A model generated the notes under the pieces. The model was given only the letters and a program-made list of their open reading frames with translations. It made no database searches and was not told where the DNA came from. From IMG/VR virus record IMGVR_UViG_3300042691_007361, positions 42,796 through 106,795 of that record: DNA of 64,000 nt; one strand, 5' to 3'. Positions 1 through 64,000 of the stretch are shown here, one piece after another. The DNA is from a virus. The translations under genes were made by a program, and so were the position numbers. Position 1 is the stretch's first letter. Each line of letters begins with the position of its first letter.

Positions 1-189
1 CTTACCCATGCTGAGAATCACTCTGTAAGTGATGCAATGGTGAATCGTTTAGTTAAACTTACTACAGACTGCGATGCCTTTACTGATGATCTTAGATACT
101 ACATGGTAAAGGAGATTGTAAATGGGAATAAGAGTAAATTTGCAAAACTGATGATGAACAGTTCTGTAGTCAAAATGGCGGTTAAGTAA
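1..189 (+). CDS. 3' end of a protein truncated by the window edge (possibly an AAA+ ATPase C-terminus)
   Basis: Frame 1 is open from base 1 (LTHAENHSVS...KFAKLMMNSSVVKMAVK) to TAA at 187-189. No diagnostic motif is visible, so the ATPase guess rests only on recalled gene context. Confidence 0.55.
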   Translation, partial: LTHAENHSVSDAMVNRLVKLTTDCDAFTDDLRYYMVKEIVNGNKSKFAKLMMNSSVVKMAVK

Positions 190-244
190 GTCATTGTAAC
201 ATCATTTCCCCATAAAAGGAAAATAAATTAGATTAAGTCAAATA

Positions 245-268
245 TAAGGCGGTGTAAAAGCCGCCTTA
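245..268 (+). terminator. GC-rich intergenic hairpin (possible terminator or RNA-stability stem)
   Basis: TAAGGCGG-tgtaaaag-CCGCCTTA is a perfect 8-bp stem with only a weak U-tract. Confidence 0.5.
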
Positions 269-282
269 CTTAATTAACACAC

Positions 283-1428
283 ATGAAAGATTATTTAGTA
301 ATAAAAGTTTGGGATAGCGGAAGTTATCATATGACAGATCAGTTATCAAATTTACATATAGAAATATCTATTGATGTTCTAACAGGTGCATTTGATATGG
401 ATGCATTAAGCTTTAATATAAAGCACACGTACACTCCTGTACAAGGTGATAAGTTTTATTTCTTACCAGGAGTTACTGTACCTAGAGTAAAGCTAAAAGA
501 CCTAAATGCAACATACAAGATCAGATCTGTAAGAGATATAAACGAAGCAAATGTATTTTTTATAGGTAGTAAAACTAATGATGTTTTTACTGACTATAGT
601 TGGGAGCATAAAGTTGAAACTGAAAAGCTAAAAGAGTTTATTGTAGCAGCTCACACAAAGGGTCATATTGACCATTATTATTATCAGAAGTTTCTTGATG
701 CGGTTGAATTTTATACTAATGAAGAAATCATTATTGATTATGGTACAAAAAGACTGTTATTTGATAAAGATTTAGGTTTTCATATAAGTGACAGCAATTT
801 CTTTGGTAGTGATAAGTTTATTAAACTATCTCCAGAACAAAAGGAGTTATATGAACAAATTAAAGACAAAGAATTATATTCAGAGGAATCCATCTATGAG
901 TATATTAATGGTCCAGATGCTGTAACAATTGATCAGAATATGTTTGAGATACTCGGTGACATGTTTAAAAGTTCAGATACGGATAATCATGTATTAGCCA
1001 TGGAGATTATGGCTAACTCTGATTACAAGTCTAGCATCCTCTATCTATGTTTTCTTTTACATGACTACCACCCTACAATAGAAAACAGAAGAGAGCGTAC
1101 TCATGTTAACTTCAAGTCTCTCCTAATGTATATGGGTAGAACTACAGGTAATGTACATCTTGATAAGGATCAGATGGTAGACTTAATGATTAACAAGAAG
1201 CTTTTAACTAAAGAGTATTTCTTTGAGATGTGCAATAAGTTTAAAGGTGAGATAGATACTTATAGCAGTACCCATTTCAAAATAAAAACCGTATCTTCAA
1301 GCAAAGTAGTTGATGAGTATTTGAATGAAGAACTCATAGTACAAATCAAAGAAGATTACACTTCAGTAAAAGAAATAGCTAACATATCACAAGATGAGTT
1401 TAAAAACACAGAACTTGACATTATCTGA
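283..1428 (+). CDS. hypothetical protein (N-terminal part weakly BRCT-like)
   Basis: 381-aa ORF. The segment KFYFLPG...IRSVRDINEANVFFIG resembles the BRCT beta/alpha pattern by eye only. Confidence 0.75.
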   Translation: MKDYLVIKVWDSGSYHMTDQLSNLHIEISIDVLTGAFDMDALSFNIKHTYTPVQGDKFYFLPGVTVPRVKLKDLNATYKIRSVRDINEANVFFIGSKTNDVFTDYSWEHKVETEKLKEFIVAAHTKGHIDHYYYQKFLDAVEFYTNEEIIIDYGTKRLLFDKDLGFHISDSNFFGSDKFIKLSPEQKELYEQIKDKELYSEESIYEYINGPDAVTIDQNMFEILGDMFKSSDTDNHVLAMEIMANSDYKSSILYLCFLLHDYHPTIENRRERTHVNFKSLLMYMGRTTGNVHLDKDQMVDLMINKKLLTKEYFFEMCNKFKGEIDTYSSTHFKIKTVSSSKVVDEYLNEELIVQIKEDYTSVKEIANISQDEFKNTELDII

Positions 1429-2416
1429 AGAACTTGAAAGATTTTACTCTGAAAAGTTCTATTTTAGTTACTCAAGTATCAATAAACTTTTGTTCTCTCC
1501 AAGACTGTTCTACAGTCACTATATTCTAAACCAGAAAGAAGATAGTACAGATGCCCACCTCATAGTAGGTCGGGCACTGCACTGTCTTTTATTGGAACCG
1601 GATAAGTTTGATGAGGAGTTTGTAATGGTACCAAAGATTCCTACAGATAGTAACAGGGTTATTATTGATCATATCTTTAAGACCCACTATGAACCAATGA
1701 ATAATGATGCATTGTCACTAGAAGATTTCCCTAATGAGTTGCTGGGGCAAATGGTAGTGAACAATTTGTATCAAAGTCTCAAGACAGATCCGCAGAGACT
1801 TGAAAAATTACTTACTGATAATAACAAAGAGTATTTTAACTTTTTGAAAATCAGAGAAGGTAAAACCGTGATTGATCCTGCTGTGAAGCAGCAAGCTGAA
1901 TCAGGACTTGAAGCACTTAAAGCAAATGACAGGGTTAAAGCTTTACTTCAATTGGAACCAGATAAACCTGTGGGAATCAGTGTGTTTAATGAGCTTATGC
2001 TAAAAACAGAACTTGAGAAATATCCATTTGGTTTTAAAGGTATACTAGACAATGTAGTCATGGACGAGAACACCAAGACACTATTTATCAATGACTTAAA
2101 AACAACCAACAAATCTATTCAAACCTTCCCTGAATCCGTAGCTTATTATAGATATGATATTCAGGCAACAATGTATGTTGGGCTTGCCTATGAGAAGTTT
2201 CTCAAAGATAGGCCTGATGCTAATGAATGGACAGTTGTGTTCACATTCATTGTGATTGATAAGCACAACCAAGTGTATCCATTCCAGGTATCAAAAGAAA
2301 CGCTAGTAAATTGGGAAGAAGAATTTTCTTATGTAGTACAGCAGATAGACTATCACTATCTGAATAGAGATTTTACTCTACCTTATACACTAGCTATTGG
2401 TAATGTAACACTGTAA
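1394..2416 (+). CDS. PD-(D/E)xK exonuclease, RecE/ExoVIII-like
   Basis: Motifs FSYSSINKL, GRALHCLLLEP, FKGILD, INDLKTT and YRYDIQATMY. Confidence 0.85.
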   Translation: MSLKTQNLTLSEELERFYSEKFYFSYSSINKLLFSPRLFYSHYILNQKEDSTDAHLIVGRALHCLLLEPDKFDEEFVMVPKIPTDSNRVIIDHIFKTHYEPMNNDALSLEDFPNELLGQMVVNNLYQSLKTDPQRLEKLLTDNNKEYFNFLKIREGKTVIDPAVKQQAESGLEALKANDRVKALLQLEPDKPVGISVFNELMLKTELEKYPFGFKGILDNVVMDENTKTLFINDLKTTNKSIQTFPESVAYYRYDIQATMYVGLAYEKFLKDRPDANEWTVVFTFIVIDKHNQVYPFQVSKETLVNWEEEFSYVVQQIDYHYLNRDFTLPYTLAIGNVTL

Positions 2417-2422
2417 ATTTTT

Positions 2423-2989
2423 ATGGCAATAGACGCGCTTTATAAGGATTATTTTCAAAAGTCTAGGGTCTTTATGTATCCACTCCTAGGCATTCGCAGG
2501 GGTGCAAGTGTAATACCGGAGATAACCTATATAGGTTGGGAAGGTAACCTAACACCCGAGGATACAAAGCTGATTACTATTTATCCTAAGAGGACAGACA
2601 AAGAATATCAGAACTTTGAGAAACATGTTTTAATTAACCATTCTCGTGCTTCTGACTTTGTTGAGCTTAATGATGAACAGCTTCTGATTACATTTGATTT
2701 TTCTGATATGAAAAAAGATTGGGACCATTTTGTTAATGGTAGATACAGTCAAATGGACATAAAAATAAAGCGCAAAATCCGTGATTTCTTTGATAGAAAC
2801 AGTGCAAATTATGTATATATAGATAGTTATTTATTTCCTGAGAAGTATTTTACTCTCTATGCAGATTTGCTAAATGTCAAAGAAGACTTGTTAAAAGAAG
2901 TTGGTGAACTATGTAGTAAACCAGACCTAGAACGTGAGACTTTAGTCGCAAGTATAATCAATTTGGAAAACAAGAAAATTCTAGGTTAA
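2423..2989 (+). CDS. hypothetical protein
   Basis: 188-aa ORF tightly packed in the operon. Confidence 0.75.
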   Translation: MAIDALYKDYFQKSRVFMYPLLGIRRGASVIPEITYIGWEGNLTPEDTKLITIYPKRTDKEYQNFEKHVLINHSRASDFVELNDEQLLITFDFSDMKKDWDHFVNGRYSQMDIKIKRKIRDFFDRNSANYVYIDSYLFPEKYFTLYADLLNVKEDLLKEVGELCSKPDLERETLVASIINLENKKILG

Positions 2990-2993
2990 TTTG
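2962..2993 (+). promoter_or_regulatory. Bacteroidota-type sigma70 promoter (-33 TTTG / -7 TAnnTTTG, one mismatch)
   Basis: TTTG (2962-2965), a 20-nt spacer, then TTAATTTG (2986-2993), ending 23 nt before the ATG at 3017. Confidence 0.55.
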
Positions 2994-3016
2994 TAAAACA
3001 ATTTAAAACCAACATT

Positions 3017-3388
3017 ATGAGTAATTCAATTGGAGGCAATATGCTTCTTATCAAATCAGTTTGGAATGAGGGAGAAACATTCAAACTTCTTCCACTTTCA
3101 CTTGACTGTCCTTACATTGAGGGAATTTATGATCCAGGAGCTAAAGTTCTTGTGATGATTAGTCGTGTATCCATGAGTAAGCTTCATATGCTTCCTAAGT
3201 TAGATGACAATGGTGACCCAGCTCCACTGAAAGTAAAAAGAGCTAATGGAAGAACAGTAAAAGAAGAGAGAAAAACTGTTGAAACTTTTCAAGAATTCTA
3301 TATTGACAATGATGAAGCTATAGCATCTGTTATAGATATCTTTGCAATGAATAAGGATTTTGATTACAAGAAGTACATTACTAAGTAA
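3017..3388 (+). CDS. hypothetical protein
   Basis: 123-aa ORF with A-rich leader AAAACCAACATT. Confidence 0.75.
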   Translation: MSNSIGGNMLLIKSVWNEGETFKLLPLSLDCPYIEGIYDPGAKVLVMISRVSMSKLHMLPKLDDNGDPAPLKVKRANGRTVKEERKTVETFQEFYIDNDEAIASVIDIFAMNKDFDYKKYITK

Positions 3389-3401
3389 TAACCTGTCAAC
3401 C

Positions 3402-3443
3402 TAGACCAGTTGGGGCGGATGAGAGTCTGCCCCTTCTTGTCTA
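3402..3443 (+). terminator. hairpin with GAGA tetraloop, probable terminator
   Basis: GGGGCGGAT-GAGA-GTCTGCCCC followed by TTCTT, with an outer TAGAC/GTCTA pairing. Confidence 0.6.
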
Positions 3444-3456
3444 AAATATTTAGCTT

Positions 3457-3807
3457 ATGTATATATCAGAAAGAAAATACAAGAATGCTCTTGCTGTAAT
3501 TAATCAGTATAAAGCTCAACAAAAAGAGCTTGAGAAAAACAAAGTAAAAGAAAGCGGAATAACATTAGCTACTACACTTAAAGAACTTAAAGATAACAAT
3601 CTTATATCCCCTAAGTTGTACCGTACTTTAGAAGAAATCTATAAATGGGATTATGCATACTCAATAAATGATACTCCTCTTGAGCCATATATTGGTTTCT
3701 TTATAGAGACTAAATATGAAGATATATCTAAATGGCGTGGAATAGGTAAGACTATGAGAGATGAATTTGTATCACTAATGGCTGCCGCTGGGCATGAAGT
3801 AGTATGA
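3457..3807 (+). CDS. small protein with RNA polymerase alpha C-terminal-domain-like (HhH) region
   Basis: YIGFFIETKYEDISKWRGIGKTMRDEFVSLMAAAG aligns by eye with the alphaCTD segment [35 protein letters not shown]. The stop overlaps the polymerase start (ATGA). Confidence 0.6.
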   Translation: MYISERKYKNALAVINQYKAQQKELEKNKVKESGITLATTLKELKDNNLISPKLYRTLEEIYKWDYAYSINDTPLEPYIGFFIETKYEDISKWRGIGKTMRDEFVSLMAAAGHEVV

Positions 3808-5978
3808 GACAACATTATGTAATGGATTATGAAACACTCTCCAACTGCTTTGTTGCTGTGTTTCAAGGAGTTAAGTCAGATGACTATGAAGTATTTGTAG
3901 TACATGATTTACAGAATGATATTGATAGACTAATTAGTTTTCTTGAGGATAACATTCTTCTTGATGAATGGCACATATCATTTAATGGTCTTGGGTTTGA
4001 TAGTCAGATTACTGAGTATATCCTAAGAACACAAGACCAGCTACGGGAAATGGGTGGATGTGAGATTGCTGAGTGGTTATATGGCAAAGCACAGAACATT
4101 ATCCAAAGTCAAGATGAGAATAGGTTCTTAGAATTCAGTCCAAATGATCTGCAGATTAATCAGATTGATGTTTTTAAACTTAATCACTGGGATAATCCTG
4201 CTAAAAGAAGTTCACTAAAGTGGATTCAGTATACAATGGATTGGGCTAACATAGTTGATATGCCTATTCATCATGCTACTGAGATAACAACATTTGAGCA
4301 GATAGAACAGATAATCTATTATTGTAAGAATGATGTTAGCTCCACTAAGAAAATCATGGAGCTTAGTAAGAAACAGATTGAACTCCGCAAGAGTCTAACA
4401 GAAGAGTATAACATTAATTTGTTTAGTGCTTCTGAACCAAGGATATCTAAAGAGCTGTTCTTACATTTCTTGAGTAAGAAGACCGGTATCAAAAAGTTTG
4501 ACCTGAAGAACCTGAGAACCAAAAGAGATCAGATTGTAGTTAATGATATTATACTAGACTATGTAAGTTTCAAGACTGCTACATTCCAAAGACTCCTGGC
4601 TAAGTTTAGAGATATTGTTCTAGACCCAAAGGATACAAAAAATGGTTTTAAATACTCTATTCAATATAGAGGAGTTAAAACTGACTTTGGTCTCGGTGGT
4701 TTGCATGGTGCCTGGTCTAAGAGTAGAATATTTGAATCTAATGAAGAGATGATTATCATGACTTCAGATGTTACATCCTTCTATCCTAACTTGGCTATTA
4801 GAAACAAATGGTCACCGGCACATATTCCTAAAGAGGAATTCTGTGAGCAGTATGAGTGGTTCTTTGAAGAAAGAAAAAAGATTAGTAAGAAAGACATCAG
4901 GAATTATGTATACAAGATTATACTCAATTCAACTTATGGTTTGAGTAATGATGAAAACAGTTTCCTGTATGACCCAGAGTTTACTATGCGTATTACTATT
5001 AATGGTCAGTTATCTCTGGCTATGCTGTATGAGATGCTAACTGAGGGTATCCCGGGAGCTATTCCAATCATGCAGAATACTGATGGTCTTGAGACAATGA
5101 TACCTAGAGAGTATGAGCAGAAATATTATGACATCTGTAAAGAATGGGAACAGATAACTCAATTACAATTAGAGCATGACAAGTATCAGAGAATGATTAT
5201 TGGTGATGTAAATAATTATATTGCTGTTCATATGCCTAAAGAAGTTGACATAGATACAGCAATGGATATGAGTATGGACAACCCACACTATATTTACAGA
5301 CGTACTCCAGACGGAGTCTATAGTTATCAGGCTGTAAAGTGTAAGGGTAGATTTGAGTTTCATGATCTTGCTCTACATAAGAACAAGAGTTTCTTGGTTA
5401 TACCAAAGACTATCTTCTACTATTTTGTACACGGAATTGATCCTAAAGAGTTCCTATCTAAACAGACAAACATATTTGATTTCTGTGGTGGTAAGAAAAT
5501 CAGAGGAGATTGGAAATTTATTGAACATCTAGTAGAAAAAACTATTGATCCTAATTATTTGAATTACAGTCTTAAACAAAAAAGAGATTATCTACTATCC
5601 AATGGGTGGGAACAATCTTGGTCGGATGATAACTGGGTAAGAAGTAATTCTACTAATAAAGAAGCTAATACTGGTATAAGTACTGAAGCTGCGTTTAATC
5701 TCATTGTTCCTAAAATAGGTGGTGAGTATAAGGAATGTCCTTTGCAGCATACTATTAGGTATTATATTTCTAACAACGGATCTAAAATTATTAAGCACAA
5801 TCTAGTTGATGAAAGGTCAACTCAACTAGAAGCAGGTAAGTGGTTACAAACACTGTTTATTGATTATGTAGAAAAGGACATAAACAATTATGATTTAAAC
5901 TATGATTACTATTTAGAGAAGATTATGAAAGAGATACATAATCTTGAACCCGTCAAAAACCAATTAAGTTTATTTTAA
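3804..5978 (+). CDS. polB: family B DNA polymerase with 3'-5' exonuclease domain
   Basis: Exo motifs MDYET, SFNGLGFD and YCKND; polymerase motifs DVTSFYPN, KIILNSTYG and NTDG. Confidence 0.93.
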   Translation: MRQHYVMDYETLSNCFVAVFQGVKSDDYEVFVVHDLQNDIDRLISFLEDNILLDEWHISFNGLGFDSQITEYILRTQDQLREMGGCEIAEWLYGKAQNIIQSQDENRFLEFSPNDLQINQIDVFKLNHWDNPAKRSSLKWIQYTMDWANIVDMPIHHATEITTFEQIEQIIYYCKNDVSSTKKIMELSKKQIELRKSLTEEYNINLFSASEPRISKELFLHFLSKKTGIKKFDLKNLRTKRDQIVVNDIILDYVSFKTATFQRLLAKFRDIVLDPKDTKNGFKYSIQYRGVKTDFGLGGLHGAWSKSRIFESNEEMIIMTSDVTSFYPNLAIRNKWSPAHIPKEEFCEQYEWFFEERKKISKKDIRNYVYKIILNSTYGLSNDENSFLYDPEFTMRITINGQLSLAMLYEMLTEGIPGAIPIMQNTDGLETMIPREYEQKYYDICKEWEQITQLQLEHDKYQRMIIGDVNNYIAVHMPKEVDIDTAMDMSMDNPHYIYRRTPDGVYSYQAVKCKGRFEFHDLALHKNKSFLVIPKTIFYYFVHGIDPKEFLSKQTNIFDFCGGKKIRGDWKFIEHLVEKTIDPNYLNYSLKQKRDYLLSNGWEQSWSDDNWVRSNSTNKEANTGISTEAAFNLIVPKIGGEYKECPLQHTIRYYISNNGSKIIKHNLVDERSTQLEAGKWLQTLFIDYVEKDINNYDLNYDYYLEKIMKEIHNLEPVKNQLSLF

Positions 5979-5980
5979 TT

Positions 5981-7657
5981 ATGGCAAAGAGAATTAGAGA
6001 AGTAACAAGAGATTTTCTTAAGGCAGTTCCGCTGCCTGTACAGACTAGCAGTTATACTGTTATATCGCATGAGTCTGTTATGGACTATGTATTTACTGAG
6101 CTTGCAGCTCAAGGTTTTGGTATCCTCTCAGAGGAGTATAGATGTACATATGATGGTCTGATTGCACAAGGTATTTACAAGCTAAACTATGGTACTGATG
6201 AGGAGATGTCTCTGATGTTTGCATGGTCTAACAGCTACAATAAACAATTAAAGTTTAAATGTGTAACTGGTGGTTATGTAACAGCAAACCAAACAGTAAT
6301 GTTGTGTGGTGAGATTGGAACATGGACTCGTAAGCACACAGGTACTGCAGATGCAGATGCTATTGAGATGATTAAAACTCAGATTACTAATGCTGCTGTA
6401 TATTACAACAACCTAGTAGCTGATAAAGAAGTAATGAAGCAGATACCACTTACTACAAAGCGCCAGGCAGAGTTGCTTGGTGTATTGTTTGCAGAGTATG
6501 AATTGCTTACTACAGAGCAGGCAAGTATTGTACGCCAACAAATAGATAAGCCTAGCTTCTTCTATAATGGTGGTAAGCATACACTGTGGTCATTCTATAA
6601 TCACGTAACTCTGGCATTCCAGCAATCACATCCAAAGACATGGATGGAGGATCAGCGCATGCTTCATTGGTTTATCAGTAATGAGTTTGACCTAACAGGT
6701 AGTCCTGTTATGTCTGCTATTGTACAAGCAATGGTTGAGGTTACAGAACCTATGGTAGATCCATTGTATACTGTACCTAATCAGACTAACATCTTAGATC
6801 AAATAGCAGACTTAGAAGCAGATCAAATGGATGAAGACATTAGATATGCTAAAGTAGAAGAAGAAAGTGGAACAAATGAGGTAAAAAATGAAGAGATTTT
6901 GTACCAGTCTGAAGAAGTAGTTGAAGATGTTGTTGAAGACACAGAAGTTCCATTTGATATTGATGAGGATGATGATGCTGTGTTAGGTTCATTACTAGTT
7001 CCAATAGAGAATCCTGAGCCACCTGTTACAGTGGAAGAATATTTGGATCACAAGGAATTACTTGATGAAACTGTAGCTTATACTGACCCAGCAGGTAATG
7101 TATTTGAAGCTCCAGTAGTTCAAACTAAAGCACCACAAGAATTTATTGATGCTCTTATGAATGCACCAGAAATGGATGCTTCAGAAATTGATATGTCAAA
7201 AGTTACTTGGGTTGATGCTCCAGAAACTGTTAAGGAAGTTGAAGATAAGCCTAAACTTTCTCTTGATGATATTCTAATCAGAATACCAAATGAGGAGAAG
7301 AAAGCTGAAGCTGAGATTGCTACTGCTATTGAAAGAGTGGAGCGTAAAGAACTCAAAGAAACTCTTAAAGCAGAAGATCAAAAAGGTAAGCTACCAAGTG
7401 ATATTCAATCTAGACTAGATGCATTTAATGCTAAGAGAGAAGCTGAGTCTTCAATACTTACTCCTGAAGAAATTGAGGAAGAGTATGACCTGAAGCACAC
7501 TGATGACTATCAAGATGTGATTGAGATGAAGGCTGAAGAATCACTTGAAGTGGAAGCAGTTAATACTACTGAAAATCAACCAAGTACATTCAATGATTTT
7601 GAGTTTGACCTAGGGTCAGATGATGAAGAATTGAAGTTTGATGATGATTTTCTTTAA
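5981..7657 (+). CDS. DUF932-like N-terminal domain plus long acidic low-complexity tail
   Basis: The N-terminal ~240 aa contain YTVISH, WSNSYNK, RKHTG and TLWSFYNHVT. The remaining ~300 aa are D/E-rich and end FDDDFL. Confidence 0.65.
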   Translation: MAKRIREVTRDFLKAVPLPVQTSSYTVISHESVMDYVFTELAAQGFGILSEEYRCTYDGLIAQGIYKLNYGTDEEMSLMFAWSNSYNKQLKFKCVTGGYVTANQTVMLCGEIGTWTRKHTGTADADAIEMIKTQITNAAVYYNNLVADKEVMKQIPLTTKRQAELLGVLFAEYELLTTEQASIVRQQIDKPSFFYNGGKHTLWSFYNHVTLAFQQSHPKTWMEDQRMLHWFISNEFDLTGSPVMSAIVQAMVEVTEPMVDPLYTVPNQTNILDQIADLEADQMDEDIRYAKVEEESGTNEVKNEEILYQSEEVVEDVVEDTEVPFDIDEDDDAVLGSLLVPIENPEPPVTVEEYLDHKELLDETVAYTDPAGNVFEAPVVQTKAPQEFIDALMNAPEMDASEIDMSKVTWVDAPETVKEVEDKPKLSLDDILIRIPNEEKKAEAEIATAIERVERKELKETLKAEDQKGKLPSDIQSRLDAFNAKREAESSILTPEEIEEEYDLKHTDDYQDVIEMKAEESLEVEAVNTTENQPSTFNDFEFDLGSDDEELKFDDDFL

Positions 7658-7691
7658 GACCTTACCTCTGCATAAGGTAAGTTAAACAATG

Positions 7692-7729
7692 AAAGAGGGG
7701 GATGGCTTAGGCTGTCCCTCTTTTTTTTC
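7692..7729 (+). terminator. intrinsic terminator
   Basis: AAAGAGGGGGATGGC-TTAG-GCTGTCCCTC followed by eight Ts. A second hairpin (CTTACCT/AGGTAAG, 7661-7681) lies just upstream. Confidence 0.8.
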
Positions 7730-7737
7730 TATCTTTG
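7730..7737 (+). promoter_or_regulatory. Bacteroidota -7 promoter element
   Basis: TATCTTTG is an exact TAnnTTTG match. The -33 region is weak (TTAG, 19 nt upstream). Confidence 0.5.
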
Positions 7738-7742
7738 TGGTT

Positions 7743-7844
7743 ATGAATTATTTATACATAGGAATTTATTTAATAGTAGTCTGGGGCTGGGTAGGCTTTG
7801 AGATGTTACGTGCAAAAGGCGAAGACAATGAAAAAACAGATTGA
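7743..7844 (+). CDS. 33-aa single-pass membrane peptide (not in ORF track)
   Basis: MNYLYIGIYLIVVWGWVGFEMLRAKGEDNEKTD*. The ATG is 5 nt after the -7 element and the ORF overlaps the next gene start. Confidence 0.5.
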   Translation: MNYLYIGIYLIVVWGWVGFEMLRAKGEDNEKTD

Positions 7845-8235
7845 ATCAGTAGAACGATTTCATGAGGCATTTGGACAAAAGAATGGTAAATGGCCTCAGC
7901 ATATTGAGTTAGATCAATATGAGCTAAGACATAAACTAATGGCGGAAGAAAATGATGAATATCTAGAAGCATGTGATGCTAAAGATATTGTAGGTATAGC
8001 TGATGCATTAGGTGATCAAATGTATATTTTATGTGGGACTATTCTTAAACATGGATTACAGCACATTATAGCAGATGTATTTGATGAAATACAAGCTAGT
8101 AATATGAGTAAGTTAGGTGAAGATGGTAAGCCGGTATTAAGAGAAGATGGAAAGATTCTCAAGGGACCAGGTTACTTCAAGCCAAATCTAGAAAAGTTTT
8201 TTGTGGCAGAAGGCAAAAAGAAAGGGGAGCAATAA
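7828..8235 (+). CDS. MazG-like / PRA-PH-type NTP pyrophosphohydrolase
   Basis: Motifs FHEAFG, EENDEY, IADALGD, SNMSKL and DGKILKGP. The start is more likely the ATG at 7828 than the TTG at 7798. Confidence 0.88.
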   Translation: MKKQIESVERFHEAFGQKNGKWPQHIELDQYELRHKLMAEENDEYLEACDAKDIVGIADALGDQMYILCGTILKHGLQHIIADVFDEIQASNMSKLGEDGKPVLREDGKILKGPGYFKPNLEKFFVAEGKKKGEQ

Positions 8236-8252
8236 GCTCCCCATTTTTTTTT
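8216..8252. terminator. bidirectional intrinsic terminator between the convergent modules
   Basis: A-tract, GGGGAGC-AATAA-GCTCCCC stem-loop, then T-tract. Confidence 0.85.
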
Positions 8253-11200
8253 AGTTAAGGTTTTGGAATGTCTCTCTAGACTTGATTGCATGTATTGGGT
8301 CATAGTTCTTACCTCTGACACCAAAGATACCCCCTATGTGGTTCCATAGTTTATAGTCTCCTTCTTCCTGCCAGAAGTATGGACCAACATCTTGTTTATA
8401 GATTGCTGAGTCATCTCCTGTAGCCATGTGGAATAGGTCTGCCATTATCTTTAATGTGTTACCTATTATTGGTCCTGAAGCTAGGGAAGCTGGATTAATG
8501 AAGTTCATGAAGTCATCAAATCCTACTATAGGAACTAAGAGCTCATTCTCTGATTTTACTGCCATAAGTTGGTAAAGTAAGTGATTAGAAAAATAACCCA
8601 TTGCTCCCCAATCTTTTTCTCTTTTTCTGAGTTTGTTGAAACGGTCTTCATCATCATCATCATATCCAAAGATAAATCCAACAGCTAGTCCCATCATAGC
8701 AAGGTAAATACCTTCAGCTAACATTCTTCTAAATGCAGCTTTTTCTTTATCAGATGCCATTGGATAATATTTACCCATGGTTTTTACTGTTCTCCACATT
8801 AATTGAAGACCGGATATGTAGTAACCTTTTGTAAGGGTGTTCATGTTAAAGTCATAGACCTCTCCTCCAAAGTTTTCTTTAGAGGTATCAAATTGGAATC
8901 TATGTACAAACATTGGTAATGAGAATAGACGGTAGAAAGTAAAGAGTCTAAATCCAAGATACTTACTTGCCAGTGGTGTATCTAATTGGTCTATTAGACC
9001 ATTAAGTCTTTTACCTACTCCCTGTACCTTAAGTTTGAAGTCATTGAAGAGTGCATTCTCAGAGATGATAAGCTCATCTCCTTCTTTTACATCTGCCGGA
9101 TCTTCAATGTCATTCTTTTTCATCAAGTCCTCTACAGTAAGATTGTATTTCTTTGCTACTGACTCAAGTGAGTCACCTACTTGATATACATGGTTTATTG
9201 ATTGTACTCCATACTCAGGATCAATACCATCTTTAAGTTTAATCATACCTTTATCATCAAGCTCAAATGCATCTGAGTATCTAATCTTCTGTATATTCCC
9301 TGCTGAATCTGTTTGGTCAATGTATTTGTTATACATCATTCCCCAGAATACTTCAAGACCAGCTTCAACTTCAGCAAGCTTTCTAGCATCATACATCCAT
9401 GTCATATCTAACATGTCTTTAAGGAAACTTCTAGAAGCTGATTTACTGAAGTCTTTTTTAGTCTTACCTGTGATAGGGTCAAAGTACTCCATCATTTGTA
9501 TATCAAGAGACTTAGGTCCATGTGTATATATACCTTTTGTCATCAGCTGAATAGTAGCTGTATATGCTCTATACTTACCTAGAGCAAGTGACTTAGCTGT
9601 TATATACTCTGCTCCGGCTGCTTCAATCATAGACTGGAACAACATACCGTAACGGTTCTTAGCAGCAGAGACCATATCTAATGCAATAAAGGATCTACTT
9701 GTATTTCCCATAAGTGCGTTAGCTAGCTTAGTAACTCTTACATTTTTTTCATTAAACTCAGCATTGACTTTACCGTAGAAAGTTCTCTCAAGGAATTCAT
9801 CAAATGCTTTTGCTCTTTTGTTATCTCCTGTAGGTATAAAAGAGAGCATGCCTGTTGACTTCTTAATTTGCTTACTGATTCTGTTCATGTCTTTTATGGC
9901 ATTCTCAGAATTGTTAAGCACATCACTTATTAGTTTTGCTATAGGCTCAATTTCAGAAAGCTTCTTCTGTACAGTAAGTGACTCCATGTAATCATAGAAA
10001 CTTCTCAGGAAGTCCATTGATACATCTTGTTTCTTTAATCTATATAGACCACGTACAGGAATTCTAGTAAGTGGATTACCTAGTAAGTCAGTACCAATAG
10101 CAGTAGCCTCAGCATTGTAGTTAAACATCCATTCAGCAGCATCTGCAGTCTTTTCTTTACCAAAGAATCTTTGACCTAGTGTTTTTGCTGAGCTTAATTT
10201 ATCTTCTACATTCTCCCTGGCTTTACCAGACTGTACCATCTCTAGATTACTTCTATGAAAGAAGTTAGCATAGTCATAGTATAACTTACTACCAAAGCCT
10301 TTGTCATCCTGAACTCGTAGATACTCTTTCTTAAGCTCTTCAAGTAACTTATATGTTGGTGAATTAAGCTTCTTAAGATCATAGTACTCTTGATTCATGT
10401 ACTTATTATCATATGCAGAATCCTTTTTACCGGGAGTATACTCTTTAGGCAAGTAATTGTTTCTGTTATCTACAGTAACTCCAACAATCTTTGGTGTAAC
10501 ATATTCAGGTTTAGGAACTACTTTGTTGTATTTACCACCTGGAACAGCATATCTAATAATTTCTTTCCCTGTTATTGGATGTACAAGTTTTGTAGTCTTG
10601 TAATTCTCAAGACCGATTGGTTTAGCTACAGTCCATGCAGAAGTTCTAAATACTTTAATAGCTTTTTGCTTTATTGCAGGATCCCAAACTTCTTTAGTAT
10701 AATGATTCTGTATAAACCACTGGTCAAATGCTTCACTCTTAGTTCTTGCTTCTAGTATTTTAGGTGAGTTAATAAACTCATCTGCATTATCAATAGTAAC
10801 ATCATCAATACCAGTACCTCTTAAAGCATAATTAATTGCTGCTATATAGTAATCAGTAGGTTCTTTGTAACTAAGCTCTGATAAGTCTCTGAATAATACT
10901 CTTAGTTTCTCAAGCTCAAGTGGACCAAGACCCATATCATTCTTAATGTTGATAAGGTCATCATACTCTTGTCTTTCTGATTCACTAAGTGCAGGACCAT
11001 TATTGATTCTATCTTGGTAAGTTTTAAGCTTTTCTGCATCCTCAAGTGATAGACCAGACTTCTTATCAAACTGTGCTTCAAGATTTACAAGCTCTACCTC
11101 TATTTCTTTTACACGTTTTCTCTGCTCTTCAGTAAGCTGGATACCATTTACCTGACGGTTCTTATCTGTAGTCTTACCAATAATGTCATAGCGCTCTTCA

Positions 11201-14200
11201 ATAAGTTCAGCTCTACGTTTAGCAATCTCAGATTTTAATCCGGGCTTATCAGTAATCTGTCTTATCTGAGCAATTATATCTCTTCTAGTTTCAACATACT
11301 TATCAGAGTATGCTACACGCATATTCTTACGGAAGAATCTTTCTAGCTCCTCATTGAAGACATCAGGCTTCTCTTCCATAGTAATACCTTTGGCTGCTAG
11401 CTTATCAACGTAGTTATCAAGTTCTCTTTGTAAACTATCTACATCCGGTTCTCCTGTCATGAACTTTCTAGATACAGATCTGTAATGTTTCATTACAAGA
11501 GCTTTCTCTAAAGCTTCACCAGTTTTCTGAGTACCATCAGGATAGTATACATCATAAAGACTTTCATACTCCATCTTAGCTTCATCAGCAGCCGTAGCTT
11601 CAAGCATATCATCTCTATCTTCATACTTAATATTCTGAAGAGTATTCATCTTTTCTATAGCAGCTGCTCTTTCTAGGTAAGCTTGGAAAGACGTATCTGC
11701 ATTTACAACAACTTCTGATTTGGTAAATGGATTGATAAGCTTGTTATCTTGTGTCCAGATATTAAACTTCTCATAGTATTCATCTACCATTGGACGGTGC
11801 ATGTACTTCTTCTCAAAGTCAATAAGGTTCTTGTAAGCTTCTTTTACTAGAGTCTTATCCTTTTTATCCTTGGCATTCTCATACTCATTCTTCAGCTTAC
11901 CATAATCATAACGCCAGTTTTTAAACTTGTCATGATATGTAAACCTTTCATACTCTACCCACTCACCGGTTTTACTGTCTGTATAACCATCTTTATCAAG
12001 TAATAATAGTTGTTTACCAAGTGCGGCAACATTATTCTCATTGTATCCTGCTTGTCTTAATAGTGGGTCAAGTTTACTTGCTATCTGATCTCTTTCTCTG
12101 AGTAGTTCTAACTCAGTATTAGACAACTCAATTGAGATATCTCTTGCAAATGTTCCTATAACAGGGTCATCAATGTTCTTAATAGGAATAAGATTAGCTG
12201 CTATATAACCAATGTCTCCGCGTTCACCTTTCAAGAATGCATCATACTGCTCTCTTGTAAGACGTTTATCATTATACTGCTGAACTAATTTAGCAATGTA
12301 AGGCTTACGTTTTATATCAAGAGACAATCCTGCGTTATCAAGATTAAACTCCCGCATCAACGGTGCATTGACTACACTATCAATAAAGTCATTGATTGCA
12401 TCAGTAGATATGTTATCTGCTTTTAGTGCTTTTGTGATATCAGCTTTAAACTTTTCATCAATCTCTTTACCCATAGAGGCACCCTTCTTCTCAAAGTATT
12501 GTCCGGCAAATTCTTGTTCTATATCATTGATCTTTCTAATTGCATCATTTACACTAGTATTGATACCATTAAGAGTCTTTACAAAATCAGTTTCTTTATT
12601 TAGACCTACTGCTACACGTACATCCTCTACAAGTTTCTTCTGTCTGATCAAGAAATCTTTGAAGTACATTACCTTTGTAATCTCTTCTGTTTTAATCTTA
12701 CGCGGGTCACCACTTATTTTTCCTAGTGCCTTGTCAATATTTTCAACAAAGACTTCAATATGTGCTATTGAATTTACAAGAGCTAGAGTTCTTAGTCTGA
12801 ACTCTTCTTGCTGATCCTTCATTGCACTAATTGCATTCTCAGGTTTTACTTTTGTAGGATCATCGGATACAGTCTGGTATGGTCTTAAGTCTTCAGCAAT
12901 GTATCTTAAAAACTTGATACCCTCTCTACTTTCTAATAAATCTTTTAGTCTCTTTGGAGATTTACTAAGCTGATCAAGTTCATACATGTTTTCTGCATAT
13001 ACATTATTGATAGCTTTCTGTAACTTACCGTCCTCAACCTTTTGGAATTGAGAAACTATACTTGAGATATCTTTCTTAAACTCAGCAAAATCTGTTTCAC
13101 TAAATACAACATTATCAATTTGAAAATCCTCATTGACCATCATATTTGCTAAGTCATCTAGAGTAGTATCAACACTAAGTTTATCTAGGTTTACCTTACC
13201 AACCAGTTCCTTGATTAGTTTCTTTATAGCAAACAATATATTCTGAATGAACTGTTTGAAACCTTCTTCAGTTTCTGTTTGCTCATTTACCTTATTCATT
13301 GCTGCTTTTTCAAGAGCATTTACAATAACCTCTTCTTTAAAACGGTCACTCTCAAACTCTAGATTAGGATAGTTAACTACTACATTTTCAATAAGTTTAA
13401 CACCGGTAGCTGAAGTTCTGAGTTGATAATATAGTTTATCAAATAGACCGGGATTCATTTTTGCTATACCCTTAACAAGTGGGTGAGCATATTCATGAAG
13501 TACTAGTTCTGTAGAAAGTTTATCACCTACAAAGTATACTGTATCATTATAATAGAACGCAGCTTCTCCTTCATAAGGAGTTGTTGTATTCTCAAGTACT
13601 CTTGTTGCTTCTGCTGCACTTATCATAGTATAAGGTACACCAAATGCTTTTGCAAACTTATCTCCTAATCTTACTGCAATCTCCTTTGCCTTCTCCTTTT
13701 TCTGAGTTTCAGGGTCAGCAGCAAAGTTTTCATTGAAATCATTAACTTCTTCTTCATCTTGTTCTTCTGTAGTTTTAATTCTATCAGCTAAAGGTTTAAT
13801 TACTACTTCAACTGTATAGGCTTTTCTCTCTGATCTTGAGAGACTTATGACACTAGGAAACTTATCTGCCAGAGCTTCTACAATAGCAACATTAGGTTTG
13901 AAGATCAACTCTTCAGCAGCCTTTTGTTCTACTATAGAACCATAATTAGTAAATCCTCTTGTTACATAGTACTTACCCTTTAAAGGATGTATTACACCAG
14001 ATAGTAGAGATTGAATAGCTCTATCAGTAAGAAAAGGATTCACCTCAAATGCCTTCATAACATTTTGACGTACCTTCTGCTTATCATTTGTAAGCCAGTC
14101 TTTAACTTCTTTAGGAGTAGGATAATAGTACTCATCATTAGGACCAACCTTTCTTACAACAACTGAATAGTCATGTACAAACTTTTCAGCTAGGTCTGTC

Positions 14201-14256
14201 CCATATATATTTTCTAATGCCTTAAACTCTTTAAGACTTCTGACAATACACTTCAT
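8251..14256 (-). CDS. giant virion/ejection protein with zincin-like HExxH motif, LysM domain and C-terminal hydrophobic segment
   Basis: 2001 aa. LVLHEYAH...EE (13483-13497); LysM HVYQVGDSLESVAKKYNLTVEDLMKKNDI...GDELII; hydrophobic GIYLAMMGLAVGFIFG. Confidence 0.75.
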   Translation of the reverse strand: MKCIVRSLKEFKALENIYGTDLAEKFVHDYSVVVRKVGPNDEYYYPTPKEVKDWLTNDKQKVRQNVMKAFEVNPFLTDRAIQSLLSGVIHPLKGKYYVTRGFTNYGSIVEQKAAEELIFKPNVAIVEALADKFPSVISLSRSERKAYTVEVVIKPLADRIKTTEEQDEEEVNDFNENFAADPETQKKEKAKEIAVRLGDKFAKAFGVPYTMISAAEATRVLENTTTPYEGEAAFYYNDTVYFVGDKLSTELVLHEYAHPLVKGIAKMNPGLFDKLYYQLRTSATGVKLIENVVVNYPNLEFESDRFKEEVIVNALEKAAMNKVNEQTETEEGFKQFIQNILFAIKKLIKELVGKVNLDKLSVDTTLDDLANMMVNEDFQIDNVVFSETDFAEFKKDISSIVSQFQKVEDGKLQKAINNVYAENMYELDQLSKSPKRLKDLLESREGIKFLRYIAEDLRPYQTVSDDPTKVKPENAISAMKDQQEEFRLRTLALVNSIAHIEVFVENIDKALGKISGDPRKIKTEEITKVMYFKDFLIRQKKLVEDVRVAVGLNKETDFVKTLNGINTSVNDAIRKINDIEQEFAGQYFEKKGASMGKEIDEKFKADITKALKADNISTDAINDFIDSVVNAPLMREFNLDNAGLSLDIKRKPYIAKLVQQYNDKRLTREQYDAFLKGERGDIGYIAANLIPIKNIDDPVIGTFARDISIELSNTELELLRERDQIASKLDPLLRQAGYNENNVAALGKQLLLLDKDGYTDSKTGEWVEYERFTYHDKFKNWRYDYGKLKNEYENAKDKKDKTLVKEAYKNLIDFEKKYMHRPMVDEYYEKFNIWTQDNKLINPFTKSEVVVNADTSFQAYLERAAAIEKMNTLQNIKYEDRDDMLEATAADEAKMEYESLYDVYYPDGTQKTGEALEKALVMKHYRSVSRKFMTGEPDVDSLQRELDNYVDKLAAKGITMEEKPDVFNEELERFFRKNMRVAYSDKYVETRRDIIAQIRQITDKPGLKSEIAKRRAELIEERYDIIGKTTDKNRQVNGIQLTEEQRKRVKEIEVELVNLEAQFDKKSGLSLEDAEKLKTYQDRINNGPALSESERQEYDDLINIKNDMGLGPLELEKLRVLFRDLSELSYKEPTDYYIAAINYALRGTGIDDVTIDNADEFINSPKILEARTKSEAFDQWFIQNHYTKEVWDPAIKQKAIKVFRTSAWTVAKPIGLENYKTTKLVHPITGKEIIRYAVPGGKYNKVVPKPEYVTPKIVGVTVDNRNNYLPKEYTPGKKDSAYDNKYMNQEYYDLKKLNSPTYKLLEELKKEYLRVQDDKGFGSKLYYDYANFFHRSNLEMVQSGKARENVEDKLSSAKTLGQRFFGKEKTADAAEWMFNYNAEATAIGTDLLGNPLTRIPVRGLYRLKKQDVSMDFLRSFYDYMESLTVQKKLSEIEPIAKLISDVLNNSENAIKDMNRISKQIKKSTGMLSFIPTGDNKRAKAFDEFLERTFYGKVNAEFNEKNVRVTKLANALMGNTSRSFIALDMVSAAKNRYGMLFQSMIEAAGAEYITAKSLALGKYRAYTATIQLMTKGIYTHGPKSLDIQMMEYFDPITGKTKKDFSKSASRSFLKDMLDMTWMYDARKLAEVEAGLEVFWGMMYNKYIDQTDSAGNIQKIRYSDAFELDDKGMIKLKDGIDPEYGVQSINHVYQVGDSLESVAKKYNLTVEDLMKKNDIEDPADVKEGDELIISENALFNDFKLKVQGVGKRLNGLIDQLDTPLASKYLGFRLFTFYRLFSLPMFVHRFQFDTSKENFGGEVYDFNMNTLTKGYYISGLQLMWRTVKTMGKYYPMASDKEKAAFRRMLAEGIYLAMMGLAVGFIFGYDDDDEDRFNKLRKREKDWGAMGYFSNHLLYQLMAVKSENELLVPIVGFDDFMNFINPASLASGPIIGNTLKIMADLFHMATGDDSAIYKQDVGPYFWQEEGDYKLWNHIGGIFGVRGKNYDPIHAIKSRETFQNLN

Positions 14257-17200
14257 TATAGCTTACAATTTTTTAGGTGTTCAATATACTGTTCCTCTGA
14301 CATAGTATCAGCATACATTTCAAAATATGATTCAATCACATCATCTAAGTTACCAAGTTTTTGCTGTTGTTCAGCAGTCAGGGTATTATAAAAATCATCC
14401 AACATACTATAGTTACCTACTGATATTGCTGAGAAATCAAACCCGGATTCTTGAGCTGTGTTAATAGCATTCTTGTATGTATCAGGAATGTATTCAAACT
14501 CTATCTGCCATGCCTTATCAAGTTTTGGTCTTACTACTTTATTAAAGTAATCAGTTGACCATCCTTCAAGTTGTGACCATTGACTAGCTGTCTTACCACT
14601 ACCTACTAATTTGTGTAGAGGCTTAGTCACTTTTACTTTAAGAGAGTCACCGTTATCAGATACCCACTCAATAATATCACCTGTCTTAGCTTTCTTCCAA
14701 TAATCAAATCCTTTTTGATCTGAGTATCTTGTTGTAGCAGTTCTTTCTCCAAGAGCCACTGCTGCAATTGTGCTATCTGCAGTAACACCAGGACGTTTGT
14801 TATCACCATAAGAGAAGGACATCTTACCTTTGAATGATAAAGGTTGAGTAAGTTGGTTACTCATTGGCTTAAGGAACTCATTGAAGTTCTTTCTTGACTT
14901 AGCATATTTATCTGCTAGATCATTCATCTCTTCACCAGAGTGACCTTTAACCCAAGTAATCTTAACTGAACCACCATTAGCTTCAATCTTAGCAATTGCT
15001 GCTACTGCTTTATCAATCAAGTACTGAATATAAGGTTCTTTTGACTTCCATGGTTTGTCTGCACGTTGAAGTGATCCTTCTGAATGTTGCCATAGACCAT
15101 TGTAGTTAACAGCTCCGTTATAATCTTGATGGATAAACAAATGCTCCCCGGTATCTTGGAATGTTTCAAGTACTGTACTTAGTGCTAACATCTCCATTGT
15201 AGGATTACTAAACTTAGCGTTAGGGAATTTAGCTTGTAAATCTTTTACTGCTTCACCTTCTTGAGTACCTGAGAGACCAAACTCTTTATCTTGATACTTA
15301 TATACTGCACCAAATCCAATGTTACCTGTTCCTTTGATATCTGAACCATCAGAATATACTCTTATTGGTTCTTGTACTGTAGACATCTTAGCTGTTTTGT
15401 TTTCTTTAGCCTCTACTTTCTCTTCTTCAAAGAGGCTAAGTTGTTGATTATCACCCATATCCTTCTCTAATATTTCTGGTGATTCCTCAACTTCTGGAGC
15501 TTTTATATTGTTATCAACCCATAGACTAAACTCTGAGATATTCACAGGTTGATCCGTTGAGAAATCATGGAACAAGTTACTCAATTTATCAACATTAACA
15601 CCTGCCGTAGCCAGTCTATCTAGTATAATATTTAAACTTTGGTATGTGACATCTACATAATCATCATAGTCATCAGAGTATAGTTTTTGAAGATCAACAT
15701 TTTCTGGCACATCAATAATGGTTAGATCCGGATTTAAATCTTTAACCATTTGGTTAAACTCATTCTCTCCTAATTCATTAACAAGATTATCTATTGCTGT
15801 TCTTGTAGAAATTGTTTCTTCAAGTGGGAATGCAGTAACTTGATTTGAGTTAAATACTTTTGGTTCTACAACATAGTTTTTGAACTGTGAGTCACTCATC
15901 AAATTATTGTACACTTTAGATAAGCTAGCAGGGTTTAGATTATTTTGCATGAATGTACCAGCAGCACTACGCATTACTTCTAGATACATTGTATCATCAA
16001 GCGCTTTGTTGAATCCATATTTAGTATAACCTACACCATGTTGGTGGATCATCATTAGTGAGAAGATACGGAAGACATCACTTAGTCTTTTGTTATCTGC
16101 TTCTGATGATACCTTACGTACATTAACATCAGCTAACTCTCTAAGGTTCTGGAAATAAACATCACCTAGTTCTCCCTTAAGAATATTTCTATCATTAAGC
16201 TGAACTATCTTCTCTTTACCTTTATATGGTAATACAGATATCTGCCCAAGGATTGGATATCTATCTTTAAGTTGGGAGAACTCTCGGATAGTATTCATTA
16301 CCAAGTTAGTGTAAGAGAATTCATCTGTACCTACAATTGCATCTCTATTGAAAGTGTTTAATAGAGCACGTTGAGCTAAGAACTTTTCAAAGGCTGGAGT
16401 ATAGCTTTCACCTTCTGTATATATACTTCTTAGGTACTCTCTTTCAACTACATATCTATTAAAGGAAGCTTGAGATCTAAATGGGTCATCAGATACTTTG
16501 AAAGAGGTCAACCCTCTCTTAGTAAAGCTATCATTAGAGTCTGATGTTTTTAAATATTTTTTGTCAGTAAAGTCCCTGTTAAGCTGACCACGATCTACAT
16601 AAATAACTCCATCTTTATACTCAACTCCATTCTGAACTCCGGGCTTAATTACTATCTGTGAGCCTCTGTAATAGTCAGGTAATTCTGATATATTACCTTT
16701 AGAGTCAACAAAGTTAGACATGTAGTTTTGGAAGATGTAGTTAATCACAGCGTTATTAAACTCTGATGTAAATCTTTCCTCACCGTCCATACCCTGACCA
16801 AACTTTCTAGATATCTCAGTTTTGTTACCACCTAGTTTACTAGTAATAAAGTCTGATACTTCTTTGTTTAATCTTAATGGCATTACAGGTTCTACAAGAT
16901 CAAGAGCTAAGTCTCCTTGATAGAATGACCTAAGAATAGATTTGTTTCTGATTGCTTCTGGTAATTCAGGATCTACTTTAGATGTTTCTGTTGAATCAAG
17001 GAATGCTTGTTCTCTCTTTCTTACTTGCTGTATTGTCTTTAACAGTTTAGTATCTGGGTTAGACTGGCGTTTTACTGCCTCTAGACCCTTAATCTGTTTT
17101 TCTATTTCTAAGAAGTGTAAGAATGCTGCGTCCTGAATAGCTTTGTACTTAGGATTCTTTGGATCCTTGATGCTAGCTATTAGTGTTTCTTCATCAAAGT

Positions 17201-20200
17201 AACCTTTGTCATTAAGAATTCCAGGCTCGGATGTAGCAAGAACTGCAGCATCATATGCTGTGTCATTAGTTACAAGTGAACCAAATCTCTTATATAATAA
17301 GTTTTTCTTACTTACTTCTGCTCCTCTGTATATACTAACCACTTTTGCTGGTGTAGTTATGCCTTTTTGAATCGCAGTCTTCAAGTTTTTAACTAGAGTT
17401 ACTTGTGGTGCATTATCACCATCTAGAACTACAGAGATTGTATCATTATCACCAACCTTAGCTATTGCTCTGCTGTATGCGTTCTCATTTATCTGTTTAA
17501 GATATAATGCTCTTCTTTGATAAGGTATTCTTTTCTCAATTCTATTAGCGGCTTTGAACTTAGTAAAAGTAGCTTGAGGGATTTCTTTAGTAGCTAGTGT
17601 AGAGAATGTACTCTTAAGTAGCTTTTGATTACTTCCATACTCACGGATTGTAGGCTGAGATACAAATGCAATTGCTGTCTTCTCAGGTACTCCTGCTTCT
17701 AGTAAGTAGTTAAGGATGCTGATTGTTTCTAGGTTAGCTTGAATAAAGAATGCCCATGGATCTTTCTCAACATCAAGAAGACCATTCATGATATGAGAGT
17801 ATACGTCAGCAATTCTAGTACCTGCTACATTAACATTATTAGACAAAGAAATATGTCCGTCTATCTCAGCATGCGGTAGAAGTAATCTTGTTTCATAATC
17901 TCTCTCACCATCTACATACTTACCAGAGTTCTCATCAAAGAATGATTCTTTGTAAGTCTTAGGCATCTTAGCACCAATAGATTTAAAGATTGGGTGTTTC
18001 TTGTTTTGTAGAGCTTCAATACCTAGGGTATCTTTACCTACCATGTTTACATCATGCTTATGCAAGTTGTAACCTACTTCCAGAATACGGGTAGGGCTGA
18101 TAGCTTTTTTTCTTTTGCCACTATCATCAGCCGGACCCATTCTCTGTTCCTCACCATGCATATTCTTGTATCTGTTATACTCAATAACATATGGTTCAAA
18201 TTCATCTGCTGTACCTTTTACAAGGTGAGTTTCATTTGGACGTACAAGTGATGCAAAGTTTCCTGGAGTTGCCAATATATCTTTAGTAGCCTGGATCAAT
18301 TCATTCTCAAGTGCCTTCTTCTGTTTTTGAATTAGAGCTTTAGGACTTGGTTTTTTCATTCCAGGTTTTGGTTTGATCTTTTTAAGATCATCAATCTTTT
18401 GTTTTAACTCCTCATTGCTGATAGCTCCTGTTGCATACTCACCTTGTGTATTAATGTGAGGCATCATCCAGAAGATTTTATCAACGTCAAAGTCAGATCC
18501 TGCCTTAGCTACAATCTCTGTAGGTACAACAACTTTATTTCCTGCTGCTGGATCTAAGAAATGCCATACTTCACCAAACTCCATTGAGTTTAAGTTCTGA
18601 ATTGGAATACGTGCACCAGCAAGAGTAATTGCTTTACGGTTGTTACCAGTATCTAACCACTCATCATCTTTGATAGCTTCGTTTAGTCTACTGATATTAC
18701 CAATCTCTTCTCCTTTATATTGTAACTTAAGTAAGTTAACAAAGTCACCTTGAAGAGCAATAGCAATCTTCATTGCATTAGTCCCATCTTTACCTGGGTG
18801 ATATGAAGGAAGGTTGTTACTACCTAGATATTTCTTTTTATCTTTTTCTGAAGCTTTATCAAACTGTACTGTCTGATCCCAGAGACCATTGTACATTGTA
18901 CTTGGTACTTGTACTAATGCTTCTCCTTTTACCTTTTGTCTGATAAGTCTTTTAGTAAGTACAGACAATAGCATACGCTCAATAGTATCTGCTTCTAGGT
19001 GAAGTGATAAGTCAGTCTTTATGTTACCATTAAAGTCTACACCAATAGATCTTAACAAGTGATCTGGAATATCTCTTTTACCTAGTTCTTTTTGAATAAG
19101 CTCTAGGAAGTTCTTGATATTACCAATGTATTTACCATTCTTTTGCTCGTATCCAATCTCTTCAAGTATCTCTAACTTAAGTAAGTTAGTATACTGAGCA
19201 ACAACATCATCATACTTAGTTGCTAGTTTATCAAACTCAGGCTTAGTAATTGCTCCTTTATCAAATAATCCATCAAGGATTAATCCACGCAACTGAGTAG
19301 GGAAAGTAACTATTGTTTTGTATTTAGCATTGATATTAGTTACACTCTTAAGATACTCTAAGTAAATTGTATTCGGTGTAAGAGTAAGTTCTTTCTTAAG
19401 TTCTTTCTGTGTATCATCTGCAAAGATTACATCTGCTTTTCCATTAGATGTAACATTACCAACTTTAGAACCTGATTCATATGTTAGATACTGAATGTTG
19501 TTTCTCATCATCTCTTTATGAAGATGTTCTAATTGAGAACCAGCAATCTCACTAGGAATCAGCGGCATCAATGCAAACTTATGGAAAGATGTCAATGGCA
19601 AATCTGTATTTGCTAATGGTCCAAAGTTCTGTAACTTATATACCGGGAAGTAGTTAACTACATCAGATGCTTTTATAGGAACTTTATTTATTATTTTCTT
19701 GTAAAGCTCTTCTTGTTTATTACTCCATGCATTTTCTAGCTTCTTAAGTGTACGGTATGCATCAATACCAATTACACCTGCACCATCAGCCTCATTCATT
19801 TCTTTATAAGGCTTAAGTTCTTTTTCTAGTAGGTCATTTATCTGAGCTTCAGATTTACCATTTAGTTTATACTCTGCTCTAAGACCAGCTTCTATATCCT
19901 TAAGATAAACAGACGGGCGCTCAACATCTTTGACTACAGCAGTATTAAAAGTACCATCATAGTGAAACTTGTTGTAGTCATCATTCTTTTCTTCAGCGGC
20001 TACCTTAGATGCATATGTAACTCTCTCAATTATATTACCATCATCATCTACTCTATCTTTATTCCAGATATTATTAATGAAGTCTTGAGCCATTACATCA
20101 GTAAGGAACTTAGGTCCACCTGAAGTAGAACCTGTGTTACGCTTATGCATCTCTTCTTTAAGGTGATTGTACTGAGCCATATCACCATAGAATAGATTAA

Positions 20201-23200
20201 TAGTTTCAAAGTTATGTATCCAGGAGTTGTACGTATATGATTTTACAATAGCAGCTTTTTGCTCAACCTCATTAAGGTCATTAGGTCCAAGCTTATCAAA
20301 TAGAGATTGATCAATATACTCTTGTACACCAAGGAAAGATAAGTTATCTGCAGTTTGTTCACCAAAGTAATTAATCATATCATTAATTACCTTTTGTTTT
20401 AGACCTGTTCTATCAGTTCTTAAGAAGTCTTCAAGTGTACCTCCGCTTTCTTTGATAGCATTCATTACTTCTTCTGAAAGTAATTCTTTTTTAGTATCTT
20501 CAGAAAGTACATTATCAAATGATGTTAGTACCTCACCGGCATATATCTTTTCACCATTCTCTCCTCTAGCAACTACTTTGTTATATCCACCATATTTCAG
20601 AAACTCATCCTTATTATCTTTGAATTTCATTATACGTTCATACTCAGCACCTAGATAAGGAATTAGTATGTTATTGATAGCATAGATATCTCCACCACCG
20701 TTGGGTGTAAACATTGACATGTCTACATAAAGATTTTTGTCTTCTCCTTTACCTGGATAAGATACAACACCACCATCTACTTTTACTCCAAATGATGATT
20801 TCTTAGATGCATGGCGGATGAATTCCTGTATACCACCTTTTAACATAAGGTGCATCTCTTGTAGGAACTTACTATAGATATCTAATGATGTTGTGGTAGT
20901 ACCAATATCTTCATTGGCAATCTGAGTACCAGCATCAATAAATAGTTTTAAAGAGCGCCCCTTGATTTTATCACCGTTTCCTTCAGTAGAGAAGATACTA
21001 TTGAGGATCTGAGATCTATTGTTATTTACAAATGAGTTAATCTTAGGATTAAGATAAGACATGTATTTAAACGGATTCTCTGCTGCTGTAGGATTAGAGT
21101 AAAGCTCTTTGATATTGTTTACTCTGTTTATAGCATCAACCTGACGGCTGATAGAGTGATCATCAATAAATTCATTAACAAGATTCTTCTCCGGGTTGAG
21201 CACAGAAAAATTAGATCCCTCCAAACCATATCTCATCTGAAGTTCTGCTAATCTCTTTACAATATTTTTTTGGTATACCTCTTTTACTTTCAAACCTGGA
21301 AGAATAGTGCCAGGTATTTTAGCTTGGAAAGTAGTAAGTGGATTAACTACAAAGTCACCAAGAACAGATATTGCTGCTTGACTAGCTGTAGTTCCTTTAG
21401 CTTGGATATTAGCTAAGTCTTTTACAATAGTGTATAGATACTGTAAACCATAGTAGTCTACATTATCCTTAAGTCTATCCTTTATAACTTTAAGATCATC
21501 AAAGATAAAACCAATAGCTCTGGCAAATTCAAATGATTTATTTACATCTAATTCATTTGGTCTTCTCTTATCTGCAAAGTCAGATACAAGTTTGCTTAAA
21601 TCATTTAGAGTAGTTACATTTTCTACTTTAGTGATGTATGGATTATCTCTTTCTGATTGAGCTTTGAACTCCGCCTGAAACTTCCTAATAACATTACTTG
21701 CATCAATTGATGCATCAGTCACCTCAACACTTACTTTATCTACTGTAAGTTTACCTGTCATATAATCATATGATTTATCCAGGTATCCAGTTAACTGCAT
21801 ATAAGGCACTCTCGGTCTTGAGAATGTCTGCCATATAGATGCAAGTACATCAAACTCTGCACTCCTCTCAATCCTTTGTGGATTAGGAAGTTTACTGTAA
21901 ACAAGTTGCTGTAACTCTGGTGAGTATGTTTGAGCTGCTTTCTCTAGCTTCTCATACATCAGGTTAATATCTTTAACTCCACCAATCTCTCTAGTGATAA
22001 TCTTCCATATCTTGGAGAAGTCTGCTAACTGATTAAAGCCTAGCTTGTTAGGTACAACTTCTCCTTTTTCTTTTTTGAATAGACTCTTGATTACATAGAT
22101 AGCTTCTTTTTGAGCAAGTTGTTCTAATGACTTCTTACCTACTTCACCTGTTTTTACAATTGAATCAGATGATCCTTCAGCACTAGTTTCATCAACTGGT
22201 TCTCCGTCTGCATCTTTTTCTTCATATGACTCTTCTGTATAATCCTCACGGATAATGTCAAAGCGGCTATTCTCCTTATGGTATTTAACTACACCTTTCT
22301 TATCATCACCCCAGTTATCTAATGTAACTTGTAAAAGTCTGATTTTATCAAGAAGTTCTTCTTGTTCAAACGTCAATGGTTTGTACTGAGGTCCTTCTTT
22401 TATAATAAGATCTGTTATACTAGTTGCACCACCGCGCTTGTAATTATCAAATTGTACTTGTGCATCTCTAAGATCTTTAACAATAATGATATCAGCTTGA
22501 TCATTATCCTCAGACTTAATAGTTTTATGAGAATAGAAATCAGCTACTATATCTATACCATAGTAGGATTGACCTTTAATTCTTTCTCCTCCTTTAGTAT
22601 CTGGATTAAGATTTTCAAAATTGTCAATTTGATTTGCAAGGAACACGTACTTGTTGTCTCCTTTTTTGCTTTTAAATATGGCTGCTGCATTGCTTTCTAA
22701 TTCACCTATGGTTTCTAATGCACTAAAAGGAGTTAAGGTAATACTACCTAATTCATCTTGGAACTCCTTAAGTTTATCTTGGAATATCTCTTTTACTGAC
22801 TCATATGCTACTGCACGGTTTTCAGGGTCAGTAAGCAATTTAATTGTAGAAGACTTTTTACCAAAGCCCTCATTAAGAGAATCCACAAGTCCAGAGATAA
22901 CTGAATCAATTGACTCATTGATTAGTATTGAATCTTGTCTACTTAGAGCATCTTCTCCTCTAGCATCAACTCTTTCAATACCACGGTTTAACATATCCCA
23001 CATAACATTATCAATGCTAGGTGAATATGTATTCATAAATATTTTACTTGCTTTTTTACTTGACCCAGCAAAGTATAGCTTATTGAATAACTCAGAAGCA
23101 GTTGCAGGATAGTCTTGATTAGCTACTGAAGCTTTGTCTACAACAACTTGTGCTGAACCTACTTTACCAAACAGAGCCTTAAGGAAGTCAAGTATCTTTC

Positions 23201-26063
23201 TAAAGATAGATTTCTTAACAGGAGTATCTTTCATTTCCTGTTTTGGATTCTTAGCAAAAGATCTAAAGTCTTCAGCTAGCATCTCTTCTATCTCTAGGTA
23301 TGATTTATTAAGATAAGGCTTATTACCTTTCTTATCAGTATAGTTTCTTACCTCATTGTATAGGCTAGTCTTCTGATCATTGGTTAGATAAAGCTGAGAG
23401 AATGCATGCCATGCTTCATGGTATACATCAACCATTGTTCCTTTGTTGATTTGAATCTTACCAAGTGTATCACCAGATAACAATGTCTGACCTGATACTA
23501 CAAAGCGCGCATATACATCTGAGTTAACTAGGTTAGCTGCGTGATCAATACCAATCAATCCTTTAAGTGGATTGAACTTACTATTCCACCAATTATTAGC
23601 TTCTTCTACCTGAGCTTTTGTAGCATCATTAGGTAAGTAACCTGCACGGTCAAGACCTTTCCAGTTCTTATTTAAAAGATTAGCTGTATTAGTATTCTTG
23701 TTTGTTGGCGTAACTGGATTTTGATTTTGCTCAATATCTTCAATAACAGGAGATACAGGTGTCTTATCTTCATCAGTTGGAACTTCAATCTCTAGTTCTT
23801 CAGCCTCTTCTGGTACTGCTGGTTGACTATATTCACTTACATCTTTCTCAGCAATAACACCAATATAATCTCCTGTAGATCCATCTTTGTTTACTTTAAA
23901 GATTTCAACTACATCCTTATATGTTACACCGTCTGCAACTAATTCATCTCTAACCTTGAGTCTAACAGCTTCACCTTCTGTAGGGAAGTTTGTGTCTTTG
24001 TAACTCTTATCACCTTTAGTAATAATAAGAGTCTTGTTAGGATAGTATGCTTTTGCTTCTGCATCTGCACCTGGTACATCTACTTGGTAGTTAGCATAGA
24101 ACTTACCCATATAGAAACCTGACTTAGGTGACTTTGCTGTAGCATCTAATTCTCCTGCTTCTTTTACTAAATCAACAATCTGATCTTTAAGCTTCTTAGT
24201 TTCAGTTCTGTTATCTTGAGATACTTTGTCTTTAGCCTGTTGGATAATTGTATTAGTTTTATTCGGTGCTGCAAAGAAGATATAACTATTAACAGAGTCC
24301 TTGTTTACATCTCTAAGGTTAATTGTTGCAGGAAGAGTTTTTAAATAATCAATATAATTTCCAAATGTAAGTCTCTTTGTATCAGCATTATACACAAAGT
24401 AACGTTCATTCTTTAAAAGATCACTGTTAAATGTCATCTTTGAAGGAAACATTTTATCCTTTCTGCCTTTACCAGACATTAACACATCATAGATCTTCTT
24501 TTCATATGATGCTAACTGATCATCAGAAAGTGCTTCTACAACTACTTGAGAAAGATCAATTGTATTATCTAGAAACTTACGTGATTGATTTTGTTGGAAA
24601 GTCTCATTAGAATAATTAAAGTAGAACTCCTGATTAGGAATATTTGTAGAAGTGCTATGTCTTCTTGCTCTATAGTCAATCTTGTTATTAAAGAACTGAT
24701 AATAGAAATCTGTTCTTACTTTGAATGGTAAGTTTCTATCTGTTAATACTTTAGATACTTGTTTTGCTACATCATCAGTAGTATCTGGTCTATCTATTAC
24801 AACTTCAGTACCGTTAATAGTAATTGTAGCATATCCTTTCTTGAATCCTGCTCTATCTTTCTGTACTGTCTTGATGCTTTTAAATACTTGCTTATCAATG
24901 TCAGCCTTCTTAGAAAGGTCAGAAAGAAGAATTGTTTTTCCTACTAGACCCTCAAGAACACCTGGGCTTATACCAGATATAGGTAATGTTATCTCTTCTT
25001 TATTGTTTAGGACTCTTTCTTTGATATTATATAGAAGAGCCATTTCATTTTGTTGCTCTTGTGCTATACTATTAATTACTGCTGGATCATTTGTTTTATA
25101 CAATGACATTGCAATTTCTGCAGGAGAAAGAACAGACTGATATCCATAGATATTGGATACACTGTACTTACCATTCTCTAATCTTGTATCTCTTAAAAAC
25201 TGATATACAAGTTTACCTCCATCAGCTTTAGTACTTATATCTCCATTTTCTGAGAAGTAGACAAACTTACCATCTCCATCAGTCATCACTAATAGTACTT
25301 GCTCATCTGCAGGTGTTACACCCTCAGCAGTTTTAGCAGTCTTCTTAATTGACTTTGACCGGATGATGATATTTTTAGTATAGTTATCTAGCTCATCTTG
25401 ATTAATAGATGTAAGCTGAACAGCTTTAAGCTTTAAAGTTGTACCTTGGTATACTAAACTATCTGCTGCAGAATCAACACCATCAGTCTCAGTCTGAATC
25501 TTATTCAGAGTATTATAGATAGTTCTTTTAGACTCATCAAGAGTTTCAATAAACATATCTACTCTAGTAGGGTCAGCTGCAATTAGTTCTTGGGATGTAC
25601 CACTTAGTGACGTATATGGTCTAAAGCGCTCAGAAGGATAGTAAAAAGTACCCTCTGGGTCCATCTCTTCAGTATTACCTGCTTCACCCTTTAATGTATT
25701 TACATAAGCTCTAAGAAACTTTTTTGATGTTTCCTTATATGTATTGATTACATTATTGATACCGTTGTCAACATCTAAGTATGAACGCCCTAGCTCAGCT
25801 AGAGAGTTTAAATCTAACTTTGTAAAGCTTGGGTTCTGAATAAAGTCTGTGTTGTACAGATCAATAATCATACGTGGTACATGCTGAATTAATTTAGCAG
25901 CAGTTTCAGGAGTTGAAGCTTGAGCTTTATTACCATATACATAAGCCATATAGTCTGCAGGAGAAAACGGTTCAGCTCCCTCCTTTAATGAATCAGACAT
26001 ATGTTTGTATATACTCTTATATAATTTTTCTACTGTTGTACTAGATAAGGCACAATTGATCAT
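14256..26063 (-). CDS. giant virion-type two-barrel DNA-dependent RNA polymerase with zincin, RNase H and ASCH domains
   Basis: 3935 aa. ARIP followed by the catalytic AGSDFDVDK loop (DFDVD at 18480-18494); EADGAG and FHK motifs; VYHEAWH...EEMLAE; C-terminal YSDGS...WVKGH...NDLAD. The position matches the crAss-like RNAP cluster. Confidence 0.85.
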   Translation of the reverse strand: MINCALSSTTVEKLYKSIYKHMSDSLKEGAEPFSPADYMAYVYGNKAQASTPETAAKLIQHVPRMIIDLYNTDFIQNPSFTKLDLNSLAELGRSYLDVDNGINNVINTYKETSKKFLRAYVNTLKGEAGNTEEMDPEGTFYYPSERFRPYTSLSGTSQELIAADPTRVDMFIETLDESKRTIYNTLNKIQTETDGVDSAADSLVYQGTTLKLKAVQLTSINQDELDNYTKNIIIRSKSIKKTAKTAEGVTPADEQVLLVMTDGDGKFVYFSENGDISTKADGGKLVYQFLRDTRLENGKYSVSNIYGYQSVLSPAEIAMSLYKTNDPAVINSIAQEQQNEMALLYNIKERVLNNKEEITLPISGISPGVLEGLVGKTILLSDLSKKADIDKQVFKSIKTVQKDRAGFKKGYATITINGTEVVIDRPDTTDDVAKQVSKVLTDRNLPFKVRTDFYYQFFNNKIDYRARRHSTSTNIPNQEFYFNYSNETFQQNQSRKFLDNTIDLSQVVVEALSDDQLASYEKKIYDVLMSGKGRKDKMFPSKMTFNSDLLKNERYFVYNADTKRLTFGNYIDYLKTLPATINLRDVNKDSVNSYIFFAAPNKTNTIIQQAKDKVSQDNRTETKKLKDQIVDLVKEAGELDATAKSPKSGFYMGKFYANYQVDVPGADAEAKAYYPNKTLIITKGDKSYKDTNFPTEGEAVRLKVRDELVADGVTYKDVVEIFKVNKDGSTGDYIGVIAEKDVSEYSQPAVPEEAEELEIEVPTDEDKTPVSPVIEDIEQNQNPVTPTNKNTNTANLLNKNWKGLDRAGYLPNDATKAQVEEANNWWNSKFNPLKGLIGIDHAANLVNSDVYARFVVSGQTLLSGDTLGKIQINKGTMVDVYHEAWHAFSQLYLTNDQKTSLYNEVRNYTDKKGNKPYLNKSYLEIEEMLAEDFRSFAKNPKQEMKDTPVKKSIFRKILDFLKALFGKVGSAQVVVDKASVANQDYPATASELFNKLYFAGSSKKASKIFMNTYSPSIDNVMWDMLNRGIERVDARGEDALSRQDSILINESIDSVISGLVDSLNEGFGKKSSTIKLLTDPENRAVAYESVKEIFQDKLKEFQDELGSITLTPFSALETIGELESNAAAIFKSKKGDNKYVFLANQIDNFENLNPDTKGGERIKGQSYYGIDIVADFYSHKTIKSEDNDQADIIIVKDLRDAQVQFDNYKRGGATSITDLIIKEGPQYKPLTFEQEELLDKIRLLQVTLDNWGDDKKGVVKYHKENSRFDIIREDYTEESYEEKDADGEPVDETSAEGSSDSIVKTGEVGKKSLEQLAQKEAIYVIKSLFKKEKGEVVPNKLGFNQLADFSKIWKIITREIGGVKDINLMYEKLEKAAQTYSPELQQLVYSKLPNPQRIERSAEFDVLASIWQTFSRPRVPYMQLTGYLDKSYDYMTGKLTVDKVSVEVTDASIDASNVIRKFQAEFKAQSERDNPYITKVENVTTLNDLSKLVSDFADKRRPNELDVNKSFEFARAIGFIFDDLKVIKDRLKDNVDYYGLQYLYTIVKDLANIQAKGTTASQAAISVLGDFVVNPLTTFQAKIPGTILPGLKVKEVYQKNIVKRLAELQMRYGLEGSNFSVLNPEKNLVNEFIDDHSISRQVDAINRVNNIKELYSNPTAAENPFKYMSYLNPKINSFVNNNRSQILNSIFSTEGNGDKIKGRSLKLFIDAGTQIANEDIGTTTTSLDIYSKFLQEMHLMLKGGIQEFIRHASKKSSFGVKVDGGVVSYPGKGEDKNLYVDMSMFTPNGGGDIYAINNILIPYLGAEYERIMKFKDNKDEFLKYGGYNKVVARGENGEKIYAGEVLTSFDNVLSEDTKKELLSEEVMNAIKESGGTLEDFLRTDRTGLKQKVINDMINYFGEQTADNLSFLGVQEYIDQSLFDKLGPNDLNEVEQKAAIVKSYTYNSWIHNFETINLFYGDMAQYNHLKEEMHKRNTGSTSGGPKFLTDVMAQDFINNIWNKDRVDDDGNIIERVTYASKVAAEEKNDDYNKFHYDGTFNTAVVKDVERPSVYLKDIEAGLRAEYKLNGKSEAQINDLLEKELKPYKEMNEADGAGVIGIDAYRTLKKLENAWSNKQEELYKKIINKVPIKASDVVNYFPVYKLQNFGPLANTDLPLTSFHKFALMPLIPSEIAGSQLEHLHKEMMRNNIQYLTYESGSKVGNVTSNGKADVIFADDTQKELKKELTLTPNTIYLEYLKSVTNINAKYKTIVTFPTQLRGLILDGLFDKGAITKPEFDKLATKYDDVVAQYTNLLKLEILEEIGYEQKNGKYIGNIKNFLELIQKELGKRDIPDHLLRSIGVDFNGNIKTDLSLHLEADTIERMLLSVLTKRLIRQKVKGEALVQVPSTMYNGLWDQTVQFDKASEKDKKKYLGSNNLPSYHPGKDGTNAMKIAIALQGDFVNLLKLQYKGEEIGNISRLNEAIKDDEWLDTGNNRKAITLAGARIPIQNLNSMEFGEVWHFLDPAAGNKVVVPTEIVAKAGSDFDVDKIFWMMPHINTQGEYATGAISNEELKQKIDDLKKIKPKPGMKKPSPKALIQKQKKALENELIQATKDILATPGNFASLVRPNETHLVKGTADEFEPYVIEYNRYKNMHGEEQRMGPADDSGKRKKAISPTRILEVGYNLHKHDVNMVGKDTLGIEALQNKKHPIFKSIGAKMPKTYKESFFDENSGKYVDGERDYETRLLLPHAEIDGHISLSNNVNVAGTRIADVYSHIMNGLLDVEKDPWAFFIQANLETISILNYLLEAGVPEKTAIAFVSQPTIREYGSNQKLLKSTFSTLATKEIPQATFTKFKAANRIEKRIPYQRRALYLKQINENAYSRAIAKVGDNDTISVVLDGDNAPQVTLVKNLKTAIQKGITTPAKVVSIYRGAEVSKKNLLYKRFGSLVTNDTAYDAAVLATSEPGILNDKGYFDEETLIASIKDPKNPKYKAIQDAAFLHFLEIEKQIKGLEAVKRQSNPDTKLLKTIQQVRKREQAFLDSTETSKVDPELPEAIRNKSILRSFYQGDLALDLVEPVMPLRLNKEVSDFITSKLGGNKTEISRKFGQGMDGEERFTSEFNNAVINYIFQNYMSNFVDSKGNISELPDYYRGSQIVIKPGVQNGVEYKDGVIYVDRGQLNRDFTDKKYLKTSDSNDSFTKRGLTSFKVSDDPFRSQASFNRYVVEREYLRSIYTEGESYTPAFEKFLAQRALLNTFNRDAIVGTDEFSYTNLVMNTIREFSQLKDRYPILGQISVLPYKGKEKIVQLNDRNILKGELGDVYFQNLRELADVNVRKVSSEADNKRLSDVFRIFSLMMIHQHGVGYTKYGFNKALDDTMYLEVMRSAAGTFMQNNLNPASLSKVYNNLMSDSQFKNYVVEPKVFNSNQVTAFPLEETISTRTAIDNLVNELGENEFNQMVKDLNPDLTIIDVPENVDLQKLYSDDYDDYVDVTYQSLNIILDRLATAGVNVDKLSNLFHDFSTDQPVNISEFSLWVDNNIKAPEVEESPEILEKDMGDNQQLSLFEEEKVEAKENKTAKMSTVQEPIRVYSDGSDIKGTGNIGFGAVYKYQDKEFGLSGTQEGEAVKDLQAKFPNAKFSNPTMEMLALSTVLETFQDTGEHLFIHQDYNGAVNYNGLWQHSEGSLQRADKPWKSKEPYIQYLIDKAVAAIAKIEANGGSVKITWVKGHSGEEMNDLADKYAKSRKNFNEFLKPMSNQLTQPLSFKGKMSFSYGDNKRPGVTADSTIAAVALGERTATTRYSDQKGFDYWKKAKTGDIIEWVSDNGDSLKVKVTKPLHKLVGSGKTASQWSQLEGWSTDYFNKVVRPKLDKAWQIEFEYIPDTYKNAINTAQESGFDFSAISVGNYSMLDDFYNTLTAEQQQKLGNLDDVIESYFEMYADTMSEEQYIEHLKNCKL

Positions 26064-26074
26064 AATAAAATGTT

Positions 26075-29000
26075 TTAACAGTCAGAGGTTACGTCTTCAA
26101 ATAGTTCAGTATCTACAGCATCAGTAAGTTGTTTGTCTGCTTCTTTCTTAAGAGCATCTTTTCTATCTGAACTTTTAAGTAGATTGTTGATGTTTTCAAA
26201 TGATTCTTCCATAAAGTCTTTTTCATCTTTTGTCAATGGAGCTCCCTCATCTTCTGAACCTTCTGTTTTCATAACCTCTTGTTTTAATATAAACATTTTA
26301 TTTAACTCTGCAAAGTTAAATGTGACTGGGACTGATGGTACTGTTGTAGTATTTACATCAGCAAACTGAGCAACCTTATCAATAGATTTAATGGATACAA
26401 TGTCACCCTCTGCTATAGCAAGCTTGTTATTAACAAATATAGGATTAATTGCGACAAGTTGGTCACCTACTTTGACATTCTCAGGTGTAAGTTTTACTGC
26501 TACTCCACTATCTAATTGCCTCTGTCTTTCATTGATAAGTTCCTGTACTGCCGTTACACTTTCTACAGAGATATTATTCTTAGCAATAGCCTGTGCAAAG
26601 TCAGACTTGAATAGGTCTAATACTTCTTGTGTAGCCTCAGCAATAGGTTTTCTTAATGTATCAATGTCCAGATCAATAACTGGTTCTTCTTGTGGTACCT
26701 GTATGTCACTATCTTCTGCCGGAATGTTACCTCCAGTAAAGTCTTCATTTTGAGCAGGTCCTGTCTCTTCAGTTTCTGGCGCAGCTTTAATCTTTCTTGG
26801 AATAACAGAGTCAATTTTTTCCTGGATATCAGGTGTTATCTCAAGTGGTATTCTGTATTTACCATCCTCTAATGCACCTTTAGCAGTTGGTTTACCTGCT
26901 CTAGTTATTCTACCTGTGTTAGCCTCATAGTCTATTTGAATCGGTAATAGACTGACCTTAGCTTGTTTATCAGTAAGATTGTAAAGAAGATTAGCATATG
27001 CTGTTTGTTGTAATGTATAGATTTCTTTTTTGGAAGATTGATTACCTTCTACATTGAATCCTCTCCATTTAACTTCTTTACCAGTCTTAGTATCAATGAT
27101 GTACACATTACCAAGTCTATCTACAGCAAGTAAGTCAACTTCACCAGCTACTCCTGCCTCTTCATCATAAAGAACAAGACCTCTTTCTGTACCATCATTG
27201 AGTACAACTCTTGATAATACATAAAGACCTTCTTCATCTACTAGTCTTTTTATGTTTCTGAGGTAGCCAAGGCTCTCTGGGTCTTCATTAAATAAAGCAT
27301 CATATGCTTCTCTAGTAATTTTAGTATCATCAAACTTAGGCTCTTTGTCAGCAAACAAGTCACGGACTTGATCATCAATATAGTTACCTGAGATTCTAGA
27401 TTCTTCATAAGTCTTCTCAGCAATTGTATTCATGACCTTATTAATTAGGTCTTCATTTGATGCAGACGGAGCTTCACTCAACATAGTATTGAGCTCATTC
27501 TGTAACTCATTGTATGTAAAGTCACTAAATCCAGGAAGCTTCTGCTTTCTCAATTCAGTGATGAAGTTACTTATTGATGACTCATTAAATCCTTGCTCAG
27601 CTATTGTAGTATTGAAAGTAGCTTTAACATCACCTTCAGCTTGATACTTATATTCTTCTGTCTCAAACTTTCTAATGACTTGAGTTACTCTCTGCATTAT
27701 CTGGTTGTTAATCAAATAACCACCTTTACCTTTAGTGATATCATTTTGGAAATCAATAATAGGTTGTATTAAATCAATAGTTTTTCTTTGGGCTTCACTG
27801 AATCCCTCTCTTACTTTACCAGATAGATAATCATTTATCTTTCTAATACTATATGCAAGTCTTGCGGATCTTTGTTTTATATCAGGAGTTTGTTCTTCTT
27901 TAGCAAGAGAATCTAATTCAGTCTGATATGTTTTAAGTATTGATCTTAACTGAGCTTCAGGTATCTCATTGATCTTCATTGTTTTATCACCAACTTTGAT
28001 CATCGGTACCTCTGGTTCTCTAACCATTGCTTTACCAAGCTCCTGTTCTTTATTATAATCATCAACTAATCTAGCTGCAACAAAACTACTTTTTAAGAAT
28101 GAGTCTAATGCCATATCAAAATCATCTCCTGATAAATCAGTAAGACCATTTTCATCAGCATATTCTTCAAAAGCAAGAACTATTCTATTATACAAATCTG
28201 GTGGAAACTCATCCATATCCATATCTGTTGTATAGATAACCCTTTCTTTTACCTCACCTGGATTCTCTACACCTTTTTCAGCAGCTGATTGAAGTATGTC
28301 TGCTTTCTTTTCTGCAAACTCATCCATGATTTCTTTAACAGCATCTGGATCCGGTTCAGTAACCATAACAAACTTAGTTGCTTCTGCAAAAGAATCAGAT
28401 GTGCCAAGTTCTTTTAATGATTCTGGTGTAACTTCTTCACCATCTTTATCATTGAATCTTAATACCTCACCGTCTTTGTAGAAAGTAAGTGGTGTGCCAT
28501 CTTTACCAACTACATCTACATACTCTTTGTCTCCAAGTTGCTCAGAGATATTTTTAGATTTGATTGTCTCCTTGCCTTTAAAGTCAAGTGACCCTTGGTC
28601 TTCCCTCTTCTCATTCTTAGGTAATACATCTATTCTAGCTTGCATTTCAGCATCAAGCTTGTCAAGATCTTCTCTTACTGACTCTTCAACAATCTCCATT
28701 TCATTCTTAACTGTCTGAAGATTATTCAGCATCAAGAATGGTCTGATGATCTCATCATACATTGGGTGAGACTTACGGATAACTACTTTATGAACATCAT
28801 CATAGATCTCATCTGGTAGTATCTTCATTTCTCTCCATCTTTCAAAGTCATCTAGACTAATGTAAAGACCTTGGCTAGCTAAGTGATTAAGTAAGTCATT
28901 ACCTTCTTTCTTCTGGAACTCTTGCTCTTTAAGATTCTCATAGTATTCTCTACGGTTATCATAAAGCTCTTTCATCCAAACTTTGTTGCGCTTAACATGC

Positions 29001-31915
29001 TCTACAAATCCTTTAGGGTCATGAAGCAGGTTAATACCTCTTACCATTCCCTGAGCCTCTTTGCTTAGCAAATAGAAGTCACGAAGTTTTTCAAATGCCT
29101 CATCTATATCACTATCAAATAAGTTATCATCATTAATGGATGCAAGTGACTTTAAGTATTCTCTGAATGTAGACTCAAGTTCCTCATTGAACTTAATGTC
29201 ATTATCATCATTGCGGATACCCAATTCATTATCAATCATCTTAAGAACTTCTTCTTCTGAAGCATCTTTGTTATCATTAATAATTCTTTGTGCTATTTCA
29301 CTTCTGTCAACATAGTATCTCTTAAAGCTGGTGATACCATCATCTAGTTTTTTTAATACCTCAAGTCTTCTTTTCTTTTTAGCTAACTCTTTTGGATCAG
29401 CTTTAGTTGACTCAAGTGTATCAACTTCAGTTTTTAATATCTCAGCTTCATTAGATAAAAGAGCTTGATCAAACAATACTTTCATATCATTGAATGATGC
29501 TTTTTTAAGCAAGCCTGAGCTTGTTACATCATTAATAATACTAGACATACGTTTAGTAGTGTTATCAAAAGACTCATTAAAGAATATAGCATTTCTCTTT
29601 GCTTCTTCCCATGCATGATATGTCAATGAAGCATCTTCATAGTCTGGGTCTCCTTTTTTATAGTTACTTATGTTAACTGGATTTGGAAATCTATCGTTTA
29701 TATCATTAAACTTCTTCTCCATTTTCTGAGCCCTATCAATTACTTCAGGTAGTTTATCAAGATACTCTTGACCTTTACCTGCAGGAATTCCAGGAACCAT
29801 CTCTTCAAACTCTTCAGCAGTAAGCTGTTGTAAACCTTTTAATTGGTCTGTGTAGTAATCCATCATTCCCTTATCAAGTATAACTTGCATTTGAGAAATG
29901 AATGCTGCATCAGATGCATCTCTTGCTACCTTTTCAGAAGCAGTTACTTTAAGGTCTGTTGCAGAAGCTTGAACACCATAGTTCTTTAAGTTATTATCAA
30001 AGAAGTCTTTTAGATCTACACTAGATAAAGTATTAACCATTTGCTGACCATATTTTGTTCTGGCCATTTTATATTTAGTGTAAGCATCATTATCAAAGAT
30101 TCTATTATAACCAATAGAAAATGCTTGTGGTAATGCGTTTAATGGAGAAGCAAACATACCCATAGTAAAACCAGAAGCAAAAGTTTCCAAACCTCTAGCT
30201 GAGAACTGATCTTTAACAGCATTCTTAACTAGACCTCTAGCATACTGATGTGTTGCTACATTGGGATTACTATATGAATCAATGTAATAATTCTTTGTAG
30301 CATCAGAAATAACTTCCTGTAAATTCTCTTGTAATGCTTCACCTATATTTGCTTTAAAGTATGCAGCACCAGCAGGAATAGATTTACTTAATGGTCTTTG
30401 AGCAAAACCTTTTACAGTATTCCAAAGATTCTTTTCTCTCCATTCAAGCTTTGATGTATTAACAGTCTTACCTGTTTTAAGAGTTGTCTTCTTATTTATT
30501 TTAAGAATATCACCTCCATCAAGATTTAGTAAATCCTCAGTTTTGGATTTAAGAAAGTTTGCTATACCTCCTCTACGGTTAACAAGGTTAGGAAGTACAA
30601 GTTTATTTGATGCATATATAAGACCAGTGTTCCATATTAAATCAGTCATACCTGCTTCTTTAGCTTGAAGCATCATTCTTTCTTGAGTCTTATTATCTGG
30701 TGCTTCTTGCTCATCTCTATAATAATCATCATAGAGTTTATTATATGTGTCATTCTCAGCCATACCACCTTCTAGTCTAGCTTCTGACAATGCCATGTTA
30801 ACTGCTCTTACATCACCGTAAAATCCACCAAATGTTTTCTTAGTTGCATCATATGCTCTTGCTAGTCCTGTAAGATTATCCTCATTCTTAGCAATTTTAA
30901 TTCCTGCTTCTGTAAGGTTAGAAAGAGGATTAAAGAACTTAAAGGTATTACTACTCACAGTCTTTTCTACTCTAGCTGCATTCCAAAAGCTTCTTGCACC
31001 ACTAACAGACTTTAATCCATTTAGTGTAGCATTCATAGCTTTCATACCATCAATAGCATTTTCAGCAGTGTTTAAACCTCTTAGAATGCTTGGTATTTTT
31101 CTAGCGTTGTTTGCTGTAGTAGCAAATAAAGCTGGGGCACCACCCCCAGCAGTAGCTACTGTAAATGCAGCAGCCGCAGCTTCTTCAGCCAAAGCTTCAG
31201 TAATAACACCTGCTGTATAAGCAAATGCCATTCCTGTATTATTTAACCATGCACCTACACCACCTCTTGAGGAGTAACCAATAGCTGATTGCTCAGCGCT
31301 CATCATTGCAGCCTCTTTATCAGGACTGAAATCTCCTTGAAGCATTTTACCTAAACTCTGTGGAGCTGACTTAAATGCTTGTGTAAACATTGGCCAGAAT
31401 GAATGAACCATCATTCTTTTAGCATCTGCCCAACCTGATGTACCTGCATTATAAATAGATTCATTATCACGGAAAGGGTGAAAGCCTAATTTATTAAAGG
31501 TCTCATCTCCCATCTTAGAATATCTCTTATAGAATGACCCACCGTCTGGTCCAGCATCATAAGAATATATTCTTGCATATTCATTCTTGTCTTGATTAGC
31601 TGCAGCTTTAGCTGAGTAAAAATCACCTATTGCTTTTGAAAAATCTTTTGCAGATAACTTTGAAGGATTTGCTTTAGCTCCTGGTTTACCAACTATGTCT
31701 TTACGTACAGTAGTTTGCTGATTATCTAATTGACCTGCACTAGGTATAATAGGAATAAAGTTTGTACCTCTATCAGGGAAATTAATTTCAGGTCTTGTAA
31801 TCCTGTCTCCCTCAAAAGCAGATAAACCCTGCTCATCAAGAGAGGGTTGGTTTATCTTTCCGTAAGCTGGCCCAAGTGAGTCAAGTGGGCTAAATGATTC
31901 ATTAGTATCCGCCAT
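26075..31915 (-). CDS. giant virion/ejection protein with C-terminal PD-(D/E)xK nuclease-like domain
   Basis: 1946 aa. Ala/Gly hydrophobic stretch near aa 220-270; GVAGEVDLLAVD-IIDTKTG-YTLQQTAY nuclease signature. Confidence 0.75.
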   Translation of the reverse strand: MADTNESFSPLDSLGPAYGKINQPSLDEQGLSAFEGDRITRPEINFPDRGTNFIPIIPSAGQLDNQQTTVRKDIVGKPGAKANPSKLSAKDFSKAIGDFYSAKAAANQDKNEYARIYSYDAGPDGGSFYKRYSKMGDETFNKLGFHPFRDNESIYNAGTSGWADAKRMMVHSFWPMFTQAFKSAPQSLGKMLQGDFSPDKEAAMMSAEQSAIGYSSRGGVGAWLNNTGMAFAYTAGVITEALAEEAAAAAFTVATAGGGAPALFATTANNARKIPSILRGLNTAENAIDGMKAMNATLNGLKSVSGARSFWNAARVEKTVSSNTFKFFNPLSNLTEAGIKIAKNEDNLTGLARAYDATKKTFGGFYGDVRAVNMALSEARLEGGMAENDTYNKLYDDYYRDEQEAPDNKTQERMMLQAKEAGMTDLIWNTGLIYASNKLVLPNLVNRRGGIANFLKSKTEDLLNLDGGDILKINKKTTLKTGKTVNTSKLEWREKNLWNTVKGFAQRPLSKSIPAGAAYFKANIGEALQENLQEVISDATKNYYIDSYSNPNVATHQYARGLVKNAVKDQFSARGLETFASGFTMGMFASPLNALPQAFSIGYNRIFDNDAYTKYKMARTKYGQQMVNTLSSVDLKDFFDNNLKNYGVQASATDLKVTASEKVARDASDAAFISQMQVILDKGMMDYYTDQLKGLQQLTAEEFEEMVPGIPAGKGQEYLDKLPEVIDRAQKMEKKFNDINDRFPNPVNISNYKKGDPDYEDASLTYHAWEEAKRNAIFFNESFDNTTKRMSSIINDVTSSGLLKKASFNDMKVLFDQALLSNEAEILKTEVDTLESTKADPKELAKKKRRLEVLKKLDDGITSFKRYYVDRSEIAQRIINDNKDASEEEVLKMIDNELGIRNDDNDIKFNEELESTFREYLKSLASINDDNLFDSDIDEAFEKLRDFYLLSKEAQGMVRGINLLHDPKGFVEHVKRNKVWMKELYDNRREYYENLKEQEFQKKEGNDLLNHLASQGLYISLDDFERWREMKILPDEIYDDVHKVVIRKSHPMYDEIIRPFLMLNNLQTVKNEMEIVEESVREDLDKLDAEMQARIDVLPKNEKREDQGSLDFKGKETIKSKNISEQLGDKEYVDVVGKDGTPLTFYKDGEVLRFNDKDGEEVTPESLKELGTSDSFAEATKFVMVTEPDPDAVKEIMDEFAEKKADILQSAAEKGVENPGEVKERVIYTTDMDMDEFPPDLYNRIVLAFEEYADENGLTDLSGDDFDMALDSFLKSSFVAARLVDDYNKEQELGKAMVREPEVPMIKVGDKTMKINEIPEAQLRSILKTYQTELDSLAKEEQTPDIKQRSARLAYSIRKINDYLSGKVREGFSEAQRKTIDLIQPIIDFQNDITKGKGGYLINNQIMQRVTQVIRKFETEEYKYQAEGDVKATFNTTIAEQGFNESSISNFITELRKQKLPGFSDFTYNELQNELNTMLSEAPSASNEDLINKVMNTIAEKTYEESRISGNYIDDQVRDLFADKEPKFDDTKITREAYDALFNEDPESLGYLRNIKRLVDEEGLYVLSRVVLNDGTERGLVLYDEEAGVAGEVDLLAVDRLGNVYIIDTKTGKEVKWRGFNVEGNQSSKKEIYTLQQTAYANLLYNLTDKQAKVSLLPIQIDYEANTGRITRAGKPTAKGALEDGKYRIPLEITPDIQEKIDSVIPRKIKAAPETEETGPAQNEDFTGGNIPAEDSDIQVPQEEPVIDLDIDTLRKPIAEATQEVLDLFKSDFAQAIAKNNISVESVTAVQELINERQRQLDSGVAVKLTPENVKVGDQLVAINPIFVNNKLAIAEGDIVSIKSIDKVAQFADVNTTTVPSVPVTFNFAELNKMFILKQEVMKTEGSEDEGAPLTKDEKDFMEESFENINNLLKSSDRKDALKKEADKQLTDAVDTELFEDVTSDC

Positions 31916-34847
31916 TGTTGTATAGTCTAACTTGTTCTGACATATTTAACCAGTCATATTTTCTTTGAGAAAGGTTATTACCTGATGTTAGAGTATTCTC
32001 ATATCTAATATCATTCATATATTGACCAGTCTCATGATCTAAAATGTTGTAGCTTGTCTTAATGTTATAATCTCCAGTACCAGTTTGGTTTTTGGTAATT
32101 GTACCTGTAAGGTTTCCATATGGGTCACGGTATTCATATATTCCATCATAATCTACAATAGATTGAAGTGGATCCATATATGAAGATTGGAATAAACCAT
32201 TACTAAAGTTATTATTATTAGATACAATAGATACACCATTTTGCATGATAGCATCATACTGTGCTTGACTAATTATACCTGAACCAGTTTTATTACCATC
32301 TTTATCTGTCTTATAAACTTGCCCACCTAGCCATTCAGCATCTGGTCTCAAAATCATTGCACCTTTATTTGCATTATTACCTACTATAGATTGAGCACTC
32401 ATCTTAAAGTTTTTAAACTTACTCTTAGAGTTATTCATCTCCATAACAATAGCATCAACAAGAGCCTTACCTGTTTTATTACGTAGTGACTCTGCTTTTA
32501 ATGCATTTGCATTTGTTCCTAAGAAAGTAATCTGATGCTTTGTAGGATCACCAAAGTCCATCTTTCTATAGTCACCTACAAACTCATGGAAGTATGCATG
32601 TCCTTTTGTACCCATACCTTTTGGTGATACAAGGATAGATTGTCTACCTGCTGTAAATAAACCTGTTCCAGACATTTCACCAATTGATGCAATTCCTGGA
32701 GGAGCTTTTTTAATTTTACCTGATGAGTATGCGGTACCTGCAGCTTTAACAAGTTCATCATATACATCTGATTTATCAGCACCTGTCATCCAATTATATG
32801 CAGAGCCAACAAGATTAGCAGCTGGTCCTAATACAGTAGAAGCTCCTCTAGCCATAGCTCTAGTTTTTCCACCACCTTCACCACCTTTCATCTTGCCGCT
32901 GTTATTAAACAATGAATTAAATTCAGCTTTACTACGGAGTCTACCGTTCTCATCATATAGATACTTAGCGTATCCTTTCATATTATCATCTAGTGTATAT
33001 GCTAAATGCTGTTCTACAATTTTAGAACTATCTTTTCTCCACTTAGTATCCTGATCTAAGTATTTAGCATAATCATTAAATTGAGATGATGCTTCAGCAT
33101 AACCTGGAATACCTTTAGCAATAGCACTAACTTTATTATTATTTCTAACCCACCAATTAAGTCTCTTATTAATACCAATAAGTTCTTTACTTCCTATATC
33201 TCCTCTTAAGAATTTATATGGATCAGACTGAAGCTTTTTATTAAACTCATTCCAGTTAGTTTGTTTTCCATTATGAGAAAGAATCTTACTGATTTCTTTA
33301 TCTGAAATAACTCCAGTCTCTTTTAGTTTTTGAAGAAGTGCTAATGACTGATTAAGATATGGAACTGCATATTGACCTGTTTGTCTTTTAGCAATTGCAT
33401 CACTAAGTACTTTCATACTTACTTTATCTGTCACGTTACCATCATTCTCTGTATCAACAAATGTATTTTGGTAACCTTCATTAACAACTACTTTTCCTGT
33501 GTTAAGATCTATAGTACCAATACCACTGTCAATAAGTGCTTTGTCAAGCATATTCTTACGCTCACCAGCATTACGGATTCTAGCTGCATTAGCAAGACCT
33601 GCATTTCTAGCTGCAACTTCTTGCATAGAGAAAGCATGCTTCTGCTCATTTACTGCATATACATCAGCTTCAATATCTACTTCAGCATCTTTGTAAGCAA
33701 AAATCTGCGCAGCTTCATCTAGATCTTTCTGCATAAGTTTTGAAGCCATACCGTTGTCAACTTTCCAACGCAGTGACTTAACATCTCCATAAGGGTTTTG
33801 AAAGCCTGTAGATGTTGTAAGCGTACTAGACTTTTCAGATAATGCATCTACATCTTTCTGTACTCTTTCTAGTACAGAATCATTAATCTCTTTTGCTTGT
33901 GTAAGATTATCAAGATATGCTTTTAGCTTAGGGTCTTTACTACCCTTGTCTATTTGTGCCTGAACATCTTTTATTCTACCTTCATATGTAGTTGATGAAT
34001 CTTTTAAGTTTTCATATCTCTGAACTTGCTCTTGCTTAAGTAAGTTAAAGCTGTTCTCAAGATACTTCATCTCTGCTGCATTCTTATCTCCACCAAATTG
34101 AGCAGCATTAGAGTAAGCATAATCCTTACGGTTTACATATGCTTGTGTTTGATATATTGCTTGTACTGTTGGATCAGACCCTAGACTGGCTTCAAACAAT
34201 TTACTAAGTGGTTCAATTAACTCATCACCATTCTTAGTCTTAATAATATATCTACCATCAGGACTGAAGTCAACTTTTTCTACAGACAGTCCTGCATCCT
34301 TTGCTAACTCCTGTGCCTTCTTCATTGTATTGACGTAAGGAGTATAGCTTACATTCCCAAATCCTAATGCCTCATCAGCAGATGCTTCTTTAAATTCATC
34401 ACGCATGTAGTCCATAGCTCTAACACCAGTCTCCCAGTATTCAGATCTTCTTTTCTCATCAAATGCATTCTTTAAACCTTCAGCTCTACTTTTTTGTGCA
34501 TTATAAGTTTTAGTCCAAGCCATATCTTTCATAAGGTTTTTATCCTCATAAAAAGGTTTAAACACCTGTGTAGCTTGATCTATATTTTGACTAAGGGATA
34601 AGTCAAGACCGGAAACTCTTTTTAAGTTAAAGTCAATGTTTTTTAATAACTCATCTTTACGTTGAATATTATCATCTCTTGTAAGATCAGAATAAAAATA
34701 TTGACCATATACTTTATTTATTGATTTCCATGCAGTATCATATTGAGTCTGTTTTGTCTGAAGTACATTAGCATATAAGTTCAGGTCAGGCTGAAATGGT
34801 TGAAACTGCGGAATGTAATCTGTGACACCTTGTAAATACGTTGCCAT
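31902..34847 (-). CDS. probable internal virion (cargo) protein
   Basis: 981-aa, largely helical/coiled-coil ORF directly upstream of the giant genes. Confidence 0.6.
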   Translation of the reverse strand: MATYLQGVTDYIPQFQPFQPDLNLYANVLQTKQTQYDTAWKSINKVYGQYFYSDLTRDDNIQRKDELLKNIDFNLKRVSGLDLSLSQNIDQATQVFKPFYEDKNLMKDMAWTKTYNAQKSRAEGLKNAFDEKRRSEYWETGVRAMDYMRDEFKEASADEALGFGNVSYTPYVNTMKKAQELAKDAGLSVEKVDFSPDGRYIIKTKNGDELIEPLSKLFEASLGSDPTVQAIYQTQAYVNRKDYAYSNAAQFGGDKNAAEMKYLENSFNLLKQEQVQRYENLKDSSTTYEGRIKDVQAQIDKGSKDPKLKAYLDNLTQAKEINDSVLERVQKDVDALSEKSSTLTTSTGFQNPYGDVKSLRWKVDNGMASKLMQKDLDEAAQIFAYKDAEVDIEADVYAVNEQKHAFSMQEVAARNAGLANAARIRNAGERKNMLDKALIDSGIGTIDLNTGKVVVNEGYQNTFVDTENDGNVTDKVSMKVLSDAIAKRQTGQYAVPYLNQSLALLQKLKETGVISDKEISKILSHNGKQTNWNEFNKKLQSDPYKFLRGDIGSKELIGINKRLNWWVRNNNKVSAIAKGIPGYAEASSQFNDYAKYLDQDTKWRKDSSKIVEQHLAYTLDDNMKGYAKYLYDENGRLRSKAEFNSLFNNSGKMKGGEGGGKTRAMARGASTVLGPAANLVGSAYNWMTGADKSDVYDELVKAAGTAYSSGKIKKAPPGIASIGEMSGTGLFTAGRQSILVSPKGMGTKGHAYFHEFVGDYRKMDFGDPTKHQITFLGTNANALKAESLRNKTGKALVDAIVMEMNNSKSKFKNFKMSAQSIVGNNANKGAMILRPDAEWLGGQVYKTDKDGNKTGSGIISQAQYDAIMQNGVSIVSNNNNFSNGLFQSSYMDPLQSIVDYDGIYEYRDPYGNLTGTITKNQTGTGDYNIKTSYNILDHETGQYMNDIRYENTLTSGNNLSQRKYDWLNMSEQVRLYNNGGY

Positions 34848-34867
34848 ATCTTAATTTATCTATATTG

Positions 34868-34899
34868 TAAAAATACCAAAATCAAATAAGTTTACTAAA
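34868..34899 (-). promoter_or_regulatory. variant promoter TTTA-N20-TATTTTTA
   Basis: Same geometry as the copies at 41467, 51576, 53750 and 57286. Confidence 0.55.
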
Positions 34900-34909
34900 C
34901 ATATAAAGT

Positions 34910-37210
34910 TTAGTAGAACATGAATGGGAATACATTTGCTCCCATTACATAAATACCACCCCCATCTTTGCTATACTGCATATTGTCTAGTAAAGCTTGA
35001 TAATCAATACCAGATGAAGAAGTAGATCCTTTCATTGCTTCTTTAGCTGCAACAATTGCATCTTTAGGATCAAAACCTGCTTCAATATAATCATTAAGCA
35101 AATCATTAAATGTTTGAGTTCTTTCCGGTGTATTATCTTTACCTCCTTGGAATATAACAGTACCTGTTGCAGGATCAATATCATACTGCTCAGACATAGC
35201 GTTTACCATTGCTAGGTCAGATGCATTCTTCCAACCTGTAGCCATTGCTTGACGTATATTAGCATTGGCAGCACGCTTAGAATTATCATATTGCTGATTC
35301 ATTAGATTAGTTTGATCATAGAGTTTTGTTGCAATCTCTTGATTCTTTAATCTTTCTTGATTTCTAATACCAGCATTAGCTTGTGCATATTGATTTGCAA
35401 TAGCTACGTTTTGGTTGTTGTATGAAGACATCAGGTCTACTACGTTCTTAGCAAGTTGTCCTTGCATACCCATAGCTCTTGCTGATGTAAGTTGTGGAGA
35501 TCCTGTAAATTGAGTTAGGTTCTGTTGAGCAATATTTGCTTGTTCTGCTAAAGCAGCAGCAGGTCTAGTTACATCTAAGTATCTTGGTTGTGCTTCTTCT
35601 AAATCAACTCTTGGAGCCCAAGGATATTGTTTTCTTAAACTTGCTCTATCACCAAATGCTCCGGCAAGATTCATAACATCTGGAGCCATCCAGCTTGCTT
35701 TTGTTTCTCTTGGATATTGATAATTATCTATATAGTCTTGATCTACATCAGTATCATCTCCTTCATCAGTAGTTGTAGTAGTTGTAGTTTTATCATCAGC
35801 TTTTTTACCAGCATCCTTCATTACATACTCAGTGTACATTTCAGGATTAGCAGGATCTTCATTAAAGTAGAGTTTATCACCTTGCTTAATAGCATTAGGT
35901 TCTTTCATCTTCTTCTCATACTCTTCTTTAGAAAGCTCTTTAACTTGTGTATCAAGTGCACGGTACCACCACTCATTATCTTTGTATGCAGTCTTAATTT
36001 TATCTGGAGTAAGTTTTCCATCAGCTAGTGCAGCTTTTGCACCGGCTGTAGTTTTAGGATATCCTGTAGGAATAACTTTTAATAACTCTCTGTTAGGTTG
36101 ATGTGACTTAGTAGTCATGTAATCAACCAATAGATCTGGATTAGTTTCTGCAATCTTAGCTTGAAGTTCACCAGCAGCTTTTTGAATATCAGCTTTAGTA
36201 ACTGATCCTTTAAGCTGCGGAAGACCATATTTCTTTCTAAATGCATTAAGACGTACAACACCTTTAGGTGTGTAAGCTTCATTCATTTTATATGGCGGCT
36301 CAACTTCAGCACCTCCTTTAGCTTTTATTAGACCGCCTTCTGCATACTCATCTTGGGTATCATAGTCTTGATAGAATGGCATACTGTAACCACCCATGTT
36401 CATACCATAGGCCGCCATTGGTGCTTCACCTGACATCTCAGGTGACATAGCAATTTGCTCACCATTAGGCATTTGAGTAGGCATGCTTTCATCCAATCCT
36501 ACTTCTTCTTGTGGTTCTGCTGTTTCTTCTTCTGTTGTTTCTTGTTCCTGTTTAGCAAATCTTGGTTTATACTTAGGCATTACCTGCTCTTCAGTAATCT
36601 GATTTGATTGCATAAAAGGTTGAGCAATAAGCGGTACACCTTGAGGAAATCCTTTTTTACCTTCTTGTGCAACTGCTAAAGCTCCAAGCTTCATTGTATA
36701 GTTACGGATCATTAACTCTGCTGTCTTTCTATCAACAGCATCAGAGTCCGGATCTTGTAAAATCTTTCTATACTTATTTATATCATATTGCTTAGCAAGA
36801 TCAGCAGGAGTATATGATCCAGATGTCTTACCAAACTTCTTAAGAATATCAGGATTCTTAATCTTCATTGACTTAGTATCACTGAAGATAAAAGTATCAT
36901 CTGGTAGATTAAGTGGTGTACCACCTTGGCTATGACGTTTACCTCCTGCAATATAGGTTTCAATCATTCCATCACCATTCAGGTCACCGGCAACAACTTC
37001 ACCTTTCTCAACTTCTACATTAGATTTTTCTCTTGGATCTGGTTGTAATGTCTTTCTTGTATCAACAGCTTTCTCACCAATGTACTGATCAATATCAGAA
37101 CCACCCATTGCAGTAGGTTGAATAGACAGAGCTCCTGTAGAAGTTTGCTGTCCTGTCTTTACACCTCCTAAAGCTCTATTAGGAAGTTTCTTTATTCTTA
37201 CTTGTTGCAT
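34910..37210 (-). CDS. probable internal virion (cargo) protein
   Basis: 766 aa. NVEVEKGE...GKRHSQGGTPL...FIFSD domain, Q/N-rich coiled C-terminal half and several xxGG motifs. Confidence 0.65.
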   Translation of the reverse strand: MQQVRIKKLPNRALGGVKTGQQTSTGALSIQPTAMGGSDIDQYIGEKAVDTRKTLQPDPREKSNVEVEKGEVVAGDLNGDGMIETYIAGGKRHSQGGTPLNLPDDTFIFSDTKSMKIKNPDILKKFGKTSGSYTPADLAKQYDINKYRKILQDPDSDAVDRKTAELMIRNYTMKLGALAVAQEGKKGFPQGVPLIAQPFMQSNQITEEQVMPKYKPRFAKQEQETTEEETAEPQEEVGLDESMPTQMPNGEQIAMSPEMSGEAPMAAYGMNMGGYSMPFYQDYDTQDEYAEGGLIKAKGGAEVEPPYKMNEAYTPKGVVRLNAFRKKYGLPQLKGSVTKADIQKAAGELQAKIAETNPDLLVDYMTTKSHQPNRELLKVIPTGYPKTTAGAKAALADGKLTPDKIKTAYKDNEWWYRALDTQVKELSKEEYEKKMKEPNAIKQGDKLYFNEDPANPEMYTEYVMKDAGKKADDKTTTTTTTDEGDDTDVDQDYIDNYQYPRETKASWMAPDVMNLAGAFGDRASLRKQYPWAPRVDLEEAQPRYLDVTRPAAALAEQANIAQQNLTQFTGSPQLTSARAMGMQGQLAKNVVDLMSSYNNQNVAIANQYAQANAGIRNQERLKNQEIATKLYDQTNLMNQQYDNSKRAANANIRQAMATGWKNASDLAMVNAMSEQYDIDPATGTVIFQGGKDNTPERTQTFNDLLNDYIEAGFDPKDAIVAAKEAMKGSTSSSGIDYQALLDNMQYSKDGGGIYVMGANVFPFMFY

Positions 37211-37211
37211 A

Positions 37212-40200
37212 TTATACGTATTCTAATTCACCACCATCCTCAAGAAACTTCTGAATCATCTCAGGAGTCATCCACATATACTCTCCAATCTCATTATCAT
37301 ATACTGGACCACCCTGCTGATAGATGTTACCGCCATACTTAACAGATTGTCTCTGACCCATATCTGGTGTTTCTAATCCACTGTTAGTAATAATCCAACC
37401 TTTATCAATTGATGCTTGAGCATCTTCATTTCTCCAAGATTTATCTTGTCTAGGAGAATCAAACCATCCTGCAATTGTATTTCCTGCAGCATTTGTCCAA
37501 TCCATAAGCAATCTTCTTTTTGCTGCATTAGCATCCCAATCACCTTTAGTATTATAATCTACAGATACATCATCATATTCTTTTCTTTGAGAGAAGTCAG
37601 TTAGATCTTCTTTAGGTACTACACCTTCATTTACATAACTTCCTTCTGTTCCCATTTTTACTCCAGACTTCTCATTAGTCAATTGATTTTGTCCACTATA
37701 AACAAAAGGATTATCTAACTCTGATGAACCTAAATCAAACTGTCTTTGTTGAGCTCTAAACCTTGGATCATAGTTTACTGGTGTGTCTTCATCAAGATCA
37801 TTATCATATCCTGTGTAAGCTTTAGGCATTGTCATAGTACCACCGTATGCCATGTAACCACCATCTTTTGCATACTTATATAATAAAGCATTTCTAAGAT
37901 CTCTGTTCTGAATACTTTTTATATAGTCTAATCTTTGTTTAGATGTTTTTAATAATCTCATTGATCTATCAATAGCCGGATCTATCTTGTAGTTTTTATA
38001 CGTATCTTTAAACACAGCTGGCTCATCACCCATTGCATTTTGTTTGAGATCCATTAATTCTCTCCAAGCAGCACCTTGTCTATTTTGTTCTTTAGCTTTT
38101 TCAGTTGGTGTAAGATTAGAAGAATTATTTTGTTCAACATTTTTCTTTGAAACAATAGGCTTTGCTTGTTCTTGTTCAACAGGTTTATTAGACTTAGTAG
38201 GAACAGTTTTATTTCCATATTCCTGAATCTTCTGTCCTAAATTTCTCTGAGTGGTGTTTGCCTGTGCAGCTGCTCTACGTTGAGCTTCCGCTCTTTGTTG
38301 TGCAATAACTTGTTGTTGACGTGCAGCTGCTTCTTGTGGAGTTAAAACAGGAGTACTTGCGCTACCAAGAAGTTCTTGACCCGGTTCCCAATTATATTGT
38401 TGTTGACCATAGAAATCTGGATTTTGCTCCATCATTCTTTGAAGCTCAGCTTGTTGTAAATCATAAGCACCTTGATCACCCACTTGCTGCATATATTCAT
38501 CTTGTGCTGTAGGTAAACCAAGTAAACCTAATCCACTACCTCTTAAATCTTGTTCTCTTTGTTGTTGAGCAAGTGCTGCTGCATCTTCTTCACTAGCTTG
38601 GTCATAATACATAGGACCAGTTTGTCCTGGAGCTAGTCTTGTTTGAGACGGCAATAATAATGGTTGCGCAGATCTAGTAGGTAAACTACCTATTGGACTT
38701 TCTACTGGTCTCTGTGGTATTAACTCATCTTCATTACCTTGAATTGCTTGCGCGCCTCTTGTAGGAAGACTATATCCAGCCATGTCACTAAATGTTCCAG
38801 CATTTTGTATCTCTGGAAACTCTGTATCTACAGCAGGTGTTGATTGATTAAATGCAAATGTACTATCCGGAGTTGTTGCATAAGGGCTTTCATCAGGATA
38901 GTATCCATAAATCTTTTTGTAATTCTCATCCCATTTATCATGTGGCATACCAGAAACTTTATCAGCTTTTGATTCAAATGGTCTAAGTTTAGAACCTAGC
39001 CATGCTAATGGACCAAACTGAGAATCAATTGCTGTATCAGATCTTCTACCTGACATGCCAGAAGATTGAGATCTATTAAATAAACCTTGACGTGTTGGTG
39101 CAACTTGATCCATTGATCTTCCATCAAGCGTCATACCAGCATCAGTAAAGTTTAATCTTTTACTTAGCGGGTCTCTTTCTACTTGATAGTTAACAGTATA
39201 CTTTTTAGGCATTCCTTTATATGGACCAAAGGCTTTTGTCTTTTTAACATCAATGTTTTTTAGTTTAGCATTATCTAGAGCACCTGTATAAGTTTGGTTA
39301 CTACCGGTCATATAAGGCATTCCTTTTTGCTTAGTTCTAAACGCAGGACCATAACCATATCCCATATAACCTTGTTCTCCAGGTTGTGGGTTAAAGTTAT
39401 CTCTTATAGGTTGTCTATTAATTATTGGTCTATCACTTGCAAAACTTAAATCAGTTAAACTAATATCTGGTGTGCCACTTCTTGCTTCATTCCAAGTTTC
39501 TGCATCTTGTTGATTTACCAATTTTGTATTTCCATTATTATCTGAAATGGTAATCATACCTGGTTGTGCTTTTGGTAAATAACCACCATATGCAAAATAT
39601 GGATCACCAGTTAAGTCACCTTGGTCATCACCTCCATACAGAAACTTATAAAGACCGGAATCTTGATCTGTAAATCCTCCACCTTGGAATTTTTCACCTA
39701 AACCAATTGTTTGGCGTGGAGCTGTTCTAGATACAGGAACATTCATATTGGTAGGTTGCACAAAGCCTCTTAGGTTTTCAGGATTTAGTGCTCCTTTAAT
39801 ATCATTACCTACACTATTCAAAAATTCTTTTGAAGTAATGTATTGATTTAATGGTACACCTTGACTTCCATATACAGGTGCTGAAGAACGTCCTGTTGCC
39901 ATTGGGCCTGGATTAGCATCAGACATTGTATAAGTTGAACCTGGAGCAAGTTGTGCCATTGATGGCTTAGTGGATCTCTCAATATTTTTTACACGGTTAG
40001 GGTCAGAAACCTCATACCATTGTACATTCTTTTTATCCTTAGTAGTAAAGTTAGGAGATACAAACCACTTATTACCTCTTTGTATATAAGCACGGCTTTT
40101 ATCTTGTCCTGCAAATCTTACTGATGATGGATCATATCCTTTCCAAAAACCTTTAAATGATGGACTAGCTTTAGACGGTGCATATTCTTCTGTACCTGCA

Positions 40201-41450
40201 CCTGCTCCAGATGACGCTGCTCCACTTCCAGATTTACCTGACCCAGAACCTTTTCCAGAAACAACTTGGATATCATTGATATCTACATCTACTTCATCAG
40301 CTGCAGCTTGTGCAGCAGCTTCTGCTTCAGTTTGTTTCTTTTCTTCTACACCTTGATCAACAGTTCCTTCTTCTGCAGCGTTTACTTCGTCTTTTATCTC
40401 CTCTTCTTTGTTTATAATTTCCTGCTTGATTGTATTCTCAGCAGTTTGAGGATTGTTTACTACATCATCTGCAAATGTAATTGAGTACTCTTTTGGTCTA
40501 CCAAATAAACCTGTTCTACGTACATCTATATTAGCCATCTTTGGTCCTCTATAGTAGCTACCGTCTGCAGGCATCTGACCTTGTCCAAAAGCTCCAACTA
40601 AATCTGTATAATCATATGCTCCAGGAAGCATTGGACCACCAGGCATACCTGCAAAACCAATAGGAAGTTGACCAACCATACGGTTCATTCTCCTATTCAT
40701 TCTTCTCATCTGACCTCTACGCATACCTCCAAACTGTGCATAGTCCATATCTTGTTCTTGATAATATGACTCATCACCACCAATTGGAGTAGTAAGCATT
40801 TTGTACATTTCTTCAGCATCTTGTTTTGCAAGATTGAGAGAACCATCCGTTTCAACAGCTGTAGTAAATGCAGCTAGCCCATCTTTTCTTTTATTGTCTG
40901 GATCAGTTGAATCTACTCTTGATTGTTGAGAGTCACCTCCCATTTGTTTCTTTACTTGCTTAAGTACATTTTTTACAAATGTTCTTTTAGAAGGTACACC
41001 ACCATTTCTTTCTATAATTTGACTAGCTGCCTCTGTGTCATCACTATAGTCAGGTTCATTATAGTCAGCATACATTTGTTGCATTGCATCACTACGTGCT
41101 TCTTCTTCTGCACGCTCTAAAGCAGATTGCTCTTCAGCAACTGAAGAATCAATAGCAGCTTCATCAGCTGTAATATCTGCATACGCATCTTCATCTGCAG
41201 TAGTAAGTGACTCATTAAGATACTGCTGATCATTTACAAACTCTTGTGTATTATTAGATATTAGTGTTACTGTATCTTCATCAACACCAATTTGTCTAAG
41301 TGCATTTTCAGCATCTTCAATAGAAGAACCTGGCTCAGAAAGAGCCGTCATGTATATTGATGTAAGCTGATCAGGAGTAAACTGTGCAGACTGCTGACCT
41401 CCTGCTGCAAACTTATTTGTTGGTTTATATATTCTTACTCTTTTCTTCAT
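37212..41450 (-). CDS. large low-complexity probable internal virion protein with about 12 xxGG motifs
   Basis: 1412 aa, G/Q/P-rich and apparently disordered. Confidence 0.65.
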   Translation of the reverse strand: MKKRVRIYKPTNKFAAGGQQSAQFTPDQLTSIYMTALSEPGSSIEDAENALRQIGVDEDTVTLISNNTQEFVNDQQYLNESLTTADEDAYADITADEAAIDSSVAEEQSALERAEEEARSDAMQQMYADYNEPDYSDDTEAASQIIERNGGVPSKRTFVKNVLKQVKKQMGGDSQQSRVDSTDPDNKRKDGLAAFTTAVETDGSLNLAKQDAEEMYKMLTTPIGGDESYYQEQDMDYAQFGGMRRGQMRRMNRRMNRMVGQLPIGFAGMPGGPMLPGAYDYTDLVGAFGQGQMPADGSYYRGPKMANIDVRRTGLFGRPKEYSITFADDVVNNPQTAENTIKQEIINKEEEIKDEVNAAEEGTVDQGVEEKKQTEAEAAAQAAADEVDVDINDIQVVSGKGSGSGKSGSGAASSGAGAGTEEYAPSKASPSFKGFWKGYDPSSVRFAGQDKSRAYIQRGNKWFVSPNFTTKDKKNVQWYEVSDPNRVKNIERSTKPSMAQLAPGSTYTMSDANPGPMATGRSSAPVYGSQGVPLNQYITSKEFLNSVGNDIKGALNPENLRGFVQPTNMNVPVSRTAPRQTIGLGEKFQGGGFTDQDSGLYKFLYGGDDQGDLTGDPYFAYGGYLPKAQPGMITISDNNGNTKLVNQQDAETWNEARSGTPDISLTDLSFASDRPIINRQPIRDNFNPQPGEQGYMGYGYGPAFRTKQKGMPYMTGSNQTYTGALDNAKLKNIDVKKTKAFGPYKGMPKKYTVNYQVERDPLSKRLNFTDAGMTLDGRSMDQVAPTRQGLFNRSQSSGMSGRRSDTAIDSQFGPLAWLGSKLRPFESKADKVSGMPHDKWDENYKKIYGYYPDESPYATTPDSTFAFNQSTPAVDTEFPEIQNAGTFSDMAGYSLPTRGAQAIQGNEDELIPQRPVESPIGSLPTRSAQPLLLPSQTRLAPGQTGPMYYDQASEEDAAALAQQQREQDLRGSGLGLLGLPTAQDEYMQQVGDQGAYDLQQAELQRMMEQNPDFYGQQQYNWEPGQELLGSASTPVLTPQEAAARQQQVIAQQRAEAQRRAAAQANTTQRNLGQKIQEYGNKTVPTKSNKPVEQEQAKPIVSKKNVEQNNSSNLTPTEKAKEQNRQGAAWRELMDLKQNAMGDEPAVFKDTYKNYKIDPAIDRSMRLLKTSKQRLDYIKSIQNRDLRNALLYKYAKDGGYMAYGGTMTMPKAYTGYDNDLDEDTPVNYDPRFRAQQRQFDLGSSELDNPFVYSGQNQLTNEKSGVKMGTEGSYVNEGVVPKEDLTDFSQRKEYDDVSVDYNTKGDWDANAAKRRLLMDWTNAAGNTIAGWFDSPRQDKSWRNEDAQASIDKGWIITNSGLETPDMGQRQSVKYGGNIYQQGGPVYDNEIGEYMWMTPEMIQKFLEDGGELEYV

Positions 41451-41466
41451 GATAGGGTATATAATA

Positions 41467-41498
41467 TAAATATAGTAAAATCTATGTTAATCAGTAAA
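41467..41498 (-). promoter_or_regulatory. variant promoter TTTA-N20-TATATTTA
   Basis: GATTTTACTATATT is identical to the copy at 57288-57301. Confidence 0.6.
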
Positions 41499-41508
41499 CT
41501 TTATAAGT

Positions 41509-43968
41509 TTAGTCAAGATCTTCAATGATATAACCTTGTGCCTCTAATTCTCTTCTTCTTTCATCATCAATCTCCTCTTCCCAAACATCACCACCTTCTT
41601 GTCTTCCAGTCAATATTCTTGCTGCTGGGAATATACTTCTAAAACCTTCATAATCACCTTTATTAAGTTTACTTATATTATCAGCAAAAAATGCTGCTGC
41701 TGCAGGATTAGATGCATATAATGCTCTACCTGCTGGTCCAAACACTGGAGCTAAACCTAAACCTGCATTGCCATATTGATATCCAATATTTTTTAAATCC
41801 TCATACTTTTGTTCCCAAGGTTTATCACTTGTAGCGGCAGCTACGGCATTTGATAATGATGGTGCATCTTTTAAAGCTACTCCTGTTCTTAGAACAGTTG
41901 CATTTCTTAATACATCAGCAACAGAAAAATTTCTTGCATTACCAATACTTCTTTGATTATTTAATAAAGGTCCTGCCACAGGTTTGCTTATACTAATTGG
42001 TAATGGTCTAGATAGTGTAGGTTTACTTGCTGTTAAAGCAAATCTAGGTTTATCAAGAAAGTTTACAACACCTTGTGATTTTTCTTGTAATCCTTGTAAA
42101 CCTGCTTTTCCCATTTCAGTTAGTTGAACTTTTGGTATTATCTTTCCTGGTGTTTTTGAAAGACGTGCTATAGGTGAATAGTCTAACATATTTAATCCTA
42201 TGTTACGTAAACCTTCTCCTACTGGTGTCTTTCCAGCAATCATTCTGTCTACTATACGTAATGAACTTGGATCATCTGGTCCTCCAAATCCTAGATCTCT
42301 TGCTGCACCTGAAGCTGGAAAATAAGCTTTGGCTAAATTTCCATATGTAGCTCCAGAATACTTTGATAAGAATGGAAGACTTGCTTTACTAAGAGCATTA
42401 ACTCCTTGAGCTCCTGCACCAAGCCCTGTTCCTGATGCTATAGCTAATGCTAAATTTCCAGCTCCGCTAGCAACGTTACCTTTTGTAAAATCAACACCTG
42501 CTTTAGAAGCATATCTTAATGGATTATAATCATTAAGCCAAGGCAGCGCACCTTCAACACCATAACCTAATGCTCTATCATAGAATCTAGAATCCTCATA
42601 TTCTTCTGGATTAAGTGATCTATAACCTTGACCCATCAAACTTCTTTTACCTTCCAAAGTTCTCATGATTTGACCAGGTGCATCTGTTGTAAATGCTTGA
42701 AGTTCATTTAAAGCTCTATCAAAGTAATTTGCATTTTGATAAGCTTTTTCTTCACCTCTCTTCCAAATTCTGTATTCAGCGTCCTCAATATCTTCAAGTG
42801 CATTAGGATCACTGTATATCTTATTTAACAGCATTTGATTCATATCAGTATCTCCTGTCTGATCAAAATACCTGTTACCAAGTGTTTCTGCTGCAACTCC
42901 TCTATTTACTTTATTAGCAACAAAGTCTTCTATTGCTTTTTTATCTTCTAGTGGTGTAGAGCTTACGGGTACATCAATTTTATTAGGTGTTACATATGTA
43001 GATGATCCTGGTCCAGCTCCTGTAGCTTTGTTTAAAGCTGCTCTTTCTTGATTTGCTATCCTTTGTGCTTTAGCCTTATCTGATGTTTGCTTTATATTTT
43101 GAACTACTTGGTTTGGTGCAGTTTTTTGTTGTTGCTTAGCTCCTTGAAGTCTGTAACCTGCTTCTTGTAATAATCTATCATAGCGTTTAGTTATTTCTGC
43201 TTTTTGTGCTGCAGTTTTTGCATATGACAATTCTTTTGTTTTAGCTTCTTGTAAACCTTTGACTTCATCTTCAGAAACTCTTGTTCCTGTATTTAATCCT
43301 ACCTGTGCTTTTTGTAACATACCAATAGACTCTCCATATGTCCAATCACGGAGAACTTGTCTACGTTTATCTATATCAGTACTAAAGTCACCACCATTTG
43401 CATAATACTTAGAGTCTGGATCAAAGACTTTTCTTTTCTTAGACTTAGTCTTTTTAAGCAGTGGATTTTTTGTAAATAATTTATTTGTTGCTTGTAAACT
43501 TCTTGAGTATCCTTTTGATCCTTTTTTCTTTGGCATACTTGGTAGTTCCTGTACAACATACCCACCTTTTTTTAACTCTGCAATTTCTTCATCACTAAGA
43601 TCATACTCTCCACCATCTTCATAATCAGTCAAGTCTGGTATAGATATATCACCACCATATGCAGCCATAGGAAATTCATCTACATACTCTGATCCTCCAA
43701 ACCTATGGTTTCTTGTATCTCCTGCAGCAACAAATCTTTTTTCTCCATCAGATCCAACAGCAATTATATTCTGATCAGTTGGGTTATATATAGTATTACT
43801 TGGAATTCTATAATGCGTTCCTGCTGGCGGAGGTCCTTGTTTATAACCTTCATTAGATATAAATGGAAGTAACTTATTGTTATTAACAATTCTATCTTTC
43901 TTTTTTGCTGGAGCTTTAGTACTGTTCAAGTTCTTTGTAGCTTCAGAGAGTACTTTCTTATTATACAT
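41509..43968 (-). CDS. probable internal virion protein
   Basis: 819 aa with xxGG motifs and Gly/Ala hydrophobic segments. Coupled to the upstream tail gene by a TAATG overlap. Confidence 0.65.
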   Translation of the reverse strand: MYNKKVLSEATKNLNSTKAPAKKKDRIVNNNKLLPFISNEGYKQGPPPAGTHYRIPSNTIYNPTDQNIIAVGSDGEKRFVAAGDTRNHRFGGSEYVDEFPMAAYGGDISIPDLTDYEDGGEYDLSDEEIAELKKGGYVVQELPSMPKKKGSKGYSRSLQATNKLFTKNPLLKKTKSKKRKVFDPDSKYYANGGDFSTDIDKRRQVLRDWTYGESIGMLQKAQVGLNTGTRVSEDEVKGLQEAKTKELSYAKTAAQKAEITKRYDRLLQEAGYRLQGAKQQQKTAPNQVVQNIKQTSDKAKAQRIANQERAALNKATGAGPGSSTYVTPNKIDVPVSSTPLEDKKAIEDFVANKVNRGVAAETLGNRYFDQTGDTDMNQMLLNKIYSDPNALEDIEDAEYRIWKRGEEKAYQNANYFDRALNELQAFTTDAPGQIMRTLEGKRSLMGQGYRSLNPEEYEDSRFYDRALGYGVEGALPWLNDYNPLRYASKAGVDFTKGNVASGAGNLALAIASGTGLGAGAQGVNALSKASLPFLSKYSGATYGNLAKAYFPASGAARDLGFGGPDDPSSLRIVDRMIAGKTPVGEGLRNIGLNMLDYSPIARLSKTPGKIIPKVQLTEMGKAGLQGLQEKSQGVVNFLDKPRFALTASKPTLSRPLPISISKPVAGPLLNNQRSIGNARNFSVADVLRNATVLRTGVALKDAPSLSNAVAAATSDKPWEQKYEDLKNIGYQYGNAGLGLAPVFGPAGRALYASNPAAAAFFADNISKLNKGDYEGFRSIFPAARILTGRQEGGDVWEEEIDDERRRELEAQGYIIEDLD

Positions 43969-46900
43969 TACCTTGGAGAATAAACTTGTTTAGCATTGGT
44001 TAATTTCAAAATCATATCAACATCACCTACAATATCCTTTCTAAGTACAAGATAGTTAAGGTAGTGTCTGAACTTCTTGCGTTGTAATTCAGATTTATTG
44101 TAGTCTAAGTTAGCTGGATTCAGGTCTCTAATATAACCATTTGGTTGCGTTATCCAAATTCTTTCATCAGCTCTTGGTCCATCAAGTATTGTTGTTCCTG
44201 GAATTACAGGACCTGTTGGAGGATAATTTGACCCTACAGGAAACTCACCACGGTCTCTTGTTATATCCCAGAATTGATTAAATCTATACTTGTTTTCCTC
44301 TTTAGAATACAAAATACTAATTGAGTTCGGATTAATAATTGGATACTCTTGAGCTAATGTAATATTATTCTTAGGGAATATGTTAAGATGCATATGCCCA
44401 GATACTTGCTCTGAGTTATAAATAAACGCATGATCAAAGTTTTGATCAAGTATATGGAATTGATCAATACAATCGTATCTTCTATAAGCTTCTAATATAT
44501 ATTCTACACTTCTCAATGTTGTTACTGTTTGACCCGTTGTAATAGGAAGTTCTATTTCCATTACTGCAGGTGTATCATAGAAATTACAGAATTGTGTACA
44601 AGCATCATTATGTACCCATATTGAATCATCTTTAACACTCAAGAAAGTATTCTTACTTGGTATTAATAAATCCGGATGCCAGTCATGGAATGATATAAAG
44701 AACTTAGATTTAGGATCAAAGCTTACAGTCCAAGATGCATCATGGAATATTAATGGGTCACCTAATCTAAAGCGTGCTGTTCCATCAACAATAAATACAT
44801 TTCTACATTCATCATATACAGTTCTATCTTTAAACTCATCTTTAAGTTTAAAGTCTTTCTTGCAGAAATAAGCTATAGTATCTCTATTGTTATACATTGA
44901 TTGACAACCAACTCCTGCAACTGGATTATCTAGATGCGGATAATTAGGAAAGTCTTCAATTATCTTGTAAGGTAGATACAATACAAACCACCATTTAAGA
45001 CCAAGCTGTGATATCTCATCTAGATCTTGTCCAAACTTAAATATCTTTCCTTGGTTCTGAGATATGTAGAACATTCCTGCCGGTGTAGCAATTACACTGT
45101 TTCTACTTTGACATGATCCATACTCATACGGGTTATCTGCAATTGACACACTCTGTGGTGTTTGATCAAATAGACCTCCATCACCTAGAGTAACTTTAAC
45201 ACCGGCTTCAGTTTGTAACTGATCAACACCCTGGAACAACTGTGGACTAGAGTTCTTGAATGTAATAAATATACCCGTCCTTGCAAAGTTCTTAACTCCG
45301 GAGATCTGATCTTTAAACTCCTTATAGTTATTAGCTAGATAAATAAACCAAGAGTCTTTTGCAGATTCAAATCCTTGAGGTAAAGAATATATAATTCTAT
45401 CTGGTCTATATGTGAAACATAGACTAGATACTTGTGGATCATAATATCTTGACTGAAGGTTACCTTGTGAAAAATACTGAGTATATAACTTACCAATACT
45501 TAATGAGTAATCATAAGCATAGTAGTTACCTCTTGTTATTTGATCAGGGTTGATATTAAACATTACAGGTAAATCTGTAAAGCTATATGGGTTATAGAAC
45601 TTTTGATATATCTCCGGTCCAGCTTCTCTATAATCAACAAGTACTTCACTCTCAACAAAGAAATCTCTAACTGAAGACGCAGCTAAATAAAAGTATGCTT
45701 CTCTAATACCCATATTAAATAATCCTGCATAGTCACCCTCATTATCATTAGAGTAATTATAGCTACTGTTGTCTAATTGATAAAATGCTCTTGGAAACCA
45801 TCCTGTGCCAGGAGGAGGGTTAAAGTCTGGACTAAATAGATCAGTAGTTTCATATCTCTGACTATTCATCCAAAATCTTGGTTCAGGTAACATCTGACGT
45901 ATAAAATAATTATACTCATAACCATCAGGTTGACCATATAACCAATCATTGAAGAAGAACATATTATTCTTTTCAGTATATCTATTAACGTATGTATCAC
46001 CATTAAATAAAACTGGAGTTTTAACAATCTTATGTTCTACTTTTACTGTTGTGCGTGTACCATCACATTTAATTTGTATACAAGTAGCTCCTGTTTTCTT
46101 TGGCTTAATTGTAGCTAAATTAATTTTTTGTTCACAAGGTGTAATAGGTACTTGCTTGATACTATCTAGTTGACCATATTGATTTCTTAGTCTTACTTTG
46201 ATAGCACCATAGTGACTTGCTATTTTTGCATTAAATACACTAGTTTTATTTGTATCATCAAACTCAACTTTTCCTAAACCATTATTACGTGCTGTACCAA
46301 TAGTTAATAATGATTGATCATAGTAACCAGTACTTCCACTGCCAGTAATAAAATATGGTCCGGTATCTAAACCTGCACCACTTGTTGTTCTAAGCAATAC
46401 AGTTCTTTGTCTCTTAAGATTATTTACTCTATAGAGATTATTGTTCCAAGGCTTAAGATCTTGTACATTATCATTAAGATAAAGCTCATCACCAATTTTA
46501 AATCTGTAAAGCTGCGTTTGCACTAAAGCAGAAAAATCACTATAGTATCCATGAGCAAGCATCTGCAATGCATATTGTCTATAAGGTATGATTGCATATA
46601 TTGTTCTTAATGCAAGTTCTGCACCTTGACTAAAATAAAAGAGAGTTTGAGTAATTGCAGTTATAGTACCTAGCAGTCTACTTGTTGAGTTAGTAACTGT
46701 ATATGAAGGTGCCGTATATGTATTACCCGCTTTCCTATATGTGTTATATATTGCATCAAGCCCTGTATAATTAGTAAATGCATCAGCAATTCCTGTTGAA
46801 GAACTATAATATGCAGCTAATGCAGCATTGTAAGTACTTGTTGCATTTAAAAATGGCAATCCAATAAATGCTTGTGATCCATTAAAATTTGCATTATATG

Positions 46901-49274
46901 CTTGATTACTTATTGCATTAATTGTTGTACCGCCTTGTACCCATGTTTGAGGAATTCCATATACTTTATTATATGAACCGCCATAATCAGTAAATGATAC
47001 ATCACCTCCAATACTTAACAATGCTTCTAATGCCCCAGCCAATATCATAACAGTAATAACATTATTACTGATAAGTTTGTTTTTTGGATGCTGGTCAGGT
47101 TCAATAAAGTATTGTTCACTTAATCCAGATAAAACTCCATAAAGTTTAAGCTCTACAGTATCAAGATATGGATTTCTAAAGTTTGTATCCGGTGAATGAA
47201 ATGTATTCATGAATGTTGGTATATCATTCTTGGTAACATTTACTCTATCATCATCATTATCAGTAACTACTATGTACGGATCATTTGCTTGGTTACCTGT
47301 ATTTAAGTCACCACCACTTGCTGGGTTAAGTGGCACAATAGTATTAAATGGATAGTTAGGATAAAGACCTTTTCTATTTGCATTACCTGGTCCTTTAATA
47401 TTATATGGACGCAGGTTGTTTAACATACCTTTTGCAATAACAGTCTTATTACCTTCTCTTGATCCTCTTAGTATTTCATAACCTACAATACCTTTAATAT
47501 CATTTCCTTCATTATCTTTTGGACAAATAATATTATCAAACTCAACTCCTAATAATCTTATAGTAGTTTGTTTTGTTGCAGGATTTGTATAAAAGTGATT
47601 TGTTAGTTGACTATTACTAGTTATGTTATCTGGAAACTTGTGATGTCTTATTGGTTTACCACATAAGTCATAAATATCTGTAGTAACAGCTGTCCAACAA
47701 GGAGCTCCATTATTTGTAGAACTATTCCATACTTCAGGTTTGTTATCTGGGTAATACTCAGTAGATTCCCAATAACCCATTTGACCACGCGCAATAACCT
47801 TACCTCCATCTTCAAGTATTTCTGGTGGAGATACTACAGTTAGTGTAGCTGTGTTTTGTACTTCAAATACTCTTTCTGGTTCAGTAGGATCTGTAAACAA
47901 TACATTACCGCCTGTAGCAACTGCTAGTTCATTTCCAACTGGTGGTCTTCCTGGAATATGATATGAAGATGATTTATCTCCTGTGTTGTATACCCAACGT
48001 ATAAAGAATGAGTAGACCTCATCTCTTAAGTAACTTGGTTTATATCCACCGTTTACATAATAATCAGGATTGTATTCAACAGATACCCATTTAGCTTGTA
48101 TAAGATTTGCTAGTGGCTGATAGTTAAAATCAAACTTACCTGTAGGACCTACTCTTAGTAGATAGTTATTTACCTCAACAATCTGATCAGACTTTTCATA
48201 TACTGGAGTTTGTATTGGTAGTTGTTCTATAGGAACACTTATCAAAGACTCAGCAATATTATCTAAATAAATTTTTTGAGTATTAGTTGAATATACACCA
48301 ATTCTTTTAGCTACAGTACCTTGATTTATTGTTTGTACAACAACAAGTATAAACTCATCAAAGCTTACATTATCTGCTTCAACAGTTATTTCTAGTGCAC
48401 CTTGTAAATTACTTTCAAACCATATTGGTTGAACATTACTTGGAGAAAACCAGTCTGTTACTTTTTCTCCTTTAATACTATATGCTATTGTAGCAAAGTA
48501 AGATCCGTTTCTAAGACTTCCACCAGACTTACCTGGTGCAACATGTAAACATGGTGTCTTCATTAAACGTGCAAGTCTTATCTGATCACAATCTAAACTA
48601 GTTGTGTTCTCACATGTAATACATCCTTGAGGATGACCTGTAGCCCATACATCTGGTTCTGTTTGTGTATAACCTAGTGAATCAGTACACAATTGAATCC
48701 ACGGAACTCCAGGCCATTGTATATTGCTTACACCATTAGAATAAGTATTATTACCTATCCATATATAATCATCTGATGGCCAAGTCTGAGGATCTCCAAC
48801 ATTAAGATATCTATCAGGATTTAAACCATCATTCCAATAACATGCCCAAGAACAATCTTCTTTTTCTCTTGAGGCACCATAGATTAGATTTAACTCATTA
48901 AAGTTTAAGCAAGGGTCTTGTACAATTGGTCTATACTTACATAAGTCTTCTTCAAATAATCCAATCTCAGAATTAATAGAATTAAGTTGAATATCATTAT
49001 GTACTGCAGTAAAAATTAACCATTTATCTGAAAACAAATGAATAGCCCCTACAATAACCTTTCTACCACCTGTAAGTGTAGAGCCAGCAACAGCACATAA
49101 ATAGTTTGCAGGTTCTCCTGACAATGTTCCTAAGTTACCTTCAATAGTATTATTAACTACATTTCGCGCATGCGTCCACATGCCTTCTGTCATGAAGGAG
49201 CTATCAGAGTCTTTATTAAGACCTTTAACAAAACTATTAGTTTCTGTTTTTCCTAAATCAATATTCTTAGCCAT
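43968..49274 (-). CDS. tail stabilisation / muzzle protein (crAss-like Tstab)
   Basis: 1768 aa, beta-rich. N-terminal FVKGLNKD...HARN, SYLRDEVYSFFIRW and WTVSFD...ISFHDW. It follows the tail tube genes. Confidence 0.75.
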   Translation of the reverse strand: MAKNIDLGKTETNSFVKGLNKDSDSSFMTEGMWTHARNVVNNTIEGNLGTLSGEPANYLCAVAGSTLTGGRKVIVGAIHLFSDKWLIFTAVHNDIQLNSINSEIGLFEEDLCKYRPIVQDPCLNFNELNLIYGASREKEDCSWACYWNDGLNPDRYLNVGDPQTWPSDDYIWIGNNTYSNGVSNIQWPGVPWIQLCTDSLGYTQTEPDVWATGHPQGCITCENTTSLDCDQIRLARLMKTPCLHVAPGKSGGSLRNGSYFATIAYSIKGEKVTDWFSPSNVQPIWFESNLQGALEITVEADNVSFDEFILVVVQTINQGTVAKRIGVYSTNTQKIYLDNIAESLISVPIEQLPIQTPVYEKSDQIVEVNNYLLRVGPTGKFDFNYQPLANLIQAKWVSVEYNPDYYVNGGYKPSYLRDEVYSFFIRWVYNTGDKSSSYHIPGRPPVGNELAVATGGNVLFTDPTEPERVFEVQNTATLTVVSPPEILEDGGKVIARGQMGYWESTEYYPDNKPEVWNSSTNNGAPCWTAVTTDIYDLCGKPIRHHKFPDNITSNSQLTNHFYTNPATKQTTIRLLGVEFDNIICPKDNEGNDIKGIVGYEILRGSREGNKTVIAKGMLNNLRPYNIKGPGNANRKGLYPNYPFNTIVPLNPASGGDLNTGNQANDPYIVVTDNDDDRVNVTKNDIPTFMNTFHSPDTNFRNPYLDTVELKLYGVLSGLSEQYFIEPDQHPKNKLISNNVITVMILAGALEALLSIGGDVSFTDYGGSYNKVYGIPQTWVQGGTTINAISNQAYNANFNGSQAFIGLPFLNATSTYNAALAAYYSSSTGIADAFTNYTGLDAIYNTYRKAGNTYTAPSYTVTNSTSRLLGTITAITQTLFYFSQGAELALRTIYAIIPYRQYALQMLAHGYYSDFSALVQTQLYRFKIGDELYLNDNVQDLKPWNNNLYRVNNLKRQRTVLLRTTSGAGLDTGPYFITGSGSTGYYDQSLLTIGTARNNGLGKVEFDDTNKTSVFNAKIASHYGAIKVRLRNQYGQLDSIKQVPITPCEQKINLATIKPKKTGATCIQIKCDGTRTTVKVEHKIVKTPVLFNGDTYVNRYTEKNNMFFFNDWLYGQPDGYEYNYFIRQMLPEPRFWMNSQRYETTDLFSPDFNPPPGTGWFPRAFYQLDNSSYNYSNDNEGDYAGLFNMGIREAYFYLAASSVRDFFVESEVLVDYREAGPEIYQKFYNPYSFTDLPVMFNINPDQITRGNYYAYDYSLSIGKLYTQYFSQGNLQSRYYDPQVSSLCFTYRPDRIIYSLPQGFESAKDSWFIYLANNYKEFKDQISGVKNFARTGIFITFKNSSPQLFQGVDQLQTEAGVKVTLGDGGLFDQTPQSVSIADNPYEYGSCQSRNSVIATPAGMFYISQNQGKIFKFGQDLDEISQLGLKWWFVLYLPYKIIEDFPNYPHLDNPVAGVGCQSMYNNRDTIAYFCKKDFKLKDEFKDRTVYDECRNVFIVDGTARFRLGDPLIFHDASWTVSFDPKSKFFISFHDWHPDLLIPSKNTFLSVKDDSIWVHNDACTQFCNFYDTPAVMEIELPITTGQTVTTLRSVEYILEAYRRYDCIDQFHILDQNFDHAFIYNSEQVSGHMHLNIFPKNNITLAQEYPIINPNSISILYSKEENKYRFNQFWDITRDRGEFPVGSNYPPTGPVIPGTTILDGPRADERIWITQPNGYIRDLNPANLDYNKSELQRKKFRHYLNYLVLRKDIVGDVDMILKLTNAKQVYSPR

Positions 49275-49275
49275 C

Positions 49276-50313
49276 TTAGATTACTCTTGTTCCTGTATAG
49301 TAATTAAAGTAAGTTGGATCAATAGGATATGACTTAAACATATCATAATATTTTCCATACTGTGCTCTGCGGTTAGCCCACCACAGTTTCTTCATCTCCT
49401 CAAAGTTTGGAGTATTGACTAAACCTAGAGCCTGGTTTCTTGCTGTGCGGTATCTTCCTTCTATAAGTTGTATTCTATTAGATACATCCTCACCATTCAT
49501 ATAAAGATTCTCAAGTATTCTTTGTTTAAGAGCATACTCATAGTACTCATTAAGAAGTGCGTGATCCGGTACAAGAATATTTCCTTCATCATCTTCTAAC
49601 TCACCTTGATAATTTACATACACCTTACATGTGTTTAGAGTAGTAAATAAAAAACCATTCTTAATCCATCCTTGGTTAGGTGTATTAAAGTATAAGTTAG
49701 GACACTCGCATTCTATATTCTGACTTGGCTTCATTCTTAATGGAAGCAAAGTAGTGAACTGTCTTGTCTGTCCTGTAGGCATAATTTGTATTAACTCATA
49801 CTTCTCTCCCTTACAGTTCATGAATACGCGCGGGCGTATACAAGTATCACCATAAGGGTTATTTGGATCATATGCATCAGGAATATAATTACCTGGTAAT
49901 GTATTTAACTCACATCCAGCAGTATGATTACACGGATTAGCATTACATACTGAACAGTTAACTGTTGGAGGAGCACATTGATCTACAGTACTTGGTACTT
50001 CTCTATAAGGTACTTCTTGTATATTAGTTCCTCCAATATCATATCCTGTATGTACATTAAACTCTCCACAGATAAATGCAAAGTTCCATGTATAGAAGTC
50101 ATCTGGTAATTTTACCTTACCATGTTCTACTTCTAACAATACTTCCTTCTGCTGGTTTATTCTTAAGCCTAAATCATAATTGCATCTTCTAGCTACTTTG
50201 ATAAGTGTCTGAGGATCAATCATATTCTCAAGTGCATAAACTTGAAAGTCAACCATTACATCATCAAGAAGTTGATCTAAGGTTCTATATTTTAGAGTGT
50301 AATTAAAGTCCAT
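49276..50313 (-). CDS. tail tubular / ring protein (crAss-like Ttub)
   Basis: VKLPDDF and YQGELEDDEGNILVPD...YYEYAL motifs, plus gene order. Confidence 0.7.
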   Translation of the reverse strand: MDFNYTLKYRTLDQLLDDVMVDFQVYALENMIDPQTLIKVARRCNYDLGLRINQQKEVLLEVEHGKVKLPDDFYTWNFAFICGEFNVHTGYDIGGTNIQEVPYREVPSTVDQCAPPTVNCSVCNANPCNHTAGCELNTLPGNYIPDAYDPNNPYGDTCIRPRVFMNCKGEKYELIQIMPTGQTRQFTTLLPLRMKPSQNIECECPNLYFNTPNQGWIKNGFLFTTLNTCKVYVNYQGELEDDEGNILVPDHALLNEYYEYALKQRILENLYMNGEDVSNRIQLIEGRYRTARNQALGLVNTPNFEEMKKLWWANRRAQYGKYYDMFKSYPIDPTYFNYYTGTRVI

Positions 50314-50984
50314 TATCTAAGTGCATTTTGGCTATCATCAGCTCCATCTGTTGGAATCTTAATTGACGTAGCAAGTTCTTGAATTACATATTGCTCAATC
50401 TCAGAAAATAAATACTCTGGTAGAGTAAGGTTCTGATCTTGTTTTACTACACATTGATCTTCAGGATTACATTGGAAGTCACCAGTTGATCCTTCAAAGA
50501 TTGCTTCTATTTTAATAGCATCCCATTCTACATTTGGTAAATAGAGATACCCATTGTGAAACCAGAAGTATGCTCTTTTATTATATTTGAATGTAGTTGT
50601 TTTTGTCATTGAGGCAAAAGTACCGGGCTCAGTACGGAATACTTTTATACTACCATCTATTGAAGATACTGTACGGAATACTGGACCAAAAGCTCCTGTA
50701 AATACATTAGGTAGTTTTTCCTTGGTTCTTTTGAAATAACATTCTGAGTATACTCCTGTACAATCTGCTTCTACCCTATCTACATCAATTAACTCAACAT
50801 ACTGTAGATATGTAAAGAGAGAACTAATCTTCATTAGTTTATTCTGATTGTCTTCTCTTTTAAGTAATGTCTTACCGTATTTTATAATAGCAAAGTAAAT
50901 ACTTCTGTCTGTAAGAAATGGATCTTCCTTTACAGCTTTAAGTGCAGTTCTTACTCTTGATATTGCTTCACCTATTGTTGTCAT
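50313..50984 (-). CDS. tail ring / adaptor protein
   Basis: 223 aa. KRTKEKLP, YFWFHNGYLY and C-terminal PTDGADD, plus gene order. Confidence 0.6.
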   Translation of the reverse strand: MTTIGEAISRVRTALKAVKEDPFLTDRSIYFAIIKYGKTLLKREDNQNKLMKISSLFTYLQYVELIDVDRVEADCTGVYSECYFKRTKEKLPNVFTGAFGPVFRTVSSIDGSIKVFRTEPGTFASMTKTTTFKYNKRAYFWFHNGYLYLPNVEWDAIKIEAIFEGSTGDFQCNPEDQCVVKQDQNLTLPEYLFSEIEQYVIQELATSIKIPTDGADDSQNALR

Positions 50985-51565
50985 AAATCAAACTCATTAT
51001 AGTCTTTTAAATTAGACTGTAGTTTTCTATCTCTTATACCTTGTAGAACTAGAGCAGTATAGGCCTTCTTCATTTTAGTTGTTGCATCTATACTAACATA
51101 TATTGTCCAGTTCTCCGGATACGTTTTAGCTACAGTTCTTTTAAAGTTTCTACATGCTGTAAAACTCCAGCATTCTCTAAAAGTATATTTGTATTTACTT
51201 GCAGAGCATGTGTAAAATATCTTAGCAAGTTTACCATCTGTCTCCCAGTTTTTATTGTTTACAGTTACTCCATATTTTGAGGACTTACCATAATCAATGT
51301 TTCTTCCTTTTACAGATTGACAGCTTCCAATAAACAAGTGTCCTAATCCTTCTGGTAATTGAACACCATCTCTTGTTTCTATTACAGTTTCAGCAAGAAC
51401 TTCATTAAACTTTTTGACAATCTTTTTGATATCACTTTCTGTTACATCTTTATACTTGCCAAACTTTTCTTTAAAAGCTTTAAAGAAATCCCTGTTTAAA
51501 ACACTGTAAGCCTTCTGTCTAAATCTTGGAGCCTTTACATTTGGTAACTTAAACTCTTTACTCAT
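50981..51565 (-). CDS. HU/IHF-like DNA-binding protein
   Basis: Basic; two helices followed by GVQLPEGLGHLFI and later FTACRNFKR. Occupies the crAss-like IHF position. Confidence 0.65.
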   Translation of the reverse strand: MSKEFKLPNVKAPRFRQKAYSVLNRDFFKAFKEKFGKYKDVTESDIKKIVKKFNEVLAETVIETRDGVQLPEGLGHLFIGSCQSVKGRNIDYGKSSKYGVTVNNKNWETDGKLAKIFYTCSASKYKYTFRECWSFTACRNFKRTVAKTYPENWTIYVSIDATTKMKKAYTALVLQGIRDRKLQSNLKDYNEFDL

Positions 51566-51575
51566 ACCATACTAT

Positions 51576-51607
51576 TTAATATACAAAAAATTATGCACTT
51601 TAGCAAA
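51576..51607 (-). promoter_or_regulatory. variant promoter TTTG-N20-TATATTAA
   Basis: Same geometry as the other copies. A perfect TATATTTG also overlaps its -33 box (51604-51611). Confidence 0.55.
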
Positions 51608-51614
51608 TATACAT

Positions 51615-51685
51615 AAAATAGAAAACCCCGGGCTCATTTGCCCAGGGTCTCCACTTGTTAGCCACAGAAACCAACAAACTGCGAC
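51615..51685 (-). ncRNA. two-hairpin intergenic structure (terminator plus upstream stem-loop; candidate small RNA)
   Basis: GUCGCAG-UUUGUUGGUUU-CUGUGGC, then GGAGACCCUGGGC-AAAUGA-GCCCGGGGUUUUC-UAUUUU. The G:U pairs form only on the minus strand. Confidence 0.45.
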
Positions 51686-51691
51686 ATATCT

Positions 51692-52246
51692 TTAAACAGG
51701 AGAAATACTAACAGCAGTGTAATATGCTGTAGCAATTTGTCCAACTGAATCAGTTACTTTTACTTTAAATAGGCAAGTAGCAATTTCTCCTGCAGTAAAA
51801 CCATCATATACGTTTCCTGTAAGATTAAGATTAACTGAAGATCCATTAGTTGCTCCAGCAATAGAAAATCCTGCAAAAGCGTTTTGCTCAATTGTCCATT
51901 CATATGTAAATGGTGCAGTACCATTTGTAAGTGTAGTAGTTAGTGCTCTTCCTGCTTGCTCATCAAAACTAATATCAACAGCAAACGTTGGACAACATTG
52001 AGCTGGAGCAGGATTACAAAAATAATCCACTACTTGATTTAATGCATCTGCTACAGTATCATTAGTTGCTACTACAGTATCTTGATCACAAATAATTGGA
52101 TCTCCTGTATAAACTATACACTGAGCATCAAATACTTCTGAGCATGGTTGAGGATCTGGACATCCTTCTGGTGTTGGACATGGTGCTGGAGTTGTAAGGA
52201 AACTATCCTTACATCCACAATTTATATTTGTATGATTACAAGCCAT
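51692..52246 (-). CDS. Cys-rich structural protein with C-terminal Ig-like (GTAPFTYEW) domain
   Basis: Many Cys in the N-terminal half; GTAPFTYEW...VKVTDSVG beta-sandwich pattern. Confidence 0.6.
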   Translation of the reverse strand: MACNHTNINCGCKDSFLTTPAPCPTPEGCPDPQPCSEVFDAQCIVYTGDPIICDQDTVVATNDTVADALNQVVDYFCNPAPAQCCPTFAVDISFDEQAGRALTTTLTNGTAPFTYEWTIEQNAFAGFSIAGATNGSSVNLNLTGNVYDGFTAGEIATCLFKVKVTDSVGQIATAYYTAVSISPV

Positions 52247-52248
52247 GA

Positions 52249-53745
52249 TTAATATTTTATAATATATTGCATTACAATGTATGGTTGCATGTTGCCATGT
52301 GGTAAGCCTTGAAGTGTTGGTGAACCATCTCCAGTTGTTCCAGATAAAGTTCCTGATAAACTGTGAGTATGTGCTCCTGCATCTGCAATATAAGCACCAT
52401 TACCACCTGCTCCAGTTTGAGGGGTAGTATCATAATCACTACCTGTATCAGAAGTTAATGTTATTGCTCCTGATCCTGCAGTGTTATTATTATCTGCCCA
52501 AATACCATGACGGTGTGTACCCGCTGATCCTGTTGTACCTGATAATGTACCGCCTGATAAATCATGTGTATGTGGTGGAAGTTGTGCATCACTTAATGTT
52601 TCAACTCTATTCCCACCTGTATTACTTACAACAGATAAGTTATAACCATCAGCATTAGTTCCTAGTCCAACAGGTATTCTATTTGCCATTACTGGTAATC
52701 TAAATGAGCCAGGGCCTAAACTACCGTATGTTGTTCCAATTGCTGCCCATAAGTCCGGATAGGCAGCTTGAGTTACATAATCCCCATCACATAGTAACCA
52801 TCCAATTGGAGGAGTTGGATTAGGACTAGCCCATGGAACAACTACACCTGCTGGCATAAATGCAGCTGAGTTTACATCATATGTTGTTGTATTAGTTACA
52901 GCATCATATGATGATGTTACTGTTATACTTCCTGATCCTGTTACTACGGTTTGAGCATAGTTAAAATCATAGAAAAAACATATGCTTGTCCAAATATTAC
53001 TAATTGCATCTGCTAGTGTTGCAGGCGGATTAATCCATCCTGGTTGAGAAACAATATCAGAATTAAAATATGTACTCCCTGTAAGTGTACAAGATGGATT
53101 TAGAACACTTGTTATGTCTCCAAGATTTCCTGATGACGCACACCAGACATCAAGAAATGCTTCAAACAATGTATCAAGTGCTACATCTTGACCAGCTAGA
53201 TACGGGCTTATATCACATGGTAATGTAATATCAGGAAGCGTATAAGTTGGGATATCATCAATCTGTGTTTGTAAGCTTCCAAGAGTTGTATTAATTGTAG
53301 TTATAGAAGATTGAATAACTGCAATCTCAGATACAATACTACATACTCTATTTGCTATAGTCTGTACATAGTTTATAAGTGTATCTGTTCCTCCTCCTAA
53401 ACAATCTGCTACTGCTACTATACAATCTGTAGGACATCCTGTTGATGGGGGATTAGTTGGGTCTACTGGTGCATTTTCTAATGCACAAACTTTATCAATT
53501 AACAATTGAATAAGTTGCTCAAAATCAGATGGAGCACAAGTGTTTAGATTTAAACATGCAAGATCATAGTTACTCACATTAAGAGTATCTAGAACAGCAC
53601 ATAGTTCAGTTGCTAACTTAGCAACCACATCTGATATTGTATCTCCTGTACATAATTTTATACAGTCAAGATTTGGTCCTGACCATATTACACAATTACT
53701 TGATGTAGGTGTGCAAGGAGAGTTATCTAAATTCAAAGGTCTCAT
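52249..53745 (-). CDS. tail fibre protein with tail-collar domain
   Basis: PAGVVVPW...PPIGWLLCDG...YPDLWAAIGTTYG...FRLP, HTH/HRH repeats and C-terminal HGNMQPYIVMQYIIKY. Confidence 0.85.
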   Translation of the reverse strand: MRPLNLDNSPCTPTSSNCVIWSGPNLDCIKLCTGDTISDVVAKLATELCAVLDTLNVSNYDLACLNLNTCAPSDFEQLIQLLIDKVCALENAPVDPTNPPSTGCPTDCIVAVADCLGGGTDTLINYVQTIANRVCSIVSEIAVIQSSITTINTTLGSLQTQIDDIPTYTLPDITLPCDISPYLAGQDVALDTLFEAFLDVWCASSGNLGDITSVLNPSCTLTGSTYFNSDIVSQPGWINPPATLADAISNIWTSICFFYDFNYAQTVVTGSGSITVTSSYDAVTNTTTYDVNSAAFMPAGVVVPWASPNPTPPIGWLLCDGDYVTQAAYPDLWAAIGTTYGSLGPGSFRLPVMANRIPVGLGTNADGYNLSVVSNTGGNRVETLSDAQLPPHTHDLSGGTLSGTTGSAGTHRHGIWADNNNTAGSGAITLTSDTGSDYDTTPQTGAGGNGAYIADAGAHTHSLSGTLSGTTGDGSPTLQGLPHGNMQPYIVMQYIIKY

Positions 53746-53749
53746 ATAT

Positions 53750-53781
53750 ATAATATACTAATTAATTATTACAATTACAAC
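53750..53781 (-). promoter_or_regulatory. variant promoter GTTG-N20-TATATTAT (probably leaderless)
   Basis: Same geometry as the other copies. The ATG lies 4 nt after the octamer. Confidence 0.4.
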
Positions 53782-55153
53782 TTGAACATCCACATGATGT
53801 ACATCCTACTGGAGTTGGTGGATTACAACAAGATGAAGTTGGTTGACACACATAGTCAGGATTAATTAAAGCATCAAGCATTAACATCTCATGTTTAATT
53901 TCCCATTTCATTAACTCTTCTACACAACAACTAGAAATACCATAGCGTCTTTCTAATACATCTTTGTACATCCACTCAGAGAAGTTACATTCTACATTCT
54001 CATAGTATGCTGGCGTACAAGCAGGAGTATTATATCCTGGTGTTACTTTTCTTTTTGGTTGTGGTGCTGGAGTAGGACATACTCCGTTTGTACAGTTACC
54101 ATACTCAGTTGCTACAATACCTACTGGTAAATTCCAACTAATAAGACATGACTTTGGTAAAGTAGAATTTGCACCTACAGTATATTTAGTAACTACACCT
54201 TCATATGTTATTACATCAAAATTTTCTTCTTCACTTGTAGTATTTGTAAATGTTACACAAGTAGAAGGTATTGTATTTGCTAAACAAGTAGGGCAAGTTA
54301 AATACTCTGCTATTACTTGTACACTACCATCAAAGTCAACTATATCAGTTTCTTCTACTGACCAGCAAGTATCAGGGCATGTGCTTATTACTATTACTTC
54401 ACCTACATTAGCTGATAAGTCAGTGTAGGTAACTATGTCTTCTAGTATTCCTGCACAGTCTATAAGTAAATATGGTTGAGCTTGACACTCTGTACAATCT
54501 ACAAATGAATTAATTACTGTAACAGATATATCAGAAGGTATATCAGTATCTAATACTGTAACATAAAAACACTGATCTGCGTATTCATCTAGAGTTACTA
54601 TCTGTCCAACGTAATCAGCCAAGTCAGTAGATGTGTATACTACTAAGTCTGGATTATTACAATCAGTAAGTTGATAGTTTGTTACAGGCAATGTTGCTTG
54701 ACAATCAGGACAACTATTAAATGTCTGAACTATGTTTACAAAATATATTTCAGTGCATTCCTCTGGTTCTTCTGCAATCCAGCATGTATTTGGAAAACCA
54801 ACTATTGTAACAATTGATCCAATAACAATATTATTAGTTACACAAAGTGTATTAGCTGGATTAGAACAATCTACTAGTTTAACTCCAGAAGATAAATCAG
54901 CTCTACATACGCTACAACTACTAGTAATTCCATAACCTTGTACATTCCAATCTACTATAGTATATGAAGGAGGTAATACAGCTACAGTAGATACACCTAC
55001 AGTAAAACAGGTTTGTTGTAATGGGGCAGAGAATGCAATAACACCACCTCCTGCTATTACTTCATCATAGAATGCCTGGTCAAAGTTGGTTGTAAAATAC
55101 GCACCATTTAAACCACAAGGAGTAAAAGTTAATATTGTATACTGTATTGCCAT
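53762..55153 (-). CDS. Cys-rich repeat structural protein
   Basis: Three to four ~65-aa repeats of LxDC...G.IV...C[WF]...CxxC, and a Cys-rich C-terminus. Confidence 0.65.
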   Translation of the reverse strand: MAIQYTILTFTPCGLNGAYFTTNFDQAFYDEVIAGGGVIAFSAPLQQTCFTVGVSTVAVLPPSYTIVDWNVQGYGITSSCSVCRADLSSGVKLVDCSNPANTLCVTNNIVIGSIVTIVGFPNTCWIAEEPEECTEIYFVNIVQTFNSCPDCQATLPVTNYQLTDCNNPDLVVYTSTDLADYVGQIVTLDEYADQCFYVTVLDTDIPSDISVTVINSFVDCTECQAQPYLLIDCAGILEDIVTYTDLSANVGEVIVISTCPDTCWSVEETDIVDFDGSVQVIAEYLTCPTCLANTIPSTCVTFTNTTSEEENFDVITYEGVVTKYTVGANSTLPKSCLISWNLPVGIVATEYGNCTNGVCPTPAPQPKRKVTPGYNTPACTPAYYENVECNFSEWMYKDVLERRYGISSCCVEELMKWEIKHEMLMLDALINPDYVCQPTSSCCNPPTPVGCTSCGCSSCNCNN

Positions 55154-55161
55154 TATATTTG

Positions 55162-55347
55162 TTATTTACCTCTGTGTACTTTGTAATCTTTGCGTACTGG
55201 CTGGGCTTCTTTATTGGAAGTTTTCATTCCTTTAACTCCTGCTTCATACCTTGATATGCAATTATTACATACTGCAGCTCCATCTGAAGCTTTTCTTTTT
55301 TGACATCCACAAGAAAGTGATGCCTTACAATTTGAACATTGTGCCAT
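55162..55347 (-). CDS. small Cys-rich (CxxC, CGC, CxxC) protein
   Basis: The likely start is MAQCSNC at 55347, after the leader AAAACCAACAGAT. Confidence 0.65.
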   Translation of the reverse strand: MAQCSNCKASLSCGCQKRKASDGAAVCNNCISRYEAGVKGMKTSNKEAQPVRKDYKVHRGK

Positions 55348-55366
55348 ATCTGTTGGTTTTAGATAG

Positions 55367-55909
55367 TTAACAAGTTTTACAATCAAATTTATTTAAAAGC
55401 TTAATAGCATAGTTATATAGTGTCATACCTTTCTGTGGTTCTTGACAAAACTCTACTTTAGCTTTTGCTGCATCTAAATACATTCTGATTATTCTTAATC
55501 TTTCTAATCTCTCTTGTACTTTAGCAGTAGGCTCACATGCAGCCAAATCTAAATTACACATAGCTTTATTCCATCTGACTAAAGCTTGAGTAATTCTCAA
55601 ATGATTATACTCTACATAAACTAACTCATTTGGAGATACACTATACTTAATGATATAAATACCATCAGGTAAGTTTACATAAGTTTCTCCACAATTTACT
55701 GTTTGTAACTGTAGATCACATGCTGTAAGTATTTCAGTGAACTCAGCAGTTACATCTATTTGATTAGAATATGAGAAACCAGGTACTGTTACATTAAGTG
55801 TCTCACATGTAACAGGTACTATGTCAGCATAAATACTTGTATCATTAATTGATAGAATACAAGGATTCATTACTGTAGGTACCTCTAGACTTAATACATG
55901 ATTTGCCAT
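55367..55909 (-). CDS. probable structural protein
   Basis: 180 aa; LPDGIYIIKYSV beta domain followed by a helical C-terminus. Confidence 0.6.
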   Translation of the reverse strand: MANHVLSLEVPTVMNPCILSINDTSIYADIVPVTCETLNVTVPGFSYSNQIDVTAEFTEILTACDLQLQTVNCGETYVNLPDGIYIIKYSVSPNELVYVEYNHLRITQALVRWNKAMCNLDLAACEPTAKVQERLERLRIIRMYLDAAKAKVEFCQEPQKGMTLYNYAIKLLNKFDCKTC

Positions 55910-55922
55910 AAGTATAATAATT

Positions 55923-55960
55923 AAAAAGGGAGAGGAGTATGAAACTCTTCTCCCCTTTTT
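55923..55960 (-). terminator. intrinsic terminator (potentially bidirectional)
   Basis: AAAAA-GGGAGAGGAGT-atgaa-ACTCTTCTCCC-CTTTTT on the plus strand. Confidence 0.8.
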
Positions 55961-55979
55961 AGTTTGTTGTGATAATTAA

Positions 55980-57254
55980 TTACGGTAGTGGAGCTGGTAC
56001 CGGTGGTACAATCGGCTCACAATCAGTAACACATGACTCAACTTCAAGACCTGTACACTGAGAACAGTTCTCTAACCAAGTTTCTACAAATGTTTCAAAT
56101 GCTACAATCTGACCATCAGTAATAACTTCAAGTAAGTATTGATCATTATCAAATGTTCCAGAAGGGTTGTTGAAACGTGGAACACTGTGTAACAAGTAGT
56201 AACGTGTGTAAAGTGCATTACGGTTAACTGAGTTCAAGATATCATACCCTTGAGTAATCTCACGGATACGGAAATCTGAATGGAAGAAGTTCTGACGGTA
56301 AGACTCAGAAAGAATCAAGTCACGTACAACTGATTCTCCAAGACCCATTGCTTGTCTTCCTAAACACTCATTAACAATACAAATTCCAGAGAATGCACAA
56401 GGATCACCATTCAAATCTACTTCAGATGCATAAAGACGCACTGGCTCTTTTTCATAGAAGTCAGAGATTTGGAATGTACAGTTACCAAACTTAGTATCAA
56501 CATAAGCTCCGTAAAGGATCAAACCTGCACAGTCACCTTCTACAAATCCTGGAGATACATACTCATCCCAAGTATTAGCTGCTGGGTTACCAAATGTATC
56601 TAGAGTACCTGGAGCATAGTAGATTGTACCATCTGCTGCAGAAACTACTGGCAAGATAAATGGAGAGATAAGCGGAGAGTCAACAATCTGCTTAGCCCAC
56701 TCAATCATTACTAATGTAGAATCTACTGGTGTTGGAGCAATAGCTCCAGCAGGACAACATCCTGTGTAAGCAGAAACTGTTAAGTATGCATTGTGGTTCA
56801 AGAAACGTAGAGCTGGAGAACCTTTAACATCTAAACGTAGGTAGTATGTTTCACCACACAAGAAATCTGGGCAGCAATTTGCTGTTCCTTCATCTTGAGT
56901 ATAAGGTGTAGAACCAATGTTCAATACTGCTTGAGTAGGTTCACATGGATCAACACGGTAAAATTTGTTAACATACTTAGGATTGATTACTTTAGATTTA
57001 TTAGATTCTAAGTAACCTCCGTGGAAAGGTCCAATTTTGTCATTAGCCAAAACTGATCCTGAAGCAAGGATAAGCGGGCAACAGTTTGTAAGTGCTGCAT
57101 CAGTAGCTTGTACAATCCAAGTTTTTGGATCTACAAAACCAAACTGACCGGAAGCAAAAATGTTACCAGTTGTTCCAAGCTGTCCTTCATTCAATCCAGT
57201 GAAACCATCAGTTCCAAGGAAAGTCTTTTGAAAAGCGTGATTAAAATAAGCCAT
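55980..57254 (-). CDS. probable abundant structural protein
   Basis: 424 aa with its own promoter and terminator, in the capsid gene block. Confidence 0.6.
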   Translation of the reverse strand: MAYFNHAFQKTFLGTDGFTGLNEGQLGTTGNIFASGQFGFVDPKTWIVQATDAALTNCCPLILASGSVLANDKIGPFHGGYLESNKSKVINPKYVNKFYRVDPCEPTQAVLNIGSTPYTQDEGTANCCPDFLCGETYYLRLDVKGSPALRFLNHNAYLTVSAYTGCCPAGAIAPTPVDSTLVMIEWAKQIVDSPLISPFILPVVSAADGTIYYAPGTLDTFGNPAANTWDEYVSPGFVEGDCAGLILYGAYVDTKFGNCTFQISDFYEKEPVRLYASEVDLNGDPCAFSGICIVNECLGRQAMGLGESVVRDLILSESYRQNFFHSDFRIREITQGYDILNSVNRNALYTRYYLLHSVPRFNNPSGTFDNDQYLLEVITDGQIVAFETFVETWLENCSQCTGLEVESCVTDCEPIVPPVPAPLP

Positions 57255-57285
57255 TTTTCTTTTTATTAGTTAATAAACATATACT

Positions 57286-57317
57286 ATAATATAGTAAAAT
57301 CTTTTTACTCTTCCAAA
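57286..57317 (-). promoter_or_regulatory. variant promoter TTTG-N20-TATATTAT
   Basis: Exact 20-nt spacer; shares a 14-mer with 41469-41482. Confidence 0.6.
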
Positions 57318-57833
57318 TTATTTTAAGAAAAGTAATTTATATTTTGTTGAGTTAATTGAATCTTTTACAAGATCAAGGTTATTTACAATTTCAGAATAAG
57401 GTAACATACCTTGTAGTTTGTTAACCATCGCATAGATATCTCTTAGGTAACTTACACCATCTGCAACTGTATCTAATGTTCTAGGATTAACTTCTGTATA
57501 TGCAAGTAGTTTTTCTGCTGCTCCTTGATATCCTTCTACTAGTGTATCAGCATGATCAGGTAATGCATCATACAATTCATTAAGAGCTTTATGCGCAGCA
57601 TAAGATCCTGTACCTGTAACTTTTAAATGAAGTTTATGAAAACTTGTTCTAGCATTCATAAGTTCTGAAGCACATGCTGATACCATAGTATCTAATGAGC
57701 TACCACCAACACCGGCATTAGGAGTTGGTTGTGGTTTAGCAGGTTCTTCTTTTGGTTGATTTACAGTTACTTCTGGCCTACTTAGTTTTTTAACTGGCTC
57801 TGGGTTTCTTTTTAATAATCTATTGTTTTCCAT
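57318..57833 (-). CDS. Dps/ferritin-like four-helix protein
   Basis: FHKLHLKVTG...SYAAHKALNELYD...DTLVEGYQG...KYKL. Confidence 0.75.
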   Translation of the reverse strand: MENNRLLKRNPEPVKKLSRPEVTVNQPKEEPAKPQPTPNAGVGGSSLDTMVSACASELMNARTSFHKLHLKVTGTGSYAAHKALNELYDALPDHADTLVEGYQGAAEKLLAYTEVNPRTLDTVADGVSYLRDIYAMVNKLQGMLPYSEIVNNLDLVKDSINSTKYKLLFLK

Positions 57834-57838
57834 TATTA

Positions 57839-58537
57839 TTAATTGTTGCGTTCAGCTGTTTCTGTACCTCTTGAGAATTGATTTCCTGATTCAATATCTC
57901 CTGCTAGTATACTTACTGCTTCATCTATTATTACTTCTATTATATCATCTTTAAATTCACATTCTACATTTGTAGGTGATTGAACTCCGGTATATGGATC
58001 TACACAACCTTGTATCTGTATCTTTATTGGTTGTCTGTAATATGTTAATGCAGCTGAGTCAATTTGAAAGTCATTATTAGTATAAACATTGACAAAGTTA
58101 TTCTTAAGAGTAGCAAAAGTCTCAGCCCATTCAAAACTAGGTTGTTTTGATTTATCTCTCAGAAGTACATTTACATTAGCTTCCTCTGCTAGATATACTG
58201 TCATACGTCTGTTATCACAGCATTCTTTTTTAGCATAAACATCTACACGCTTCCATTGTAAATAGTTTGCCGGAATAGCTCCAGTGTAAAATACTTGCTG
58301 GTCGCTTACACTTAGAGGTTGTGTATTAAGAAGAACTTGTAAATCATCTTTTCTCCTATTTGATTCTTCATCACCTTCTCTAACTGCGTTAATCCCGTGA
58401 AGCTGTCTTCTTGTCCATTCTACTTGAGCTTTATTAAATGCCTCAACTATCTGCCAACATTCAATGTTGTCATAGTCCTGGCTATCTAACTTATTCAGGC
58501 GTTGTTTAATCTTTATGGACAGTACACTGTTTAACAT
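57839..58537 (-). CDS. head-tail ring / adaptor protein
   Basis: RLNKLDS...FNKAQ, PANYL, LTYYRQP and CEF...IIDEAV, plus gene order. Confidence 0.65.
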   Translation of the reverse strand: MLNSVLSIKIKQRLNKLDSQDYDNIECWQIVEAFNKAQVEWTRRQLHGINAVREGDEESNRRKDDLQVLLNTQPLSVSDQQVFYTGAIPANYLQWKRVDVYAKKECCDNRRMTVYLAEEANVNVLLRDKSKQPSFEWAETFATLKNNFVNVYTNNDFQIDSAALTYYRQPIKIQIQGCVDPYTGVQSPTNVECEFKDDIIEVIIDEAVSILAGDIESGNQFSRGTETAERNN

Positions 58538-58540
58538 CTG

Positions 58541-58675
58541 TTATTTATTTTTTGGAGTTCTAGGAATCATTTTTCTAAATTGACTCATAGCTTTACCAGC
58601 ATTCTTATAACCTTCTTCTTTAAGATTATTAAAATACTTTACTGCTCCTGGTTTTGAACTTTTCTTGCCTCCCAT
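58541..58675 (-). CDS. 44-aa basic protein (not in ORF track)
   Basis: MGGKKSSKPGAVKYFNNLKEEGYKNAGKAMSQFRKMIPRTPKNK* fills the gap with 2-nt and 3-nt spacers. Confidence 0.7.
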   Translation of the reverse strand: MGGKKSSKPGAVKYFNNLKEEGYKNAGKAMSQFRKMIPRTPKNK

Positions 58676-58677
58676 GA

Positions 58678-59424
58678 TTACTGATATTTTGCTTTGTTAG
58701 CAGCAACCTTCTTTTTGTTTGCTTCCACCTTAGCCTTATTAGCAGCAACTTTTTGAGCATTAGAACTAGCATTACTAGCTTTAGATGCATTTACCTTAGC
58801 AGCATTGCTGTATACTTTAACAGCATTGTCTTGTACTTTAGCTCTGTTTTCAGCTACCTTTTCTTCATTTTTATAATTTTTGAAGGTATTAGCATTTACC
58901 TTAGCTGTATTAACTGCTACTTTATTAGCATTTACTTTTGCTTTATTAGCATCAGCAGCTTTCTTTTTAGCATATGCTGAAGCAGCAACCGCTGCTGCTC
59001 CTCCGCCTCCCGCAGTACCTGCAACTTTAGCTATTGTTTTAAGAGCTGAGCTTTTCTTTTTAGGTGCTTCAGATGCAGAAGTAGAAGTAGAAGTAGACTT
59101 AGATTTATACTTAGACTCTAAAGTTTTAAGTTGTTCTTTAGCTTGTTTAAGTTGTTCATCAACTTTTTTGTATTTATTGTCAGCTTTAATCCTTTCAAGT
59201 TTTCTAGCAGTTTTACGTACTTTACTAGCATGTTTTGCAACACCCTGAGCAGCATCCATTTCTGCACCATAACTATGGTAACTTCTACCTGAAGCACTTT
59301 TTACTTTAGGTGCACCCATTTGAGTACGGTTTGCAATGATTGCTTTACGACCTGCACTTTTAACTTTTCTAATTGCTTTAGCTGACTTAGTAAGACTAAC
59401 TAATGCTTTTCCTATTATTCCCAT
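58678..59424 (-). CDS. Lys/Ala-rich protein with VxxN heptad repeats
   Basis: 248 aa with repeated KVAAN/KVNAN units. Confidence 0.75.
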   Translation of the reverse strand: MGIIGKALVSLTKSAKAIRKVKSAGRKAIIANRTQMGAPKVKSASGRSYHSYGAEMDAAQGVAKHASKVRKTARKLERIKADNKYKKVDEQLKQAKEQLKTLESKYKSKSTSTSTSASEAPKKKSSALKTIAKVAGTAGGGGAAAVAASAYAKKKAADANKAKVNANKVAVNTAKVNANTFKNYKNEEKVAENRAKVQDNAVKVYSNAAKVNASKASNASSNAQKVAANKAKVEANKKKVAANKAKYQ

Positions 59425-59426
59425 GA

Positions 59427-59648
59427 CTATTTATTTTTATTTTTATTTTTTACACTACCACCTTTCTTAAGACCAAACTCTTTAGCAATGGCACGTCTTT
59501 CTTGCCTTGCTTCTTTCTGACCCTGTCTATGCTCTTTACTTAAAGACTGCTTTGCTGTAGCTAAAACACTTTTAACTACAGCTTTGCGCATCTTTTTCTT
59601 TTCAGCTTTTGCTTTATCCTTTTCAGGATCTCTACCAATACCAGCCAT
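59427..59648 (-). CDS. small basic protein
   Basis: 73 aa, Lys-rich, contains LKKGG. Confidence 0.7.
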   Translation of the reverse strand: MAGIGRDPEKDKAKAEKKKMRKAVVKSVLATAKQSLSKEHRQGQKEARQERRAIAKEFGLKKGGSVKNKNKNK

Positions 59649-59655
59649 TACTTAA

Positions 59656-60444
59656 TTATTTTTTCTTAGTCATTCCTTTAACAATAACTTTATCTACAGC
59701 TTTGTCATATCTTTTTTGAAGACCTTTTCCTACTGTCTTTCCTGCTGTGGTTTTCTTTTCAATCTTAGTCCCAAGTCTAGTAAGTTTTCTACTAGTAACT
59801 GGTCCACCATCTTCTTTTTTAGATAGAGTTCTTTTAATTACTCTTCCAGGTTCTCTTTGACCTATAGCAGCATACCCTTGATCTCCTGCTGATCTAACTT
59901 TACCAGCTTTAGGAGAACGTTGTACTTTAACAGTAGCACCAAACTTAGCTTTAGGTTTTTTGATTACACCTTTTGCCATTAAGATATCTTTTGCAGTTAC
60001 TTTACCATCTCCACTCATATCAGGAAAACTTTTCTTAATACCACCTTTTTTTGCTATACCGTACTGGCCAGCCTGACCCATGTTTTCTTGTGGCATACCA
60101 TACATATATGTAGGTGCTTTTTTAATAGCAGAACCACCTAGGTTCATTTTCTTTGCTCCTCCTTTTGACATACTTTTGCCACATTGAGCACATCCTAATT
60201 TTTTCATGGCACCACCTTTTTTTTGATATGGTATAGGTGATGAAGTTCCATTGATTATGTCTCTTACCTTACTGACTTTTTCACTTACAGGTCCAGCAGT
60301 TCCCTTTATTGAATAAGGACCTTCATAATCAGGCCCAACAGGCCCAGTAGGTTTTGGTATAACTGTAGGTTTTGGTCTAGGGTCAGGCTTTTGACTATAT
60401 GTTCTTTTTGTTTTTACCGTAATGGGAGTTTTATTCTTTCTCAT
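59656..60444 (-). CDS. basic protein with five xxGG motifs, CxxC and an EF-hand-like loop
   Basis: QKKGG, MSKGG, MNLGG, AKKGG, KEDGG; DMSGDGKVTAKD. Confidence 0.7.
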   Translation of the reverse strand: MRKNKTPITVKTKRTYSQKPDPRPKPTVIPKPTGPVGPDYEGPYSIKGTAGPVSEKVSKVRDIINGTSSPIPYQKKGGAMKKLGCAQCGKSMSKGGAKKMNLGGSAIKKAPTYMYGMPQENMGQAGQYGIAKKGGIKKSFPDMSGDGKVTAKDILMAKGVIKKPKAKFGATVKVQRSPKAGKVRSAGDQGYAAIGQREPGRVIKRTLSKKEDGGPVTSRKLTRLGTKIEKKTTAGKTVGKGLQKRYDKAVDKVIVKGMTKKK

Positions 60445-60460
60445 CTTTTATATAATTAAA

Positions 60461-60811
60461 TTAACAATTCCATTTTCTTAAAGAAAGAGCCTTTCTTGTT
60501 GGTCTTCCTTTTTCATCTTTCATAGGGCCTGGCATTCCAGACATCCTAGCACAGAAACTCTTACGTCTCTTAGCATCTTTACTTCCAGCTTTAAGCTTAG
60601 AAGGTTTAGTAGTAACAGCAGTCTGTAACTTACTACCTGGATTAGCTGCTCTATAGCTAGCTACTCCTTTAGCATTAAGTCCTCCTGTAGGATTCTTACC
60701 TTCCTTGCGCGTCCATGCAGGAGTAGAGCCACCAGATTTCATCTTTGGAGTCTTACCAGCTTTCTTCATTGAGATAGCTATTGCTGCTTGTTGTGCTCTA
60801 CTTTTTGCCAT
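60461..60811 (-). CDS. small basic phage protein (DUF6321-like)
   Basis: PAWTRKEGKNPTGGLNAKG...RRKSFCARM...SLRKWNC; family name recalled from memory. Confidence 0.7.
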   Translation of the reverse strand: MAKSRAQQAAIAISMKKAGKTPKMKSGGSTPAWTRKEGKNPTGGLNAKGVASYRAANPGSKLQTAVTTKPSKLKAGSKDAKRRKSFCARMSGMPGPMKDEKGRPTRKALSLRKWNC

Positions 60812-61058
60812 TACCTTTTCCTTTATACTTGTAATCAGGATTATCCTTATGCCATTTCTTTGTTGCCGCTACTCCCTGCTTAACAGTTTTTGCTTTTGCT
60901 TTTGCAGTAAGATCTATTGTATCCCACTGACCTTTATCTTTGGTGGGGTGGTTGACCATTATATGACCAACCTTTCCTTCACCTTTTTTTATAGTCTTCT
61001 TATAGACTACATGTTTTTCACCACCGGCAGTAACTTTAACTTTCTTAGGTGCTGCCAT
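60798..61058 (-). CDS. small basic protein
   Basis: 86 aa, Lys-rich, overlaps the downstream gene start. Confidence 0.7.
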   Translation of the reverse strand: MAAPKKVKVTAGGEKHVVYKKTIKKGEGKVGHIMVNHPTKDKGQWDTIDLTAKAKAKTVKQGVAATKKWHKDNPDYKYKGKGNGKK

Positions 61059-61060
61059 GA

Positions 61061-61546
61061 TTACTTCTTTTTAGCCATTGCCTTAAGAGTTTTAGCTAAT
61101 GCTTTTCTCTTAGGTGTACAAGTTGGTTTAGTCATTGGAGTACAATATCCTTTATGTTTGGGATTGATTGCTTTTTGTATCCATTTTTTATCTCCTGTAG
61201 ACCCACCTTTTTTTGCCATTACTGGTGTAGAAGAACTACCATCATTCATTCCTGAATCAGGAGCAAGAGTACCTCTATCCATAGACTGACCCATCTGTGC
61301 TTTTTTTACAGGACCACCAGATTTTAAATATGTCTGACTCTTTGGTATTTTTTTATAAAACTTAGCAAGTTCTATATCAGCTTTATTAATCCTAACCTTT
61401 GCTTTGTTCTCTGCTACCTTTTTTCTGTTAGCTTCAACTTTTTTAGCATTCTCAGCCACCTTCTTTTTATTGGCAGCTTCTTTCTTAGCTTTTTCTTTAC
61501 CTTGCTTAATTATAGTAGAGGGTAAATGTCCTATTCCATGTGGCAT
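61061..61546 (-). CDS. basic protein with VxxN heptads, xxGG motifs and KWIQKAI module
   Basis: 161 aa. Confidence 0.7.
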   Translation of the reverse strand: MPHGIGHLPSTIIKQGKEKAKKEAANKKKVAENAKKVEANRKKVAENKAKVRINKADIELAKFYKKIPKSQTYLKSGGPVKKAQMGQSMDRGTLAPDSGMNDGSSSTPVMAKKGGSTGDKKWIQKAINPKHKGYCTPMTKPTCTPKRKALAKTLKAMAKKK

Positions 61547-61552
61547 GACTTA

Positions 61553-62065
61553 TTACTTTTTATAACGTGCTGTGTTTGCAGCTACTTTCTTATTAGCTGC
61601 TACCTTAGCTGCATTTGCCGCAACCATTTTCTTATTAGCTGCTACCTTAGCTGCATTTGCCGCTACCTTTTCTTTATTAGTTGTAGCTTTAGCTTGTTGA
61701 CCAGCTGCTTTTACTTTAGCCTTATTTGCAGTCACCTGCTCTTTACGTGCAGCAGATACCTTAGAAGCACTTTCCTTTTTTTCAATGCTTACATTGAGTT
61801 TATAAGGTGATGCTTTATAAGCTTCAATACCTTTATTTGCAGCATACGTAGTTGCAACACCTGCAACAAAACGGTTTCTACCAACTCTTCTTTTAAATTT
61901 CTTAGCTTCACTAGCAGCTTTTTCTAATTCATCCCCTTGTTGTTTAGGATTCATTTTTTGTGCAAGAACCCTTGGATTCTTTTTAAGCTTGCTACTTTTA
62001 ATACCAGCTTTTACTGATTTACCAATAGCTGACCCAATCTCTTTTATTAAACTTGTCTTTGACAT
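61553..62065 (-). CDS. Lys/Ala-rich protein with KVAAN repeats
   Basis: 170 aa. Confidence 0.7.
   Translation of the reverse strand: MSKTSLIKEIGSAIGKSVKAGIKSSKLKKNPRVLAQKMNPKQQGDELEKAASEAKKFKRRVGRNRFVAGVATTYAANKGIEAYKASPYKLNVSIEKKESASKVSAARKEQVTANKAKVKAAGQQAKATTNKEKVAANAAKVAANKKMVAANAAKVAANKKVAANTARYKK
61586..61663. repeat. 36-bp perfect direct repeat, 42-bp period
   Basis: TTTCTTATTAGCTGCTACCTTAGCTGCATTTGCCGC at 61586-61621 and 61628-61663; one period equals two heptads. Confidence 0.9.
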
Positions 62066-62076
62066 ACCTATATATT

Positions 62077-62415
62077 TTATGCTTTAGTTACTTTTCTTCC
62101 CATACCTACTCTAGACTTCTCAGCTTTCTTTGCAGCAAGTTTAGAAGGAGTAAGTTGGTATTTTGTTTTTGGTGTCTTAGAAGAAACCTTTTTTGTAGGG
62201 CGGCAGTATTCATTTTTACCACCAGCCCCACAAGCTTTTCCAGACTTTGTATCTTGCCATTTCTCTGCTTGCCATCTTTTAAGATCACTTCCTGCTTTAG
62301 TCTTTCTAACTGTGCCTGAACCTTTACGGCATTTGGCAATAGCTTGAGAAGCTCTAGCTGAAGGAAACACAGCGTACTGCGCTTTTACTTTTGTATAGCA
62401 TGCATCTTTAGGCAT
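62077..62415 (-). CDS. small basic Cys-containing phage protein
   Basis: KDACYTKVK...PSARASQAIAKCRK...LKRWQAEKW...YCRP. Confidence 0.7.
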   Translation of the reverse strand: MPKDACYTKVKAQYAVFPSARASQAIAKCRKGSGTVRKTKAGSDLKRWQAEKWQDTKSGKACGAGGKNEYCRPTKKVSSKTPKTKYQLTPSKLAAKKAEKSRVGMGRKVTKA

Positions 62416-62420
62416 GATAA

Positions 62421-62624
62421 TTAGTTATTAGGTTCAGCAGTCTTAGGAGCTGTATTTCCTCTTCCACCTGCCCAACCACCAGGGTTAGTTTGTACAGATA
62501 CTTTGCCATTAAGTCCTGGCATAACACCTTTTGTACTTGGTACCTTCTGTACCGGTAGGTTGCCATTAAGACCAACCTTCACTCCACCTACTTTTCCTGT
62601 AGATTTTTTTGCTGTAGTTTTCAT
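62421..62624 (-). CDS. small basic protein
   Basis: The likely start is MKTTAKK at 62624, which avoids overlap with the upstream gene. Internal GLNG...VQ duplication. Confidence 0.65.
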   Translation of the reverse strand: MKTTAKKSTGKVGGVKVGLNGNLPVQKVPSTKGVMPGLNGKVSVQTNPGGWAGGRGNTAPKTAEPNN

Positions 62625-62634
62625 TATATACAAA

Positions 62635-63651
62635 TTAAGAATTCCATAACCTTTCAACATTGTTATTAAGATCCTTCAGAACATCCTCATTTAGAGGGTT
62701 TTTCAAGAACTCAACAACGTCAGATGGGTTTCTTCCAAGCATAGTGTTTGACTTAGCATGGTAGATATATCCATCTGCCTTACTTATAATATACTTAAAA
62801 AATACGGAATCTTTAACAATTGCTTTAATTTTTAATGTTTCCATGTCTAAAGCTGCTGCATCAAGGAAGCCTTGAGCTGCTCTTTCTTTGTTACCTTCCG
62901 TACCTTCACCATTGATGTGTCTATCCATATTGTCATAGATTACATCATTAGGGGTATGTTTCTTATACTGTACACTTGCTGTATCCACTGCCTTAGCAAT
63001 GTAGAACAACTTAGTGCTGTTTTTATCAAATAATTTCTGCAACTCAGCAAGAGCTTTGTTACGGATTTTCTTGTACTCAGTTCTAGCACCAGCAGTTTCT
63101 TGTTGTTTATCCAAGTAAAACTTAGGTGGTACTGCTTTTGATCTAGCCTCATCATAGCTACGTGCTATAATAGAAAAACCTCCTGCTTCAATAGCATAAA
63201 GTTTAATTCTATCAAATGGATCTTTAGGATCTAAAAATACTGGCTCATTACCACAAGATAATGATATCTTATTCCAGAAGTCTGAGTTATCAGGACGTAG
63301 TAGTTTAACTTCATTCCAGAATGTAGCGCTTTCAATATCAAGAACATTTGCTGCTAGTTCTTTTTCTATTTCAGCTACAGCAGTTCTAATTTCTTTAATC
63401 TTAGCTGCTCTGTCTTCAGGTTGCATAAGTTTGATGTCTGGAGCAAATTCATTTAGTCCTGTTAAGTATTGAACTACTCCATTTTTTTCTAGACAAGCCA
63501 GTTGCTCAGTGTGAGTCACACCGTCAAATAAAGATAGACCATAATCTTCTAGTCCCATGTTTGATACTGAATTGTCAAAATATGGTTTGACTGCAATTGG
63601 GGTTACCTTAGCTACCCGCGTCTCTACCATTGTAAAAGTTACATTTTCCAT
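62635..63651 (-). CDS. conserved crAss-like protein immediately downstream of the major capsid gene
   Basis: 338 aa; gene order; C-terminal LGRN..DVVEFLKNP.N. Confidence 0.65.
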   Translation of the reverse strand: MENVTFTMVETRVAKVTPIAVKPYFDNSVSNMGLEDYGLSLFDGVTHTEQLACLEKNGVVQYLTGLNEFAPDIKLMQPEDRAAKIKEIRTAVAEIEKELAANVLDIESATFWNEVKLLRPDNSDFWNKISLSCGNEPVFLDPKDPFDRIKLYAIEAGGFSIIARSYDEARSKAVPPKFYLDKQQETAGARTEYKKIRNKALAELQKLFDKNSTKLFYIAKAVDTASVQYKKHTPNDVIYDNMDRHINGEGTEGNKERAAQGFLDAAALDMETLKIKAIVKDSVFFKYIISKADGYIYHAKSNTMLGRNPSDVVEFLKNPLNEDVLKDLNNNVERLWNS

Positions 63652-63687
63652 TTTTTTGTTGGTTTTTAATTGTTGGTTAAATATAGT

Positions 63688-63723
63688 AAAAAAGGGAGGA
63701 GCGTTAACCCCTCCCTGTTTTTT
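63688..63723 (-). terminator. intrinsic terminator after the capsid gene
   Basis: GGGAGGGG-TTAACG-CTCCTCCC followed by a T-tract that runs into a TATATTTA element (63678-63685). Confidence 0.8.
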
Positions 63724-63737
63724 ACCGGTTGTTTATA

Positions 63738-63998
63738 TTAGAATGATCCACCAGTGATTGGGTTTCTCATAACAATTTTCAACACTTTAGTTGGGTCTTT
63801 AACCCAGATAGCTGGCATTGTTTGAGACATCATTACACGGTAACCATTGAATTGTCCTGAAGACTGGAAGCCTTGAGTACGGCCCATATAGTCCATAGTA
63901 CCATTCTGATACCACCACTTCAATTGGTTGTCCCAAGACAACTTCAATAAGTAGATGTTATCATTTGTATTATCAGTGATATCAAAGATAATGAATGA
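63738..63998 (-). CDS. major capsid protein, C-terminal fragment truncated by the window edge
   Basis: Frame open to the edge (SFIIFDITD...PAIWVKDPTKVLKIVMRNPITGGSF). The IWVKDPT ending and the following gene order fit a crAss-like MCP. Confidence 0.7.
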   Translation of the reverse strand, partial: SFIIFDITDNTNDNIYLLKLSWDNQLKWWYQNGTMDYMGRTQGFQSSGQFNGYRVMMSQTMPAIWVKDPTKVLKIVMRNPITGGSF

Positions 63999-64000
63999 GT

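Follow-up and report, generated by a model that had tools for sequence, protein, structure and literature searches.

A 3935-aa protein of a freshwater, crAss-like phage, identified by sequence as a very divergent crAss-type virion RNA polymerase with a fused N-terminal zincin-like region, carries an RNase HI domain and an ASCH-fold domain in a slot between its polymerase body and a conserved C-terminal tail. The active-site residues of both domains are intact and conserved, save for an Arg that replaces one Lys throughout most of the ASCH-like family, and the content of the slot is gained, lost and reordered rapidly among close relatives. We consider it probable that each domain acts on its own, as a swappable effector within a polyvalent polymerase that is injected into the host, and that both serve in counter-defence or repair. 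New here are the recognition of RNase H among the modules of the slot, the conserved Lys-to-Arg active-site variant, the exact boundaries of the slot and a tree of its gains and losses; a literature search found no description of the polymerase slot or its swappable cassettes.

The giant polymerase and its locus

The DNA analysed (the window, 64,000 nucleotides) is part of a 106,795-base IMG/VR virus record, estimated to be ~89% complete. The stretch of interest was present in runs of 17 studies, comprising freshwater and lake metagenomes; in RNA data, it was found in none of the public runs listed. Three giant co-directional open reading frames (1946, 3935 and 2001 aa) stand in tandem on the minus strand, and all of the motifs quoted in an earlier note on this DNA, which was made from the letters alone, are in the translation of the minus-strand frame that encodes the 3935-aa protein (Table 1).

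Table 1. Features of the 3935-aa protein and its gene (positions are those of the window).
Feature	Residues (aa)	Position	Strand	Basis
Predicted crAss-type virion RNA polymerase polyvalent protein	3935 in all	14256..26063	-	single uninterrupted ORF
HEAWH (HExxH) zincin-like motif	882-886	23406..23420	-	surrounding region conserved
RNA polymerase catalytic core	2036-2540	18444..19958	-	homologous to phi14:2 gp66
DFDVD motif	2524	18480-18494	-	aligned to DFDID of 6VR4
Acidic low-confidence linker, polymerase body to cassette	3440-3559	15387..15746	-	composition, model
Inserted cassette (variable slot)	3536-3882	14418..15458	-	absent from cassette-free relatives
RNase HI domain	3560-3730	14874..15386	-	Pfam, PHROG, NCBIfam, E. 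coli alignment, fold
ASCH-fold domain, new virus-specific subfamily	3741-3860	14484..14843	-	model, Foldseek, VIA-align
Octapeptide GERTATTR	3772-3779	14727..14750	-	aligned to YqfB GRKTITIR, Lys21 to Arg
Conserved helical C-terminal tail, ending NCKL	3885-3935	14259..14411	-	model, relatives
Cys3933 of tail	3933	14265-14267	-	
TAATG stop/start overlap with downstream 2001-aa gene		14254..14258	-	

That the fusion of RNase H, ASCH and polymerase might be an assembly or frameshift artefact, a possibility raised in the earlier note, can be virtually dismissed. In a separate freshwater sample, one 18.4-kb contig spanned all of the junctions, being gap-free across 13900-16300 with 27 substitutions, and the sole indel encountered across four runs, a 3-nt deletion within the linker at 15440, preserves the reading frame. 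The recurrence of the stretch in 17 studies also speaks against an artefact, as does the shared architecture of six homologues (P0003-P0008) from three data sources (ENA, JGI and Logan assemblies).

The identification of the protein as a polymerase, which the earlier note had made without searches, was right. A phmmer search of PDB sequences with a slice of the protein (aa 1901-3100) matched gp66 of phage phi14:2 (PDB 6VR4; Drobysheva et al.) at E 2.7e-22, with GSDFDVDK of the query paired with GSDFDIDK of 6VR4; this 1200-aa slice was needed, as the full-length protein returned no match in the same PDB sequences. Annotated Crassvirales RNA polymerases were found by tblastn at 21-28% identity. 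Megablast of the whole gene against the phage collection gave no match, and in PHROGs neither the polymerase part nor the majority of the adjacent proteins compared had a family. As in the gp66 family, the DFDxD motif, with Ile or Val at its fourth position, lies within the homologous core, and the gene belongs to a block of three giant co-directional genes, comparable to g067-g066-g065 of phi14:2. A Cys adjoins the C-terminal end of both proteins (QECK in gp66, NCKL here). However, gp66 is 2180 aa long and without RNase H or ASCH, its core is only ~24% identical to that of the 3935-aa protein, and the latter adds the N-terminal HExxH region and a 347-aa cassette before the tail. The region around HEAWH was conserved in 172-174 related giant proteins, although no Pfam peptidase matched it in the 3935-aa protein; Drobysheva et al. 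(preprint) had already observed that adjacent proteins are fused in some phages.

The RNase H and ASCH-fold modules

The first module is, by sequence and model, an RNase H of type 1 whose active site is complete and which is predicted to be active. Pfam PF00075 (RNase_H) matched aa 3567-3723 (window 14895-15365; E 8e-12) with a score of 42-45.9 bits against a curated cut-off of 25.8, PHROG 531 ('RNase H') matched at 6e-19, and NCBIfam ribonuclease HI matched at 4e-7, under its equivalog cut-off. Residues D3572, E3624, D3647, H3708 and D3718 align to D10, E48, D70, H124 and D134 of E. coli RNase HI, falling on YSDGS, TMEM, HQDY, KGH and NDLAD, respectively, and these catalytic residues were 97-100% conserved across 65 related domains. 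The same 65 domains share a basic segment (R3667, K3670, W3672, K3675) where the E. coli enzyme has its substrate-binding protrusion. In the model of aa 3440-3935 the domain has a pLDDT of 91-97, and the top PDB match of the modelled domain was E. coli RNase HI (Foldseek, E 4e-8). The phage domain differs from its E. coli counterpart, with which it shares the fold and all five active-site residues, in overall sequence (~22% identity), in a ~12-aa insert before the helix carrying the catalytic Glu, in being Cys-free and in being part of a 3935-aa protein. An RNase H with all of its catalytic positions in place, as proposed from the letters alone, is thus borne out by family profile, residue conservation and fold.

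The second module follows after a 10-aa spacer and is separately folded. AlphaFold, with an alignment of 24 short relatives as input, modelled it at a pLDDT of 94.8. Structure prediction on the C-terminal part, suggested in the earlier note, yielded both folds at high confidence. The first-ranked Foldseek matches were ASCH proteins (EF3133, YqfB, PH0355 and a Lactobacillus ASCH), and in VIA-align comparisons against representatives the best seven matches were all ASCH proteins (Z 8.0-9.9), headed by E. coli YqfB (Z 9.9, rmsd 3.0 Å, 96/102 residues); EVE, YTH, other PUA-like and modification-sensing restriction-enzyme domains came next at Z 5-6. Sequence profiles, by which both domains were to be recognised according to the earlier note, found the RNase H but not the ASCH-like domain: no Pfam, PHROG or NCBIfam family names aa 3741-3860, Pfam ASCH (PF04266) gave no match to the 3935-aa protein at E<1, and the family profile searched against PDB sequences produced matches at chance level only, with no ASCH chain among them. 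Pfam ASCH was nevertheless the commonest sub-threshold match of the family (8/25 members, best E 0.0079). In the ESM Atlas, where scores were <0.9, one viral cluster had Pfam ASCH on 33% of its members, which we regard as a lead only.

When 1.84 billion representatives were searched exhaustively with HMMER, this ASCH-like family comprised 280 clusters at 50% identity, most matches lying inside proteins of 2000-6400 aa. Among prokaryotes, surveyed at one genome per species (185,579 species), the domain was found at 5 loci, all on MAG contigs, and the family is therefore essentially virus-restricted. A tblastn search of the phage collection with the last 700 aa recovered the ASCH part only, in two giant proteins of Suoliviridae.

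Comparison with YqfB, an N4-acetylcytidine amidohydrolase (PDB 9KYF; PMC6972931), places the active site. In YqfB, Thr24 is the nucleophile, Lys21 the general base, Glu74 the acid and Arg26 the oxyanion hole (PMC6972931). The phage equivalents of Thr24, Arg26 and Glu74 are T3777, R3779 and E3833, which were 97-100% conserved in 191 domains, whereas Lys21 corresponds to R3774 and His70 to W3829, both likewise conserved (97-100%), and WSQLEGW pairs with YqfB HAEQENM in profile alignments. The motif is consequently GxRxxTxR instead of the GxKxx(T/E)xR of ASCH proteins, its G, R, T and R being 97-99% conserved and Arg occupying the Lys position in 98% of the 191 domains; the Thr-Lys-Glu triad with Arg oxyanion hole is thus altered at its Lys, in addition to the Trp in place of His70. 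The correspondence was taken from hhalign (probability 5.7%, with the octapeptide still aligned) and from hmmsearch of the family profile against YqfB alone (9.9 bits), which we used to match residues and not as evidence of homology. Although YqfB is the best structural match and its octapeptide aligns, the phage domain is 18% identical to it and its family has an N-terminal strand of its own (GKMxFxYG).

The conservation of the active-site positions across 191 domains argues for a working ASCH site. Replacing the Lys with Ala or Leu inactivates every ASCH enzyme tested, and for this reason the chemistry or the substrate of the phage domain may differ, or its role may be one of binding only. 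The ASCH assignment of the earlier note is right at the level of the fold; with Arg in place of the catalytic Lys, the domain should be kept apart from the standard ASCH and YqfB enzymes.

Boundaries and turnover of the slot

The RNase H and ASCH domains form a 347-aa insert before the tail, since cassette-free relatives join the equivalents of ~3535 and ~3883 directly; in one of these (P0257), BLAST of the C-termini placed the aa 3883 equivalent within 10 residues of the aa 3535 equivalent. The acidic linker that had been noticed in the letters lies between the polymerase body and the cassette; Asp and Glu make up 22-26% of aa 3440-3560, and the pLDDT there is 31-70. The tail, modelled as four helices (pLDDT 82-96), is kept in relatives whatever the slot contains, with a C-terminal Cys in 116/118 of them. 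Internal Cys residues have a median of 0 in the giant proteins of relatives and the cassette is likewise Cys-free, as would suit modules that have become adapted to transport within a cargo protein.

The slot was followed in a core-selected sample of the 120 nearest polymerase relatives (core identity >=49%, that is, at least 49%). All 120 had their N-terminus, zincin region, core and body in common, while the C-terminal extensions ranged from 6 to 1629 aa, with RNase H in 10/120 and the ASCH-like domain in 16/120. In other relatives the slot was empty or held DUF7831, NADAR, ASCH plus an AlkB-like domain, HD, a helicase, SLOG modules or uncharacterised sequence. In a maximum-likelihood tree built from the polymerase body (39 rows, by a quick search and with SH-aLRT as the sole measure of support), one clade that combines RNase H with ASCH had 100% support, and within it a nested member (P0014) has lost ASCH; P0009 and P0010, on a separate branch, have the two domains in reversed order, and the near-identical sisters P0254 and P0255 (branch lengths 0.07-0.09) carry ASCH plus AlkB-like and DUF7831, respectively. 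Slot content is thus gained, lost and reordered rapidly among close relatives, and the survey of homologous C-termini proposed earlier did reveal a swappable cassette in its varying content, its tree and its boundaries.

In a wider search of giant proteins, the last 396 aa as query found 201 matches. Here the two domains, at identities of 53-69% for RNase H and 50-67% for the ASCH-like one, also occurred separately, at N-terminal, internal or C-terminal positions, and in the more distant giant proteins they stood on either side of the polymerase core and in either order. The polymerase cores of those giant proteins were 21-36% identical, and the excess of domain over core identity (50-69% versus 21-36%) could in part reflect fast evolution of the polymerase rather than recent transfer. 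RNase H recurred in >60 giant polymerase proteins. Among 181 giant proteins, the polymerase was accompanied by ASCH only in 106, by RNase H only in 38 and by both in 15. An obligate RNase H-ASCH pair was considered and dropped, as each mostly occurs without the other; where they co-occurred, their spacing was 10-20 aa in 11 of the 15 cases. Within 80 aa, the neighbours of the ASCH-like domain were NADAR (13), AlkB-like (13), RNase H (12), cpYpsA (10) and DUF7831 (4), and RNase H had NADAR as a neighbour in 8 cases; in homologues it also adjoins AlkB-like modules.

This organisation is typical of the polyvalent proteins (Iyer, Burroughs, Anand, de Souza and Aravind 2017, PMC5512222), giant phage proteins with shuffled enzymatic modules whose proposed logic is delivery with the DNA and early action. 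Several unrelated enzymatic modules are combined in the giant phage protein and shuffled among its relatives, and the ART-PolyVal and Kinase-PolyVal Pfam families appear in homologues. The main text of PMC5512222, however, does not mention crAss-type polymerases or RNase H, ASCH, NADAR, AlkB or YpsA modules, and the modules described here differ in occupying one defined slot, between the polymerase body and the conserved tail.

Candidate roles of the modules

By analogy with gp66 and its neighbours, homologous proteins that are packaged in the virions of phi14:2 (Drobysheva preprint) and crAss001 (atlas, PMC10172136), the modules of this uncultured phage would enter the cell with the polymerase and work separately within minutes of the onset of infection. 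The substrate of the RNase H would be the RNA strand of RNA:DNA hybrids, and that of the ASCH domain a modified cytosine-like base, in RNA or in DNA, from which it would take off an acyl-type group or which it would process in another way. The most likely purpose of both would be counter-defence or repair, as part of a set with the NADAR, AlkB-like and SLOG modules found in the slot of relatives. We favour such independent effectors over a dedicated helper of transcription because RNase H is rare among close polymerase relatives, the position of both modules is free and their neighbours are enzymes reversing nucleic-acid modifications.

The earlier note had named first a transcriptase that clears its own R-loops. 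Here the RNase H would serve the polymerase, removing the RNA:DNA hybrids or R-loops that may arise from copying single-stranded DNA and so freeing the template, with the ASCH domain helping to bind nucleic acid. The basic segment at the substrate-binding position and the close spacing of the two domains where they co-occur would suit this role, and it keeps some weight because gp66-type enzymes prefer single-stranded templates and because a precedent exists in Goslar (Chimalliviridae), whose RNase H-clamp protein Rhc is reported to support transcription, apparently by resolving R-loops (bioRxiv 10.64898/2026.10.01.755736). Rhc is likewise a phage RNase H but is not carried in the virion, nor is it joined to an RNA polymerase. 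We nevertheless consider a service to the polymerase unlikely, and R-loop clearing fits the data poorly, because RNase H is present in so few of the nearest polymerases (10/120), may lie on either side of the core and adjoins NADAR or AlkB-like modules; furthermore, ASCH stands alone in 106 polymerase-bearing proteins against the 15 with both domains, and cleavage of hybrids would destroy the transcript that the polymerase had just made. Counter-defence cargo, which the earlier note had also named, fits the pattern of the slot better than R-loop clearing does, the retrons and other RT-based defences proposed there being speculative targets. Less probable still is a housekeeping replication enzyme for the removal or processing of primers, fused by chance and without a role as cargo: stand-alone phage RNases HI that are 42-62% identical do exist (e.g. 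'putative Ribonuclease HI [uncultured marine phage]'), but the module shares its slot with the effector-type modules of relatives, is Cys-free like the cargo protein and recurs in giant polymerase proteins more than 60 times.

For the ASCH-like domain, the alternative is a non-enzymatic reader of a modified base or RNA (cf. EVE, YTH and PUA-like domains) that targets or anchors the polyvalent protein. The Arg in place of the Lys that is essential to ASCH hydrolases points in this direction, as do the EVE, YTH and modification-sensing restriction-enzyme domains that follow the ASCH proteins in the list of folds; against it, the equivalents of the YqfB nucleophile, oxyanion Arg and acid (Thr3777, Arg3779 and Glu3833) are almost invariant and all seven of the best structural matches are ASCH proteins, YqfB first, and we hold a pure reader to be doubtful. 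Within the preferred interpretation as effectors, a more specific version, which we offer as a rather speculative proposal, is that the GxRxxTxR ASCH domain is a virion-delivered eraser of an acyl-type mark that a hypothetical host defence would place on the cytosine of incoming phage DNA or on RNA, while the RNase H destroys the RNA guides or templates by which defence systems base-pair with phage DNA.

The two modules are small (RNase H ~170 aa, ASCH ~120 aa) and were confidently modelled alone or with few contacts, which makes them easy targets for expression and assay. The ASCH module represents a large, strongly conserved, virus-only family with an active site unlike that of every ASCH enzyme studied. 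Few known viruses are as abundant as the crAss-like phages, and no phage enzyme acts in the cell earlier than the polymerase that they inject. A defined slot on this protein, with content that changes more quickly than the polymerase itself diverges, would catalogue the tools used in the first minute of infection and point to the host defences that they answer; if the eraser and guide-destroyer proposal is true, the slot records, module by module, the nucleic-acid-modifying defences of freshwater Bacteroidota-type hosts.

Terminal cysteines of the giant proteins

The three giant proteins, encoded by tandem co-directional minus-strand ORFs of 1946, 3935 and 2001 aa, contain a total of four cysteines (7882 aa summed), each of which lies at most four residues from a terminus. 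Among 118 full-length relatives of the polymerase (the 3935-aa crAss-type virion RNA polymerase), 101 carried a cysteine within the first eight residues and 116 within the last eight, with a median of 0 internal cysteines per protein, confirming that the terminal pattern is conserved. The homologous phi14:2 gp66 likewise has a cysteine near its end (C-terminus QECK).

Features of the giant proteins and of related ASCH-like domains (window positions unless a locus is named)
Feature	Location	Strand	Detail
Polymerase Cys4	26052-26054	minus	terminal Cys
Polymerase Cys3933	14265-14267	minus	terminal Cys
Further terminal-Cys sites of giant proteins	26075-26080; 14248-14250
1946-aa upstream protein	26075-31915
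TAATG	14254-14258
ASCH-like N-terminal strand	14484-14560 region		aa 3748-3757 (GKMSFSYGDNKR)
Linker deletion	15440		3 nt, in-frame
Swapped-half ASCH-like domain	L002:5700-6300 (cr114_1)		also in proteins P0178, P0180, P0193, P0210, P0214, P0227, P0232, P0235
cr272_1 frame	L001:5600-7000		6386-aa protein

Genes flanking the polymerase

The polymerase stop codon overlaps the start of the 2001-aa gene in the sequence TAATG, which suggests that the two are translationally coupled. Residues 1534-1651 of the 1946-aa protein weakly match PHROG 298 ('exonuclease', E 5e-9), and the 2001-aa downstream protein had zero matches in PHROGs.

Variation in the ASCH-like domain and acidic linker

The ASCH-like family has a specific, conserved N-terminal strand (Met3748, 98%; Tyr3752, 92%), whereas YqfB, the best structural match, lacks a counterpart. 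In some giant proteins the halves of the domain occur in swapped order, the C-terminal half (EGWS...IEYE) preceding the N-terminal half (GERTATTR...), an arrangement that resembles a circular permutation or a partial duplication of the domain. The ASCH-like domain of cr272_1 appears to be nested inside a split SLOG- or DUF7831-like domain, and the in-frame stops present within this frame are consistent with stop-codon recoding. A CxxxCxxC motif was also observed upstream.

The acidic linker between the polymerase body and the RNase H/ASCH cassette carried a deletion in one lake-water assembly, which fits a loosely constrained spacer.

Follow-up and report, generated by a model that had tools for sequence, protein, structure and literature searches.

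A di-glycine motif shared by the cargo and small basic proteins of a crAss-like phage, a candidate processing or packaging signal

Introduction

Head-internal proteins of T4 carry capsid-targeting sequences and gp21 sites (L/I-x-E), and those of phiKZ carry gp175 sites (S/A/G-x-E). Di-glycine sites serve adenain of adenoviruses ((M/L/I)XGG|X) and pS273R of ASFV (GG|X), where they lie in the basic, DNA-associated core (pVII, pX and pVI) and in other internal proteins; C39 double-glycine leaders are short N-terminal leaders that end in GG, and encapsulin cargo-loading peptides direct their cargo into an HK97-fold shell. For crassviruses, it is an open question how protein cargo of about 5 MDa enters the head and tail and leaves again in order (PMC10172136), and their ejection proteins have been stated to remain unresolved (PMC13434306). 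In the crAss001 structure, residues 425–552 of the cargo protein gp45 are resolved as one chain containing GG427, GG434 and GG447, and the structure paper neither mentions proteolysis nor describes the motif treated here (PMC10172136). Furthermore, a protein with a zincin-like domain is present in crAss-like virions, and fused polyproteins have been proposed, as an untested idea, to be cleaved (10.1101/2020.03.07.982082). The published mass spectrometry of crAss001 relied on a tryptic search of one excised band, which would not distinguish cut from uncut chains.

Here we analyse a window of 64,000 nucleotides from the 106.8-kb genome of a crAss-like phage, in which a sequence-only reading had noticed xxGG pentapeptides in otherwise dissimilar cargo and basic proteins and had proposed a common processing or packaging code. 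No description of the motif was found in the literature searched.

Results

Three cargo genes (C1, C2 and C3; Table 1) lie directly after the muzzle and before the RNA-polymerase-associated giants, that is, in the position of Crassvirales cargo genes, and this order is kept in 32 loci. The muzzle gene (43968–49274) matches virion structural PHROG 37948 and large proteins at the equivalent position in crAss-like and related phages. By sequence, the three proteins show no detectable homology to gp45 or gp46.

Table 1 Features of the motif-bearing proteins and candidate protease segments (positions in the window)
Feature	Positions	Strand	Basis
C1-like cargo protein, 819 aa, first gene after muzzle	41509..43968	-	synteny in 32 loci
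C1 acidic mini-module, internal copy (YEDGG-EYDLSDEEIAELKKGG-YVVQEL)	43534..43623	-	alignment
C1 segment YANGG ... LQKAQVG, motif and KAQxG variant	43294..43404	-	
C1 C-terminal mini-module (RQEGG-DVWEEEIDDERRRELEAQGYIIEDLD)	41512..41604	-	alignments
C2-like cargo protein, 1412 aa, 15 GG	37212..41450	-	57 homologues
C2 N-terminal leader, invariant, MKKRVRIYKPTNKFAAGG	41397..41450	-	16-sequence alignment
C2 residues 150-172, GG - helix - GG (ERNGG...KKQMGG)	40935..41003	-	alignment, model
C2 residues 586-623, three motifs (KFQGGG, KFLYGG, YFAYGG) then LPKAQPG	39582..39695	-	alignment
C2 residues 1194-1214, AKDGG-YMAYGG-TMTMPKAYTG	37809..37871	-	alignment
C2 C-terminus: VKYGG, YQQGG, mini-module MTPEMIQKFLEDGGELEYV	37215..37343	-	alignment
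C3-like cargo protein, 766 aa	34910..37210	-	alignment, AF2 model
C3 N-terminal leader MQQVRIKKLPNRALGG ... TAMGG	37100..37210	-	alignment
C3 disordered linker with MNMGG, YAEGG, KAKGG	36311..36418	-	conservation, model
C3 C-terminal tail SKDGGGIYVMGANVFPFMFY	34913..34972	-	alignment
Basic ORF, 73 aa, ending FGLKKGG-SVKNKNKNK	59427..59648	-	translated ORF
Basic ORF, 262 aa: QKKGG, MSKGG, MNLGG, AKKGG, KEDGG, KAKFG	59656..60444	-	
Basic ORF, 116 aa: N-terminal piece, PKMKSGG junction, DUF6321 module	60461..60811	-	Pfam PF19846
Basic ORF, 161 aa: YLKSGG-PVKKAQMG and MAKKGG-STGDKKWIQKAINP module	61061..61546	-	
HExxH (HEYAH) in 2001-aa virion protein, candidate protease of the sequence-only reading	13483..13497	-	
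HExxH (HEAWH) in 3935-aa virion RNA polymerase protein	23406..23420	-	

The pentapeptides listed by the sequence-only reading are all present in the translated minus-strand ORFs of the genes to which it assigned them, and its K-A-x-x-G variants (KAQVG, KAQPG, KAQMG, KAYTG and KAKFG) were likewise all found in translated ORFs. Judged against 2,000 shuffles, both global and within 40-aa windows, plain GG is barely enriched in the three cargo proteins (32 versus 23–27 expected, p 0.04–0.15); its context is enriched, with 35 occurrences of the loose pattern [FLIVMYWAKR]xxGG in cargo and basic proteins (16–18 expected, p<0.0005), 19 GGs in an aromatic or Met context (5–7 expected), five of KKGG (0.5 expected) and three of KAQxG (0.2 expected). 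The claimed recurrence thus holds up against shuffling, local shuffling included, but the signal is narrower than had been written: the refined motif is [F/M/Y]-[Q/K/A]-x-G-G, with L-P-K-A-Q-x-G as a variant, and this context surrounds about half of the GGs originally listed. Searched for as [FYMWLI][QKA]xGG, the form refined on homologues, it occurs eight times in C1–C3 (1.2 expected) and three times in the basic ORFs at 59427–61546 (0.4 expected), that is, at 11 sites in about 3,700 aa, versus four sites in all other ORFs of the genome (about 29,000 aa, 5 expected). Of the small lysine-rich proteins encoded in the capsid block, roughly half carry the motif. It is absent from five basic ORFs (58678, 61553, 62077, 62421 and 50981) and from the giant virion proteins, including the RNA-polymerase-associated cargo, so that the idea of one phage-wide signal has to be given up. 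A cause at the DNA level (an internal Shine-Dalgarno-like GGAGG or a recombination linker) was rejected, because Gly codon pairs follow codon usage and the nucleotides flanking GG are 32% identical. Likenesses to the Pup C terminus (YVQKGGQ) and to KKAGGST of ribosomal protein L27 were dropped, as nothing supports them.

Across about 30 related phages, [FYMWLI][QKA]xGG is enriched 6.8-fold in C1, 11.5-fold in C2 and 3.9-fold in C3 (z 8–38), compared with 1.5-fold in the muzzle and 0.7-fold in C4, the protein that follows C1–C3, as controls, and the basic ORFs of relatives hold 34 sites versus 2.1 expected, with none in their non-basic neighbours. For 16 divergent C2 homologues, the logo built on 219 GG sites favours F at −3 (7-fold), Q at −2 (4.9-fold), Y at −1 (6.2-fold) and K or Y at −4 (3–3.7-fold), and that of the basic ORFs of five relatives favours M at −3 (10.8-fold), K or Q at −2 and S or T at +1. 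In alignments with mean column identities of 20–35%, the GG pairs are the most conserved or invariant columns, and the motif is kept while its flanks diverge; in C4, the control, the GGs show no such conservation. Pro follows GG at only 1 of 207 strict sites (0.1-fold), and K, R, G and T are also depleted there, as would be expected if an enzyme or partner bound the site as an extended peptide; some sites of good context nonetheless precede Pro (YQQGGP, LKSGGP and MKKGGP). Spacings between sites of up to 8 residues are at random expectation (66 versus 68) and those of up to 16 modestly enriched (160 versus 131), and we therefore discarded tandem clustering as an argument for avidity. Farther afield, the motif occurs in crAss001 gp45, in a Leptolyngbya phage and in Cellulophaga phage phi17:2 (gp041 of phi17:2/phi4:1 has KFQSGG, among others); it thus persists in phages of Flavobacteriia, Bacteroides and a cyanobacterium. 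Short linear motifs span 3–10 residues with few fixed positions; the five positions of the logos, the conserved islands within poorly conserved flanks and the recurrence in C1, C2, C3 and several unrelated basic modules indicate, at the level of sequence, a genuine motif of this kind selected in the protein.

Within C1, GG135, GG192 and GG792 are conserved at 0.84–0.96 and their flanks at 0.22–0.27. The internal mini-module of C1 can be aligned to those that end C1 and C2 in relatives, and the mini-module profile gave generic 'LTxEEIxxF' helix matches and a weak match to SutA-RBD (E 0.006) when compared with PDB and Pfam. Nearly all GGs of C2 are conserved down to 33% identity, seven pairs being among 35 invariant columns, and its leader is invariant at M1, K2, K3, R4, V5, R6 and Y8 in 16 sequences of 25–52% identity (a short strand in the predicted structure of the L021 homologue). 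Other conserved points in C2 are G150/151 and G171/172, both invariant, at the edges of conserved blocks and each preceded in the model by a helix that stops 1–2 residues short of the GG, the 15–16-residue spacing of the motifs in residues 586–623, and the invariant G1203/1204 in an 8-residue island flanked by variable regions; the C-terminal mini-module is modelled as a helix plus a strand in a homologue. Neither megablast nor tblastn matched C2 to GenBank phages. In C3, conservation is at least 0.92 at GG36, GG96, GG292 and GG750, the family consensus of the leader is M-x-x-KVKIKxLPxAxTGG...SFGGAD, and G750/751 is invariant in a tail with the consensus KKGGxxxxGYVMGSNVFPFMF. Foldseek returned nothing at E≤0.001 for the C3 model, and a VIA-wide fold search was dominated by the long helix 526–663 and gave no clear fold match. 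We do not uphold homology of C3 domain 58–183 to the portal-bound domain of crAss001 gp45, for which there were short collinear BLAST fragments only and an hhalign probability of 0.3.

Seven of nine GG sites in the C3 AF2 model (GGG750–752 counted once) fall in blocks with pLDDT below 40, and the conserved GGs of the C2 homologue model in blocks with a mean pLDDT of about 54 or less, except for the C-terminal one (61); the motifs of both thus lie in predicted disorder, in models of low overall confidence. They are found at the edges of conserved blocks, beside inserts that vary by up to 300 aa, and 10–30 aa from the N terminus or 5–20 aa from the C terminus, so that alignments and models bear out the earlier placement near termini and module boundaries. 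Among the basic proteins, KKGG with a basic tail also ends several ORFs of relatives, and the PKMKSGG junction ahead of the DUF6321 module (PF19846, E 1e-24) is kept in 13 of 25 distinct contexts. When the DUF6321 and 'DKKWIQKAI' modules are fused to other pieces, KMKxGG precedes them, and when they are separate ORFs, they start exactly at the would-be GG position; these stand-alone modules (MAKTAAWTRKEG... and MAEKKDKKWIQ...) are without the motif.

The sequence-only reading had recognized no candidate protease in the window apart from two HExxH domains. Six protease families were not found with Pfam profiles at E≤1: Peptidase_C39 (PF03412) in this genome and five relatives; C48 (PF02902) in this genome, the only one searched; C5 (adenain, PF00770) in five genomes; the prohead proteases S77 (PF03420) and S78 (PF04586) in five to six genomes; and ClpP in this genome and four to five relatives. 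The relatives amounted to four to five genomes, two of them 100% complete (the complete relatives are IMGVR_UViG_3300034082_001419 and IMGVR_UViG_3300042862_000198), and a divergent fold may escape Pfam models. Neither HExxH segment matches any Pfam peptidase model.

Discussion

What stands of the proposed processing or packaging code is a shared protein-level signal that is conserved and sits in linkers, behind leaders and before tails, which is the anatomy expected of processing or loading. We infer that the motif is punctuation recognized by a single partner during head assembly; that being read by this partner means being cut is speculation. Our main reading, to which we give a probability of roughly 0.35, is that the motifs may be processing sites. 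In this scenario, a putative protease would cut at or beside GG, which would remove the N-terminal leaders (MKKRVRIYK..GG of C2 and VKIKKLP..GG of C3) after their role in loading and would also split small basic modules encoded as fusions. In favour of processing, we count the context logos, the enrichment in relatives, the specificity within the phage's own genome, conservation and position, as well as the junctions of fused and separate modules, the avoidance of Pro after GG, the protein-level origin of the motif and the zincin-like precedent. Against it, we count the six protease families not found, the HExxH segments without a Pfam peptidase match, the C3 fold without a clear match, the silence of the crAss001 structure paper on proteolysis, the single chain of gp45 residues 425–552 in that structure despite three GGs, and the three good-context sites with a following Pro. 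Moreover, C2 would yield more than ten pieces, some of 6–16 aa, the leaders and tails to be discarded are among the most conserved parts, and the bulky residue would be at P5 rather than at P4 as in substrates of adenain or C39.

A possible, if on balance doubtful, alternative is that the motif stays uncut and docks, as an extended peptide, onto a site repeated inside the procapsid or the lumen of the tail, with the major capsid protein, the portal and the ring proteins as candidate receptors. It would thereby recruit cargo and basic proteins and hold them in position, comparable to the binding of encapsulin cargo-loading peptides to an HK97-fold shell. Such docking needs no protease, as fits the protease search, agrees with the specificity, disorder, terminal placement and exclusion of Pro, would gain avidity from several copies per protein, and has a parallel in crAss001 gp45, in which boundaries of the ordered, bound segments fall within a few residues of GG209 and GG562. 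However, the binding partner is purely putative, motif positions are strongly conserved where avidity repeats usually turn over, the stand-alone modules would not be loaded, and the giant RNA-polymerase cargo is without the motif. We consider it unlikely that GG is only passive punctuation, ending helices or serving as a flexible hinge between the small modules of proteins that have to be packed tightly and to pass unfolded through portal and tail, with the preceding residues merely reflecting the ends of amphipathic helices or strands. This would require no reader and suits sites at module edges, and in the C2 homologue model helices do end 1–2 residues ahead of GG135, GG157 and GG728. The near absence of Pro behind GG also fits a Schellman-type helix cap. 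Yet most sites have no preceding helix (PKMKSGG, KFQGGG, YFAYGG and KYGG are short or strand-like), for which reason a pure helix C-cap, which suits three sites of C2, was rejected; nor does a hinge explain the preference for F, M or Y over L, I or V at −3 or the 10.8-fold excess of Met in Lys-rich proteins, and linkers in other proteins of the phage are without the motif.

The remaining two explanations carry far less weight. A host-directed role after ejection, in which a chaperone, protease or cell-wall component of the host envelope or cytoplasm would read the ejected proteins during refolding or clearance, draws on the idea that C1 and C2 of crassviruses are first out and build a trans-envelope channel (PMC10172136) and on the persistence of the motif across phages of such different hosts; we regard it as improbable, given that retention across host phyla argues for a phage-encoded partner and that no role in ejection is known for the small basic proteins. 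Chance, by which Gly-rich, low-complexity proteins would simply contain many GG dipeptides, could appeal to the near-compositional frequency of plain GG in the window and to the very permissive pattern first proposed, but is barely credible: it is refuted by the context that survives local shuffles (in relatives, 4–12-fold enrichment for C1–C3 and some 16-fold for the basic ORFs) and by GGs that stay invariant at 20–35% identity when those of C4 do not.

If processing or docking is right, crAss-like phages of freshwater and marine habitats, and probably gut Crassvirales, might possess a di-glycine 'internal-protein code', in which one signature marks head-interior proteins for a new maturation protease or capsid-lumen receptor; we hold this to be a tentative proposal, rather less likely than its opposite. 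It would imply protamine-like basic core peptides and trimmed ejection proteins, and would give tailed phages their first system of adenovirus or encapsulin style. A five-residue signature restricted to cargo and basic proteins provides a concrete, mutable handle on loading and ejection, and a simple sequence rule to flag internal virion proteins in uncultured crAss-like genomes, where cargo proteins lack detectable homology to each other.

Comparison with known systems

Like the sites of adenain and ASFV pS273R, the motif places a hydrophobic residue before di-glycine, occurs in basic proteins as well as other internal proteins and would release short basic terminal peptides. However, the carrier of the motif is a tailed phage without a C5 or C48 fold detectable by Pfam, and both logos put the bulky residue at P5 (−3 relative to the first Gly), whereas in adenain sites a hydrophobic residue stands at P4 and Gly occupies P2 and P1; the GG is shared, but the register is shifted. 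The mini-module M-T-x-E-E-I-x-x-F-L-A-x-G-G superficially resembles the C39 leader L-S-x-x-E-L-x-x-I-x-G-G, yet its hydrophobic register is shifted by 1–2 residues and it is C-terminal or internal rather than a leader, and the actual leaders (MKKRVRIYKAGG and MYFKVKIKKLPQAKSGG) do not fit LSxxELxxIxGG, in which hydrophobic residues occupy −4, −7 and −12. On the basis of register and the protease search, we rejected membership of either the adenain or the C39 class.

Encapsulin cargo-loading peptides resemble the motif in being short, flexibly linked and placed at the end of a protein, but have another sequence; here the copies are many, often internal and positionally conserved, and binding is putative. 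crAss001 gp45 has no detectable sequence homology to C1, C2 or C3 (for C3, BLASTP and hhalign gave nothing significant), but it shares the genomic position after the muzzle, an excess of GG (21 versus 13.3), the segments FSAYGG (GG209), MFAYGG (GG562) and AFAEGG with a KKAKGG-KVRTKKKK tail (GG828), and ordered segments flanked by GG. Compared with T4 and phiKZ, the motif differs, no S77-type protease is matched, many sites are internal to each protein and cleavage is putative; as in those phages, one short motif is common to otherwise unrelated internal or ejected head proteins and stands behind a short N-terminal leader, between what would be propeptide and mature part, with the first eight residues of C2 invariant and the leader of C3 conserved.

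Genomic setting

The window covers the right-hand 64 kb of the genome of an uncultured crAss-like phage (106.8 kb, approximately 89% complete). The crAss001 genes that follow the muzzle code for cargo proteins, kept in head and tail until their ejection ahead of the DNA (PMC10172136); here C1, C2 and C3 denote the cargo proteins encoded after the muzzle-like gene and C4 the next protein, used as a control, an order (muzzle–C1–C2–C3–C4) common to 32 related viral contigs. As the record ends inside the capsid block, this genome copy misses the genes for capsid, scaffold-like and portal proteins, along with any protease that may be encoded there. In relatives L042–L044, 538-aa, 417-aa acidic and roughly 637-aa proteins lie upstream of a 338-aa gene, the 538-aa protein probably being the major capsid protein.

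Features of the cargo and capsid regions (nucleotides of the window unless stated otherwise)
Feature	Position	Strand	Remark
Small lysine-rich (basic) ORFs of capsid block	58678-62660	-	First in transcription order, then tail genes
Basic ORFs carrying the motif	59427-61546		3 copies, 0.4 expected
Basic ORFs with heptad-like repeats	58678-59424; 61061-61546 (N-terminal part); 61553-62065
Muzzle-like protein, 1768 aa	43968-49274	-	After tail genes; matches PHROG 37948
C1, 819 aa	41509-43968	-	Directly after muzzle-like gene
C2, 1412 aa	37212-41450	-	Follows C1
C3, 766 aa	34910-37210	-	Follows C2
C4, 981 aa		-	Next after C3
Three giants, 1946, 3935 and 2001 aa		-	After C4; include virion RNA polymerase
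Acidic helix-plus-strand, C-terminal	C1 41512-41604; C2 37215-37280		..GYIIEDLD, ..GGELEYV
Basic strand, N-terminal	C2 41397-41450; C3 37100-37210		MKKRVRIYK, VRIKKLP
C2 hairpin-like units, residues ~308-326 and ~733-762	40473-40529; 39165-39254
C3 residues 50-212	36575-37063
Invariant C2 GG pairs (residues)	150/151, 171/172, 591/592, 606/607, 1203/1204, 1373/1374, 1406/1407		16-sequence alignment
Contig end	63738-64000		Within capsid block
gp45 gene (crAss001 locus L045)	1988-4516

A context-dependent di-glycine motif

The pentapeptides ending in GG that the sequence-only reading had listed were all found in the window's proteins. The dipeptide alone is unremarkable, GG per protein following approximately the square of glycine frequency, and bare GG in C1–C3 (32 against 23–27 expected from shuffles, P = 0.04–0.15) stays near composition. 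Its residue context is non-random and survives shuffling: the loose pattern originally proposed occurs 35 times (16–18 expected, P < 0.0005), an aromatic or Met context before GG 19 times (5–7 expected), KKGG 5 times (0.5 expected) and KAQxG 3 times (0.2 expected). Across 219 GG sites of 16 divergent C2 homologues, a sequence logo gave K/Y at −4, F (7-fold) or M at −3, Q (4.9-fold) at −2 and Y (6.2-fold) at −1, that is, [F/M/Y]-[Q/K/A]-x-G-G, which was counted as [FYMWLI][QKA]xGG. The K-A-x-x-G variant noted in the sequence-only reading takes the form L-P-K-A-Q-x-G(G) and is this element too.

In approximately 23 related contigs, the motif is enriched 6.8-fold in C1, 11.5-fold in C2 and 3.9-fold in C3, whereas the muzzle and C4 reach 1.5-fold and 0.7-fold; the z-scores overstate independence because the sequences are akin, but the contrast between neighbouring genes is unaffected by kinship. 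Among 28 basic ORFs from the basic clusters of five relatives it occurs 34 times (2.1 expected), with Met enriched 10.8-fold at −3 and S/T after GG, and 22 non-basic neighbour ORFs of these clusters contain no copy. In the phage's own genome, C1–C3 hold 8 copies (1.2 expected), all ORFs other than C1–C3 and the motif-bearing basic ORFs 4 (5 expected) and the giant virion proteins 2 (1.7 expected), and five further basic ORFs have none. The signal is thus real, but not phage-wide as had been supposed.

Conservation and location

C2 has 57 homologues (25–84% identity). In 13 full-length relatives, at identities as low as 33%, nearly all of its GGs persist while the flanks diverge. An alignment of 16 sequences with a mean column identity of 26% has 35 invariant columns, including seven GG pairs (see table), and a second alignment of 26 sequences agrees on GG conservation. 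Conserved GG islands occur in C1 (135, 192 and 792) and C3 (36, 96, 292 and 750), with flanks conserved at 0.2–0.4 except at GG96 (0.67, inside a well-conserved folded domain); the GGs of C4, compared among relatives as a control, are not conserved.

In the C2 alignment, a distance of 0–6 columns separates the conserved GGs from the border of a conserved block, and the regions that these blocks adjoin differ in length by up to 300 residues. The C2 N terminus is invariably MKKRVRIYK, followed by GG within 3–25 residues, and C3 begins x-KVKIKKLPxAxxGG. At their C termini, C1 and C2 share an acidic mini-module (GG, an acidic stretch, then [LM]-[ST]-x-E-E-I-x-x-[FL]-x-x-x-G-[GY]-x-[LIV]-E-[EY]-[LI]), C3 ends in KKGG-x5-YVMGSNVFPFMFY, and numerous basic ORFs finish in KKGG-[SV]-x-K-x-KKK. 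In AlphaFold models of C3 and a 734-aa C2 homologue (24–26 aligned relatives), whose overall confidence is low, the motifs appear to be situated in disordered parts: GG15, 36, 273, 292, 299, 689 and 750 of C3 fall in blocks of pLDDT 27–39, GG89/96 being the only sites within the folded domain (residues 50–212), and all conserved GGs of the C2 homologue but the C-terminal one fall in blocks with mean pLDDT ≤54. The N-terminal RVRIY of this homologue is modelled as a strand and its C terminus as helix, GG, strand. Alignments, models and the basic-ORF junctions described below agree that, as first noticed, the motifs sit near termini and module boundaries.

Several other elements were observed in the cargo proteins. 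Within C3, conservation and model confidence are both highest at residues 50–212 (pLDDT ~80), with invariant E66, E68, E71, H93, S110 and D111 and the signature GxRHSxGGxPLNLPDDxFIFSD; they have no match in Pfam, PDB sequences or Foldseek and may represent either an enzyme or a domain that binds the portal. They show a faint, collinear similarity to crAss001 gp45 463–540, for which hhalign gave no support. A conserved beta-hairpin-like unit (IDV(R/K)xxGxFGRPK(E/K)YT(I/V)x(F/Y); strands in the homologue model, pLDDT 70–79) occurs twice in C2. The acidic helix-plus-strand that closes a cargo protein is paired with an invariant basic strand opening the next gene's product, as is also seen in Leptolyngbya phage Lbo-JY46, and such complementary strands might link C1–C2–C3 head to tail in gene order, comparable to the chain via terminal cysteines that has been proposed for the three giants. 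Relatives L006, L010 and L012 lack the C1 mini-module and retain the C2 leader. Pfam SutA-RBD, an acidic RNA-polymerase-binding peptide, weakly matches 13 of 29 mini-module copies (best E 0.006), a match that is probably compositional.

Module junctions in the basic ORFs

The basic ORFs of the window and of L040–L044 have a mosaic make-up of about eight tiny modules (among them DUF6321, DUF5872, EKHVVYKK..GEGKVG, DKKWIQKAINPKHKGYCTP, HPGFKAVQSKIAAKQG, KLGCAxCGG and a dockerin/EF-hand-like SFPDxxxDGKIT) whose fusion, separation and order vary from relative to relative. The motif directly precedes each shuffled module, and where a module is a stand-alone ORF, Met-Ala stands in place of GG (MAKTAAWTRKEG versus fused ...KMKTGGSTPAWTR; MAEKKDKKWIQ versus fused ...MKKGGVVKDKKWIQ). 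Viral contigs offer 25 distinct contexts upstream of DUF6321: a GG-S/K-T-P/A junction is present in 13 (12 as K-M-x-x-GG), an ORF start at the junction point in 4 and another kind of fusion, without GG, in 8. DUF6321 is also C-terminal on unrelated 400–490-aa proteins of other viral contigs. Three basic ORFs contain heptad-like runs of KV(A/E)(A/E)N(K/A)(A/K) and no GG motif, or merely a GGGG run, and seem to form a class separate from the GG-bearing basic proteins.

Reach into cultured phages

C2 has no match among GenBank phages, and the muzzle comparison ties the lineage to cultured phages. In Lbo-JY46, a 674-aa protein has C-terminal ...FQQGG-YNLGEEIDLSPEEVAKLIELGYDFEVV and the following protein opens with MKIRIIGLPKAQIG. 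Cellulophaga phage phi17:2 gp041 has 14 GGs (7 expected; including NFQAGG, SYQNGG, TFQIGG and KFQSGG), and gp45, the C1 of crAss001, has 21 (13.3 expected; including FSAYGG, MFAYGG and AFAEGG), with no excess in gp46 to gp50. The gp45 C terminus, KKAKGG-KVRTKKKK (KKAKGG-KVRTKKKKGLTYG), resembles the tails of the basic ORFs described here. Of its cryo-EM-resolved segments, 214–245 starts 4 residues past FSAYGG209 and 425–552 stops 10 residues short of MFAYGG562.

Possible roles of the motif

A nucleotide-level feature was ruled out, as glycine codon pairs track codon usage (among them GGT-GGT 20, GGA-GGT 8 and GGA-GGA 5) and core-flanking nucleotides are 32% identical between sites. A plain helix cap fits GG135, 157 and 728 in the C2 homologue, but short or strand-like stretches (for example, PKMKSGG and YFAYGG) precede the majority of sites. 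At 207 strict sites in C1–C3 of relatives, the residue after GG is Pro once (0.1-fold), and this position also shows a deficit of K, R, G and T and an excess of E, S, D, Y and Q. This restriction, together with F/M/Y at a fixed distance and an adjacent Q/K, points to an extended peptide that would be recognised by a single partner.

We tentatively suggest, with a probability of roughly 0.35, that the motifs are putative processing sites. The modules behave as expected at junctions, the leader-plus-GG architecture, dominant non-prime side and exclusion of Pro after GG fit cleavage, there are precedents in T4, phiKZ and adenovirus, and cleavage of crAss-like virion polyproteins has been suggested along with a zincin-like domain carried in the virion (10.1101/2020.03.07.982082). 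However, the search for a cognate protease, extended to the phage's own genome and four to five relatives, found no C39, S78, C5, S77 or ClpP in any of them and no C48 in the phage's own genome, and the two HExxH segments that the sequence-only reading had put forward (HEYAH in the 2001-aa virion protein and HEAWH in the 3935-aa virion RNA polymerase protein) are present but lack Pfam support. The bulky residue occupies P5 and not P4, certain sites read GGP, and crAss001 gp45 425–552, with three GGs inside, is one chain in the solved virion. These three GGs lie within a folded domain and are missing the full motif context. A loading or docking peptide, bound and not cut, would require no protease, and ordered gp45 segments start or stop beside GG209 and GG562; conserved site positions and stand-alone modules without the motif fit it less well. 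We regard docking, and almost equally a passive hinge, as somewhat less probable than processing. Published crAss001 mass spectrometry (one excised gel band, tryptic peptides, no peptide across a motif) does not discriminate between these readings.

Relation to known systems

Full-text literature searches on the motif, crassvirus cargo cleavage and GG-type maturation in phages returned nothing relevant, and the crAss001 paper nowhere mentions proteolysis (PMC10172136). New here are the signature itself, the lineage in which it occurs and the lack of any known reader. The kind of feature is already known, as T4, phiKZ and adenovirus likewise have a short signature shared among head-internal proteins.
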